Shown here: piece after piece, positions 1 to 64,000 of the stretch
Layout of the letters: each line of letters begins with the position of its first letter
How positions within the stretch are numbered: position 1 is the stretch's first letter
DNA from: Rhizophagus irregularis
Taxonomy: Eukaryota
Assembly (NCBI RefSeq): GCF_026210795.1
Contig: NC_089436.1
Location: forward strand, 2,418,001-2,482,000
Length of the DNA stretch: 64,000 nt
Reading direction: 5' to 3'
Notes under the pieces: generated by a model
The model's database searches: none
What the model was told of the DNA's origin: nothing
The model's input: only the letters and a program-made list of their open reading frames with translations
Translations under genes and position numbers: made by a program

Positions 1-305
1 GTCAAGAACGGGTTCAGCACAAGCTAGCTCATCAAATAGCATAATAATTTAACAAAAAATTTAAGTCTGACTATTCCGCCCTGCCAGGAATTTTATAAGT
101 CTAATAAGAAATATATATCAGAAATTGGCTTCGTATTGGCTAACTCCTTATCTAATACATTATTTATTTAAGTCTAACGATTCTGTCCTGCCAGGAAATT
201 TATTAAATCTAACAAAAAAACAAATATCTTTCTATAAAATCCATGGAATTGTCCCAACTTTTCCTTAGTCAAGAATGGGTTCAGCATAGGCTAGTTCATC
301 AAAAT
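1..305. repeat. Dispersed short direct repeats next to the Maverick-like region
   Basis: GTCAAGAAYGGGTTCAGCAYARGCTAGYTCATCAAA at 1-36 and 268-303; TAAGTCT.AC.ATTC.G.CCTGCCAGGA at ~62-89 and ~169-196. Confidence 0.7.
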
Positions 306-451
306 AGTATATTAATCATAAAACTTTAACGAAAAAATATGCTTTGCGCCTCCAGCTAAAAAGCAAGTCTAACAAAAATTTAGTAAATACCCATTGGATA
401 TTACGCTCAAAATTCTGGTTAAAATTAAGATAAAGTGCTAGCCGAAATGAT

Positions 452-688
452 CTATCCATTACTTTCTTGTATCTTTGATCAAAGCCTGTCATAATACTGA
501 ATAACATAATAGCCTCTAACATGTAACGGGTATCAGCCACAAGCAGAAGCTGTAGGTTTCCTGCAATCAGAACATGGTATCCATTTTTTAGCTTTCCAAT
601 GAAATCAGCAACTTTCTGGGTAAATGCAAGGGTTATTGCAAGCCTTTCCAGTATTACAAAGATACAAATATGAATATTCACCAATCAT
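452..688 (-). pseudogene. Small Cys-rich (putative zinc-binding) protein, ~78 aa, interrupted by three TGA codons
   Basis: Manual translation, in a different frame from the listed 316..684 ORF: MIGEYSYLYLCNTGKACNNPCIYPESC*FHWKAKKWIPCSDCRKPTASACG*YPLHVRGYYVIQYYDRL*SKIQESNG*. It has CxxC and other Cys/His motifs, and all internal stops are TGA (compatible with CGA). Confidence 0.6.
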
Positions 689-899
689 CCTATTTTTTAA
701 CACTAAAATTCAAAAGATTAATTAATAAATAGTTAATACTTAAGTTTCATAATAACTTAAAACCGTTTTGGCAAGCCTGTAAATACCACCTTTGGTGACA
801 ACTCTATAACCGGAAACTGAAAAGAATAGGAAATAATTAATTAAAAAAAAAATTTTATAAGCATGTAATAGCGTGACGATTAGAGTTAACTGATATACC

Positions 900-3800
900 A
901 AATATCTGATGTTTATCCAGAATATATAGAAGAATTTAGTATAAAGATATCTGATTTCAATCCAATTAGTCTTACTGCCTATATACCACAGGTCGAAAAG
1001 TGAAAAATCAGGCATCAATCAGTCACCAATCGGTCACCAATCAGGTACCTGATTGGTGACCGATTGGTGCCTGATTGGCATTTTCGCTCGATCACCAATC
1101 AGGCAGTTTGCTAACTTTTGATCTAGTAATCAGAAAATGATGAAATATAGCTCATTGGAATCGTCTCAACAAGACGAATCTAATGGTAGTAAAATCGCAT
1201 TTCTAGGATTAATACATGATGAGAAATTAAATAAAATATAAAAATGAAAATGTATCATTTATATTTTATTTAATTTTTTATTAACTATTAATCCTAAAGA
1301 TGCGATTTTACTACCATTAGATTCGTCTTGTTGAGACGATTCCAATGAGCTATATTTCATCATTTTCTGATCACTGGATCAAAAGTTAGAAAACTGCCTG
1401 ATTGGTGACGGTATTTGGCGAAAATGCCAATCAGGCACCGATTGGTGCCTGATTTTTCACTTTTCGACCTGTGTACCTTTGCCAGAAACTTAGCCAAAAT
1501 GTAATTAATATTCAAAATAATGATGACTGGTATTTCGGGTGGAGTATTCTAGGAGCTTTGCATCATGTAAAAGTTCATACAGAGAGAAATCCACATCGGC
1601 TATATAGAGGTTTCATGGAGGAAGTTAATATGGAAGACATCCCAATTCCAATACCGGTCTCAATACCAGTTTATAAAAAGTTCGAAGAAAATAATTCTGA
1701 AATCAGTCTATATGTCTATGAATGGCACAATCAGAATGAATGTCTTGAATTTCGCTATGTTTCAGAAAGAAGAGGAGATGAATATAAGCAAGTAAATCTT
1801 CTAGTAATTAGTACGAAAGAAGAAAGAAGTCATTACTGTATTATTAAAGATTTACATAAGCTAGTATACAATCATAGCAAACATAAAGGGCGAAAATACC
1901 TCTGCCGTTATTGTCTCCATATATACTCTTCAGAGATAAAATATAATGAATATTTGCCAAAATGCAAGGGTCTAAATAATACCTCCCAGCGATCACAAAT
2001 GCCAGTTAAGAATAAAAGTATTAAAGCTTTTTATAACTATAAATGCATGCAACCAAATTCATATCGCATTTTCTAGGATCTTGAAATGTTGACTGAAAAA
2101 CTAATTTCAAAAAAGAAAATGAAGTTAACCCACACAGAAAGATTACAGATGCACAAGCTGTGTGGCCATTACTATGTAGTTGTTCGTATGGATAGTTCAC
2201 TCAACTATGAAATCATAAGTTAAGATTTATATAGGGGTCCAGATGCGCTTGAAAGATTTGTTACAAAAATCGAGAAGGAGCTGGCAAACATACAGAAGGA
2301 TTTATCTGTGCCTGCAGAAATGATAATGGCACTAAGAGATCTTAAAGTATACAATGAGGTGACAGAATGCTGGATTTGCAAGGGACCTTTTTTAAAACCA
2401 GCACCAGAGATAGTACAAAAACTTAAAGAAGCAAAGCATAATTTATTAGAAATCAAAGAATAGGAAACATGCATAGAAAAAGAACATTCTAAAAAGAAAG
2501 AGTTACAGAAAAGATATCGAGAAGCTTTAAATGTATTTAATCGAAAAGTAAAGGATCATGATCATATAAATGGAAAGTACTGAAGCCCAGCTTATGACTC
2601 TTGTAATAAAAAATTGTGAATAGGCTCTTTCAAAACCAAAGTGCCTCTTATATGTCATAATTTTTGGGAATATGACTCTCATCCGCTTATGAAAGTTGTG
2701 AACAAGTTTACGGCTGATAAGCTAAATTGCATCCCAGAGAATATAGGAAAGTACAAAGCTATGGATGTTAGCCAGCTCCGATTTCTTGATAGCTTTCAGC
2801 ATATGGAAATAGGATTAGATAAATTAGTAAAATGTCTAGAAGGAAAACTCGAAAAATTCACCCTAACTGTTAGGTACTTTACTGAGAAAGACTATTCAAT
2901 AGATAAGATTAAGCTTCTTTTTTGAAAGGGCGTTTTCCCATATGACTGAACAAATGCATAGGAAAAATTCGACAGAATAAGCCTTTTATCTAGAAAGGAC
3001 TTCTACTCACTTCTTAGTCAGCAAAATATTAGTAAAGAGGATTATGAACATGCTCATCAAAAGGTATGAAAAATATTTGAGATAAAGAACTTTGGAGAAT
3101 ATCATGATCTTTATCTTGAGACAGATGTACTTTTACTTGCAGATATTTTTATAAACTACACTATCATGTGCTTGAAAGATGACGGCTTAGATCCCTCTCA
3201 TTATGTTTCAACACTTGAAATGTTTAATGATTCTCTTTACAAAAGTAGCAGGGCAGAACTCAAACTCATGACAAATATGGATGAATATCTAATGGTAGAA
3301 AATGGCATTTGTGGTGGAATGACAATGGTAAGTCATTGATACGCCAAAGCAAATAATCTGCAATATCCAGACTATGAATCCAGTAAACCGAAGTTCTGGA
3401 TCTTATATGAAGATATGAACGCTTTATATTCAGGTGCGATGATCCAATATATGCCTACAGAAATCTTAGGTAAAGTAACTCCAGAGAAAATACCAGATAT
3501 TCAAAGCATAGCGCCAAATGCAGAAATAGGCTATACACTAGAAGTTGATCTAGAAGTCCCAGTGCACTTGCATGATTTCTTTGCAGATTACCCATTAGCA
3601 CCCAAAAAGCAGATAGTTCCAGAAGACTGGCTTAGCTTGTATAATGAAAAGTTAGTCAATGATAAAAAAGTCAGGGGTGGAAAATACATGTTTGGAGAGA
3701 AGTTAGTTCAGATCTTTTTTACTAAGAAAAATTATGTAGTTCACTATTGAACTCTCCAGACATATATAAAGTTCAGAATGAAAGTTGCAAAGATTCATAG

Positions 3801-4041
3801 CACTCTCAAGTTCAGGCAGTCTTCATAGATGAAAGATTATATTGAGAAAAACATTCGCAAGCGTAAAATTGCTAAAGCTAATAGGGACGAATTTGGGGTT
3901 ATGTATTATAAGCTAAAGAATAATGCAGTCTTTGGTAAACAGATGGAAAATGTTTGTAAACATATGAAAGTAGAACTACTTCAAATAGAAGAGGATAAAA
4001 AAATCAGGCGCTTAGCAAGTTCACCATTGTATGTAAATTGA
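900..4041 (+). pseudogene. polB: Protein-primed family B DNA polymerase (Maverick/Polinton-type) with endonuclease VII-like insert; many stops, 3'-truncated
   Basis: INIQNNDDWYFGWSILGALH, HYCIIKDLHKL, ExoI DLE, CWICK...KDHDHINGKY*SPAYDSCN (endo VII-like), ExoII HNFWEYDSH, FLDSF, ExoIII YLETDVLLLADIF, motif A YEDMNALYSGAM, motif B KLKNNAVFGK. Motif C (YxDTDS) is absent because of truncation. Confidence 0.9.
987..1473. mobile_element. Foldback MITE with CACAGG termini and 3-bp TSD (TAC), CMC/CACTA-like, inserted in polB
   Basis: CACAGGTCGAAAAGTGAAAAATCAGGCA at 987 and its reverse complement ending at 1473; TAC at 984-986 and 1474-1476; internal arms ~1100-1240 and ~1260-1410 are inverted copies. 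Removing the element and one TSD restores ...NPISLTAYIPLPET. Confidence 0.93.
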
Positions 4042-4149
4042 GATAACTGCATAGTCTAGTCATTTTGGCCAGAAGCGCATTGCATATATAATCCTATATT
4101 TGCTCATGCTTCATTGTGATATTTTTTTAGAGCTAATTTATGTCAACTA

Positions 4150-4450
4150 CTACCTAATTTAAATTGATTTGTGATCATATAAAAAGCAACATGACCAAGT
4201 CCGATAAAATATTAACTCCTGAATATCTGGATTGGCATGCCAAATTAAGTGGGTTACCGAGCATTTTGACGGATAAGATTTGTTCCAGCTTATACAAAAA
4301 ATATAAAAGAGAAATGGGACTTGAGCCATTGCAATTATCAGAAGGTCACCTTCTCGTAAATTCAAAGCCAGAAAGCTAAGTATCTGATCTATCTTTTTCT
4401 GAGCAATGTGAAGAAAAAGGGCCTATCACTTTTGAAGCCAAACCCGATCC
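4150..4450 (+). pseudogene. Fragment of an unknown protein between polB and the CMC transposase
   Basis: Protein-like frame LICDHIKSNMTKSDKILTPEYLDWHAKLSGLPSILTDKICSSLYKKYKREMGLEP; no recognisable domain. Confidence 0.35.
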
Positions 4451-4457
4451 AGAATTA

Positions 4458-6343
4458 AACCCGAAAATATTATTTACTTAGGTTTTTTGCCAGGATCGAA
4501 AGAAGTAGGGTTGGAACGTATTAACCATTATTTAGCCCATATTGTGGATGAGCTTTTAGAACTCTGGAAGGGCTGGAGAGTTCCAAAGACCTACCAATAT
4601 ACTGAAGGTTTAGACATAAAAGTTGCATTAATTATTGGATCATCAGATACACCAGCAACACGAAAGTTATTTGGGCATGGCTCAGCAGTAATGAAATGTC
4701 ATAGGTGTGAAAAGCGTAGTACTTATAGTGAAGTTTATAAAAAAACTCATTATGGAAGAATGCAAAAATATGATAAATGGGTAACAAATCCCATAAATCC
4801 TTCATTACATAGGCAATATGCTCATGAATGGTCGCAATGCAATTCGAAGTCCTCCAGAGATACACATTTTAAAGAACATGGTGTAAGGTAGAGCGAGTTG
4901 CTTCGCTTACCATATATGGATCCCATAAGATTTGCCGTAGTGGATCCAATGCATTGTCTTTTTCTAGGTATAGCAAAATGAATAATCAAATCCATTTTCA
5001 TTAATCAAAATAAGTTAAGCATGGAGCAACTTCGAATTGCACAAAAGAGAATGGATTATATTGAATTACCTTCTGATATCGGTAGAATCCCCCCAAAAAT
5101 TGCAATTAGAAATGAAGGTTTTTCAAATTTAATTGCTGATCAATGAAAAACTTTTATTATGATTTATTCCACGCTTATACTATGGAACATGCTAGATAAT
5201 AATAATAGAAAGATCTTAGGACATTTTGTTCGAGCATGTAATCTTTTAGTAGCAAGATTTATTACAGAAGATGATCTGAGAGAAGCGCAAGAGAGGTTGA
5301 AAGACATGGCTCACCTTATAGAAAGAACATATGGGCCAGAATTTATAACAAGCAACATACACCTTGCACTTCATATTCCCGACTGTTGCCGTGACTATGG
5401 TTCCATATATAGTTTTTGGCTTTTTCCATATGAGAGACTTAATGGATATATTGGTAAGATGTTTGTTGTTATGTTAATATTTTTTAAAAATAAAGAATAC
5501 AAATAAATCTATTATTATTATCCAGGATCATACCCTAATAGTAATCGACAAATAGAGCCTGAACTTATGCGAATCGTTCTTAAGAATACTTTAATAGATT
5601 ATCATTTATCTTATAAATGGTCATCTAGTCTTCTAAAAGAATCTCTTAGTCTTATTATGCCAAAGAAAGCTGTGGGTAGTTTGGCATTTACGGCAGAAAA
5701 GGATGAGTTACAACACTTTTTGTCCATGAGACATAATACATCTACGTTTTCCAAAATATATGGTACTGAGAAATTACCGGGTCAAATGCTTAATCCTTCA
5801 TGTTTCAAAGTTATTATACCTTTAGAATTGCGTAGATTTCTATGTGAATGGTATTCTATATTATATGAAAAAGAACAAAATGAAATATTAGGATTTATGA
5901 ACCTGGTAATTGATCAACACGCAAGATTACAAATTGGTGCTGAAATATTTGGATCTATGATTTCGGGTCATCAAGAAAAAAATGTAACTATTCTTGCAAA
6001 ATGGAAAGCGTCTAATGATGATTCAGTTGATATATACCCAGGAGATGTTTAATATTATTTTGAACATACACTTAGATTACCTGAAGGACCAAGAAAACAT
6101 CTTCTAGCATATGTTAAGTGGTATAAAAGTGCACCTTCCTCTGATATCCGGTTTAAACATAGATTCATAGAACCAGAGATATCAAATACCGAACTATGGC
6201 AAGCTGAATACTTTCAGGAAGGTTGTGATTCAATAATAGCTGTTCATAGAATACTATGTAGAGCTACAAAATTCAAAAGTGTGTGCGTAGGAAAAAGGAA
6301 ATATTTGTCAATAATACCATTAAATAGAAAATTTAATTTATAG
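4458..6343 (+). pseudogene. CMC (CACTA/EnSpm/Mirage, Transposase_21-type) DDE transposase, 5'-truncated, intron 5454-5525
   Basis: PENIIYLGFLPGSKEVGLERINHYLAHIVDELLELWKG, SSDTPATRK, CHRC, VDPMHCLFLG (DxxH), NIHLALHIPDC..DYGSIYSFWLFPYERLNG. The GT-AG intron joins to GSYPNSNRQIEPELMR. Four in-frame stops; terminal TAG at 6341-6343. Confidence 0.9.
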
Positions 6344-7195
6344 ATTTCTTTAAAAATTAACATTTCATTGTATTACATTCGATAATAAAGGTAATACGGT
6401 CATACAGAATACAATAATAAAATTTCCTTTTATAATAATTAAAATTGATCATCACACCAAAATCATAAATTGCTAAATTTGTTAAGTGACAATATTAAAT
6501 TTTGCTCGTAGACAAAGTCAAAATTAACCTTATATAGAATAAAGATCTACCGATGATTAATTCGCGATTAATATTTAATTATGCAGACGCAAATTTTTAC
6601 AATTACTTTACAATTAAAATTGATTGTATGCAAATCATGTACGAAATACATTAACATTATTAAATAACAATCATTGGTATCATACCGCACCGATAATCGG
6701 TCGGTGTCGGTCATAATTGTATTTGTAAAAAAATAAAATTTAAACAAAGACTGATTTAATAAATTTATAAATTTTTTTCTCGTGACGTTCACTCAACTTG
6801 CAAGGAGAATATTTAATTTATTTACACTGGATATATTATAGTTCTTAAAATTGTTTTCTGTATAATGAATTTAATGATATAATACTTGTATCATTTAATT
6901 GTGTAATACCTGTATCAATTAAACATATCAATTTAATTGATTACTTTAAAACTGATTTTTTTAAGAGTATACAAAATTATTTCTCTGATTCGTAATACAG
7001 AAATAATAGAAATAATCACAATTAAGATCAAATTATATTATGATTATGCGCAGAAAAGTGGTATATTTTTTTACATAAATAAGGCAATTATCGAATTTTT
7101 TTTATTTATCTTTTTAACCCAATTTTTCATCATAATAAATCAATCTTTTTAACTCAATTTTTTATCATAATAAATCAATTTTTTATTTATAATAA

Positions 7196-7780
7196 ATGGC
7201 CAACCTTAATATTTTAAACGTCAACATAAATAACGTACTTTTCAACTGGCCGTTCGATGCCACCAGGGCATTAATTAGGTAAATTTGTATAACTGATAAA
7301 TCTTACAATAAAAAAAAAATGGAAAGTTAAAATGGTAACTTTATTTATACTAATTAGATACCGGCGCTTGTACCATGATGTTTTTGAGGATCGTTCGATC
7401 CGAGATCATTCAATAATATGGGCAAGAATAGCGAGGAGAATAAGCAACAATTATAACTTTATTGTCACCCAAAATCAATGCCGCAATAAATGGAGGGCAT
7501 TGAAGAGAGGTGAATCTTTTACCATTTGTAATTAATTTGTGAATATTAGTAAATACTTTATTAATATATTTAATTAATAATAGGTTTTGAAAATTTGACC
7601 AGGATTAATAATGGTTTGTATATTTGAGGTTAACGTTAAATTTCTTAACCAATTCACATAAAACCAATTTTATTTATTTTAGGGAATCCTGATAGTCACC
7701 CGATCCACTCTTCCAACAATTACGATATTCGCTTTTTTAATGAATTAAGCGATGAATTCTGGCTGCAAACTAGTAATTGA
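7196..7780 (+). CDS. Spliced Myb/SANT (trihelix/MADF-like) DNA-binding protein, probable transposon second gene
   Basis: Exons 7196-7278, 7358-7509, 7584-7613, 7683-~7780 with GT-AG introns give MANLNILNVNINNVLFNWPFDATRALIRYRRLYHDVF...WARIARRISNNYNFIVTQNQCRNKWRALKRGFENLTRINNGNPD...; spaced Trp residues and QCxNKWxxLK. A further 3' exon is possible. Confidence 0.75.
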
Positions 7781-7944
7781 TTCGATCTTAATTATGATAC
7801 TTTGTATATATTACTGATTCATTAAATTATATTTACATTTTTTTCTTTTTATTTGAGACAGATTACGCAGGGCGTACCTGCAGCAGAGAGTGGATCGATG
7901 GACCTATAGGTATAGGGAATGACGCCAGCATCGTTTTCGAAGCC

Positions 7945-8290
7945 GTAGCAGCAGCAGCAATAGCAGCAGCAGCAGCAGCGATCGGAGAAGGAGAAGAAAA
8001 AATAGAAGATGAAGAAATAGAAGAAGAAGAAATAGGAATTAAGGTAAATACTAATTAATCATGAATTTATAATTAGATGGATATATATCACTAATGCGTA
8101 AAACTATAATCTTATTCCATGAATTTTGCGAAAAATAGACCCTCCCTTCCTTTCATTTTCCCTTCCCTTCCTTTCCCCTTCCCCTTCTCCTTCACTTTCG
8201 TTTCCCCTTTACCTTTCGTTCTCCCCTTCCCCTTCCCCTTCCCTTCCCTTTCGTTTTCCCCTTCTCCTTCCCCTTCTTCTTCCCTCCTGA
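7945..8290. repeat. Low-complexity tracts: (GCA)n, (GAA)n and a polypyrimidine (TTCCCC)n-like run
   Basis: GCAGCAGCA at 7947-7979, GAA-rich 7985-8035, almost pure C/T at 8140-8288. Confidence 0.85.
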
Positions 8291-9226
8291 AATCGTCATT
8301 TTTAATCTTTTATTTTAGTTTATTATTTTTATTATATTTTTTATTATAATAATAAACAATATTCTTATATCAAATTTTCTTATTTTTTAATATAATATTG
8401 TTAATTGGTTTTTGATTTTTGGGCTTATAAAAAACAACTGATAAACATAAAAGCTATGCGGGTAAACAAAAATGATAATCCTTAATCTTCATTATTATGC
8501 CATCTAGAATCTATATAATTAAAACATTTAGTCTGTATAAATAAATTATAATTGCGACCATCGCCCGTGATCTATTATAAGCTTATTAATCAATTAATAC
8601 CCGATGCAAAGCAGCGGCTAAATTTATTCATATTGGATATTGGATGTATATCACGTATGATTATTCAATCAGATTATTTTGAAATATAAATTTATCAACG
8701 TAATTTTATTTATGTCACGTCGATGTTGTTTAAGATAATAAAAAAATTAATTCTGTAATATTTAAAAATATTAAAAATGATATAAAATTATATACATAAA
8801 TAAAAAAAATTCTCAATAATCATTAATAAGTTCGTCCAATAAATAATTACATCAATAATATTATAAATCAACTTAATTCTCCAATAACAGATAATCATCA
8901 TTGTTATTGATATATATTAACCAATTAGGATCATTATGATTATATGCATGTGATATCTAAAAATAGATAAAATCGTGTGATTGTTTTTTTGTTTATTTTC
9001 AATTCTTTTCTTATTAAAACTTACAAAAATGTACCCACCAACTCATTCAAAAGAAAAGAATAAAAGAAAGGAAATAATATGCCCACCTACCCACATACAA
9101 AAAAGAGAAAAGCCGATTTAAAATAAATAGTGGAGCTGTTAAGCAAGGTATGAAAATAGGATATACACGTATTTTTCATATTTTTCTTTACAATATGTTG
9201 TGGTTTGAGTCTTTCTTTGTGGTATA

Positions 9227-9387
9227 AGTGTGAATATATTTTTCAACGGCCATGTATCTATTGCTTGTTAAATATATTTGCAATTTCTTGTCTTTCTTTG
9301 TTAGACTGTGGTATTACAATATGAAGTGTGAATATATTTTTCAACGGCCATGTATCTATTGCTTGTTAAATATATTTGCAATTTCTT
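9227..9387. repeat. Near-tandem duplication of ~63 bp
   Basis: AAGTGTGAATATATTTTTCAACGGCCATGTATCTATTGCTTGTTAAATATATTTGCAATTTCTT at 9227 and 9324. Confidence 0.9.
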
Positions 9388-10695
9388 TTGTAATATTTGC
9401 TTTAGCCTGGAGGAAAATGTTATGAAATAGGGCTGGATATTTTATGACATTTTCTGCCTTCCAATTACTTTGTCCGGGGGTAGCCTGACAATTTGTCGTT
9501 GTCCGTTAGTTGTAGCAACCAGCATTTTTTTACAATATTATGATTTTAAGAAACAAAACTTTTTCAAAAATTTAATAAAGAAAGAACTAACTTAAAAATA
9601 TTATTTTATTATTCTTTACAAAACGCTGGCGCTGGAGTTATTTTTTCTCTCACTTATCAAATCCCAACATGTCCAAAAACTAATCATGTAGTACGCTGTA
9701 GTCTGGAACACCCGAGGTTTTTGACTACCTAGAGATGAAGTTGTAGGGTACTTCTGCCCGATAGGCTAGCCTCCTCTGACTTAAGGTCTTATTAATCGGA
9801 GAAGAGGTGGTTCCTAAGTACCTTCCACATCAAGAGCGGACATTTTTTGATACTGTACATCAAGGCGGTAATCCTATATCTGCGAATTCAAGAAAAAAAA
9901 TCTAAATCAAAAGAATTTGGAACCAACACATGTCAAGGTAATTTAAGCATTCTTTTTAAAAAAATTTAATCAAAGATTAATTTGGTTTATATACAGTAAA
10001 CCCAAGGAAAAAGAAGATATAATGTATTTTCAGAAGAATATGATAGTAACGCATATCAAGGTAACTTAAATATTTATTTTTTATTTTATTAAAAAAATAT
10101 AATAACAAGATCTATTTTCTCTTTAAATAGCAAACTTCGAAAAAGGAAGTGGAATAAAACTGGAATAAATATAAAGGTATATCAGATATTTTTTACTAAT
10201 TTTTATTTATATTATTAATATTTTTTTTAACACTCTTTCTTTTTTCTAATCTAACGATTATTTCTACTAATACTACTAAACATACTAACATTTTCTATCC
10301 ATTTTATTTTTCTTTTTTTTTACTAACATTTTCTAATACCATTCCTTTTCTTTAACAATTTCGTTTAACATTATTCATACTAATATCTTTATTACTAAAA
10401 TACTTTACTATTTCTATTTCTTTCTTTTAAATATTAAACAGATAAAAATATGCAGCAAATAAGTGAATACATTATTTTATACATAATTCTAATTTTTTAT
10501 ACAGCTAGAATAATTTTTATGATTTTTTGTAATTTTATTTATTTGTAATTAATTAACAATTAAATAAATAAATTAATATTATAATTGAATTTAAATTATA
10601 AATTTATTAGCATTCATATTATTGCATTAAATAAATATTATTTTTGATATGCGTTCAATAATAAAATCAGTAAATTATAGCTATTAGTCTATTAA

Positions 10696-13600
10696 CAGTC
10701 AGGCGATATGTCTGATGATCAGCAGGGGGTTTGCATTTTATAGTGATCTGCATAATAAAAAAATTTTTTTTTTCATAGTAAATTTTGCATTTATTATGAC
10801 GTTTCAGTACATTTGCATAATTGTAGCACAAATTGAATTATACGAATAGATAAATTGAGTAACGTGAATTATTTTTTATCATTTTTATTTTAAACTGCTT
10901 GTTCTTTATGGAGAATCTTCAATAATAAAGAGTATATTTCATTGCGAAATCAGCACAGTAGTACAATGGAAATGTTTGATTTTTATGACTTAAATGATCA
11001 AATAAGTGTGTTTTCTGATACAGACAGCGGGTTTAAGGAAAGTTATGATAATGAAGAATATGAAAATAACCAATATGAGGATGACTTCGTAATAGATTTT
11101 GATGAAGAAGGGTATTTTCGTGCATTAAATTCTTTAATTAATGAAACAGATGAAAGTGACATTGAACCTGATGATACAGAATCTGAATTGTCTGAAATTT
11201 CAGAACCAGACGAAGATTTTTATCAAGTCATTGGCCAAGATACTGATAGTAAATTAACGTCTTGTATTTTAATTGACTATATAGATGGAACATATCGAAC
11301 ATGTGGACAAGTTAATTGTAAGAAAAGGTTGCGGGAATTAATTGGCATCTGGCAGATTGATAGCGAAATAGTTACAGCAGTTAAAAATGATCTTTCAAAA
11401 TTAGGTGTGTGTATGTCTCACTTCAATTTTGATCAAAGAATTCATAAAAAAAAATAAAATCAATGACAAAAAGCACTGAGGAAAGTCGTATACAACAACG
11501 CCAATGTTTATTCTGTCATCAGAACCATCATTACTTTACAAGGGGAATTGGTTGTACACAACATTCATGGGTTATATTGGATAGAGTCATTCTTACGCCT
11601 TGCATTGGGCAGATAGATTGTTACGCGTTGAAAGAAAGTGGTAATTTTTGTAAATCTTCATTAAAGAACTTTTCCCGGCCTCGATTCTCATGTGGTAATT
11701 GTTTTGTTGATAAGGGTGGTCATTTATACACCAAGCCAGGTAAAGGTAAAAAAAAGAAGGTCGGATGTGAAGAGCATCATGTAGCAGATACATCTACACA
11801 ACTTGAAATTATCGGAAGATGGTTTATTAGAATAGCAAAGTTTGGTGAAGATAAATTTAAAAATAAAACTCTAGCAGCCATTGCACCTTCAATTTTTCAA
11901 ATTCTTCAAGAAATTCGTCCAACAAAACACACTTCTGAACCTACCATATCAGAATCAGTTTCAGAAGAAATTCCTGATGTTCCAAGTTTATTTATGTTGC
12001 ATGTTGGCATGCAACTAAAACAAATTAATATTGAAGTTATAACACAAGAGGATTTGAAAGATCAGTTTTGTCAAGATTTAGGAAAACAATTTGCATTAAA
12101 AATATGGAAATCTCGAATTGAATTAACTTTAAATAAGAATCAATTACAGAATCCACAATCCATAGGTGAATACGTATCCAGTTTTCCTTCATGGTTGGTA
12201 AATTTTTTTTATGCATTTTTAACTGGTATCTATGAAAAAAAAATGGCTATTGTAAATCAAAGACGAAAAGCAAGAAATATATCAATAAAAGCTAATGATC
12301 CAGTTCAAATTACCAAAATTGTTTCATTATTCTTATCCATTTTGATTAGCATTACCTTTCCTTCACTTCAAATCTGGTTTTCTACAATAATTGCCAGCCT
12401 TACACGAAAACCAAAAATGGCGGGTGATTTAACAAATCTTCTTGCTGTCTTAAAAGTTTTATCTGCACTGTAAGGAACATGAACGAAGATTAGAAAAAGA
12501 GAGAATGAATAAAGTAGATCCAACAAAGCGTTTAAAAAAAAATTCTTACTTTTGGAATCTAGCCGTAATAGACAATATAGACTTTAAGGAAAAAACTTTT
12601 TCCTATGGCAATATATTTGACATTACACGTGGCACATCACATGCAACTCTTCGAATGGTATTTCAAACACCTTTACAAACTCCTATTATTGAAACTAAAC
12701 ACGATGAAAAAGCATTGGTATCTCATCGAATTTTTGGAATAAATGTCACTGCACAGAAAATATTAGATCTTTATGATGAAATATTAGATGAATGTTTAGG
12801 ATTTTATTATTCTAATAATGATCATGAAAACTTACAATTTGAGACAAATTTTGATATTTCTACAGTACATAAAAAACTTATTGAAAGAATGGATCGAGGA
12901 TGTTTTGGAGACCTACAGCATGTAGTAATTTTGGAAGCGGGTGGTATTCCAAATACAAATGAGGGAATCTTTAATGCAGCAAAAATGTATAAAAATGATT
13001 TTTCGTTAAGTTCTGATGAATATTTGGATATCGTTGCTGATGAATCTATATTTCGGCGGTTAATAAATTTACGAAAAGAGTGGCCAAACCTTCGACCTAT
13101 TCTTGGTTCATGGCATACTAACAAAGATATGGCATCAGCTCTTATTAGTATATTCTCAAGCTACGGAATTTTTGATTTAGCTGCTGCAGTTGGAGTCAAA
13201 TATATAGACAAATTGGAGAAGGTTGTTGACTATCGGGCTACAGTCCGGATTATAGAATTAATTTGGGTTTCAGTTGGTATAGCTTTACGAATACATTTAA
13301 AGTCAAAAAATATGCATAAATATGATATTATGGATGACAAATATGAAGAATACCAAATACTTAAAATCTGGTATTTATTTTATAATTGGGCGGGTTTATT
13401 TATTGCACATAGAATTGGTATTCGAATAGGAAATTTTAATATTCAAAAGAATACTTTAGCTGCTTTTAGTCCCCTGCTTCCTTCAGCTGGAAAATCTAAT
13501 TATGCTCAATCGGTTTCACATTTCTTTGGAATTCTTGAACAATACCCCAAATTAGAGGAAAAATTGCAAGTTGCAGGGTCTTTTAAAGTATCAGAAGATA

Positions 13601-14843
13601 GATTTGGACATTTTATGGCATTTGACGAAGCTCTAGAAACATTCGGAGTAAAATTTATTAAGCAGAATGTTACAGGTAATGTTATAGATCAGGAAAACCT
13701 TAAGCGACAAGTGAAAGCATCTCAGTCAGAGTATGAACGAATAGAATTATTTTTGAATGAATATTTGCATAACAATACCTCTACTAATCATGAACGATCA
13801 ACAAATTTAAGAAAAGATGAAATGTGGAGTTTGGTGGAGAAATTGTTGATAGCTTTTGATACCAAAGATTTCAATCATTATAATCAAACACATGATCTTT
13901 TCCATACTTCATATCCAAAAGAGATTCATGCTGATGGAATAAGACGATTAAAGGAATGCTATAAGCGGGGACTTCACCGTATACATCTCATATATGCACA
14001 AGAAGTGTTAAAAAAAGAAAAAATTGATACTACAGGACGAAGGGTAAAAGAAGTATTAGTTACCAAATGTAAAGATATTGAAAAACCTCCCAGAAAAAGA
14101 AAAAACACAAATATTTTAGATAACCAACCTGGATCATCTGATGAACCACCTAAGAAGCGAGTACGTCGAATTCCATCAAAAGAAGCTGTTGAAATACTTG
14201 CCCCGATGGTGGCCCATTCTTTACCACCTACTAAAGAAGAAGTACAACGATATCTTGCTGCACTTGAAGGTATATCTTCATCTTCAGATATTTGGGACGC
14301 AGCTCGATTAACTCAGTATTATAAAAATCGACATAAAAAAGCTAAATAATGGCAAGGAAAACGGTTAATAACAATATTTGAAATTATAAAATAAAAAAAA
14401 ACATTTTAAATAAAAAAAACCTTATATTTGTTTACTAGTTAACTACATACTATATTATTTAAAATTACAATGTCACTTTAAAGCTCTATTATCTGTTATA
14501 TATCAAAACTAGTATTAGTGATAGTGTATGCGACTCAACTGGACTCGCAAATCTAAGATTACTTCCAAAATTGTAATATTTCTTCCGTTTGGAGAATCCT
14601 TGCCATAAGTACGAAAATTAAGACCATATTTAACTAATTAAAATAAGACCAGAAGCAGGAAAAAGTAAGAAATTTCTTTAGAAATGTATAGTTTGAAACT
14701 TGGAAAACGAAGTTTATTTAGAAAGAATTCGCAGTTAATATATGACAATTTGACGTTAATATATTCCCTAACTTCTACGAATGATTGTTACACAAAACAA
14801 TTTAATTAATGATCTGCACTCAATCAGACATATCGCCTGACTG
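10696..14843 (+). mobile_element. Full-length TIR DNA transposon, 21-bp perfect TIRs, flanked by TTAA; unclassified (DUF6589-like)
   Basis: CAGTCAGGCGATATGTCTGAT at 10696-10716 and ATCAGACATATCGCCTGACTG at 14823-14843; TTAA at 10692-10695 and 14844-14847; encloses one long coding region. Confidence 0.92.
10966..14349 (+). CDS. Putative transposase (~1,125 aa when two frameshifts are joined): acidic N-terminus, Cys/His clusters, DUF6589-like core, NLS-like tracts, homeodomain-like C-terminus
   Basis: ORFs 10942-11457, 11463-12473 and 12505-14349 join through single-base shifts at an A9 run (11446-11454) and near 12465. Motifs AVIDNIDF, TSHATLRMVFQ, DIVADESIF, LGSWHTNK, GKSNYA, FDEALE; RKRK and PPKKRVRR; WDAARLTQYYKNRHKK. 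The DUF6589 assignment is from memory of the motifs. Confidence 0.7.
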
Positions 14844-16822
14844 TTAAGCCTATTAGGTATACTTCAGACATGTATATCGGCACTATCTGATAAATGTACG
14901 ATATCTATCCGATATTTTACTATAATATATCGGGTATCTGATAAATCTATGATATGTGACTGATATTTGACTACCTGATATGTATAAGATATGTACATGA
15001 TGTTTACAATATATGTCACCGATTTTCTACATTTTTACTACACTTATCGGGCACCTGATATATGTAGTATTGTTAAATATCATACACATATATCACATAT
15101 ATTGCACACATATCGGGTACCCGATATGTACCCGATAACCTTCGATTTCGACTATGCGTTGCGTCTTCATAATTCTTTTGAAAGAGAGTTGATTATAAAA
15201 AAATATTTACTGATTATGAAAATACATACCTTTTATGACGTATTTTTATAATTACGTTTTGCAATTTCAAAGAATATATCATGAAAAATTCTTTTTACCA
15301 AATCACGTTAATATGACAGGAATTAACCAATTAAAATGTTGGTGTAATTGCTGATTATTCTAGAATCATTCCAGAACGTGATCTATTACACAATCCAATT
15401 TTGGAAATATCCCAGACTGAAGTAGTTAATATGCTATTTAAAGAGCTAACATGCATAGAATCAATTCCTAATATAATAATTTTCGTTAAATTTAATAAAT
15501 ATAACTGAAAAGTTGATATAAAAATTAAGATTCTAGAGCCGTTAGAAGCTTTTCTAATATATTAATAAAAATCAATATGTTTTCTGAAGTTGGAGAACCC
15601 ACACAGAATTAAGAAATATAATATCAAAATTAAGATTCTAAAACTAATAGAAGCTTTTCTAATATAATAAGAAAAATCAATATTGTTTTTAACGTTCTAT
15701 GACCTGTACACACAATGTTTCAGTGGGGGCTGGACCTTCAGTCCTTAAACTCCCACTTTCACATTGTATTCTTTTCTTTTTATAGGATTGTTCAGAATTT
15801 TTTTCTTTTTTTAAGTCAGTTCAAATTTTCTTTTTTTTTTTTGTAAGTTGGGTTCAGATTCTTTTTTTCTTTTTATAGGTTTTTTCAGTTTTGTTGCTTC
15901 AGAATCTTCTTTTTTTGTAGGTCAGTTTTGGATTTATTTTGTTGTTTTAGTTTCTTTTTCATCAGATGCTTCATAATTCTTTTCATTTATATAGATCAGA
16001 CATTCTGGAGTTCTCTTTCTTTTTTTGTAGGAATGCTAACTTTTGGTAACTTGGACGATTGCAGATACTATATGAAGGGGAAGTTTTGTTTCCAATTAAG
16101 TCAGTTAGACATTCTTATGTTTCTTTTTTTTATTTTTTTTAAGTTGTTTAACTTCAAATGAACCTGAACTTATAGATAATTTTGGTTGCAATAAGTGGTT
16201 TTAATAAGGAGAGAATTATTTGTATTTTATTTATTTTTTATTTTTTATTTAATTTAATAAAGTAAAATTAGATTTATGTAAATATAATTATAATAAACTG
16301 TAATACAAATAGTAAATTCAGTGACCAAATCATATAAATTTCATGATAAAATCAGTGATCAAATCATGTAAATTTCATATGAATTCTGTGCAAATTCTGT
16401 ATCCAAACCATATTTTTAGTAATACAAAATTATGCATTTTTTTGTATCCTATTATGATATGTTATTTTTAAGGAAAAAAATCATATAAAAACTTTATACC
16501 AATTTTTTTATAGGGTATATTGCTTTTTAATTTAATATGTTTTACTTTTCTATCACAAATTTTACTTTTTGATTTTATAAGTTTTATCATCATTTTATTC
16601 TTTACTTTTTTACATGAGTTTTATTCTTTATACTATAATTAATAGTCCTATTAAAAATAAATAAAGTATGAATTTAATAATTAATAAACTTTAATTAAAT
16701 GTTTTTTTTTAAACCATTATAATACAAAAAAAAATTTGCAAATAAAAGTATTGCAAATTTTTAACAAAAATAAATTAAAATTAACCAATTAAAATTGATT
16801 GGTGTAAAATATAAAATTTTTA

Positions 16823-16873
16823 GAGGGGGATTTAATCTGAGTTATTTAACTCAAGAGGCAAATTAACAAAACT
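16823..16873. repeat. Degenerate solo MULE-like TIR
   Basis: ...TTAACTCAAGAGGCAAATTAACAAAACTC resembles the right TIR of the 26044-30587 MULE (TTCACCCGGAGTGCAAATTAGCAAGCTTC); no partner found. Confidence 0.35.
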
Positions 16874-17531
16874 CAAAAAAAATACTTTTATAATATTTTT
16901 TATTAAATTTTTATATAAATTTTTTTTTAAGTATTAATTTAAATATAAATTAAGTTAATAAAATAAGTTGAATATCTAACTGTAACTTGAAATTAGGTTA
17001 TAAATTTAATAATTTAACCTGAATATTTTAAATTAATCTATTAGATTATTTAATTTATTAGATTAGATTTAAAGCTTTAAATAAAATTACCATTATTTAA
17101 TTTGTTTAATAAAATAACTATAATAAACCTATTTCAAATATAATAAAATTATATTTTATATATAATTATACTTTTTTATAATCACAGAAAATAGGTTATT
17201 CCAATTGACTGTAATATTAATTATTCTATAAAGTAAGAAATTTAAATGTTATACAAAAATAATACAAAAGTAATCACTTTTAAAAAAACTTTATAATATT
17301 AAATTTTACAATTTACTAAAAAAAAAAAATTTATTAAAATTGGATTATTGAATACTAAAAAATTTGCAAAAAATAGGTTTTTTAAATTTTAGCAAAAAAA
17401 GGTAAATTTATATATTAAATATTTAGAATTTTATACATAATATTGAATTATATAAATAAAGCATTATTTTTAATAGGTTTTATTTTTTATCATACTTGCA
17501 TTATATATAGAAAATAATAATTTTACGCAGA

Positions 17532-17659
17532 TACGTTGCAACGCATCCTTCTTTTTTAAAAATTTTTAAATAGTAAATTTGTTGATCATTTATGATCATA
17601 TTATGATCAGCAAATTTACTATTTAATAATTTCCAAAAAAGGTAATGCGTTCAAACGTA
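17532..17659. mobile_element. Small foldback element / MITE
   Basis: TACGTTGCAACGCAT...AAATAGTAAATTTGTTGATCAT / ATGATCAGCAAATTTACTATTT...ATGCGTTCAAACGTA form an imperfect palindrome. Confidence 0.6.
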
Positions 17660-17760
17660 AATGTATTTAAATTTTAAACTTTTATATATATTGTACTTCT
17701 ATAATATATTATACAGTCAACTCCCTCTATAGTTACTCCCGTTATAGTCACATTCTACTA

Positions 17761-17957
17761 CAGTGACACCTCTCTAAGTGCACCCTCCTTGGGACCATAG
17801 TAAAAAAATAGTAGAATGTGCACTTAGAGAGGGTGTGCATTTATAGAGAGTAAAATATTAAGAGCTCTTATAAGTTGGGACCAGGCCTACCGTGCACTTA
17901 AAGAGAATTTATATAGTGCATGCACTTATAGAGGGTGCACTTATAGAGGTGTCACTG
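17761..17957. mobile_element. Tc1/mariner-pogo type MITE (197 bp, TA TSD) nested in the previous element
   Basis: TA|CAGTGACACCTCTCTAAGTGCACCCTC ... GAGGGTGCACTTATAGAGGTGTCACTG|TA; internal GTGCACTTA repeats. Confidence 0.92.
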
Positions 17958-18824
17958 TATATAGTCACACCAGTTGAATGTTCAAAACACTTTATTATTA
18001 AAATCTATCCTATATAGTCACAATCTATCTATAGTCACTATCACACCTATCCTCAAAAATCTTATATTAAAAAGAACCGTTTATAATCACAGTTATATAA
18101 AGAATATATTAAATAACTTGGCATCTAATAATCGTACAAAGATGTATCATAGCTTGTTAGAATCGTCTCACTGAGACGAATCGAATAGTGGTAGTTTTAT
18201 CCTTTTCCTTTCACTGGCTGACGAGTTATTCAACAAAATGTTAAACATCAGCATTATAATATTTCTTGATTTACGTTTACTGCGCCATTTAACATTTTGC
18301 TAGATTTCTCAGTACCTAGTGATTGTAGAAAGACGATTTATAGCTCGTTGGAATCGCCTCATCGAGATGAATCGAATGGTGGTAAGCTCAATATTGACGG
18401 AGTTATTACTTAAAAACCATTTAATATTTTTTAATTTTGGAAATTGATCTAGTGATTGGATTTCGATGTATCTTATACCATTAGATTCATCTCATCAAGA
18501 CGAATCGAATGGTAGTAAGATCGTCTTTCTAGGATTAATATTGGCAGAGTTATTACACAAAAACCATTAATATTTTTTTAATTTTGGAAATTAATCTAGT
18601 GATTGGATTTCGACGTATTTTATACCATTAGAACCGTCTCATCAAGACGAATCGAATGGCGGTAAGATCATCTCTCTACGATTAATATTGGCGAAGTTAT
18701 GATACAATAAAGTTTTAAGTATAATTCTGGCTAAAATTATGTTAATTTTTGGCCGGAATTATGATATACAAATATAAGAAATTTTTTATATAGTCACATC
18801 TCTTTATAATCACCAAATATTAAT

Positions 18825-20357
18825 ATCATCTCTTCCATTTTTCCTTCTGCTTTACGTTCAGAAGTTTTTGCTTTATTGCACGGATTGGACTCCCGCCTTC
18901 GTTAAAGATTATTCTGTCGCCACTGATTGTCTTCAATTACTTTCTTTATGGTCTTTGTATGTGGATGCTCCTTTTATTCCCAGAATGCTTAAAGAATCCA
19001 ACCACCTTTTGTGGTCCTCCATACGCACTATTATGTTGCAAAAGAATCTGGATGTTACCTTGATCAAGGTTCCTGCTCATGCTGATGACCCTTTGAATAA
19101 TCATGTGGATGCATTAGCCAAAGCCGCTCATACTGACTCACATCTTTCTTCTTGCCCACCATTGGAATTGATAGCTCCTTGCATTTTACAATTTAATTCC
19201 TTACCTGTGGATATGAATATCCGGAAATTTATTAGAAATATGTTTGACGCCAAAAGTCTTTTAACTCTTGCTGTATTACCAAGATTTAATTCCTATTCTT
19301 CAACTTCTGATATTGATTGGGCTTGCTCCAAATTTTGTCTCAATAACAATAAGCATTTTGTCTCTCATCGGAATGGCCGTTCTGAGTTTTGTGGTTTCCG
19401 TATCAAGCTACTTTTAGATATGCTTCCAACGCTTACAACTCTTCAGAGACGAAAGCCTCATCTTTATAATCCAAGTTGGCTTTGTCCTCAATATAATTCT
19501 TTTCCTGAGACTTTAGACCACTTGTGGACTTGTCCTTATATTTTACCAGAATTTAGCCCTTTACAAACTTTTAAAACATTACTATTGGCTCTTCGGACTA
19601 CTTATCTTGATAATTTCCTTTCCGCGTCATCTTTAATTCCTTTACCGGACTCTTTTGCTGCTGAATTTATGGCTCTTAATTGTTGGGATTGTGACCCTCC
19701 TTCAATTTCCTGCCTGCGACTCACAAGAGGACTTATACCGATATTTTTGACAGAATTTCTTGGAATTTATTTTTCTTCACCTACCATATGGTCTATCTTA
19801 GATACACCTTTGCACGACTTTCATTTTGACCTTTATGTTCAAATCTGGTTGTGCCGATCCATTTTCTTTCATTATTGGGAATTAGCTCAAGGCATTACAA
19901 AGAAAATGAAATCGTCAGCTCTTGGGCCTTCTTCTATTCTTCGACCTTCCTCTAACATTCTTCTTGACTCTTCGACACCTTCCTTGGCGACAGCTTTCTT
20001 GGATTCCTGGGTTTCTTGGGTTTCCTCTTCTATAATCCGTGGGGGATCTTGGATTTCGCATTTGGATTTTTGGCGTCGCTTAACAGTTCAGCCTCTACTT
20101 AGGATTTCTTTTTGGTAACGGATTGGATCTTAGGACATGCTGGATAGTTGACTCACACTGGCCTTCGGGTAAAGATGGGGTATGCGTTTCTGTAATAGTT
20201 TAGTTTTTCTTTACTTAATTTTATTTTGTTTAGATTTCTTTACTTGTATGAATCGTGAAGCTAGTTCTTTTTATTTTTTATGTTTAATTCTTATATTTGA
20301 TATTTGTAATATTGTTCGATCTGTTTATTGTACTTTTCGTTTAAATTTAATAATAAA
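18825..20357 (+). mobile_element. 5'-truncated non-LTR retrotransposon (RNase H C-terminal part, CCHC-type finger, 3' UTR)
   Basis: ORF 18868-20118: ATDCLQLL, NHLLWSSI, LIKVPAHADDPLNNHVDALAK (RNase H), LPTLTTLQRRKPHLY, CPQYNSFPETLDHLWTC. T-rich 3' UTR ending in an A-rich tail; exact ends uncertain. Confidence 0.85.
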
Positions 20358-20759
20358 AGATAAAGTCATAAGACTGTTTGCTCATAATCACCAAATATGG
20401 ACTGTCCCAAATGTGTGACTATAAAGAGAGTTGACTGTATATAAAATCAAAAATGACATTCTAAATCCTTTTTTATATATTAAAAAAGGAGTTTGCTATT
20501 TATCACCGGTGGTGATCATCACCGCTATCACGTGATAATATTTAAATCACTTCGATTATAATTAATAAAGCGCAAATTTACCACAAACGTAATTTATTTA
20601 ATTTATTTACAAAATGCCGCTTCTAAACTTAAACTCTAAAAATTTGTGGCATGTTACACACACGCGTCTATCGTAATTCTAAAATTTGATTAAACCAATC
20701 AAATGTAATACAATGTACAGGCGCATTTTTATTAGCTACCCTACCAAACTCCACATTCA

Positions 20760-23700
20760 CTAAACAACCCGTTCAGAAGCTTTATGCTTTGCGCAACTTC
20801 TAATATTATGACCTTTTTCTAAACAATGACTACACGTCTTGGAAGAAGAAGTTATATTTTGTTTATTGGCCATTTCTGTTACCGCTTTATAACGTTTCGG
20901 AGGACGGCCTTTTGGCTTGTGGTACTCTGGATTTGATATCTCTGGAATGCGATTATTATCTATCACAACTAATGGTTGTCGTTGGCAACTATCCTTTGAG
21001 GAAAGACCTTCTTGAACTTCTTCAATATTTAGTCCTGTAGTGCGTCAATATTTCATTATAAATTGTGTGAGAAGTCCAGTCAGTTCCCCTGTTGCACCTT
21101 CTGTCACAGCAATTTGGACACTAGTTTTTGCCATAGACATTGCACTACCAAATTCGATCCTTTTATCAGCCATTTTCTTAATAGTTGATGTATAAACGTT
21201 GCCTGTTCGAATTTGATCAATGTAGTGCAATGGTTTGATTGAGTAAGTTTTATTTCCTTGAGCAATTGTGGCGTATCTTGATGTTTCAGATGGCATGGAC
21301 TCAAACCAACGCGTATGAATGAAGCCCATATGGAATACGGCTTTATCAGATTGAAGTAGAATACGATATTGATGTCGGCATAGCATCCCTTGATTAATAA
21401 TATTCATGCATGTACAAAATGATGTTGCGTCTGCAAGAATCGCTACATAGTGTGGTTTAGCTGTAGATGATGTTATTGTTATATAGCTAACCTCCCATAT
21501 TTCCTGAATTTCGGTATTATCTAGGTTTGATAAAAGGTCTTGCAATCGGATTTGTGGCATATCATACATATATTCCACTATATCTGAAGGATTATTTTCA
21601 GGTTCGTTAACCTTTAAATCAATTGGATTAGCATACTACAAACATTATATTAAAATGAAAGCTTTGTAACTACTCACTTGATCTATTGTAATTAATGTTC
21701 CCTGGTATAATAATGCCTGTTTCATTGTGCCCTCTGAAGTGATAATGGTATAGGTGCTAAACATTCCTTTAAAATAGAATCAATGTCTTTAAAGATGGAG
21801 TTGTATGCTGATAGAAGACCAACATCAGGAAATTTGTTTAGGCGTAATTTAGTGTAATATTTCGAAGGTGATGTAAAATTTCGAAATATTACACTAAAAA
21901 CGTAATATTACAAAAGTTTACGCTCTTAAATTTGAATAATTATAGTAATTTAAGAATATCTCGCTATCTACTGATCCAATCAAGACGATCTATAGCTCAT
22001 TGGAATCAGCTCATCAAGACGGATCGAATGGTAGTAAAATCGCATTTCTACAGTTGATAGAACGCTCTATAGTATGCAGTAAAGTTTTAAATTAATAGAA
22101 AGTCATCTATTAAACGTAAAGATACGATTTTACTACCATTCGATTCGTCTTGATGAGCTGATTCCAATGAGCTATAGATCGTCTTGATTGGATCAGTAGA
22201 TAGCGAGATATTCTTAAATTACTATAATTATTCAAATTTAAGAGCGTAAACTTTTGTAATATTACGTTTTTAGTGTAATATTTCAAAATTTTACATCACC
22301 TTCGAAATATTACACTAAATTACGCCTAAACAAATTTCCTGATGAATTGTTGGGTTTGATCCATAATAATCATTAAGACGTTTGTAATATGATTCTTTAT
22401 CTAATTCACGTTCGACTTCCCTTACTAGCTCCTTTAAAAGTGTACCAGTCAAGATGCTTTTTAAGAACACCATTAATGGATTCGACCCGTTGAGTTGACT
22501 CGACCCCTGCTGTGAATACCTTCCCGATGGCATACCTCGCCCATGATTCTCGGCTTGAATAAAGTTTTTTCTCAAGATAAGTTCGACATGGCTCATATTT
22601 TGTGAGCATCTCTTTGTATCTTAATTCGAATTGGCATTGAGTATAGCTATTGCGCATGTGATGAAAATCTCCAATGAAATTATTGATCATCTCTCCATGC
22701 AATTTAGACTTAGCTTTCTTCTTTACATTTTCTGTAATATGATAGATACATAGTAGGTGTCGAGTTTGTGGATAAGTATTCTGAACGGCAGCTATCATCG
22801 CCGGATCGCCATCTGTGAATAACACAACAGGTGAAAGATTACTTGTGGCTTCTAAAGTGCATTGCAATATCCAATTATAGTCAGCTAACGTTTCATATTT
22901 TGTTAGTGCTTGAGCGAGGATCCTTGTTTTAAAGTTGTTGTCAACACCAACAAATAAGCTAAGGGCCATTTCATATCGATTCGTCTTGGCTGTATTGTCT
23001 TGTATGACAATATCATGATATTTAGGCCAAAGTTCATTACGCTGTTGACTTGTCATCCAAAAAAGCCCAGTGAGTTCATTAGATGGTCCTTCCAATCGTG
23101 CTATAACAATAAAATCGGGATCCTTACTACGCTGCTCTATAAGATATGAGAACATCGTTGCCGCGTCAGACTCATCATGAATTCGAACTCCCGGAACTTT
23201 TGAATTGCGTTGTATAGATTTTTTTTCTTTATGTGATGTTGAGGAAATTCTTTAAGAAGGAGATCGTACTGTTGTCCAGCACTTAAATGTCCATTGATGG
23301 TGTAATGTTCAATTTTATCCAGAACTACTTGTGGAAAACGTTGATTCATAGGAGCGAGTTCTATAGTTACTGGATCACATTGATGATTATGAATATTGTT
23401 GAATTTGGTAAGATGTATGGCGGTCGCGCGTTTTCCAAAATTAAATGATGCTTGCCATGAACAATTTGTTTTGGTTGTAGTAGCATCACGGTGTAATGTA
23501 ATATCTTCGACTTTCTTCGGTTTACTGATTCCAGATTTCCAACAAGTATAGACACGTCGTCGAACGATCATTTTATCAACTTCATCAAGATCTTTACGGA
23601 ATTTAATAGCAACAAATCCGTTTTGTTTTGCGTACTGATTGATAATTACATCAACCTCGTTCCAGTTTTTAAAGGTATCACCAACTTTTAGTATTACTTT

Positions 23701-24090
23701 GTTTGCATTCGTGTTTTCATCGTTATAACGTCCATTTGTATTTTCGTTATCATCTATAACTACAATGTTTGTAGTTTGGAATGGTGATTGGCTTTGATGA
23801 TCAAACTCTATAAGCGGCGTTATAAAGTCAGATTGGCCTTGGTGATCGAACTCCATAAGTGGCATTACAAAGTTAGTTTGGGATGTTGATTGGCCTTGAT
23901 GATCAAACTCCATAAGTGGTGTTACAAAGGTAGTTTGGGATGTCGATTGGCCTTGATAATCGAACTCCATAAAAGAAATTACAAATGGTTGATATTCGAA
24001 CTCCATAAACGGAATTACAAAATTAGTTTGGGATGGTGATTGGCCTTGATATTCGAATTCCATAAGCAGCGTTACAAAGGTACTTATCAA
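20760..24090 (-). pseudogene. MULE transposase (FAR1, MULE DDE, SWIM, CCHC knuckle); frameshifted and interrupted by a MITE; intron 21612-21677
   Basis: VGDTFKNW..YAKQNGF, RRVYTC, TKTNCSW, HNH; QDNTAKTNRY, FTDGDPAM, HLLCIYHI, STQRVESING; FCTC...GMLCRH; KGRPPKR, CSHCLEKGHNIRSC. The true start may lie upstream of 24090. Confidence 0.92.
21823..22344. mobile_element. Foldback MITE (522 bp), CATCAGG termini, probable 2-bp TSD (AA), inserted in the MULE transposase
   Basis: CATCAGGAAATTTGTTTAGGCGTAATTTAGTGTAATATTTCG and its reverse complement; arms near-identical for >200 bp. Removing the element and one AA restores YYGSNPTIGLLSAYNSIFKDID. An alternative reading is 21826-22341 with an AT TSD. Confidence 0.92.
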
Positions 24091-24863
24091 ACACGGTTGG
24101 TACTCTTTTACAGTTTTACCTAAGTCTTCTATACAAACTAATTCTTATTGATGTACTGTAGGTTGCAAAGTGAAAGGTAAAAATGAAACCAGTGGAAACA
24201 ACAATAATGAAATTAAATACTTTAGATACTAGTGATACTACTTCCTTACCTTCAAATTATTTATCAAACCACGATAAATTGGCAATAATCGTTAGCTAAA
24301 GAAATCTTTATGGGTTTTAAGTGAGATACAAGATCATGAGAGAAAGTAACCGTGATAAAGCTAAACAATGACGAAAGGCATATGATAAAGTCGAAAACAG
24401 TCACGCGTTGTGATAAATAACCATGCGTATAAAAAAATTTGCATGACACCGGTGATGATCACCGCTAGTGATTTATAGCAATTTTATTTTTTGGAGTATA
24501 AAAAATTCGCATGACACCGGTGATGATCACCGCCGGTGATTTGTAGCAATTTTAATTAAAAAAACTTGTAGAGTAGTCAAAAATACATATAATATAAGGT
24601 TTTTTATAATAGTACATAATAAGTACATAATAAGATCTTATACCAGAATTTTTTAAAAAATAAAAAATCTTAATAAAGTTATATGATCAAAATGATTGAT
24701 CATAATTAATATATAAAAATTACCAAAAAAAAGAAATGTGATATATTACAGGTATAAAAAAAATATATTTTATTTTTAATAATATAATTCAATTACTTGA
24801 ATCTTGTAATCACCAGAAATTGAAAATAAGGTCTTTATGGCTAAGATAATCTGTTAGTCTATA

Positions 24864-25036
24864 CATGCTGTCCAAATTATTTTAGGATGCCATAATTATT
24901 ATTTGGGATGCCGTAATTTATTTAGTTTATATATAATTTACTATGTAAAGTGCTAAAATAATTTGGGATGTCATAATTGAATTTGGGATTTTACTTATAA
25001 TTATGGCAGCCTAGCTAAAATAATTTGGGTGGCATA
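24864..25036. mobile_element. Degenerate MITE, TA-flanked
   Basis: CATGCTGTCCAAATTATTTTAG versus CTAAAATAATTTGGGTGGCATA; internal ATTTGGGATGYC repeats. Confidence 0.6.
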
Positions 25037-26444
25037 TATACCTGTTACTAAACGAAGTTTACTTACAGAATCAAACAATCATTTGACAGTACACACATGC
25101 ATATGTGAAGTACTGCTGGTTTGATAAGTGGTTTGTAGTTTAATTATATTAGAGTAGTTCATTATTAGGGAATCTTACTTTGTATATATTTTCTTTATTT
25201 TTTTACTTTAATAAAACTGCAAATGTGCTGCAAAAAAAAAATAAATTATTTTACTAATAAGAAATTAAATTATAATTTTTATATATATATAAAAACCTAT
25301 CAAATATTCAATATATTTTTATATAATTATTTAAGATTATTTATATAATTTTCCTAATTAGTAAAATATTAAAGTTTTTAGTTTTTTAATTATTAATAAA
25401 TTACCATATTTTGCAATATATAAACACCTTTTTTTTGCACTTAATAATGCTGGTTAAGATCCTCATAATTCTGGCTAAAATAGTTATAATTCTGGTCAGG
25501 AATGCTTATTTTTAAAGAATGTTTACTAATAGTAAAGATAATTTTATGTAGAGGGCTAGAGCCTAGAGACATTGCAATATATTTCTCTTTTTTGAAAATT
25601 ATTATATAATAAATTTACTAATCATTTATAATTATATGATGTTATAGATTCATTTTTTTTTTTTGAATAAATGTGATGCAAACCTTATATACTTATTATA
25701 GAATCTTTAAAATAAATGTTTTACAGTATATGTATTTTTACTTGTTCTATACTTTACTTATAAGACTAAAAAAATGTTTAAAATACTAATTTTAACTTTT
25801 TACATATAACATACAATTAAATTCTGATAAAGGTATTAAAATTAATTGCAAAAATTTTTAAAATCATAGTTGTTATTAAAAATGTTAACTTTTAACTAAT
25901 GATTAATTTAAGTAGTAAAAGATGTCAAAGTAACAGTATTGATTTTCAAATATATAATTATATAATATGTTATTTAAACTGTTAGAGAAAAAAAGTTTTC
26001 ATTAAAATCACACTGCTTACTATTTAAAGGATAAATAAAATTAGAATATAACTAATTTACACTCGGGGTGATTTTAATTATTTTCACCTAGGTGATTTAA
26101 CCTGATAATTTTATATAATTTTAAAATAATTCAGGTGAAATCACCTGATTAATTTTATTGATATAGTTTGGAAGGTAATTAATTATTTAAATTTAATAAT
26201 TACGGCAGGTGATAATACCTGATAAATATTACACAAATAATAGTAACAGGTAATACAAAATTGCCATTGTTTATATAATGATGTAATTCACATTTAAGCC
26301 TATTTCTTTCGAAAAAATTCTGACACGCTAACGTGTTGTTTTCTAAAGAAAATTTTAATCTTTACTGTTTATAAGCATGTATCTTGTTCTGTTTTTCTAA
26401 AACATCATTCCCTAAAGTAAATTCATATCAATTATAATAATCTA

Positions 26445-27478
26445 CAGTCACCCCTCTCTACAGCGAACCTCGATATAGTGAATAACATGATATAACAGAT
26501 CATACAGTGTGGTACCGATTTTAAATATGAAAAAAACCTTGATATAACGAAGTTTACTATTTATTTACCGTATAACGTAGTACGAAGTAAAGTGTGTGAA
26601 TTTCTTATATAAAAATGCCTCTCGATATAACGGATTTTTTTTATAACGAATTTTTTCAGTTATAACGAAGAATTTCTTTATAATTAAATGTAATTATTAA
26701 TAAATATTGATGCATTATGACATTAAATATCACCCCTGTATTTTATATTTAAATTATGGATCAGGATTGTATCAGGATCGTATCAGGATTAATAATTCTG
26801 GCTATTTTATTTAATATTTAGGCAGAATTACATTAATTTACATTAATTCGGTTGTATTAGGATTCGATGTGAATTGTTATTAATTTATATTTATCACAGG
26901 GGTAAGGACACTCCTAGTTAAATTAATATATCATTAATAATTTATTTATTATATAGTCAGTTATTGTTAAACAGCATTCCTACAAAAAAAAGGAATTATA
27001 ATAAACATTTTTATATAGAACACTTCAGGAAGCATTCCCTATAATAAAAAAATAAAAAAAGAACATTAGTAAATGTTCTTAAACGAAATTAAAAGAAAAA
27101 ATTGAGTTCCCCACTTACTTCTCGTCTCAGGCGTCCATTTCGAAGTCCAGGAAGTTTCCTACAATAAAAAAAATAAAAAAAGAACATTAGTAAATGTTTT
27201 TAAACGAAATTAATATAAAAAACCCCCCAGTTCCCACTTACTTCTCATTCTAGGCATCTATTTTGAAGTTTAGAAAGCACCCCTATAAAAAAAAGATTAA
27301 AAAAAATGTTAAATTATCGGTAATCAGATCAACAAGTCATATGATCTGTATAACCGATATTCCTATACCGAAGAATTCATTATACAATACCGAATAATTC
27401 GTTATAGTGTTAACGAAGTTGCTTATAACGAAGCCCTGATCAGCTGGAACCTAGGGTTCGTTATATCGAGAGGGACTG
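26445..27478. mobile_element. Non-autonomous pogo/Tc1-mariner type element (TA TSD) nested upstream of the MULE gene
   Basis: TA|CAGTCACCCCTCTCTACAGCGAACC ... GGTTCGTTATATCGAGAGGGACTG|TA; repeated TATAACGAA motifs; internal ~120-bp tandem units at ~27025-27290. Confidence 0.8.
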
Positions 27479-27524
27479 TATACGAAATCACAAAGCTTTA
27501 AAACTATTAATAAAACCACTTACA

Positions 27525-30346
27525 ATGGAAAATATTTTAGACCCAAATTTTTCCTATAGTCCTGACATGTTATTCAACTCTTATTATGATTCTTCATATA
27601 GTGGTTCAGATTTGCTTAACAGTTATCAATACGAATCTCCTGACCTACCAATATTTGAATTTTATGGTTCTTCGTATGATTCTTCTGATCTATTTCTTGA
27701 AGATCATGATACACTTAATGAAACCCAAATAGGAAATGTAAGAAGAATGGATGTTTCAGAAAATGAGGATATAAATAGATATGATTTTCGGAAGATGAAA
27801 GAATAAATGGCTGGTATGATGTTTCAGATGATGAAGATAGAAATCTTAATCATCAAGAACGGGAATATGATGATAGCGAGTATAAGGAAGAAGAGAATAA
27901 ATTAGAATTAAATCAAGTGATGGAATTTGAAACATGGGAACTTGCCGAATTATACCTTAATGAATATGCAAAGCAACAGGAATTTTCTTTTCGTAAAAAA
28001 AGACGTATACTGGATCCAACTGACAGTACAATAACAAGATGTAAAACATATGAATGTTCACATGCCCGAACTTATGAGATCCAAAAGGTTATTTTAGAAG
28101 AAAATAGAAGGGATAGGGATTCCGAAATGATTGGGTGTCTTTGGCATATTAATCTTTCTTTTCCCAAATCTGGAAATGGTGTTCGTATTAATAGTATAGT
28201 TGGGATACATAATCATGATATGAATCCTTGCATTACCGAAATAGCCCCAAAATTTCGAAAATTGACAGATAAAATGCTTAAGAAAATAAAGTTTTGGACG
28301 ATTGAAGGAAGATTAGGCATACCAACTCAATATAACTTACTAGTAGCCTCATTTCCAAATAAAGTGATTAATAAGAAAGATCTAAGTAACGCTATTCAAC
28401 AGTTTAAAAAACAAGCGAAACCTATTAAGAATGATGCATGTCAAATGCTTACTGAGCTATACTTAAAAAAAGATGATGATCCAAGATGGATCATAAAGCC
28501 ACGCTTTGATCATGGAGAGAGAAGACTAAACTCATTATTTTGGATGTCACCCGATCAAGTTAATGCATATGAAAGATACCATGATATTGTGATTATTGAT
28601 ACAACATCCAAAACTAATCAATTTGATATGATATTAATTCTAATCATTGTGGTTGATAATAATTTTAGAAATATAATAGTTGCTGCAGCAATTTTGGAAG
28701 ATGAAACAGAAGCAACTTTCACATGGATTTTACAAGAATTAAAAAATTCTTGTGATCTTGCACCAACAGTCCTATATTCTGATGCTGATCCAACCTTAAT
28801 ATCAGCCATAAAGACAAATTATCCAGAAACACACCATTTCCATTGTATTTTTCATATAGATTTAAATCTAAAAAAGAATCTTAAAGGGAAATTGCGTAAT
28901 CAATTTGAACTTTTTCGCGCTAAATTCTTAGAAATGCGCAATTCTTTATGTCATAAAACATTTAAAATAAAATGGAATACACTTATTGATGAATTTTCAG
29001 CTTGTGAACAATATCTTACAAGAGCTTTATATCCTTGTAAAAGTAGTTGGGCTTGTTATATATGCTATCAATCAGAATTTCACAGCGGGAATTCAAAGTA
29101 CACAATGGGTAGAGTCTACTAATATAATAATCAAAGATAGATTAAATAGATCTTTGTGTTTGACTGATGTTGTTAAAGAAATTCAAAAAATATTTGATCA
29201 ACAATCAAAAAAAGCAATATTAAACGAATGTAAAAATGAAATTCCTACTAGAGGAATACCATCAATTATGGATGAATATTTTCCAGAACTTGATAAAATT
29301 CTGCGAGAATATTTAACTCCTCAGATTCTTCAAAAACAACATGATCAAATGGTCCAATCGTTATGTTATGATGTGGAATTAATTGAAGATTGGTTACCGC
29401 TCTTAGAAGTAAGTATATTGCTAATGGTTGATAAGAAAATTATTAGTACTTGTTTAAAATGATAAAGACAATTATTAAAAAAAAATACTTCCCTTTTTTC
29501 CGTCTTTTTTCATAGATGGTAGATGATTCTTATCAACAAGAAATGGCCAGAGAGGATGATTATGATCAACCTCAATCTCTATTTTCTTCATTAATCAAAA
29601 ATATACCCTATAATAGTATTCGGCAAGTATGGAAAGCAACTAGACATTGTGGACAAAAATCTGAACCACAACATATCATTCTACTTGATGACGGGTCGCA
29701 TTTATGTACCTGTCTTTGGCTCATTAATAAAGGAATTGTGTGTAGGCATTTCTTTCGGGTTATGTCCTATTCAATTAATGCACAATTTCATATATCTCTT
29801 ATTCCTCAACGATGGTATAATTATAACAAGTATAATATCGAACAACAACATAAAGAACCGGTATACCAAATTGAAGAAAATGAATTAGAGAAAGGTCCGC
29901 GATTATCATTTCAACATCTTGCAAATTTTAGGCAAACTCCTAATATTGTACAACCTCGAGGTCCTAAACAAAAATATGGGTTTGGTATGGGATATGCCAA
30001 AAAAGCACTTGATTTGGCTATTCGGGCTGACAAAGTTGATGAATTTGTCAATCAAATTGAATATTTTATTGAAAGTGTAAAGTCGGAACTATCTGACCAG
30101 CAGGAAAATATGCATATTGGTGATCCGTTACGAGTAAGACATAAAGGTCGACAACCTAATAGGTATAAGTCATGTGGTGAACCTCAAAAAAAGAAAGTAA
30201 GGCGTATCCAGGATATAACTAATACTACTACTAATAAAAATCGTAAAGAAGACGTTGTAGCAAGCCAAGAGGGAAAAAAGAAAGAAAGGCGTTGTAAAAA
30301 TTGTAATCAAGTTGGACATTATGCTCCAAGATGTCCGAATATCTAA
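27525..30346 (+). pseudogene. MULE transposase (FAR1, MULE DDE, SWIM, CCHC); two frameshifts; intron 29409-29515
   Basis: FETWELAE..YAKQQEF, YECSH, GCLW, HNH; IDTTSKTNQF, YSDADP, HFHCIFHI, STQWVES; HLCTC...GIVCRH; KGRQP, CKNCNQVGHYAPRC. Shifts near 27790 and 29060. Confidence 0.92.
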
Positions 30347-33300
30347 AAGTGTAAAAAATTTTTTTTACGACATTTAAATGTATTAATCTACTTTAATGAC
30401 TAATAAAAATATTAGTAATATAATAAATCGCATGATAGTTTAATGATTAATGGTAATACAAGATTGAAAGTCGCGCTATTTTAGATTTTTAATATAAAAA
30501 ATCACATGATAAGCCAGATACCGGTGAAATCACCTGAGTGATATCACCTCGTGTGATTTTCACCCGGAGTGCAAATTAGCAAGCTTCATAAAATTAAATC
30601 TAATAAAAATTATATATAATTTTTTAGTAATATAGAATTTATAGTTTTGCCAATATATATCGATCCCTATGAGGGTAAATAAAAAAAAAAATATTAAAAT
30701 AAATATTATAAATATAAAAGTATTTGATTTTTTTAAGCAAGTATTAAAAAATATTTCAGTTATTTAAAAAATTTATTATAAAGAATAAATTTTAATATAT
30801 AGTATATAGAAGTAATTTTAAAATAATATAATATTATTATTTATAATAAAATTTCCGGTGGATTCTGGTGGATTTAAATTTTTAAATGGTTTTATAGTAA
30901 AATATTATATCTACTTTTAATTGAATACTTAAAATAATTTAAATTTTTATCATATATTACGGGTCATGTTATAATACCTTCATGTATATAGTACCAAATT
31001 TTAAAATACCCGGATACTATACACGGAAATTTAATTTTAATATTTTGTAAAATACCCGGAATATAAAATTAAATATATCCCCCCCTTAAAACCGGGGAAA
31101 TAAATATGAATTCTTGTACCTCGTGTATAGTGTCCACCCCGGATATTCCGAAATTTACAAGATACCCGGGGGTACTTTGGCCGTACATTTAACAAACAAT
31201 TTTTTTTAATTAAAAAAAAATTATAAATGGTATTATAAATGGTATTATTATTACACACGTCAATTTACCTACCTATTTATTATCATCTAATTTGAAGTAT
31301 CATAATAATAATATTATATAATAGCAGATTATGACCTGTATTTATAAATATTACTATTTGATATTTTGGATTATGGTAAACATATATGCTATTATTTTTA
31401 CAACATTTTATAATAATAGTTATATATAAAAATCCACAAATTTTTTAATTGCAATTAATTTTCCCAAAATTATATTTAATGGACATACAAATTTTACGTA
31501 TACAGTAATTAAACCGGCCAAATAATTTGGCAGATGCCTTTAACAGGAGTATGAAGAAAACCATTTATTAAGTCCCTTAAAACAGAAGTTTCTTTTTAAA
31601 ATTTTAACGATTTTAAAAGATATTCAGTCAAATCATTTAACCTAATTTCAGTAATAAATAAAGGACCGAGTATCATCATCATATCTGTTTATCATAAACT
31701 AGACTGGGGAAGGGTATCAAAGTCCGATATCAACAAATATTCTTACAAAGAACCTTAATAATATTTAATAACTATCATGTTTTTAATTGTAATTCAATAT
31801 ATTTTTACTCGATTTCGAAAAACTGAATTTTTTTTTTCTTTTTAAAATTTTTAAAAAAAACTTGAATAAAATAAAATCGTTCTCATTGGATCGACAAATC
31901 CGAGTTCGAGAATCTTCCCGTTTTATCTAAGATTATAGTGAATTTTAAATATGTAGAAAATCGATCGTGTTACTTGGAATAAGATTCATGGGAAAAAATA
32001 GAACAATATGATGAACCTATTAAAAAAAAAAATGAATTGGAAGATCTTCAAGTAAAAATAATTATATATTATGTAATAAATAATAACTGTAATATCAGTT
32101 TAATTAAAACCATTGAGCTTTGACCATTTTTTCCTTCAAAGGAAAAAATATTGTTTAATTACATAATATGATTATGAAATGATTACTCCATACAAAAATG
32201 GAATATATTCCGCCGGCATACTGTATTTATCATAAATTAATTATTTTTGGCGGGAAAGAAAAAAAGTTTAATTAAAAAATTTTTTTTTCTTTAATAAATA
32301 ATGTGAGAATTGTGAAACCATCGGTCTGATTTCCGTTTTAATAAATAGTTTTTTTGATTCACATTTTCGGGAGGGAAACTTTAATAAATTCATTAAAAGG
32401 AAAATGCCAAGTAATCTACATTATAGATTATCTCATCATTATAGAAAAATAAAAATAAAAATAAAAATAAAATTATATGATAGAATAGAAACAAAATTTC
32501 TTGTGTATTAAAAAAAAAAAGATCATTTATTGAATGAATCCTAAGGAAACCAAGTTGATACACAAGTTCGTGATCAACAATTACTTTATAAAGCATGTTA
32601 AAAAATTATGGTATTCTTACTATTATAGGTTAAATAAATATGCAAATGTCAATATTATCAATTCAATAATTTTTACATTGTCAATAAAAAGGTCATTAGG
32701 AGAAAGAAAGAAAGAATTAAAGAATAGTCAAAAATAAATCATATTGTTTTCAATGAAATAAAATTCATAACATATTTGTGTGTATCATGAGTACTTGAGT
32801 ACTTATGTATATGATTGTATACAATATATATGGGTAGATGAGTATTTGAGTTACGAAAAAATGTTGAACATGTTGGAATATTTTTAAAAAACAACGGATA
32901 TTAAAAAAAGTTTTTAAATTAATTACATATTTATTATTATTATTATTATTATTATTTTTTATTATTTTTATTTTTATTATTTTTATTTTTATATAAAATA
33001 AGTTGTTGTCCATTGTTTTTTTCTTTTTTTTTGATTCTTTTTCGTTGTTATATAACATAAACAATTAATAATTTGTTTAGTCATTTAATATTTAATATAT
33101 AAAATTTTTAGGTAATAACTAACCTTTTTTGGAAATATGGTTCACAAGGTAACTAAGGTAATCTGACGCTAATCATTTAATCCGAGTTTTAGGATTTATA
33201 AATGCGGGGAATTATACATAAAGTTAAAAGGTGGCGTCGGGAGTAATTGTATCAAATTTGTTTCATCAAAATGGAATATGCTAGGAAATAATTTTAAGAA

Positions 33301-33921
33301 TTTTTTTTTTTAAGATTTAATATCGGATGTAGGTTATATAACGAAAATAATAATCTAAAAAAGAAATCATGGTTTTTTTTTTAAAAAAAAAATGATTTTA
33401 TATAACTAATTAAATAAAATCAAATTTTTTTTTTTTTTATGAAAAGCCAAGATTTATTTAGTCGGAAATCTAGAATCATTTTTTAATTATATAATTATCA
33501 CAATCATATTATAAGAGGGAAGTTTTTTTTGGTAATGATTTTACGATTATGGCGGGATATCATCAATGCTAAGGATTTGCCTAAGCACCGGCTAAACCTT
33601 ATCTACTTTTTGTGGTCAACAAAAGTATTAACTAGTTATACTTAGTCGTTAGTCATCCTGGTCATCATCAAGAAGCATGAAGTACAACATAAATTATTAC
33701 ATTAATAGTTGTATACATGTATTATTATAATTATAATTATAATATAATAATAATAATATAATATATATATATATATTATGAACTAAGAAATTCTAACAAC
33801 AAAATTCTTTTTTTTTTTTTTTTTGAAAAAAAAAAAATAAGAAAAAAAAAAGAAAAAAATTCTTTTCCTTCTTCTTTTAATTTAAATAATTATCTTATTA
33901 TTATTATATATTATAATAATA

Positions 33922-36235
33922 ATGTCTTATAAACTTCATAGTAAAAATTCATTACCCAATATACGTACTAAAAAATCTATCGTTAATATTAAACCTATTA
34001 TAACAACTAATAGTACTAATAGTAGTAAATCGTTACCAGCAGAATGTTTACAACATATATTCGCACATTTATCTTATTCTAAATCATCTTTACATTCATG
34101 TTTGTTGGTTAATAGATTATGGTGTGTTAACGTGGTAAAAGTTTTATGGTCTCAACCATTTCATTTATTAAATATTTGTCCTTCTTCTACTTCTCCTTTC
34201 GGTGTTCAAGGTCAATGTAATAGAACTACAAAAGATACTTATATTCAATGTGCCGCTTTAATAAATGTTTACCTTTCTTTCCTTGACCGTGATGAAAAAT
34301 CTAATTTATTAAATAATAGAATCAAATTAAATTCTTCTAAAATTAAGGATAAGGATAATTCTAATCAATACTTTTTGGAAAATCCTACTTTTAATTATAT
34401 CGAATTTTTAAGATATTTGGATTTGGAAGAATTATTCATTACAGTTGGAGCTTGGAAACAATTTACAATATTTAATAATAATAATAATAATACTTTTTCA
34501 AATTATTCTAATGGTAAATTTACTCAAAAAGCTTCTTTTAAGAAAACTTTGAAAAAGGCCGTAAATACTCTCACAAAAAAATCTTCTTTAATGTTAAGAA
34601 AAAAATCTTCTTTTAGTAATTTATCTTCTTCTTCTTCTTCTACTTCTTCCTCTTTTTCTAATAATTCTCGTGGTAGAATTAGTGTTGATGGTTTTCCTGT
34701 TGCCGTTGATAGAGTGGTATCATATTCTTTGGCTAAATTAATTATGAGTAAATGTAAACAATTAAAATCTCTTTCAATTGATACAAGATTATCTTCTTAT
34801 CCTTGTCATTGTTTAGTACCTATTAATGATACTTCTAATAATACTAATACAAATATTACTGATAATAATCATAATAATTTAAGACAGAATGTTCCCGAAG
34901 AACATTTATTAATAGCTACTTATTCTGGTGCAAATAAATGTTTACCTCCTTTAACGGAATTCATTTGTACAACAAGAGGAACAAAATGGAGATTATTTCA
35001 CGCTTTGGCTGGAACTTGTAAACATTTAAAGAAAATTGTTGTTGATATGGGTGGTTATACTGCTTGGTCAAATAATAATAATAATAATAATAATAACAAT
35101 AATAATAATGGTAGTATTAATGGTAATGTTAGTAATGCTCCATCTTCAACAAATCAATCTCAACGATCCACTGGTATCATTACTTTATTAACTCTTGTAC
35201 CTTATACTGAACCACAAATGCAAGAATTAGAATGGGAAGCTAAAAATTTGGCAACTCTTCTTCAATCACAAAATTCTTTGGAATCTTTTACTTTATTACG
35301 TGGTGAAATTGGTTTATTAACAATATTAGGAGCTTTAAAATCTCAAGTAAATACTCTTAAACATTTAGAATTTGTTCAATTAAATACAAAATATGCTCAA
35401 TGGGGTGCTTTTTATAATATATTAGAATATATTAAATTGAAAGAATTAGTATTTAGAGAATGTGAATTAAGTGATGATTTAATGAGACCTTTAATAACTC
35501 CTACTAATTCAAAGAGAGATTTATTTAAAAGTATTGAAGTATTGAATTTTGAAAAATCGATCGTTTCAAATGATTCTATTGAAAAATTAATTATTGAAAC
35601 TGGTCCTAACTTAAAAAAATTGATTTTGGGTAATAATTTATCAAATGTTTCATCAAAATCTTTTACAACAACTGATACAATTTCATTGATTGAAATTGTT
35701 GGTCAACATTGTCCAAATTTAACACATTTTACCACTTTTGTTGATACAAATGATGTTCCACAATTAATTACTTTATTTACTTTATGTCCTTTATTACGAT
35801 CGATCGAATTATCAAGAAATATTTCTCCTCAAGATGAATCATTAGAAGATGCTGTTAATCATACTGCAGATATAACATATTTACTTGAACAAATTACTTC
35901 ACAAAATTTATTAAGTAATTTAAATCGTTTGATCTTATCTGTTCCTTGGTCTTTTACATCAACTTCATTGGAAAATTATTTACTTTATGTTAGACCACCA
36001 TTAAATTATTTGGAAGTAAGACAATCTTATTCTTTTAATTCCGATCATTTGGAAATTTTAGTCAAATACGCCAAAGAAAGACAACGATTAAAAAGAGTTT
36101 ACATTGAAACTTTAAATGAATTATCTGAAGAAGTATTGGCTGAATCTGAAGCAACCTTTGAATTATTTGAATATCAGAGAATAAGGAGCGGTTCACATTA
36201 TTATATACCAGGTTATGGTTTATTATCCGATAATT

Positions 36236-36240
<5 letters not shown>
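33922..36240 (+). CDS. F-box domain / leucine-rich-repeat (RNI-like) protein, intact single exon, 772 aa
   Basis: LPAECLQHIFAHL...LHSCLLVNRLWC...LWSQPF (F-box), PTFNYIEFLRYLD, repeated LxxLxL units, HCPNLTHF; poly-Asn and Ser tracts; no interruptions. Confidence 0.88.
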
Positions 36241-36271
<31 letters not shown>

Positions 36272-38530
36272 ATTTGAATGTGTGCTGTGCATACACAAAT
36301 AATAATATTTTTTTTTAAAAAAAAAATGTATAAATAGAAAGAAATTTCGTTAGTTTTCATTATGTAAAAAAAAAAACATTTGTAATTATTATATACATGT
36401 AATTTTTTTAATATTTTTTTTTCTTTTTGTTTTTGTAATTTATAAAAAAACCAAGCTTAAAAGATATTTATCATGTAATTTCAAACTTTAATTCCGTTTA
36501 ATAATATATTCCTTTCACTTTTTTTTTTCGCGAATTTAATCCTTTTCTCGTACGTGATGAAGTGACGTATTATGATACTGTATGCTTGTATATTTGTATA
36601 TTGATTATTACATATCGCATGAAATGCATGAAATTCATATGTAGAGAGGCGCAAGCAAGTAATATATGCAATATGCAGATTTTAAAATGTGTGCATAATT
36701 TCCCACATCAATTTACTAAATTTAAAGAATTTCAAAAAAATTTACTAAATTTCGGAAGTCAACTGATTTTGATCACATGTACGATAAATAAATGCAAAGG
36801 TGATTCCTTTTGATTTTAATAACTGCTTAAACGCACGGTTCTTTTAATGGTTTAACGAATCAGAAATTTTTATTCATTTTACATTGTGATCATTCGGGAG
36901 TTCCCGAATAATATAATTTATTTTGTTTATTAAATCATCTTTTTGTAATACATTTATTCTATGTTGTGTTTAATAAAATTGACATATTTATAAAAAAAAA
37001 TTAGGGAGAGAAAAGATTTACTATAGTTGAATTGCGTCCGCGATTAATTTTAATTATTAGGTTTTTATTATAAAAAGAAATAAGTTAATCTTCACAAAAC
37101 AAACAAGCATTTCAACTCATTCTTTGAATCAAAATTTTTTGCATTATTTATTATACATATTTAGTATTAAACATTGACAATCTGGTCGTATAAATAAAAT
37201 TAATAAAATCTGTGCCAAGATAAATAAGTAATGTGGTTAGCCTCTAAAAGTTATAATTAAAAGTTAGGAGTTTCTTCGCTTGTAGCGGATATGCATACTT
37301 CGCTCGATAACGCATATTAAGTGCATGCTGCGCTACATTAGAGATATTAAATAATTAAACTACGCCATTCTTATGATATTTCTTATACATATGTAACATT
37401 TAAAAATGATGATCAATCTTTGAACGATTATAAAGAAACATTTTTTAAAGTTTGACCAATATTAACAAAGATTATTTTTATGTTAATAAATACTTTTTGA
37501 TTTAGAAATATGGCGCGAAAATTTAATACAATTAAATTATTATTATTATTTATTTATAATAAACCTTTCTCTCTCTCATAATGGAAATTTAACTGGAAAG
37601 AACCGGGATAACATTTCTATAATAAGGCAATAAGGTAGAATATTTTATTTTTTTATCCTAAATTGTCTAAATTGTCGCTTTTAAAGTTTATTAAATATTT
37701 ATATTTTGATACTTTCTTTTTTCTCTTTTTTTTGTTATTGTTTTTCAGATATTTAAGCATCTTTTGTGTTTAAATGTTTGTAATTTTATCTTTAGGTTTG
37801 ACCAATTAACAAATTCCTGTAGATATACTTTTTTTAGTATTGAAAACCCATATATCAAGTAATATTCACACATCCGGATATAAAAATTCATAAGGTCAGG
37901 TGGGATGTAGTAAAAGAGATTATTTTTTATGTAATGTAATAAAGAGATTATTTGTATTATTAATTTGTCTATAAAAAAAATTCCTTATAACCGAAGAGAA
38001 TTATTCCCTTTTTGGCTTCTCCGATTATAATATTATTGGTTATTTTATTTTCTTTGTACAAAAAAAAAAATTGTGAAAAATTTTTCTTTGTTTACTTTAT
38101 CAAAAAAAAAAAAAAATGATTAGTTTCATAGTTTCATATTGTGTTTTATCCCATTTTTAACTAATAAGAAAGTTTTAGATCAAGTGAATATACAGAACAT
38201 ATGAAACCTTCCATAGCGGATTTTTATTTAATAAAATTAGTAAAAGATTTAAGATTTGTGATTTCATTTTTTTTTTTTATAGTATTAAAAAGTAATACGA
38301 TATACAGTATATTTATTAGAAGATATTCTTAATAAATCGCTTGTTTAAGATACAATTTATAATTCTGGTCAAAATTATTTCTTTTTTTTCCACGATTAAG
38401 TGATCTGCCAAATTTATCATATGATTTAAATTGCCATATCTGATATTTCTGATATTACAATAATTTATATCATATATATAAAAGTTTGTTATATATTTAT
38501 TATCACCATTGGTATTTAGGATTTTCAGTT

Positions 38531-38561
38531 TCCGCCAGTCATAAACTGGCGGACCAATTAG
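38531..38561 (+). mobile_element. Possible Helitron-type 3' end
   Basis: 9-bp GC-rich stem TCCGCCAGT-CATAA-ACTGGCGGA followed by CCAATTAG|T (one change from CTAG|T); 5' end not identified. Confidence 0.4.
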
Positions 38562-38776
38562 TATATCCAGGATGATAAGATCCTAGTTTAGTATATAAAT
38601 GGGTCATCTGCCCGTCATCATCCATATACTTACTACTAGATTAGTATATAACTAATACTTATTAAATAAAGAGTTCTCATACTAGTATTTTTTCTGAATT
38701 TTAAGAATAGCTTTGTAAATTATAAAACGTATTAATATATTAATACATCTTTAGTCTAGATTTTAATGTTCTAGAA

Positions 38777-38892
38777 TTATAATCTAATTGGATACATATT
38801 AATCAACTATCCTGTGATGTTATAATCTAATTGGGTACATATTACTGATATTAGTCAATTATATCAATTATAATCTAATTGGTACATATTAT
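38777..38892. repeat. Three copies of a ~23-bp motif
   Basis: TTATAATCTAATTGG(R)TACATATTA at ~38777, ~38820 and ~38868. Confidence 0.8.
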
Positions 38893-40004
38893 CACTTGAT
38901 GTGTTAGAGTATTGTAATTTATTTTAATCTATCAGATTGTAAATGTGTCTGTATAGACTATTATGTGCCAGGTGTTAGCGACCTTTTTGTTGCTAAGGAA
39001 CTATCCATGTGTTATTCACTTATTTTACTTCTGCAGCTTTTTTTATTGCTTATTTATAGTCCGCCTATCGGCCTAACCCTGCACCCTTTTTATTGCTAAG
39101 AAGTTACTCATGCATCGGCGCCTTTTATTTTTCGTCGCAGAAAATTCATGTCGGTCGGCGCAATAAAATCTGCAGTGCATTTTCGGTTTCATGGTAGTTC
39201 CAAATGTCGGATGTCAGTAACAGCGGTTAATTTTGGTCAACTCTGTTATAATTCTAGCTTATATTTAGAATGTAATATCTCGCCTTCCAGTGATTGGATT
39301 CGTGCAGTTCTCAGCTTGTTAGAAAGAGCGCGATGAGAGCATTCCAATGATGTTAAAATCGTATGAATCGGATGCCCGGATGATGAGTTATTGCGTCCTA
39401 AAGTTCTGTCAGAAATTATGGAATAGCCAACATTAACTCTAATTTCCATTTGTCCCAGCATCGATATTCAGGATAGAATAAAATGAGTATTGACCTTAGT
39501 AAAACACACCAAAAGTTTATGTTCTCTGCCAATAAGATCCCCTGAAATTTCTGAACGAAAAATGGATATTAGTTTGCAAGCTCTGAAGTCGCCTTTTTGC
39601 GAATGCACAGCCACAACTTACCTTACTTGTGTAATGTCTTGTACGGAAGTACGGAACATTGCAAGGAAATATTTTGATCGGCACTCTCATGTGACATCGT
39701 ATCATGTGACTGATTTTTTTTTTGATTGATAAAAATTTTTCGTTAAGAAAAAGGTCAAAGTTTGAATTACTGACAGTTAGTTTATGGAAATATAAATATG
39801 TGACATATAACCAAAATGTCTCGTCAAACTATCTTTCGCCATCCTAGGTACAAACTCTTTCGCCAACCAAAGAACAGACGAAAATCGAAGAAAGGTCTCT
39901 ACCCGCTAGCCTAACGTATCCAAAAAGGTCTTCATTTGTATTTTACTGAAAAACTTTTTTTTGTACCATGTTTTTAACTCTTGTTTTTCGTGTTTGCAGA
40001 TAAT

Positions 40005-41480
40005 AGTGTCAGAATGTGTTTTTATTTTTTGTTGTTCTAACTAAACCTCTTTGTGAATCGTCTGCGATTCACATTACTAAAGAGAATAACGCTATGGTGA
40101 TAAAACATTCCGTGAAGACGAACTCACCGTTTTTGAACTCAAGAAATTGATATGAAAAGAGTTAAACGGGAATGATGAAAGGTTCAATTAAGGCTAATCG
40201 ATGAACGCTATGGAAGGTTATCGAAGGAGGCGAGAAGTGGAAGGCACTAGAAAATATTGAAGATAATAATAATACTGGAATTTACATTAATGAGTTCAAA
40301 GGTATTTAATCGAAAGCGTTACGGCTATTTGCGTGACTTTATACTCAATGGTATCAATGCTAATAAATTGAACCGATCTTGCATCACTGGAAACCCAGGT
40401 ATTGGCAAATCATACTTCGGAATTCTAATGTTAGTGGAGCTTATTAAACGGAACAAGTCAGTTCTGATCGATTATGAAGGGTTCGCGACACGTATTTCTC
40501 CTAATGGTGATCTACTTAAGGTAGAAAATAATGATAGACATATAGACACTACAGTATATAGACAAATTGCAGAAAAAAAGGACGTATGGTGTATCATTGA
40601 TAGTGTAATGCCCAAATTTAATCATGATTTAATTGGAAAGTTTATTATGGCCTAAGAAGCAATTCATTGAAAGATTTACCAAAGCACAAAAGAGCGAAAT
40701 ATTTTACATGCCACCTACCTTGGGAAATTGGATCTATATAAAGAATTTAATTATAATTCCATCAAGGAAAAGTTTGATTTAGTATGGAGGGGTTGCAAGA
40801 TGGATTTTTTATATTGAGATGACACCAGATAAAATTAAATTGAGGATTGAAGGCGCACAGGCTTAAAAAGTTTGCTCAGAGTTCAGGGCGAACACTTCTT
40901 AGGTGATGGCTTCTCTCATAAATTAATTCACATAAAACAAATGAGGATACGGAGATAATTCATACACCAAAGCAATCTGCACCTTTACATCTAATTTCGT
41001 GGAAAAATATGTGCTTAGAGAAATTTCAAAAAGATCACATTGAAGATTTACACAGTTTTATTGAGTATTCAAGGGACTTGCGGGGATGGCAGTTCTTTGT
41101 GGGAAGATGTTTGAAATGTAGTCACATGCAAAAGAGGGGAATTTTTGGTACGCTATCTTGGACAGCAATCTAATGAAGCGAATGTGATATTGAAGAACTA
41201 GTAAAGAAGAGGTTCAAGAATATTGACATTAGCGAAGGAATTTACTATCAGCCAGTTGCCAAAAATTATCAAAGTATAGATAGTTATATTCATCCTAATA
41301 AACTATTTCGAATCACTATTGCCGACAGACATGGGATCAAGCAAGAAAAGTTAAAGGAAGTTAAGGATATCTTGGATCAAAGGAATGAAATTCGCTTATA
41401 TTTTTTATATGAAAGTTTTAAAACATACAGAAAACAGAAATACTTAGATGGAACTAAGAAGCAGATAATGTTCTGATAAC
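40005..41480 (+). pseudogene. Crinkler (CRN)-type gene: N-terminal header, P-loop NTPase, restriction-endonuclease-like C-terminus; heavily frameshifted
   Basis: LTVFELKKLI*K...IKANR*TLWKV (CRN header); ITGNPGIGKS (Walker A), WCIIDS (Walker B), FYMPP; GKMFEM, YYQPVAKNYQSIDSYIHPNKLFRITIADRHGIK...IRLYF. Confidence 0.8.
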
Positions 41481-42859
41481 ATAAAGCAATAACGCATTAT
41501 GCATTAAATATAATAAGTTTTAACTTCTTTATTGTTATTGTATTATACTGATGACTTAATAAACAAACCATTGAAAATTTCTCAAGCGAAAAATTATTGT
41601 GTACAGTTATTGATTTCGTTGATTATATAACGGAGTAGTCATTTAAAGGGAAGAATTTCTCGAGCTTCTTTCCCACTACTCTATACTATTCACTATATGA
41701 AACCATATGTTCTGGTGTTTATCTATATCACTCCAACTAAAATAAATCATGTGAAAGATGTTGATTATAATCGATTTCCACCAACATACTCCGACATGCA
41801 ATTCATCTAACAATACTTCTTACCTTTATACAGTATTTCATTTCATACCATTCCACTCTGTCTTGTTGTGATTCTTTCTTAAGTTCCATAATTTTTGAAT
41901 TTGTCCTATTTTTTTTTCTATACTACACTAAGGCATGTAACAACAAAATTAGCACTGCACCAATTTGCATGATTATTTTCTCAATATGTCCGAAATTTAT
42001 GGACAATATTTTCAATTAGCGTATATGGAAGGGATCAATGCATAATCAGACTGATAATGGATTGCTCAATTTTTTATTTTACTTATACAAGGCGGATAAA
42101 AGTAATCGCTAACTAGGCCTCATTTTTTATTGGCCCAAGAATCGAATTTGGAATAGGAATTACGTTAACTTGATCACGAAAATCTGATCAATGGAACTGC
42201 TCAAGATAAAAAAACTTTGACGTTACAAAATCAATAAGGAGTGTTGACTGGGTAATAACAAAAGTTCAAAGTGGTATTGGAGATAGGAATGATAATGGTG
42301 ATGGGAAGATCAAAGTTTTTTTGTATTCGCTTACGCCTACACCTCTACCTATCAACTACCCATCATTATCCCGTGATGACCTAGTCGGGCCTATCAAGAA
42401 ATTATTTGGGCAAATCAAGTTCAGCAGAAATCATCATTGGTTGATGGAAAGCGAGTAAAAATAGATAATTAGGATAGACATGTGTCTTGAGTTAACACTT
42501 CAGAAATCAGGATATTAGCATAGAAAATTTGTCATATATTACGAGCAAAGTCCCGATTATTATCATTTAACACATTCAATATTTGTCTAGAAAATAATAA
42601 TCGTTAATACGTTTTTCAATTGCAAAGTTCTCATGATTTTAATTACATCGCTAAATTTGGCTGCAAAGTTTGGCACATCACGAATATATAGGCGTGAATT
42701 GGTTAAAAATCTTAAAATGATATATAAACTAATATTACAGAAATTTTAGCGTAGATATTTAAATGGAATATTTATGTGAGAATTGGCTAATTTATTTCAA
42801 CATTTATAAAATATGTAGCAAAAAAAATATCATTAGGTAACTCATTTTTTATGAAGAAG

Positions 42860-44040
42860 CTTCCTTCCACTACTCAAATTTTATTCTGTATACTTGGTAT
42901 ACCATCATAGTCTACATCATCAAGATTATCAGTACTATCTCCAGAATTATCAGAATCTGACGTTATACTACGAGCATTTTGTATTACCTTTTTCTCTATG
43001 ATTCGGTCAAGATGTCTAGCATATGTTTCAGGGATCTGATTTTAAAGTTGTTATCTGATACATGTGGAAGTTTCCATCCACTATAGCTTTCCGGAAATGA
43101 TTACTTTATATCCTTGTTTTTGTACCAAATCAATATATAGTTCAACAACATTTTTTAGATACTGTAATAAACACCCTATTCCTAATTTTCTGGTCCATAA
43201 TATGTTCAATTCGTCATGTAAATATATGTAACGTTTAACGTCACCATTCAGCTGAAGTTGGTATCTTCATTATAAGTTCATCTTTCAAACATTCATCTGT
43301 GAAACGTTCATAGTTATTATCATCAACAAACCTTCTGATAATATTTTTCCACGAAAGTATGGCTGATCATCTATGATAATAGAGCTAGAGAATAGGGGTT
43401 TGTACTTTGTCTTACGCGCACATACTATAATTTCTTTCGTAAACCCAGCATAAGATCCCACTTTCTTGATATGTCTTAAAAATTTTGGATGAAACATAGG
43501 AACTTCTTTGAATTTGAATTCATTATAATACTTGTTACAAAGACCGGATATTCAGTTTAGATTTTTTTTTAATGTATCTATATTATTAGCATCGATTGAA
43601 GTATAACCCATGAAAGAAATAACATCATCATACTTCTTCTTGACCCCTCTTTATATCATTCTTAAGTTTTTCAAGTCGAAATTCAAACTTAGTCAAACAG
43701 TATGTAATTATTTTCCAAGTGGGTCGTGATTCTGCTGATATATGCAAGATCGTTCTGAAGCCAAGCAAAGTTCTTAGAAAGGTAAGCTATACAGCCATCG
43801 GGTGTAAATTCCAACTATACTGCAACTATCTCATGTTCTCTTGCAAGTATTGTTGCTAAATTGCAGGAAAATTTATCTTCATCCCTGCCAGTGTCTTTGT
43901 CTCAATAACAAAATTGATACCCTCAGCAACGCACTCTTTACTATACAATTTTTTTCTCTAGCTCTTTCACCTTCTCGATACTCTTGGCAATGTATTTTTC
44001 ACTATGCAATTCTTTCTCTTGATCTTTCATTTGCTTATTT
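42860..44040 (-). pseudogene. Degraded coding-like region of unknown family
   Basis: Broken protein-like frames on the minus strand (MFHPKFLRHIKKVGSYAGFTKE..., NQIPETYARHLDRIIEKK...DSDNSGDSTDNLDD); no motif recognised. Confidence 0.3.
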
Positions 44041-45097
44041 TTAGCAACTGAGGCAATGCAGTATTTCCGTTCACCACTACAATAAGTAGTAGACAGGTCG
44101 GTAAATTAAGTATGATTGGACGTTAATCATACATAGTCTTTTGCATTGTATGTATATCAACCGAATCTTTTTTGATTCACTGTATTTTGTCTATTTTTCA
44201 CGTCTATGCATAATATAAATAATGATTATATAGTATACGTATTAGTTTATAACAAGTGATGTTTTATACGGTGAAGTGTAGTAGCAGATGTATTGTTCTT
44301 GACTTATGTGACGGGTTTAACTTGATGCATAATATATTTTACTGTACAATAAGTGAGGTCCACTGGGAAGATCAAATCTGATACTTTTGTAATATTGTAA
44401 GTAACATTACAATTTTGATTGTTTCCGGAATAATATAATTCACACATTGTCCTTTCTTTTTTTTTCAGATTGTATAATACTATTATTGAGGTTAACATTT
44501 TCATTACTTTTGATACCATTTTATTTTATCCAGGATATCATCAAATCAGAGTTAATGTTGGGAAATTGTACTAGTAAAATAGTTTAGACAAGAATGTAGA
44601 CCACAGGTATTAAAAATCCTATCAATCAAATTTACATAGACGCTCGAAGTGTTGATTTTGACCAATAGTGTGTCCAATAAATCTGAAGCTTTGAATCAAT
44701 CACGTGGAAGTGATGCTCTTCATCTGGAAATTCTACCAGTCAGTAATTCTAGTTCATCAACCAATTTATCTCTTAATGAAAAAAGAAGCCATTTTAGACA
44801 AGTTTTTAATTCAAATAAAGGAGGAAGGGATAGTTTGGATTATGTGTTTGAAACTGTTAGACGTGAAATTTGTCAACTTACTGGGAAAAAGTTGGAAAAG
44901 AAACTGTGAAAAACTTTTATTATAATGAAAGATTAGAATAGTAACATTAATTATGAAATGGGTAGATAGCAAAACTAGTAATAGTATTAATAATATTAAT
45001 AATAGTAATAATAGTAATAAGTACTAGTAACAATTTAGTCAATATAGTCAATAATGCAGAGTAGTAGGGAAGGAACTGTCAATATATAGGTTAGAGC

Positions 45098-45979
45098 TTG
45101 GCAAATTCCTCCTTTGAAACAACCTGCTACAGTCACATTCTATTCATTTCAGAGAATATTAAATATAATTCAATACATCCATCAGTCCTCAAGTCCTATG
45201 TATATCTAATCAAATTAGCTAAGAATAATACTTATTCTTCTAATCCTAGAATCATTGAAAAACCTGATGACTCTTTATATCCTTTTCGAAAACCTAAACA
45301 TGATAATTGTGATGATGGTGATCTTAATTCAAGTCATAATCCTTCTAAAAAAAGAAACAATCATTCTTCAAACAATCATTCCAATCTTTCAAATGGTTAT
45401 CTTCTGAGCAATCATATTCAAATATATCAAAAAAATGAAAGCAAAGAAAACAAAGCATAGAAGTACAAAGATTCAACTATCAAGATTTTAAGTATAATAG
45501 ATTATTAAGTGCTGGAGAAAATAATAAGAAGGTACTTGAGTGTGAATTCTGTGGAAAAACAATTGCCTTAAAAAGTATTGATTTAACAAAAAAATCTAAA
45601 TGTCTGGATGAATTTCTGAATGAAGTTAAAATTTATAAAGTTCTTGCTAAACTTCAGGGTATATATATTCCTAAATTATTATTTTATAGTGATTTGGCAA
45701 ATGGAATGAGCTTTGTTATGGGAATGACAATTGTTGGTACTTTATTGAATCATCATAGGATAGATAAATGGCTAAAAAATAAAGTCATTATGACATTAAA
45801 AAAAGTTCATGAGTATAATATTCTTCATAATGATATTCATAAAGAAAACATTTTGATTGATGAAAAAGGATATGTGTATTTGCTTGATTGATTTTGGATT
45901 TTCAATTCAAACTTATGATGAGAATATGTTTCGTGAAGAGAAAGCTCAATTGGAACGTTTACTTGAATATATGATGTAA
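45098..45979 (+). pseudogene. Protein kinase-like gene remnant (compact atypical kinase fold)
   Basis: IALKSID, FLNEVKIYKVLAKLQGIYIPKL, ILHNDIHKENILID. Removing a 4-bp duplication at ~45885 restores LDFGFS. Ends ERLLEYMM*; disrupted near 45458. Confidence 0.82.
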
Positions 45980-47868
45980 CTTTTTATATATCATGCTTTA
46001 ATATTATTAATGATAAATTAATGCTTATTTGCTATATTATATAAAAAAAAAAATATAAGACGCATAGTATAGGTGATTGAGTTTTATAATAAATTCTTGT
46101 ATTACTATAAATGGTTAACTAAACTGAAATACCATCAACCGTTTACAGTATATATTGCTATTTTCTGTAAAAATTTATTTTATTAAATAAAGTATTACAC
46201 AAATTACATATAATGTCTGCATAGAAATATTCTTGAATTCACAAGTAAAATCATAAATGACTTTATATAATTGCAATATTTTTATACCTTTTATTTCTAG
46301 CTAAATCAAATTTAGTAAAGTATAATCTTACTAAATCAGCTATATAACCAATAAAATTATTGCGTATTATTCTATAATCCAATACAATCATAAATATAGT
46401 TTAAAATTCCTAAGATAGTAAAAGCAATAACTAATATTCCATTTAAAAAACTTTTTGAATATAACCCAAAATTCTTTTCCAAAAATAAATTTATTTATAT
46501 AATTAAAAAATTATATAAAGATAAAGAATTTATGTATAAAAAATGTTTGTCTGATAAATATTCGAAATGGGCAGGGTCGATTTTCTGAACTAATAATAAT
46601 AGAACTAATTCCTTATTTTTTAACTTGTGAATTTTCTTATAATACTATTACTAATTATATACTTCTTGTAATCCATCTTTTTTTATTTATATTCTTTTAT
46701 TTTACCAAAATAAAAGAAAAATGAAAAAGAAAAAAAAAACTGGTTAGTTGCTGTAAAGTGTAAAGAAAATAGACTTATGAAATTCTAAAAAGCCTGAAAA
46801 TTACCGTTTGTCTTATAATAAAAAAAAAATCTTTCAAAATACATAATACTTTTTAATAGAAATCAGAGTTATGAATTTCCAATTTGTTATACAGAAGACA
46901 TAACTACCTTTATTAAACTTCATCTTTTAGATATAAATAAAGTTACAAAATATAAATTACTTCAAGTTCAAATATTTTTCAAAGGTTTGTTTCATCTAAA
47001 TCTAATTAATAAAAAATTACTAAATGGTTTTTAGATATTAATAATTACAAAGTATTTTTATTATCTTATAAATTTTTTTTGTTAAAGGTTTATATTCATT
47101 ACATATATTTATAAGAATTTGTTTTTACTATTTAATGTTTTATATTCACGATGCAATGAAATATATTTAAGATTTGCATATATATTTAGATGGGTTTCTA
47201 GTAAAAATGCAAGAACATCAAAGACTATAACACTAAATTGATCAGTTTTTTTAAAAGATGAAATATCAAATAATTGATCAGCTAAGCTAGAAAAATGCTG
47301 AAATAACAAAACTTTGCCAAAACTATATGAAAGTTTTATTAAAAAGTTGACAAAATTCTGAAAAAAAGCAAAACTTGACAAAACTTATTATAAATGCTAA
47401 AACTGCCAAAATCTTGGCAAAACTATAATAAACTATAGTAAAATTTTAAAGAAATTAATCATAGGATTTTGGAGAGGTTTAGGCAAGCAACCTTAGCTTG
47501 AATCTCACATTTTCATACTATGGAGCTTACTTATCCATGTATCCATGGCTATAAATTCATAAAACATCGTACTGCTTCCCATTAACAACATCTCAATATG
47601 GATCAGTTAACTCTAATAAATGCGCACAGTCGAATTGAATAACCACGTGACTTTGTTACAACACGTCTAGTCTGGAACGTCATACGCGATACTACGGTAG
47701 GACGAGTAAATTCTTTTAATAGCTTACTGCTCTATCATCAAATCCTTCGATAATTGCATCAAGGACTGCAAGAATTGACCCTACAATATCTTGAAGAATC
47801 TCACATGCGGGCCAATTTCTGTCGATTGCTAGTGCTTTTCTTCTTATTCTGATTGGTTTTTTACAGAT

Positions 47869-49410
47869 CAATGACGTTTCGTCCCAAATGTTTCTCCAAG
47901 AATTGATAACGATTAATCAGATAATGATGAAAATAAGAGTGATAATGAAAATAAGAGCAATGATGCGTTACTACAGTCAGAATCGAAGGTCAGCAATGAT
48001 GTTGTAGATATTCGTCAGTTTCAAGAATTTCAAAAAAACTATCTCGTAATGTGCAATGATATAAAATGGAAGCTTCCATCCGGAAGTTATGTTGAAGGTA
48101 ATTATTTTAATTATACAAAGGATCTCCCTTGTGAATGGTAGTGTTAAGTTTAAAGTATCTATTATCATAAGCTATGATCTGCTAATCTAATATTTTTACC
48201 AGTCCATCACATAGTTTTATTCTTGATATCGAAAACGGAAGTATAATGAAATTGTTTAATAAAGAAGATCAAGAATATATCAAGACATACAATGCTATGG
48301 CTGACCCTGAATTAGAGGATGGGCTAATGGAATACCTTGTTACATTTAATGAAGTGAGTATCATCTTTCTTGCAAGTACAATGAGAATGTTGTATTCAAT
48401 AATAACATCCTTTTCATTCTATAGACTGATATTTCAAAGATGCGGGATAAAATTAATGCAGAGATAGACATGACTCCATATGATCCTAAAAAACACTTTG
48501 ATTATCAATATGTCTATCAAGTTTTTGCTAACCTGTGAGTAACCAATCATATTTTTAATGAAATTGTTGACCTGTATTTATTTGTCAGCCTAGATATGAA
48601 TTGAGATCTGGAGATTTTACTCGAGCACGCTTGAAGGGATAGTTCAACTCTAATATATGGAATATAATCATTGACTCATGCCTTATTTATTTATACACTG
48701 TTGAGTTTATCCGGTAAGTTATTTAATGTATTTTTTTGAATTTTCACTTATCAGTATAATTATGTTGTGACCAATTTTTTCAGGGGGGAAGGATGCTCAC
48801 TTGCATCATCAGAACGAAAAATAAAGCAAGAGAAAGTGCAAAAACAAGGTCTAAAATTGGCAGGAAGTGTGATGGAATTTAGAGATTACATCAATCGAAG
48901 AATATGCTGTTAGTGAAGAGGGAAAACTTTTTATGGGAAAAAGTGGAACGAAATACTTATCAGATATGCCATAGGTAATGAAAGGACATTCGGGTAAGAA
49001 ACGTTTTTTGTAATATAGTTCCATATACCTTTCTAACATACTGTATCCTTATTAATTATCAAGCGCAATATTTACAACAAGACATCATGGACCTCTCAGC
49101 AGGTTATACCGATTTCGAAAAAATCATTCATACGGGTACTATCGTCATTATTAGATGTAGAAGATCTAATATTTTTAATTCACGAAGTCCTTGTTGCCAA
49201 GGTAAGTTTAAAGACATTCCTACAATAAATTATCTGCCTATTCTTATGATTCTATTATTTTCTCTAGCTTCGTATTAAGCAAAATATAGAACTATCAAAT
49301 AAAAAATGCAATAATTTGAAAGAAGCTTTAAGAAATAAACAGAGCAAGAGGTCAAGATCTGATAATGATTTGCCAGACAATCAAACTTCTCCTCGAAAAA
49401 AGTCAAGTTA
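47869..49410 (+). pseudogene. Multi-exon gene remnant of a fungal family, possibly with a PD-(D/E)xK-like C-terminus
   Basis: KWKLPSGSYVE, PSHSFILD, RGEGCSLASSERKNK, IEEYAVSEEGK...SGTKYLSD separated by short GT-AG introns; stops and frameshifts present. The fold is inferred only. Confidence 0.55.
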
Positions 49411-51184
49411 CATTATTTTAGCTTTTAATTAATTTTTAATTTTTATTACTTTCTAGCATAGTGGCTTTAACAAATCTTTAATGCAAAAAAAGTAGAAATT
49501 ATATTTCTAAAAATACATTTTATTAAAATAAGAAAATTGCAAATATACAATACATGTATTCACTTAAAGCTAAAATCGCACCATGTATAACAAAATTTAT
49601 ATTTGTAGAGATTTATTTAGTTTATTTGAATCAAATTTTCAGAACGAATCATATGACCAAATTCATAGTAGCAATTGTGTTTGGATTTTACAAAGTTCTC
49701 AAGATGTATCCAAGATAGGGATACGTAGTAACTTTATCATGTATCACAGGCAGAGACCTGAACTTTTGTATTTATTTTTGCTTGTATTAATAAAAAAATT
49801 TTTACATACAACTTATCGGGACAAAATGTCGCGGTTTTTTATAACCTAAAATTTATCGGTATCGTAACGAGTCTTCACATTTACCACATGATATAGGGCA
49901 AACTCGGCTCGAAATCATATGTATCTATTTGTTCCGAGGCATTGAATTCGATATCCCTTGTTCCCTTGTTAATCGCATCAAATTTTCCTAAGGAGCGTCT
50001 GTTTGATCAGTTTTTTGGATGACCCACTGCGAATTTATAAAAAGGTGAGACTGGTTAGTGAATCCCTTATACGCCTTGTGTAAGTAAATCAAAGTTGCCT
50101 TTACATAATCGAAATATACACCAGAAAATCGTCATCTGTATGTGTCACATGCCTGGGCGAAAACGTTTATCAAATCTAAATGCTGATTTATAAGAAAGAA
50201 ATATTGTTTTGTTTTGCCCTTTGGCTAATTTTTGCTCCGGAATTTTGTAATAGATCCGAAATTACTTCAAGTTCTCTTGCATAATATAATTTTTATGAAA
50301 TTTATGAAATACATGGAAATTTAAACATAATGTAGAAACGGAGGAAATTGGTTAATTTATTTTAGAAATCACAGAAGCATAAGAGATAACTGAAATGCAA
50401 AAGAATTAACATTAGGCATTATGGAATATATAGTAACTCACTCATTTTATGAGATGCTTCCTCCTTCTTATAGGACATTATTATGTTATATTGTGTTCCA
50501 GAGTATTTGGCTATATCCTTTTTGACTACCTTTCATCCTTTCCATTTCATTTTATATTTACTAATTTTATTGTTTGTTGGTCTTTCCCTTTTCCTCTTCC
50601 CCTTCTTTGATTGTTCTTTAGCCTCTTTCTTTCCCCTTTGAGCACTTTTTTGTTCTTCATTCTCATCAGATTCATAGTTTATTCCTCAATTTTAATGATT
50701 TGAGACTGAGTGTGATCATTATTTGTGATTACAGTATTTAGATATCTATCAATATTTGTATTAACATTCACAAATCCAGTTGCTACCCAAGTATAATTAG
50801 GATTAATTTCATAATTTTATCATTTTTTTAGTTAATGGGTTACTAATAGATTTGTATCACCTTTATGTATAATTCATATGAACATTATTTTCAATTTATC
50901 CTTATATTTTGATAATTTTAGTTTTAACTTTAACCAAATACTGGAGAAAAATTACTCTCCCTTAGGATTGGAATGGCTATATAAAACACATATTTCTCTT
51001 CATTTAAAAACACAATTTCTTTTTCATTATAAAAAAATTCTATTTTACCAGGATTAAAATTACAAAATCCATCATATATTCATTCTTAAAAATACTAGCA
51101 ATACATTTTTTTTAGTAAAAAAATCCTATAACTAGTATTCCAAAGAAGTTGGATTTTGAGGTGTATTCAAACTTGATTTGAGTG

Positions 51185-51461
51185 TAGAAGTAATGACTCA
51201 GATTTGACTTGATCCAATTATAGTCTGATTCAAATAATCTAGATTTGACCGTCAAGTTGTATTTAATATAAAAAAATTAATTTTTAGTTAAAATTATAAT
51301 AAAAGATTCGGGTTGCTAGATCAAAGTAAGGTATAACTTGACTTGACGGGTCAGGTTGAGTTTATGCAGGTTACAGGTCATCAAATCATATGATCCTAAC
51401 CTGACCCCTAAATACAAGTTAGATTAATAACCCAGGTTTGATCTAACTCTTTCAGAAAACT
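51185..51461. repeat. Degenerate MITE-like relic rich in TGACC/GGTCA motifs
   Basis: Repeated TTGAC(C/T) and inverse GGTCA/GGTT motifs; termini not resolvable. Confidence 0.35.
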
Positions 51462-54282
51462 ACTTATAACTGATGGATTATTTTTAAAATGCTCTATGCA
51501 ACTAATTCATCTTATATTTGTAAATATTTCTATTGTTTCTTTTTGAAAGATATATTCAACTATGAAATCTTGTATAAGCTCACAGATATAATAAATATAT
51601 TTATTACCAATTCCATATAAACTTGTTTTTTTTAATATTTTTAATAATATATTATTTGAATATGTTATTATCAAGCTTTATATTATTGATTTAAGTTTTA
51701 GTTTAAATATTTTAATGTACTTTTAAAATCCTTATAACTAGATTTTAGCAAAAAGTGTAATAATAATAGAATTTTGCTAGTAATATTTTAATATTTTCAA
51801 TTTATTTTTTTTACTAATTACTTATTATTAGCAAATTGCTATTCATCTTTTTCTAAATAAGTATTATATTAATATACAGAATATTTATAATATAAATATT
51901 CACAATATAAAGAAGAAATTTTAATCTTATTTTATTAAAATCTTTAAAAGCTTAAATTTCAATTTATTATTCTACTTTAAAAAAAATGCAATTTTAATTT
52001 ATTATTTATTAAGAAATTTATTATATAATAATAATAATAATTAGTTATCCTATTAAGATTATATTTAATTTGTTTTTTTTTCTAAACTAATTCCAGTATT
52101 ATCTAATAAATTTATTTCGCATGCTGTGCATTTTGTTCACTACCAAAATCGTCAAACAAGGCTTATAATTTATTTCCGTCAAGTAACATAACACAGACTT
52201 TCTTTTTCATTTAAAATGTAATTTTTCATTTTCATTTTCATTTTTTTTAAAAAAATTTAAAATATTTTTAAAATTTTGCAGAAATTATTTCATTAATTTT
52301 TGTATTACTATCATGGTATAAAGAGGATCCCAAATATCACATATACAACTTGGAGGTTGACTTTTCACAAATTAACCCTAAATTTCAAAAAAAAAAAGGT
52401 TTTTTGCAATTATCTTGGCATTCAATAGTCCAATTTATGCGAATATTTTTGGTTTTGTAGTTCTCATTAAGCTCTACAAAATAAAAAAAAATCACATGAA
52501 TCAGATCACTGGATGCTAAAATAATTACAAAAAACTGAAAATAAAAAAAGAGCAAATTGGGCCTTTTTTTTGGCAAAAAGTCAGTTATGATCTATATAAA
52601 AAATGTCCAGAGTCTTGTATAAGATAGACTTAATATAATTTTCTAAATTTACAGCCAGTTGATAACAATTAAAAATAAGAAAGCAATTGATTATTTTTAA
52701 ATTATTTTTAAATTCTAATTAATATTATTATTAGATAATTTCTATTTGTATACAAAGTATTTTAAATACAGATTTCCAAAAAAGTAAATTTTCTATGTTA
52801 GTTATTTAATAAAAAAAAAATGTTAAATAAATTAAAATAATCAATTTTAATATTTTAAGTAAACTTAAAAAATAAATAAAAATACATATTATATATTTCT
52901 TTTAAAATTATATTTATTAAAAATTTTTTTAATTTTTTTACATAAACTTTTTAATAAAATTATATAATATATATATAAATATCTTATATAAATTAATTTT
53001 TTTAATATGTGAAAAAATTTTTTTGTTGAATGATTTTGGTTAAGATCATATATTTTTTATTATGTTTAAATCTTCTACTTTAGAAATTGTATTTTTTATT
53101 TAAGAACAATGTTTAAAATAAATTAACAAGTCTTAGAAAAAGACTTTTTTTTTATCATTTTTATCATTTTTGTATTTTTCCTTCACTTTCTCTTTTTAAT
53201 AATAATGATTTCTTAGAAATTTCTTTTTTTTAATGGTCATTAGTAATTCCATTTTCTAAATAAACATCAATTTGCATTTCCTATTGTCAATATATAATTA
53301 CACATATATAGTATATATATTATATATTATATATTATTTTAAAATATTCAAATTAGTAGTTAAATTAACTTATATATTTAATAAGAATTTTTTCTTAATT
53401 AAACAATTTATAATTTATTAAATTTTAATTATTTAACAAATTTAAATTAGATTATACAAACTTTATTTTATGGTTTTCATAATATAAAAATTTCATATGA
53501 TCATTAGATCATAAGATATTTTAAAAATTCAAAATTTTTTTAAATTAATTTTAGCCCCTACAGTTTAAGGGATAATATATTATTAAATAATGATTTTAAT
53601 TTTATTTTAATTATATTTATTTTTAAAGAAAATGTATATTTTGCCTTTTTGTATAATGTTAAAATTTTACATTTTATATAAAAAAAGAAATTTTTAATAT
53701 ACAAATTTTTTTAAAAATGTTTACTATATATATTTTCCTTTACTTTACAAATCTATTTAAAGTATCAAAGATAAAGATAATTTGATTTTTAAATATCATT
53801 TATTTATTTAATAATACTTTTTTTTCAGATTTTTTTCATTAAATCATATGACATATTTAATTCTGACTAGAATTAAATAATTAGCATATAAAATATTTTA
53901 AAGCAAAATTTAAACATTAAATTTATCTTTATTTTATATAGTATATAGTATATTAGTATATAATTAATATTAATGTATATATTTATAATTTAAATAAGTA
54001 ATTATATTATTTCAAAATTTTTTTGTAATTTATTGGAATACTTTACCTTTAAACTATAAAAATTATAATAATTAATTTGTATATTATTTATATGTATTAT
54101 TTAATTAATATTTATATGTATTATTTAATTAATATTTATATATATTATTTATAAAAAGTAATATATATATATATATAAATAAATAATTTTAAAATAATTT
54201 TAAGAAAATAAAAGACTTATAGGGTATATTTGCAGGCAGGTAGAGTGAAAATTATTTATAGTAATAGGTTAGATTCTTGTAA

Positions 54283-54574
54283 CAGTATTCGGAAATGATC
54301 TGATCATTTGACCTTTTAAATGATTTATGGAATCATTTGTCATTATTCATAATCATTTGTCATTTGGTCATTTCAATTATTTAATTTTGATTGGCTAATA
54401 TTTATTACATAAATAATCATGTGACTATAATTAAAAAATAATGAATGTAATGTAGGCAAAAATTATAGTGCTGGCTAAAATTACATTCAAATGACTAAAG
54501 TCATTTGTCATTTGAGCATTAAAACATTTGTCATTTGAATCATTTGGTCATTTCAAGTCATTTGCCGAACATTG
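54283..54574. mobile_element. hAT-type MITE (292 bp) with 8-bp TSD TCTTGTAA
   Basis: CAGTATTCGG at 54283 and CCGAACATTG ending 54574; TCTTGTAA at 54275-54282 and 54575-54582; many TCATTTG subterminal motifs. Confidence 0.88.
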
Positions 54575-57460
54575 TCTTGTAATGTTTCCTTTAAATAAAT
54601 AAAGATCACTGTTCTCTTTAAGTATAATAAAAAAAAAAAACTTATTAAAATTTTAATTTGAAAATCTCCTTTATTTATTATTTTAAAAATTTTATAATAT
54701 ATAATTATAAATACTAAATTTTTAATAATAATTTATTATTATTATATATATAAATATAAATAAATTAATTAATATAACATTATTTTTTTTATAATAATAA
54801 CTTTAAATATTTTTAATATGCAAGCAGATAGGATGTAAATTATTTAATATATTATTCCTCTTTGACTCCTTAAGTATAATAAAAAAAAATATTTTTAATA
54901 TTAATATTACTAAAATTTTAGTTTGAAGGTAAAATCCAAAAATTTTAAATTATAAAAAATAGCAAATAAATCTTCTAAAGAAAAAAAATATTATTTTAAT
55001 TTTATTATTATTTTTTTTTTTAAAAAAAAAAAATTTTTAAAAATGAAAAAAATATACTAATTAAATTTAAAAATAATAATTTTATATTAACAGTTAAGCT
55101 AAACTTAATCTTAGCTTAAAGCTATTTAAATTAAGCCATAATAAAATTTGATAAATACTAGTTTAAAGTTTAAACTAAGCTGAACTCTAACTGGCTTAAA
55201 TAAAATATCTTATGCCATTATGCCATTAGCCCATTACATAGTTACACTCTTTTGCATATTCTGCAGGTCAAATTCCAAGAAGAAAAAAAGAACATTAATA
55301 ACATTCAAAAATAAAAATAGCAAATTCCCCTTTCTAACCTACTATTTTAACAAATTTTAATCTAGGAACCATTTCTTAAAGAAAACGTTAATTACGTTTT
55401 TACAAAATCACCCTTTAACTTGTATACTTTTTCCGTGGATGATCAAATACATAATCGATTTTTATAAAAAGTTAATTAATTAAACTCCAAAATAGGAAAC
55501 TTTAGTCAGAATTTCAATCTTAAGAAGGTCGTCTGTACTATGACTAACATTAACCCAAAAAAGGAAATATTTCAATGATACAATTTAAGAATTTATTTGT
55601 ATTAAAAACTACAAAAAATCATTGCTCAGATTTGACATTTCCTTGAATCCTAAAACCGAAAAATCTAATCATCGAATACAATTGGTCTTAGTGCATCGGA
55701 AAATTTTTTTGTTACATAATTTCATTATTTCAATTGAGACAAAAATCATGCATTATTTAAGTAGTACCTTACCACAAATATACACGTAGGCGTAGCTCAC
55801 GCAGTAATATGACGTAGTAGTTCACTTCCTGGATAATTACACAAAGACTAATTTGGGAATATCCTTCGATTTATAATTACTAGCATTTGTAAATAGTTTC
55901 ATCATCAAATACTATAGCTATCTGACGTTTACCGATTTCCGATTATGATGACGTATCTCTTTCCAGATGAGATTTCTACTCTATTTGCAAATTTTTTGTA
56001 TCTACCGTATCTACCGTTGAATTTATTATCAAAGAAGGCCACACCGAATAAATCATATTAAAATAATAATCTTAAAAGGCCCATTAAATTATTGGCAAAT
56101 GGTCTAAATAACAGACGCCTTCGGAAATTTTGCCAACCTTGGAGAAGCTTTACGCATCTCGTGTTTTATTTAACAACGAATTTCACAATAAAATTAATAA
56201 AATTACAAAGAAATTCTTGATAAAAGAATTGAAAATGCTCAAAAAAACTTTTTAGCTTCACCTCTTTAAAAATACTATATAGATCACATGACCGAAGGAC
56301 GCAGTTTTCTACGTCACATGGTACACAAAATTTGTTGTATCCGGGTGATTAAAACATCAGGTGGTGTTTGTTATGAGAGCGCACTTTGCTATGCAATTTA
56401 TGCAATTTATGCAATTGATGCCATTATAATTGATACCCTAAGCGCGTACACCGAAAAGCAATGAAACAATAATGTACTATATAACGTTTTTTTTTAATAC
56501 TAAACCCTTTTACGCTTTTTTATAGAAACTTTTTTAAAATAAATAAATAATGTTCTTTATGCATTTTTTTTTTATATGCAAAATAAAATATATATTTAGC
56601 ATGATCTGATCTTCAAAGACATATTGTACTATATATTGTATAAATGATACATAAAATCGGTATAATACATAAAATCGGTATAAATTTGATAAATCAACTT
56701 TTTTGAAGTACTCGACTTCAAAACTAGTTTAAATTCTATTCTATACCGTTTTCTGAATACGTGACGTGACAGAGTCGTCAGATTTGATGAGATCGATTTG
56801 CGCGAATCATTTCATTTTAATATGAACTTTGAGACTAAAATTGGTTAATTTAAATTATTATTGTGGTCAATTCTCAAATGTCAAAACTTGAACTTTTCAA
56901 AAAAAAGAAAAACCATAAGTTAGTGTCACGTTCCAATCCGTCATGATCCGTTTAGATTTCCCTTTTTTAAAACCTGATTAATAAGTTCATTAGATGATCT
57001 ATATCTATCAATAAAAGATATTTTTTTTATTGTTTCCTTTGTTCTTCCTTTGTTCTAAAAAAGAAGGAGGGGCATCTCATCTACATGTAAAATGTAACAC
57101 TAATTTCAGGGGAATATCATACGATAAATTTTATAATCAAAAAAATTATTATTATGAGAGAAAAAAGTAACATTTTCAATAAGTCAAAAATGGATGATTT
57201 GAAAAATAAATTAAATTTCGTGTAATATATTGAGTCAAATCAAAATACGCGAACGCCTATAGAAATTCTTTTAATATTTACGCCTAATATAAATAGATTA
57301 TGATCTTTTGAATTAATATATCAATATGTAATACTTTTGACTAATAATCGGTATATATGATCTTTAAAAAAATCACGCATATATTAAAACACGTTACGAA
57401 CAAGTGTTTGTGAAACCATAGGCTAATTCTTGGCGAAATGTGGGCTGAAGTTATAATAAA

Positions 57461-57499
57461 ATAATAGTTATTCGGCATGAAATGCCGAATAACTATTAT
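57461..57499. repeat. Perfect 18-bp inverted repeat with 3-nt loop
   Basis: ATAATAGTTATTCGGCAT-GAA-ATGCCGAATAACTATTAT. Confidence 0.9.
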
Positions 57500-60400
57500 A
57501 TTTGAGTATGATTGACTATGTTCCGTAAATGATTAACGAATAGGGAAAGATATTGATCTTTAACCAATAGTCCAATACTTTTACATCATTTTAATACGTT
57601 GAAACTTGAAAGGATATAATTTGTTCGAAGGTTAACACAAAAGTGCTGCAGTACAACCATTAAGGGTATTACTTACTACATATTTCAAAGATGATTCAAT
57701 GAAATATGTTTACTAGTTGTAATCCAAGTACTACGGATAATGTTCCTAAATTATACTTTTAAAGAAAGTTCAATATATACGAAATATAGTAATTGGAAGA
57801 ATTCATTTAAAAAAAAAACGCCATAATATTTTAAAGTTTCAAAAGTTTCTTTTAATAAACTTTTTTTTTTCAAAATAAAACTTTTTTCAAAGAAAATTTT
57901 TTTTATTAATTTAAACATATAATTTTAAACAAATAATAATAATTTTTTGATATTAAATAATTTTTTTTTTAATTAAAAAATTAAAAAAGGTAATATAATT
58001 TTATCTTAATATAAATTTTTTTTAAAGATCACTCAAAAACTTTTTAACTTTCGATCGATTCAATCGATTCAATCGATTCATAATTGTATCCTGTGTCCAA
58101 GGATCGACCGACGAGTTTCCAAATCGAGAAACATCACGTTATTAATTGTTACTCGGGTTAGTCGGGTATTGGCGTGTCAATTACCTTTACCTCAAAGAAA
58201 CTTTATTTTATTTTATTATACTATTATGGTTATATTAAATACGATACTATTTACGGATAACAGAATATTATTAATTCATCGTATTATCAAAATTAGTGCA
58301 AAAAAAAAAATTTTTTTGTCAAAAGAACAATTAAAGCAAAGAATACATATATATTTTTTTACATATGAAAATTGATAATACAAAATAAATCTTGCATGGT
58401 AAAAAAAAATGGATTTTGATCCATTTTTTAATATTTTAATCGGTTAGAAAAAATATACAGTATATACATACATACATACATATATACATACATACATATT
58501 ATATACATATTATTTAAATCATGGATTACAAAAAAAAATTTTTTTTTTTTTGTAAAAAATATAAAAAAAAAAAGTTCTCATAAAACAACGGATTTAGTAA
58601 AAATCAATAAAAAATTATTTTTAGGAACTAAAAAAATGACGGCTATGGTTAGTGTAACTAAAAATATTATTCGTTCGATTCATAGAAAAAATGAAAAAAT
58701 TTAAAAAATTTTCATTTATTTACTGTAATTAGATTCGGTCTAACGTTTCTCGGTACTCGGTTTCATTGATCTCACGTACTGTGGTCTCACATTTCTGTAT
58801 ACGGTACCTAATTAACTAATATGTAAAAGAGTATATAACAAAGAAAGAGTTTCACACATATTTTACATATGTTCACACATGTTCAAATATTCACACATTC
58901 ACCTGAAAAAGTACAAGTCACACGTAAAATAAAAAACATCAAAACATACATAATTTTTCGTATTTATTTTTTTAATGTTATTACACTTTTAGATATATAT
59001 ATAATCAATCATAAAGTCATAATTTTTAAAATTAACATTTTAACGAAATAAAAAAAAAATAGAAAATTGTTGTCGGGGCAAATTAAAAAAAAGAAAATAT
59101 ATATATATATATATATTATATTATATATATATGTATGTATATATTTTTTTATATATATAAAAATATATGTATGTAAATTCGATATTCGAAAATAATATTT
59201 AATATTTACAAACTAAAACGCGAAAAAAAAGAAAAAGAAATATATTGAAAACTTTTTTTTAAACTCCCGAATAGCATTAAGATAAATGCGACGCGATGTG
59301 CGAGATTAAATGAAGTTAAAAAAAAATAAACGAAAATTTTAAAAGATTTGATAAATAAAAAAAAAGCGAAAGGTATTTTCATAATTGTCCGATTTAATAA
59401 TAATAAAAAAAAAAATTATATATTTTTAAACTTATTTTTTTATGCTTACTATATGCTTACTTGGTGCATATAATAGTGTTTTAATTATGATACAGTACAT
59501 CAATCTATTAAAAGAAAAAAAAAATAAAAAGTCATTCGAAAGTCATTCGAATTTCGAAATTAATGATTCGATAATATGAAAAATATTTACAAACCTTGCT
59601 TAAAATTACTAATTGCGTCTTTCATAAAAGTTCATCATCCTTTTTCTTTAGAAAAAAGTGAAAAAAAATAATAATAATCATGGACATGGATTGTCCTTTG
59701 AAGATAACACATTTGAATTCGTCCATATCAATATGCTCGCTCGTATAAAATTTAAATAATAAAATATAAAATGATAAACGAGTGTATAAATTAAGATAAA
59801 AAAAAAAATTAAAGGAATGTATATGGGTCAGTTCATTTTTTGTCGTTAATAAGAAATTGTTCTTCTTATAATTATGATATTTATTTGCTCTTAGAAATTC
59901 ATCCTCTATTTATACATTTTTTTTGATTGTCAAAATATATATATATATATATAAAATAATATATATATATTATGTGTATACCGTACATACATATATTTTT
60001 TTTTTAGATTCGTTTTGATTTACTAAAAATATAAAAATAAAAAAAAAGTAAACAAAAATATGAATTTATTTTAAATAAACAAAACAAAACTCAATTTGTG
60101 TAAAATTAAAAAAATTAAAAATCGATTTTTTTTTTATTTTTATTTTTTTTTATTTGTATGTTAATTAAAATCTTTACAAACAATTAATTTTATTTTAAAT
60201 AATGTCATTACCAAATAAAGGAAATTGGTAACTTTTTAAATCCAATTTCTTCTTAAATAATAAAAGAAAAAAAAATAAAAAATAAAAAATAAAAAAAAAT
60301 AAAAAAAAAAAAATCCAAATTCCACGATTCTGAAAAATTCCTAAATTCCGGAATTGGCTTCGTTTATTAAAAAAAAAAAAAATTTTTAATAAAAAATGTT

Positions 60401-63400
60401 TGGTTAATGACTTGGTTTACTTTATTTAACTTTAATTTAAAAGTAACATCTAAATACAAACAATAAATGTTCGAAGTAACAAAGTAACAAATCATTATCA
60501 TAAGGCTGAAGTAAATCACAAACAAATAATAAAAAATCCAAATAGAGAAAAACTTGGATTTTTTCACCCTGTTACTTGACTTTTGGTGTAAATTGTGTAA
60601 CTGCACGCGATGGTGAATTTTTTTTTCTAACTGGTGAAGTAATTTAAAAATAGTTGATTGTTTTTCCGTTAATGTTTTCATTTTAATTGATATTTTCCAT
60701 TTTAATCTTTGTTGAGAAGTTTCTTCTTTCTAAATAGAGATTAATTTGTTCTGCAAAAACTTTATTACAAAAAAGTGAGTTCATTCAAAAAATATATATA
60801 TATATATATTATTTAATTGGATATCTTTCTTACACGTTTTCTTTGTAAATAAATAACTTCCTTATTTCAATTACTCATATAAAAAAGGTTCATCGTACGT
60901 TGTTTACCATGTATAAATACGGTACTTAATTAAAAATCGTTTATAGGGAGATTAATTTCAGTGTGCTGGGACACCGGCCCTTGTATTTAGATACGACAAT
61001 GATGATTTTTTTTTTTGGAATGATGATTATTTTGAATTTTCATTGGTAGTAATTAATTCAATTTTTTGTGTCACTCGAAAAAAAGTAACCAAACATCCAT
61101 TGACACTTGAACTAAACCTTAATTTCTTGACTTTAACAAGTTTTTTTAAATCTTGTTTATACTTCCAAATTCTATTGGAATTATTGAAATTGGAATATCT
61201 ATTTTTTTTAAAAAAAAGAAATTTTTTTTTTTATCAATAAAACTGAATTCGTTTTTATAGTAATAATGTTTTAGGTTTTTTCAATCATAAGGTACATGAA
61301 ATAGATTGTACAGAAAGAATTCATTTTTCGTTCAAAATGTTTGATGTTTGCATTAATAGAATAAAATTTCGGAATCTCTCGCATCATTATCATGCTCCGG
61401 TGAATAAGGTTAACCAAAGAAGAAATAGGAATAATAGAAGAGAAGTTTTTTAATTTTTTGGGGTTCCCAGAAATATTTAATATATGATGAACGAGGAAAA
61501 TAACAATTATTTTTACTAATAATTTTTTCATTTTAAGAAATGATAAGATTATCATTCCGTTAATCTTGTAAAAAAAAAATCTTAATTTTTTTTTTTTAAT
61601 AAAAAACATCTAAAAAAAAGTTTTCTTGATTTTTTTTGTTGAGTTAACCATGTTTGTTAATTATACTTTCTTTTTATATCTTAAATTTTTTCCCATCTTT
61701 CTTTTTTTTGAAATTATGATCTTTTTTACGAAACATCAATATTAGAATTCGAAACATTTATAGAAATTATACGTTTTATCATCTTAAAAATTTTTTCATG
61801 ATAATTTTTTTTTTTTTTTTACATAATTTATTATGTAGTTAAAATTTCGAACCAATAAAATATATCCCGGATATTGCCGTTAATTAAATATTAATAATAT
61901 GAAATATTATTTATTATTATTATTATTATTTTTTTTTTTTTTTTTAAAAAAAAAAATTTATTTTTTTTTAATTGGTTCATAAATAAATTGATGTTCAGGG
62001 TCCTAATAGTATATGAACTTCATATGCTTAGACCTGTCAAGAGGAAGGATTAAAGAAAATTAATGAGTAACAAATTAAACAATCTCATTTTTCATATTTA
62101 CATCATAAAATAAAAGTTGGGGTAATTAGTAATTAGGTAGGATCTATAAAAAGACAATAAATTTTTCTAAAGGGATTGTTAAATATTTATTTCAGCCTTT
62201 TTTTTTTTTTTTTTCGATTTTACGTCTTCAACTTTAATAATTAAATATTACTGCATGAGAGATAAATCATGTGGCCTAAATGTAATTATAACATACATGA
62301 CATGTTGTATTCACGTGATATAAGTAATTTTTGTGGGGAAAAGTCATTACTTATTAGTCATTAAATCATTTATAGGTCAATAGGTCAAAAGAAAAACAAT
62401 GTTCATTCCACAATGGGTAAGGATAAAAAAGGTCCCAGGATTCGATTTTGGAAGATATTATGCATGTGTAAGCAAGAAGTTGTTTTTTTGCATCTTTTGC
62501 ATTAATTAAAGTTTAATTTTATTGTCAATTTTTATTTTTATTAGAACGTCAAATGATGAGAATAATAAAAAATGATGGGTTTCAGTTTATTGGTGTTTTA
62601 ATTTTTTTTAAATATAGTAGTAATAATAAAGTTATATTGTTCATTACTATTATAGTATTTAATAATAATCGGGATCATTTATTACAAATTATTAATTATA
62701 TCTTGTATTGAACTTATCGTTTAGAAATGCATGTATTTCTTAATGATCATTAATTATTGGTGAATTTATGCAGTGATATCCATATGGTCGATTCTTTATT
62801 AGTCATAGTTTTTTTAGTTACAATCGGGGATACTCATTTACTTTACTTATTTAATACTAAATCGGTTATAAATTGAAAGGGGGACTTGAACCTTTCAATT
62901 TTCTTTGGGAAATGGAAATTTATTACAGTATAAATATAAATATGCCGGTAATACATTTATTCTTTTACTTTGATCTTTGGGGATTATTATGTATATATAT
63001 ATATTTTTTGGTTTTGGTTATTACATAATCGTAATCCAATTTCAAAAAAAATAAAATAAAATAAAATAAATAAATAAATAAAAAAACTCTACTTTTTGTT
63101 TTTGTCGAAAAACAGAAACCAATAATAGTCATCATTATTTTTTTTTCCCTTATTATTTATTATATTAAATCATATTTTTTTTTTCACCTAAAATATATTT
63201 ATTTTCAAAGGAGATATTTTTTTTAAACCAATATTTTTTTTTAAACCTTAAAAATTTTAAAATTTTAAATATTTTAAATATTTTAAATATTTTAGAAATT
63301 TTAGAAATTTTAGAAATTTAAAATATTTTTTTTAAAACCTTCTTTTTTTTTAAACCTTTATTTTTTTTAAACCTTTATTTTAAAATCTTTTAAAACCTTT

Positions 63401-63813
63401 TAAACCTTTTTTTTTATTTTTTAAAAAAAAATATTTTCTTTTGAAAATATAAATAATATAATAATATAAATATAAAATTTTTTTATTTTTATTTTTTATT
63501 TTTATTTTTTTTTTATTTGTTTACTTTTTTAAAGCTAAAGGGACGCGCTTTATTTACTGCTACACATAAAAAAAAAAATTAAATTTTTTTTTTTGAATAT
63601 AAAAATGATATAAATTCATACAAACATAATGACACTATTTGTTTATTTTAACGAAAAAAAGAAACACAAAAATCCTAAAATATACAAATTATCCTTTTAA
63701 TAAATTTTTATTATTATAATATTATTTTTTTATTATTAAAGATAAATTTAATAATAATTATAATAATCAATTTTAAATAAATTTATAATTATAATTATAA
63801 TTATAAATTAATT

Positions 63814-63846
<33 letters not shown>

Positions 63847-64000
63847 TTTATTTATTATATATAACTTTTTAAAAAAAAAATATTCAGGTTTTTAATTTGT
63901 TTTAATTTAAAATTATTTTTTTTATTTTTTTTTGTATTGATTTGAAAGGAGAATTTTTTTTTTTTTTTGAAAGCGTCATGAAAGATTTATGAAAGCTTTC

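What the first reader, a model, noticed from the sequence alone, without database searches (positions are those of the whole stretch)
1112..52528. One ~115-bp dyad module recurs inside unrelated transposon families
Seen: an imperfect 13-3-13 dyad core at 1155-1183 (TTGGAATCGTCTC-AAC-AAGACGAATCTAA), 18157-18185 (TTAGAATCGTCTC-ACT-GAGACGAATCGAA, plus three more copies to ~18700), 22000-22028 (TTGGAATCAGCTC-ATC-AAGACGGATCGAA), 39319-39347 (TTAGAAAGAGCGC-GAT-GAGAGCATTCCAA) and 52453-52481 (TTTTGTAGTTCTC-ATT-AAGCTCTACAAAA). Inverted copies lie at ~1317-1345 and ~22139-22167. Outer arms are similarly spaced (TAACTT/ATCTC...AGTRAT upstream; ATG.T.GTAAAATC...GAGTTATT downstream). The hosts have different termini and TSDs (CACAGG/3 bp, CATCAGG/2 bp, CAGTCA/TA). 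Spacing and symmetry persist while sequence drifts. Inference: a cis-acting site independent of the transposase, such as a recombinase/resolvase-type site, a host-protein or nucleosome-positioning site, or a parasite of MITEs.
Basis: partly seen in the sequence, partly recalled or inferred. Interest (0 to 1): 0.8.

Follow-up and report, generated by a model that had tools for sequence, protein, structure and literature searches.

The report
Cross-kingdom symmetric docking site in transposons
A symmetric DNA pattern about 117 bases long, with fixed internal spacing, sits inside several otherwise unrelated jumping genes of this root-symbiotic fungus, and related copies occur in mobile DNA that likely comes from mushroom-type fungi and animals; it is likely a docking site for a host chromatin protein complex that would help any element carrying it to spread.

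Summary
The module is real. The window is from a Glomeraceae fungus. Nine copies beat every shuffle, also with a profile trained on outside DNA (39-kb copy 32.8 bits, shuffles at most 8.7). The 52-kb copy matches by its outer arms only. Eight copies lie in three TIR elements with different ends. A scan for the 31-bp core alone gave 119 metagenome loci, about 33 families. These include further TIR types, a solo-LTR-like element, tandem arrays of up to 11 and a MITE on likely animal contigs. Prokaryote hits are at chance level. Spacing is conserved while spacer sequence drifts. The module has no target-site duplication of its own, folds poorly, shows no lone half-sites, and no recombinase gene lies nearby. 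Best reading (0.45): a duplex-read, nucleosome-sized docking site for a host chromatin complex, captured repeatedly by transposons; the function is inferred, not tested. Rivals: recombination site (0.2), target of a transposon-encoded helper (0.15). Ten paper searches found no description. This scan had not noted the sequence before, only analogous bacterial and fungal cases.

The parts
987..1473 (.). Element A: 487-bp fold-back TIR element, CACAGG ends, 3-bp TSD (TAC)
1111..1227 (+). Module A1 (centre 1169)
1273..1389 (-). Module A2 (centre 1331), inverted partner of A1, 162 bp apart
17714..20437 (.). Element B: TIR element, CAGTCAAC ends, TA TSD; holds four modules, a nested MITE and a nested LINE-like fragment
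17759..17957 (.). Small MITE nested in B (no module); empty-site joint seen
18113..18229 (+). Module B1 (centre 18171)
18304..18406 (+). Module B2 (centre 18362), right arm shortened by about 14 bp
18437..18553 (+). Module B3 (centre 18495), in a 147-bp tandem unit
18584..18700 (+). Module B4 (centre 18642), in a 147-bp tandem unit
18821..20383 (+). LINE-like fragment inserted in B, 15-bp TSD (LINE label recalled from the translation; no Pfam hit)
21823..22344 (.). Element C: 522-bp fold-back TIR element, CATCAGG ends, 2-bp TSD (AA), inserted in a MULE/FAR1 transposase gene; empty site seen
21956..22072 (+). Module C1 (centre 22014)
22095..22211 (-). Module C2 (centre 22153), inverted partner of C1, 139 bp apart
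39275..39391 (+). Module D (centre 39333), divergent single copy with both outer arms; host not delimited
52410..52524 (.). Variant E (centre 52467): same outer arms, different core, span 115 bp; host not delimited

Best explanation
The module is a two-fold symmetric 117-bp DNA pattern with fixed spacing, carried inside many unrelated mobile elements, and it likely acts as a double-stranded docking site on which a host chromatin complex would bind and bend the DNA, keeping the element accessible. Shown: a 33-bp core (CATTNGAWWSNNCTY-NNN-RAGNNSWWTCNAATG), outer sub-motifs at fixed offsets (TAWCTY at -57, YAKTRAT at -45), A/T-rich steps about every 11 bp, single, paired and tandem copies mostly 115-191 bp apart, and hosts with many kinds of ends. 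Inferred: that a protein reads it as a duplex; that the protein comes from the host (most likely a sequence-specific dimer at the dyad on a nucleosome-sized particle); that carriers escape silencing or are mobilised more often; and that transposon lineages therefore capture, keep and multiply it by template switching and unequal exchange.
For: Many hosts: three end types in the window. Outside the window: a fold-back with a 9-10-bp direct repeat (L068), a TA-flanked element sharing B's array but not its ends (L041), a 190-bp MITE with 5-6-bp TSD (6 loci shown), and a 540-625-bp solo-LTR-like element with 5-bp TSD in 2 of 3 copies shown, which carries two modules 148-152 bp apart. Geometry: TAWCTY starts at -57 in 9.8 of 66 family-weighted half-sites, against at most 2.0 at any other offset. 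Indels run 0.3-0.7 per 100 nt within 40 bp of the centre and 1.5-3.9 beyond 50 bp, while identity at 20-39 bp (0.69-0.75) is lower than outside (0.80) (88 locus pairs). Arms were not in the search pattern, yet an arm profile trained on the window alone ranks 27 non-AMF-like families above 24 prokaryote chance hits (p=0.0015) and above 86 shifted flanks (p=4e-6). A/T periodicity of 10.2-11.5 bp beats 500 of 500 permutations. Duplex rather than hairpin: DNA folding z is -3.0 to +0.7 for the nine window copies. Tandem arrays of 3 to 11 copies suit an additive binding site.
Against: No binding protein, footprint or methylation effect was tested. The best-fit period is 11-11.5 bp, longer than the roughly 10.2 bp recalled for nucleosomal DNA, and it rests on four peaks. 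Several spacings (115-139 bp) are too short for two ordinary nucleosomes, and spacings show no helical phasing (19 classes, Rayleigh p at least 0.12). I recall no host protein with this specificity. Roughly half of the 27 non-AMF-like families have arm scores within the control range, and the two large families on animal-like contigs lie at its upper edge (-14.4 and -16.7 against a control top of -15.6), so across kingdoms the core is much better supported than the full span. The indel pairs are not independent, and copies were pre-selected for an intact core. Arms are slightly more symmetric than motif conservation explains (0.337 vs 0.295, 3 of 2000).
Confidence: 0.45

Rival explanations
1. 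A site-specific recombination site (res/att-like) for a tyrosine recombinase supplied in trans: a 13-7-13 core cut around TYNNNRA, with accessory arms, used to invert, excise or resolve elements.
For: The odd-centred dyad can be parsed as 13-7-13. The total length is like bacterial res sites (recalled). Inverted pairs occur in A, C and several loci. Left- and right-arm similarity are uncorrelated among 45 AMF-like copies (rho -0.07). Crypton tyrosine-recombinase elements exist in Glomeromycota (PMC13465315, passages).
Against: No recombinase family among 14 + 35 window ORFs and 91 of 137 locus ORFs scanned. No lone half-site in the window. Direct arrays of up to 11 persist. The central 7-mer differs between neighbours in one element. 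Neighbouring segments of one arm correlate barely better (rho about 0.2), so the arm test shows saturation, not crossover.
Confidence: 0.2
2. The target of a transposon-encoded helper (anti-silencing or DNA-binding protein, VANC- or TnpA-like) that unrelated elements hijack.
For: [quoted passage not shown] The module likewise forms arrays in non-coding interiors. CpG observed/expected is 1.44 in window modules against 0.91 for the window.
Against: VANC motifs are 8-9 bp and differ between related proteins, whereas this core is shared across fungal phyla and animal-like contigs. No candidate gene was found near any copy. The CpG excess is not specific: the non-module part of element C is higher (2.31).
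Confidence: 0.15
3. A functionless ancient internal segment, passed between transposons by template switching and amplified with them.
For: A and C share the whole inner double module (71% over 209 bp). B and L041 share the array (77% over 486 bp). Segments therefore do move between hosts.
Against: Spacers are saturated while offsets and sub-motifs are fixed and indels are depleted near the centre. Drift would erode all of these together.
Confidence: 0.12
4. A small nested MITE, or a hairpin acting as single-stranded DNA or RNA (REP/attC-like).
For: Some families are near-perfect fold-backs centred on the core (z down to -14). A small symmetry excess remains in the others.
Against: No TSD at any symmetric boundary from 52 to 75 bp among 164 copies. 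Window copies do not fold stably. No Rfam match. Poly(A) RNA depth on B and C modules is at most about 7 in the one RNA run laid.
Confidence: 0.05

Closest known systems
VANC target motifs of VANDAL transposons (PMC5735166, passages read)
   Same: Cis motifs in non-coding transposon interiors, multiplied as tandem repeats, usable by an unrelated family.
   Different: 8-9-bp motifs that change between related proteins, with the protein encoded by the element. Here: a 117-bp fixed-geometry dyad, conserved across distant eukaryotes, with no partner gene found.
Resolution and recombination sites: Tn3 res, loxP/FRT, lambda att (recalled)
   Same: Dyad core with spaced accessory sub-sites, about 115 bp in res.
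   Different: No linked recombinase, multiple direct copies per element, variable central 7-mer, no hybrid half-sites seen; found in eukaryotic elements of several kinds.
Phage Mu strong gyrase site and other internal transposition enhancers (recalled)
   Same: Internal, transposase-independent site, often central or symmetric about the centre, with about 11-bp periodicity.
   Different: Odd-centred dyad (type II topoisomerases cut around an even centre, recalled); eukaryotic; multi-copy; also in an LTR-like element.
Polydnavirus host integration motif, HIM (PMC8549517, passages read)
   Same: About 120 bp with partial inverted symmetry; proposed there to derive from recombinase sites of viruses or transposons.
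   Different: HIMs split on integration and lose 41-73 bp. The core scans of the viral collection found one ichnovirus segment and three other contigs, not a series of polydnavirus circles. HIM sequences were not compared directly.
Host transcription-factor sites amplified by several transposon families, e.g. E2F sites in Brassicaceae (recalled)
   Same: One host-read motif captured by unrelated families.
   Different: Those are short and lineage-restricted; this one is long, symmetric and spacing-constrained.

Membership tests
Nested MITE | Own TSD at fixed module boundaries | tested here: not met
   No boundary at 52-75 bp from the centre with a consistent 2-8-bp repeat, 164 copies
Nested MITE | Terminal inverted repeats as the best-conserved part | tested here: not met
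   Conservation peaks at the centre; outer positions carry little information
Tyrosine-recombinase site (res/att/lox-like) | Dyad core with a 6-8-bp overlap | tested here: inconclusive
   Can be parsed as 13-7-13, but no cut site is known
Tyrosine-recombinase site (res/att/lox-like) | Linked recombinase gene | tested here: not met
   None among 49 window ORFs and 91 of 137 locus ORFs; contigs are short and a gene acting in trans is not excluded
Tyrosine-recombinase site (res/att/lox-like) | Crossover products with breakpoints in the core | tested here: inconclusive
   No lone halves in the window; arm-correlation test saturated
Hairpin element (REP/attC/structured RNA) | Stable stem kept by paired changes | tested here: not met
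   Folding z -3.0 to +0.7 for nine window copies; only a small symmetry excess; no Rfam hit
Nucleosome-positioning sequence | About 10-bp A/T periodicity symmetric about a central base pair | tested here: inconclusive
   Periodicity is significant, maxima near -24, -35, -46, -57, but best period is 11-11.5 bp
Nucleosome-positioning sequence | Centred histone footprint | not testable with these tools
   Needs MNase-seq or reconstitution
VANC-type anti-silencing target | Tandem arrays in non-coding interiors | tested here: met
VANC-type anti-silencing target | Element-encoded binding protein and loss of methylation | not testable with these tools
   No candidate gene found; no methylation data

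The most novel reading that the evidence does not exclude
An ancient, kingdom-spanning cis element of fixed 117-bp geometry, read by one conserved eukaryotic DNA-wrapping machine and recruited independently by DNA transposons, LTR elements and satellites: a universal fitness module of mobile DNA.
Probability: 0.35. Interest if true: 0.92.

Novelty: categorically new. Interest (0 to 1): 0.78.

Why it matters
Transposon superfamilies are thought to share little beyond their enzymes, and internal non-coding DNA is usually treated as family-specific filler. A constrained element shared by TIR elements, an LTR-like element and tandem arrays in distant eukaryotes would point to an unrecognised host-transposon interface. 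It would make a long-standing question directly testable: why some non-autonomous elements amplify so well. It also matters for annotation, because the shared module links unrelated families in repeat clustering.

Tried and rejected
No whole genome was held, so genome-wide enrichment was not measured. Viral scans: 1, 0, 0, 3 and 5 loci; the five E-type hits show no arms by eye, and L003/L004 gave no HMM hit. Prokaryote genomes: 26 hits against 9-43 expected by chance. L126 and L138 look module-like, are inferred to be mis-binned eukaryote DNA, and were left out of the control set. L012, L057 and L084 were dropped from the metagenome set as probable chance hits; L057 and L084 carry bacterial-looking ORFs. 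Plasmid BLAST with two copies gave nothing, nor did Rfam. Helical phasing of module-to-module spacing was not found. The crossover-at-core test was inconclusive. CpG retention was not specific. Longer stretches of metagenome contigs were not held. Paper searches found no description of the module; the library lacks most subscription journals and repeat-database notes, and no supplements were read. Papers seen: PMC13465315, PMC8549517 and PMC5735166 as passages; bioRxiv 10.64898/2026.08.24.746577 as abstract and outline only, not used; the rest as listings.
Full report
Setting. The window is AT-rich eukaryotic DNA with MULE/FAR1 and Transposase_21 remnants, an F-box gene and a kinase fragment. 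The F-box protein is 86% identical to a Rhizophagus irregularis protein and 67-69% to Funneliformis proteins, so the source is a Glomeraceae arbuscular mycorrhizal (AM) fungus. No whole genome was held.

A symmetric PWM trained on hosts A-C scores the 39-kb copy 47.7; 60 local shuffles reach at most -19.0. An HMM trained on 100 rows from metagenome copies only (50 copies in both orientations) finds 9 of the 10 window copies at 31-61 bits; 25 shuffles reach at most 8.7. The tenth copy (52 kb) fails both full-length models. Its outer arms alone score 28.1 against a maximum of 22.5 in 100 shuffles, at a span of 115 instead of 117 bp. It is a variant with another core.

Hosts in the window. A (987-1473) is a fold-back element with CACAGG ends and a TAC duplication. 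C (21823-22344) is a fold-back with CATCAGG ends and an AA duplication; it interrupts a MULE gene, and the empty site appears as a joint in all 3 contig runs laid. B (17714-20437) has CAGTCAAC ends and TA; it holds four modules, a nested MITE and a LINE-like fragment with a 15-bp duplication. In run X1, summed contig depth over B and C is roughly a hundred- to a thousand-fold that over the neighbouring MULE, so both are highly repeated; this is not a copy number. A and C share the inner double module at 71% over 209 bp but not their ends. The hosts of D and E were not delimited.

Distribution. After dropping L012, L057 and L084 as probable chance hits and adding L001, L126, L138 and nine window copies, 164 complete modules fell into 33 families. 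They include AM-like TIR elements with further termini; L041 shares B's array at 77% over 486 bp but has other ends. They include a fold-back with a 9-10-bp direct repeat (L068) and a 540-625-bp solo-LTR-like element ending in TGTRACA, with a 5-bp duplication in 2 of 3 copies shown and two modules 148-152 bp apart. A protein on one contig of the LTR-like family has its nearest Atlas clusters in Basidiomycota. A 190-bp MITE with 5-6-bp duplications is centred on the core; a protein on one of its contigs has nearest clusters commonest in Arthropoda (a lead only), and another looks like a nemo-like kinase (recalled), so these contigs are probably animal. One perfect core lies in an ichnovirus segment, which is wasp chromosomal DNA (recalled). 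One repeat carries 11 modules in tandem (L026). In 596 Gb of prokaryote genomes there were 26 hits against 9-43 expected. I recall similar strings in plant transposons but did not test that.

Anatomy. The core is CATTNGAWWSNNCTY-NNN-RAGNNSWWTCNAATG, centred on one base pair. TAWCTY starts at -57 in 9.8 of 66 family-weighted half-sites, against at most 2.0 at any other offset; YAKTRAT starts at -45 in 5.4, against at most 1.0 elsewhere. An arm profile trained on eight window copies ranks 27 non-AM-like families above 24 prokaryote chance hits (p=0.0015) and 86 shifted flanks (p=4e-6). The effect comes mainly from the basidiomycete-like families and a few others; roughly half share little but the core. 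In 88 divergent locus pairs, indels run 0.3-0.7 per 100 nt within 40 bp of the centre, 1.3 at 40-49 bp and 1.5-3.9 beyond 50 bp, while identity at 20-39 bp is lower than outside; these pairs are not independent. A/T dinucleotides peak near -24, -35, -46 and -57, beating 500 of 500 permutations, with a best period of 11-11.5 bp. AM-type modules have two recognisable arm types and so a polarity. Neighbouring modules lie mostly 115-191 bp apart, often 147, 166 or 182, without helical phasing.

What it is not. It is not a nested MITE: no symmetric boundary from 52 to 75 bp carries a duplication. It is not mainly a hairpin: the nine window copies fold no better than shuffles in most cases (z -3.0 to +0.7), and in 29 non-fold-back families the halves agree only slightly more than motif conservation predicts (arms 0.337 vs 0.295; degenerate core positions 0.491 vs 0.420). 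There is no Rfam match and little poly(A) RNA in the one RNA run laid.

Mechanism. Fixed spacing, free spacers, two independent half-sites and helical periodicity are what a duplex wrapped on, or contacted along one face by, a two-fold symmetric protein complex would leave; this is an inference. Arrays of 3-11 direct copies suit an additive site better than a crossover site, which a recombinase would tend to delete (inference). I therefore commit to a nucleosome-sized chromatin docking site that keeps carriers accessible (0.45). The wider claim, a protein-read site under selection for geometry, I put near 0.8. Against the chromatin reading: the 11-bp period, spacings too short for two ordinary nucleosomes, and no known candidate protein. 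The recombination rival (0.2) keeps the 13-7-13 parse and the inverted pairs. It lacks a recombinase among 49 window ORFs and 91 of 137 locus ORFs, lone half-sites or a clear crossover signal. A transposon-encoded helper of the VANC kind (0.15) explains the arrays and use by unrelated families (PMC5735166, passages) but not the deep conservation.

Novelty. Ten searches of the paper library found no description. The Glomhopper paper on AM-fungal Cryptons has no occurrence of 'palindrom' or 'recombination site' in its main text. Repeat-database notes, subscription journals and supplements were not seen, so prior mention is possible. Earlier scan notes hold no look-alike sequence and only analogous bacterial and fungal cases, which I did not test. 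I rate it categorically new, with the function unproven; interest 0.78.

Noticed in passing
window 987-2076: Element A sits at the start of an ORF that resembles the N-terminal part of a Polinton-type DNA polymerase B (recalled; no Pfam hit).
   Followed up: partly
window 10894-14349: Three consecutive ORFs (187, 341, 631 aa) with no Pfam hit; the last resembles DUF6589/KDZ-type transposases (recalled).
   Followed up: partly
window 4436-5503: Fragments with Transposase_21 and DUF4218 hits, i.e. a decayed CACTA-like element.
   Followed up: partly
window 20113-20330: The 3' end of the nested LINE-like fragment draws poly(A) RNA depth of about 940 on each strand in the one RNA run, mostly partial matches from other copies.
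   Followed up: no
window 40251-41473: Broken ORFs that look like a Crinkler-family gene (recalled; no Pfam hit), about 0.9 kb downstream of module D.
   Followed up: partly
L126:1-5000: A contig binned as cyanobacterial holds a roughly 630-bp satellite with module cores and an ORF that looks eukaryotic; probably mis-binned eukaryote DNA.
   Followed up: partly
L002:3975-4603: A 20.7-kb linear viral contig holds two module-like sites about 550 bp apart (32.8 and 21.9 bits), near ORFs that look GIY-YIG-like (recalled).
   Followed up: partly
L026:3823-6587: A roughly 2.8-kb dispersed repeat built around 11 tandem modules with alternating 131/166-bp spacing; its ends and class are undetermined.
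   Followed up: partly
window and loci, module cores: One frame across the core is often open and reads like ESSRRDESN (L001 ORF), which may give spurious predicted proteins.
   Followed up: no

What the first reader, a model, noticed from the sequence alone, without database searches (positions are those of the whole stretch)
10692..14847. Complete TTAA-flanked TIR transposon encoding a DUF6589-like protein: candidate unclassified DNA transposon family
Seen: perfect 21-bp TIRs (CAGTCAGGCGATATGTCTGAT), TTAA on both sides, and one ~3.4-kb coding region filling the element. Established: TTAA duplication is typical of piggyBac (CC termini) and Kolobok (RR termini). Neither these termini nor the protein motifs look like those families to me. 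Inference: IDNID / VADE / GSWH / FDEALE form a D-D-(H)-E RNase H-fold core with a helical insertion, matching my recollection of DUF6589. This would tie a domain of unknown function to a defined cut-and-paste element. Because TTAA is palindromic, a TA duplication with 22-bp ACAG...CTGT TIRs is equally consistent with one copy.
Basis: partly seen in the sequence, partly recalled or inferred. Interest (0 to 1): 0.88.

Follow-up and report, generated by a model that had tools for sequence, protein, structure and literature searches.

The report
Single-gene Academ transposon in mycorrhizal fungi
This is a complete cut-and-paste jumping gene of a root-symbiotic fungus, present at this spot in some samples and absent in others, whose single enzyme matches the little-studied Academ group but carries neither helper enzyme of the two described Academ branches, so it is likely a simpler third branch and likely still able to move.

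Summary
There are perfect 21-bp TIRs (10696-10716, 14823-14843), TTAA on both sides and one coding region (10966-14349). The window splits it by two 1-nt frameshifts that short-read contigs lack; intact 1127-aa copies are on record in Rhizophagus irregularis, one on 7 contigs. An empty site with a single TTAA stands in 3 of 4 runs. The predicted fold is an RNase H/DDE core with a helical insertion. The element is not unclassified: its four catalytic motifs match a published Academ profile (49 bits; 500 shuffles 26±4.5, max 45). DUF6589 is only a weak match. What differs from described Academ: no helicase and no nuclease partner, an unassigned N-terminal Cys/His domain, a C-terminal homeodomain-like domain, and short CAGTC TIRs flanked by N-TA-N across Glomeromycota relatives. 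A 4-bp duplication is favoured over TA but not proven. Academ is already listed at class level in these fungi, and Repbase and the key Academ paper could not be checked. Verdict: new variant of a known superfamily; an intact, probably active test case.

The parts
10692..10695 (.). Left target-site duplication TTAA (or TA at 10693-10694 under the rival reading)
   Evidence: empty site keeps one TTAA
10696..10716 (+). Left 21-bp TIR, CAGTCAGGCGATATGTCTGAT; family consensus covers the first 17 nt
10717..10752 (+). Two subterminal GATC-N-GCA motifs (10717-10724, 10745-10752); candidate transposase-binding sites (inferred)
   Evidence: ATGATC in 10 of 18 family ends against 0.86 expected, maximum 4 in 200 shuffles
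10966..14349 (+). Transposase gene, 1127 aa when intact, apparently intronless; broken in this assembly by two 1-nt indels
10966..11253 (+). Acidic, predicted disordered N-terminus
   Evidence: pLDDT under 50 for residues 1-79 of the homologue model
11254..11816 (+). Cys/His-rich domain (residues 97-284; 15 Cys/His at least 95% conserved in 99 proteins), predicted zinc-binding; no known family
11446..11457 (+). Frameshift 1 in an A run; contigs of X1, X3 and X7 carry one more A
   Evidence: table 4
12454..12473 (+). Frameshift 2; contigs of X1, X3, X7 and X17 lack one base at 12465
   Evidence: table 4
12535..13743 (+). DDE/RNase H-fold catalytic domain with helical insertion: D536 (12571; D539 is the alternative), H559, D692 (13039), W716-H717, D887, E891 (13636); Academ-type motifs
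14137..14346 (+). C-terminal homeodomain-like three-helix domain (residues 1058-1127)
   Evidence: Z 8.8, rmsd 2.5, 68 aligned; WUSCHEL homeodomain E 5.7e-4
14811..14818 (-). Subterminal motif TGCAGATC next to the right TIR
14823..14843 (-). Right 21-bp TIR
14844..14847 (.). Right target-site duplication TTAA

Best explanation
This is a 4148-bp TIR DNA transposon of Rhizophagus, present at this site in some samples and absent in others, whose one 1127-aa transposase matches the Academ superfamily but comes without a helicase or nuclease partner, so it likely moves by cut-and-paste with that enzyme alone and likely duplicates 4 bp of a TA-centred target. Mechanism step by step. (1) Shown: TIRs, an empty site and ends joined to other flanks. 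(2) Predicted: D536 (or D539), D692 and E891 form the metal-binding triad of an RNase H fold with a helical insertion. (3) Inferred: the Cys/His domain and the homeodomain-like tail bind the 17-bp TIR core and the subterminal ATGATC motifs and pair the ends. (4) Inferred: the ends are cut at CAG...CTG and joined to an N-TA-N site (TTAA for this family) with a 4-nt stagger that host repair fills in. (5) Inferred: it was mobile recently, and the frameshifts are errors of this assembly.
For: Mobility: joint 10691 to 14844 (skip 4152, 4 letters fitting either side) in X3, X7 and X17; filled site in X1; the left end in X7 and the right end in X17 run into other flanks and keep TTAA. Intactness: frameshift 1 is absent in 3 of 3 covering runs and frameshift 2 in 4 of 4. 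Three 1127-aa records differ from each other by 2-3 residues, and one sequence is on 7 contigs. Fold: best VIA match is P-element transposase (Z 11.2, rmsd 4.3, 257 aligned for the core model), then retroviral integrases, Hermes, Tn5, RAG and Transib. Academ: the profile consensus DNwD, h-t-q, vltgDqply, lgffHiek with G 17 later, and DealE with K 8 later is matched in order and spacing by DNID, HATLRMVFQ, IVADESIF, LGSWHTNK..G and DEALE..K. A four-block score gives 49.1 bits against 26.1±4.5 (max 44.9 of 500 shuffles); four control ORFs score 18-34. No partner: the element has room for one gene only; no helicase or XPG family appears among 118 homologues, 23 scanned homologues or 33 ORFs of related loci. 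Family ends: 5 of 13 full-span related loci carry CAGTC TIRs; 16 of 16 terminal motif hits have TA at -3/-2, against 0 of 3 internal hits. The base next to CAG differs between the two ends in 3 of 6 elements, while TIR positions differ in 6 of 102 (P 0.004), so it behaves like target DNA.
Against: Only 2 of 6 two-ended elements show an exact 4-bp duplication, whereas all 6 fit TA; the 4-bp reading needs the other four to be collapsed contigs with flanks of different copies (their flanks are only 69-230 bp). The Academ test used four hand-picked blocks (43 of 465 states) chosen after I saw the resemblance; the whole profile was not run, and the D2 and H blocks often chose another place in homologues. 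No real AcademH or AcademX sequence was in my tree. Foldseek gave no match at E 0.001 or better. 8 of 13 full-span related loci showed no CAGTC TIR pair. The flank has about three times the element's depth in X3, X7 and X17, so the empty sites may be paralogous copies of a repeat. 10 of 84 eligible homologues lack the homeodomain-like tail.
Confidence: 0.82

Rival explanations
1. Same element and enzyme, but the duplication is TA (2 bp) and the TIR begins one base further out with a variable first base (ACAG here), inserted at the centre of palindromic TTAA or ATAT sites.
For: All 6 two-ended elements duplicate TA, and under this reading their rebuilt empty sites are all TTAA or ATAT palindromes (flanks). 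L005 is symmetrical for 6 more bases. The empty site fits both readings.
Against: The extra base is A, T or C and differs between the two ends in 3 of 6 elements, unlike TIR positions. All four junctions of this family that were seen read TTAA. The TSD lengths reported for Academ are 3-4 and 9-10 bp.
Confidence: 0.18
2. An ordinary, already catalogued Academ family: Repbase, Dfam or the AMF repeat libraries already hold this element under 'Academ-1' or similar, so only the description here is new.
For: 'Academ-1' is listed among R. irregularis TE classes and DNA/Academ among Glomeromycotina superfamilies; Academ is reported at low copy in most fungal taxa.
Against: None of the passages read describes termini, TSD or domain layout for these families; searches for Academ with homeodomain and with XPG found 0 papers. 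In 2017 Repbase held fungal Academ only from Puccinia graminis.
Confidence: 0.35
3. A separate superfamily-level lineage related to Academ and P elements rather than a branch of Academ.
For: Best structural match is P-element transposase; DUF6589 scores are near or below cut-off; word-based searches returned no named hit outside Glomeromycota; the N-terminal domain has no known family.
Against: The invariant Academ profile positions (D3, N4, D6, H223, D450, E454, K462) are all matched with their local spacing; ESM Atlas places the core with DUF6589 clusters of molluscs and basidiomycetes at 0.94-0.95.
Confidence: 0.1
4. A Kolobok, piggyBac or Sola3 element, the superfamilies with TTAA targets.
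For: TTAA flanks; Kolobok and Sola3 are abundant in R. irregularis.
Against: Termini are CA...TG, not RR...YY; no C/DxxH between D692 and E891; no piggyBac Pfam family; the Sola3 profile is 131 states with a different first-D motif against a 355-residue triad span here; relatives use non-TTAA targets.
Confidence: 0.02

Closest known systems
Academ superfamily, AcademX lineage (Kapitonov and Jurka 2010; Kojima 2020, not held; traits from PMC10045372 passage)
   Same: Academ-type DDE motifs; TIRs; short TSD (3-4 bp reported; 4 bp favoured here); one protein; no helicase.
   Different: No nuclease domain (XPG by my recollection) is found; C-terminal homeodomain-like domain and a different Cys/His N-terminus instead; fungal host; TA-centred target; 4.1-4.8 kb against a mean of 5565 bp for bivalve Academ.
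AcademH lineage (Kojima 2020; traits)
   Same: Academ-type transposase; occurs in fungi including Mucoromycota; DUF6589-like core.
   Different: No helicase gene in the element or beside relatives; 4-bp (or 2-bp) instead of 9-10-bp TSD.
Pfam DUF6589 (PF20231)
   Same: Matches the insertion-domain part of the core in relatives (up to 28.3 bits, cut-off 27); ESM features 0.95.
   Different: The window protein itself has no hit; the family is a fringe match, not a core member.
Drosophila P-element transposase (PDB 6p5a)
   Same: Closest solved fold: RNase H core with helical insertion (Z 11.2).
   Different: 8% identity; P has a 7-8-bp TSD and the C/DxxH signature, both absent; no THAP hit.
Kolobok and piggyBac
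   Same: TTAA duplication at this site.
   Different: Termini, signature motif and Pfam family all differ; TTAA is not family-wide.

Membership tests
Academ superfamily | DDE transposase with RNase H fold and large insertion between second D and E | tested here: met
   AlphaFold models and VIA matches to P, integrases, Hermes, RAG; D536/D539, D692, E891 are 96-99% conserved in 99 proteins
Academ superfamily | Similarity to the Academ catalytic-domain profile | tested here: met
   Four motif blocks of the Muszewska 2017 profile: 49.1 bits against 26.1±4.5, 0 of 500 shuffles reach it; blocks hand-picked, full profile not run
Academ superfamily | Terminal inverted repeats | tested here: met
Academ superfamily | TSD of 3-4 bp or 9-10 bp | tested here: inconclusive
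   4 bp favoured but TA fits all 6 two-ended elements
Academ superfamily | Convergence or phylogenetic nesting with Repbase Academ proteins | not testable with these tools
   No Repbase; tree has no Academ reference
AcademX | Nuclease domain encoded with the transposase (nuclease; XPG is recalled) | tested here: not met
   No XPG family in 23 scanned or 118 listed homologues; the 200 residues after the core model as helices plus a homeodomain-like bundle
AcademX | 3-4-bp TSD | tested here: inconclusive
   as above
AcademH | Helicase gene | tested here: not met
   One gene fills the element; 0 of 33 ORFs from related loci hit a helicase family
AcademH | 9-10-bp TSD | tested here: not met
   Empty site skips element plus 4; 10-bp flanks do not repeat
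Kolobok | TTAA TSD | tested here: met
   at this site; not in most relatives
Kolobok | 5'-RR...YY-3' termini | tested here: not met
   CA...TG, or AC...GT under the TA reading; rule
Kolobok, hAT, P, MuDR, Dada | C/DxxH between second D and E | tested here: not met
   none in P0267 residues 692-891; rule
piggyBac | DDE_Tnp_1_7 domain and CC termini (recalled) | tested here: not met
   no Pfam hit; termini CAG
Sola3 | Compact catalytic core (131-state profile) | tested here: not met
   triad spans 355 residues; first-D motif differs (only the first 16 states were read)
Pfam DUF6589 | Score at or above the curated cut-off of 27 bits | tested here: inconclusive
   window protein no hit; 2 of 13 relatives at 27.0 and 28.3 bits; 7 of 118 homologues carry a precomputed hit

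The most novel reading that the evidence does not exclude
An undescribed third Academ lineage, neither H nor X, spread across Glomeromycota. It transposes with one intronless protein that uses a homeodomain-like tail (swapped for a chromodomain in one member) and a new Cys/His fold, makes short TA-centred duplications without any accessory enzyme, and is active today in R. irregularis. It would be the simplest entry into Academ biochemistry and a native transposon tool for a fungus that lacks good genetics.
Probability: 0.5. Interest if true: 0.65.

Novelty: new variant of a known kind. Interest (0 to 1): 0.5.

Why it matters
Kojima linked Academ TSD length to the accessory enzyme: helicase with 9-10 bp, nuclease with 3-4 bp (passage in PMC10045372). 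A lineage with a short TSD and neither enzyme suggests that the short stagger is the transposase's own default and makes that idea directly testable. The element is compact, intact in several near-identical copies and polymorphic, so it is a practical substrate for a first excision assay or structure in this superfamily (that none exists is my recollection; one search found no PDB sequence match). It also names a large family of 'hypothetical proteins' (421 representatives at E 1e-30 or better) in genomes where two-thirds of repeats are unclassified, and supports reading DUF6589 as an Academ transposase domain.

Tried and rejected
No whole genome is held for this window, so a genome-wide TIR and flank table could not be made. 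PDB sequence search with the core piece: 0 hits. Foldseek on both models: no match at E 0.001 or better, Hermes first or second. The N-terminal Cys/His domain: no informative PDB or Pfam match; it was not folded alone, so its fold is untested rather than new. The TIR in viral contigs: 0 matches. No RNA holder was listed; X17 is only guessed to be RNA, so nothing is claimed on expression. In-frame stops in metagenome relatives are mixed TGA, TAG and TAA at codons such as Arg and Trp, so an alternative genetic code was rejected in favour of decay. Programmed frameshifting or introns at the two breaks were rejected because contigs and database proteins read straight through. A 9-10-bp or symmetrical 3-bp TSD was rejected. 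Part 44 of the Muszewska supplement held the end of the KDZ profile, not the Kolobok states, so Kolobok was tested by termini and signature only. The AcademH paper and Yuan and Wessler 2011 are not held; their supplements, and the TE library files of the AMF papers, which I could not see, bear on the novelty claim. Earlier findings by sequence and place: nothing; by combined words: nothing.
Full report
Observation. The arms at 10692-10716 and 14823-14847 are 25 nt and fully complementary: TTAA plus a 21-bp TIR beginning CAGTC. The TIR occurs twice in the window and never in 100 shuffles. Between the TIRs (4148 bp) lies one coding region, 10966-14349, in three pieces, with 270 and 494 bp of non-coding DNA at the ends.

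Host and intactness. Homologues of 1118-1250 aa come from Diversispora epigaea and Rhizophagus irregularis. Three R. irregularis records of exactly 1127 aa match the three pieces at 99-100%, differ from each other by 2-3 residues and read straight across both breaks; one of them is on 7 contigs. The window is therefore R. irregularis or a very close relative. Contigs of four public runs were laid on 10630-14960. X1 carries the element with both of the window's flanks and lacks both frameshifts; X3 and X7 lack them too; X17 covers only the second and lacks it, though its copy has other indels. The window's frameshifts are most likely assembly errors; a private decayed copy is less likely, given X1.

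Mobility. Three of the four runs (X3, X7, X17) hold a contig that joins 10691 to 14844, which removes the element and one TTAA. In X7 the left end, and in X17 the right end, runs into a different flank and still shows TTAA. The flank has about three times the element's depth in those runs, so the target is itself a repeat and the empty sites may be paralogous. They show the pre-insertion sequence either way. Twenty runs from 10 studies hold the stretch or part of it.

Family ends. Of 79 metagenome loci, 13 span the gene with flanks on both sides. Four gave CAGTC-starting inverted repeats de novo and a fifth by motif; these elements are 4.1-4.8 kb. One locus (L015) has a different TIR of at least 187 bp, one a distant imperfect repeat, and six none. 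A terminus motif hit 19 places: 16 terminal, all with TA at -3/-2, and 3 internal, none with TA. The 17-bp consensus over 18 ends (two added by eye; the first five letters were part of the search) is CAGTCA(G/C)NGGA(C/A)AT(G/T)TC, and a subterminal ATGATC motif is enriched (10 of 18 ends, 0.86 expected).

TSD length. Only the window and L006 show an exact 4-bp duplication; all six two-ended elements fit TA. The four mismatched contigs have flanks of 69-230 bp, as collapsed multi-copy contigs with mixed flanks would. The base next to CAG differs between ends in 3 of 6, while TIR positions differ in 6 of 102 (P 0.004). I put about 80% on 4 bp (N-TA-N, TTAA for this family) and about 20% on TA.

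Protein. AlphaFold models of an intact homologue (mean pLDDT 73.9) and of the window's core (pTM 0.78) show an RNase H-type sheet with the first D on strand 1, the second D after strand 4, WH after strand 5, about 170 helical residues, then the E helix. VIA ranks P-element transposase first (Z 11.2), then integrases, Hermes, Tn5, RAG and Transib; Foldseek gave nothing significant. The last 70 residues match homeodomains by structure (Z 8.8) and by profile (WUSCHEL E 5.7e-4, with other homeodomains below), and are found in 74 of 84 eligible homologues. Residues 97-284 hold 15 Cys/His at least 95% conserved and occur in 109 of 111 long homologues, with no known family.

Classification. I read nine parts of the profile file of Muszewska et al. 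2017 (PMC5751038), seven of them covering about 170 of the 465 Academ states. The Academ consensus DNwD, h-t-q, vltgDqply, lgffHiek..G and DealE..K recurs in order and local spacing. A score over four blocks gives 49.1 bits for the window piece (500 shuffles: 26.1±4.5, max 44.9), 45.5-55.5 for 21 homologues and 18-34 for four other window ORFs. The blocks were chosen after I saw the likeness, and the two middle blocks are weak. Kolobok fails on termini and on the C/DxxH signature, piggyBac on Pfam, Sola3 on core size, P on TSD. Within Academ, AcademH has a helicase and 9-10-bp TSDs and AcademX a nuclease and 3-4-bp TSDs (passage in PMC10045372; that the nuclease is XPG is recalled). Neither enzyme is found in the element, in 118 homologues or in 33 neighbouring ORFs. 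It works like an Academ element and belongs to the superfamily by motif, but fails the defining feature of each named lineage. A tree of 58 cores puts the window's protein next to a D. epigaea protein (0.999) and CAGTC-ended loci on both sides of the midpoint root; it holds no Academ reference and cannot place the clade. All named hits are Glomeromycota; these searches depend on shared words and do not bound the range.

DUF6589. The link is real but marginal. One paper in the library names DUF6589, as a possible virulence or epigenetic factor of rust fungi and not as a transposase (passage). Earlier notes of this scan equate DUF6589 with AcademH transposases; I had reached the Academ reading before seeing them and treat them as leads only.

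Prior knowledge. Academ is already recorded at class level in R. irregularis (PMC11075540: passages and two supplement rows) and in Glomeromycotina (PMC11952901: passages), without termini, TSD or domain layout in what I read. Searches for Academ with homeodomain, transposase and DDE and with XPG and transposase found 0 papers; searches listed none that describes this layout by title or abstract start. Also seen: PMC9587614 (abstract, background, start of results) and passages of PMC10799480, PMC4455052, PMC5199201, PMC10294476, PMC12210899 and PMC5753468. Kojima 2020 and Yuan and Wessler 2011 are not held, and Repbase and Dfam could not be searched, so novelty of the lineage is open.

Verdict. 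A genuine, polymorphic and probably still active DNA transposon; not an unclassified superfamily but a single-gene, partner-free variant of Academ with a homeodomain-like tail and a short TA-centred duplication. Interest 0.5.

Noticed in passing
window 10630-10691 and 14844-15140: The insertion target is itself a repeat (about three times the element's depth in X3, X7, X17) with degenerate 34-50-bp direct and inverted repeats on the right; possibly the end of another, non-coding element.
   Followed up: partly
P0196 (residues 805-853): A relative ends in a chromodomain (E 8e-15) in place of the homeodomain-like tail, which suggests tail swapping in the lineage.
   Followed up: partly
L015:1-185 and 5691-5877: A sister-clade member with an intact 1160-codon frame has inverted repeats of at least 187 bp and no CAGTC terminus within the contig.
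   Followed up: partly
L013:8349-9018, L014:5833-6502, L030:657-1234, L053:3025-3802, L038:1100-1601: Tandem repeats of about 165 bp (about 125 bp in L038) flank other sister-clade transposase genes; their ends were not found.
   Followed up: no
L010:1-3060 and 3491-3835: A relative lies beside a family B DNA polymerase gene and an RNase H2 subunit B-like fragment; probably host genes.
   Followed up: no
window 4436-4891, 22406-24144, 27785-30346: Fragments of a CACTA-type transposase (Transposase_21) and two broken MULE/FAR1 transposases.
   Followed up: partly
window 33886-36240 and 45439-45891: An F-box-like gene with Asn-rich tracts and a protein-kinase fragment.
   Followed up: partly
window 1453-3750 and 18778-20118: ORF pieces that look by eye like a Polinton-type DNA polymerase and a retroelement RNase H/zinc-finger region; no Pfam hit at E 0.001, labels recalled.
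   Followed up: no
P0209, P0228: Gene models of the same element that drop 33 residues or more as introns, including the WH motif in P0228, against intact 1127-aa records: likely annotation errors.
   Followed up: partly
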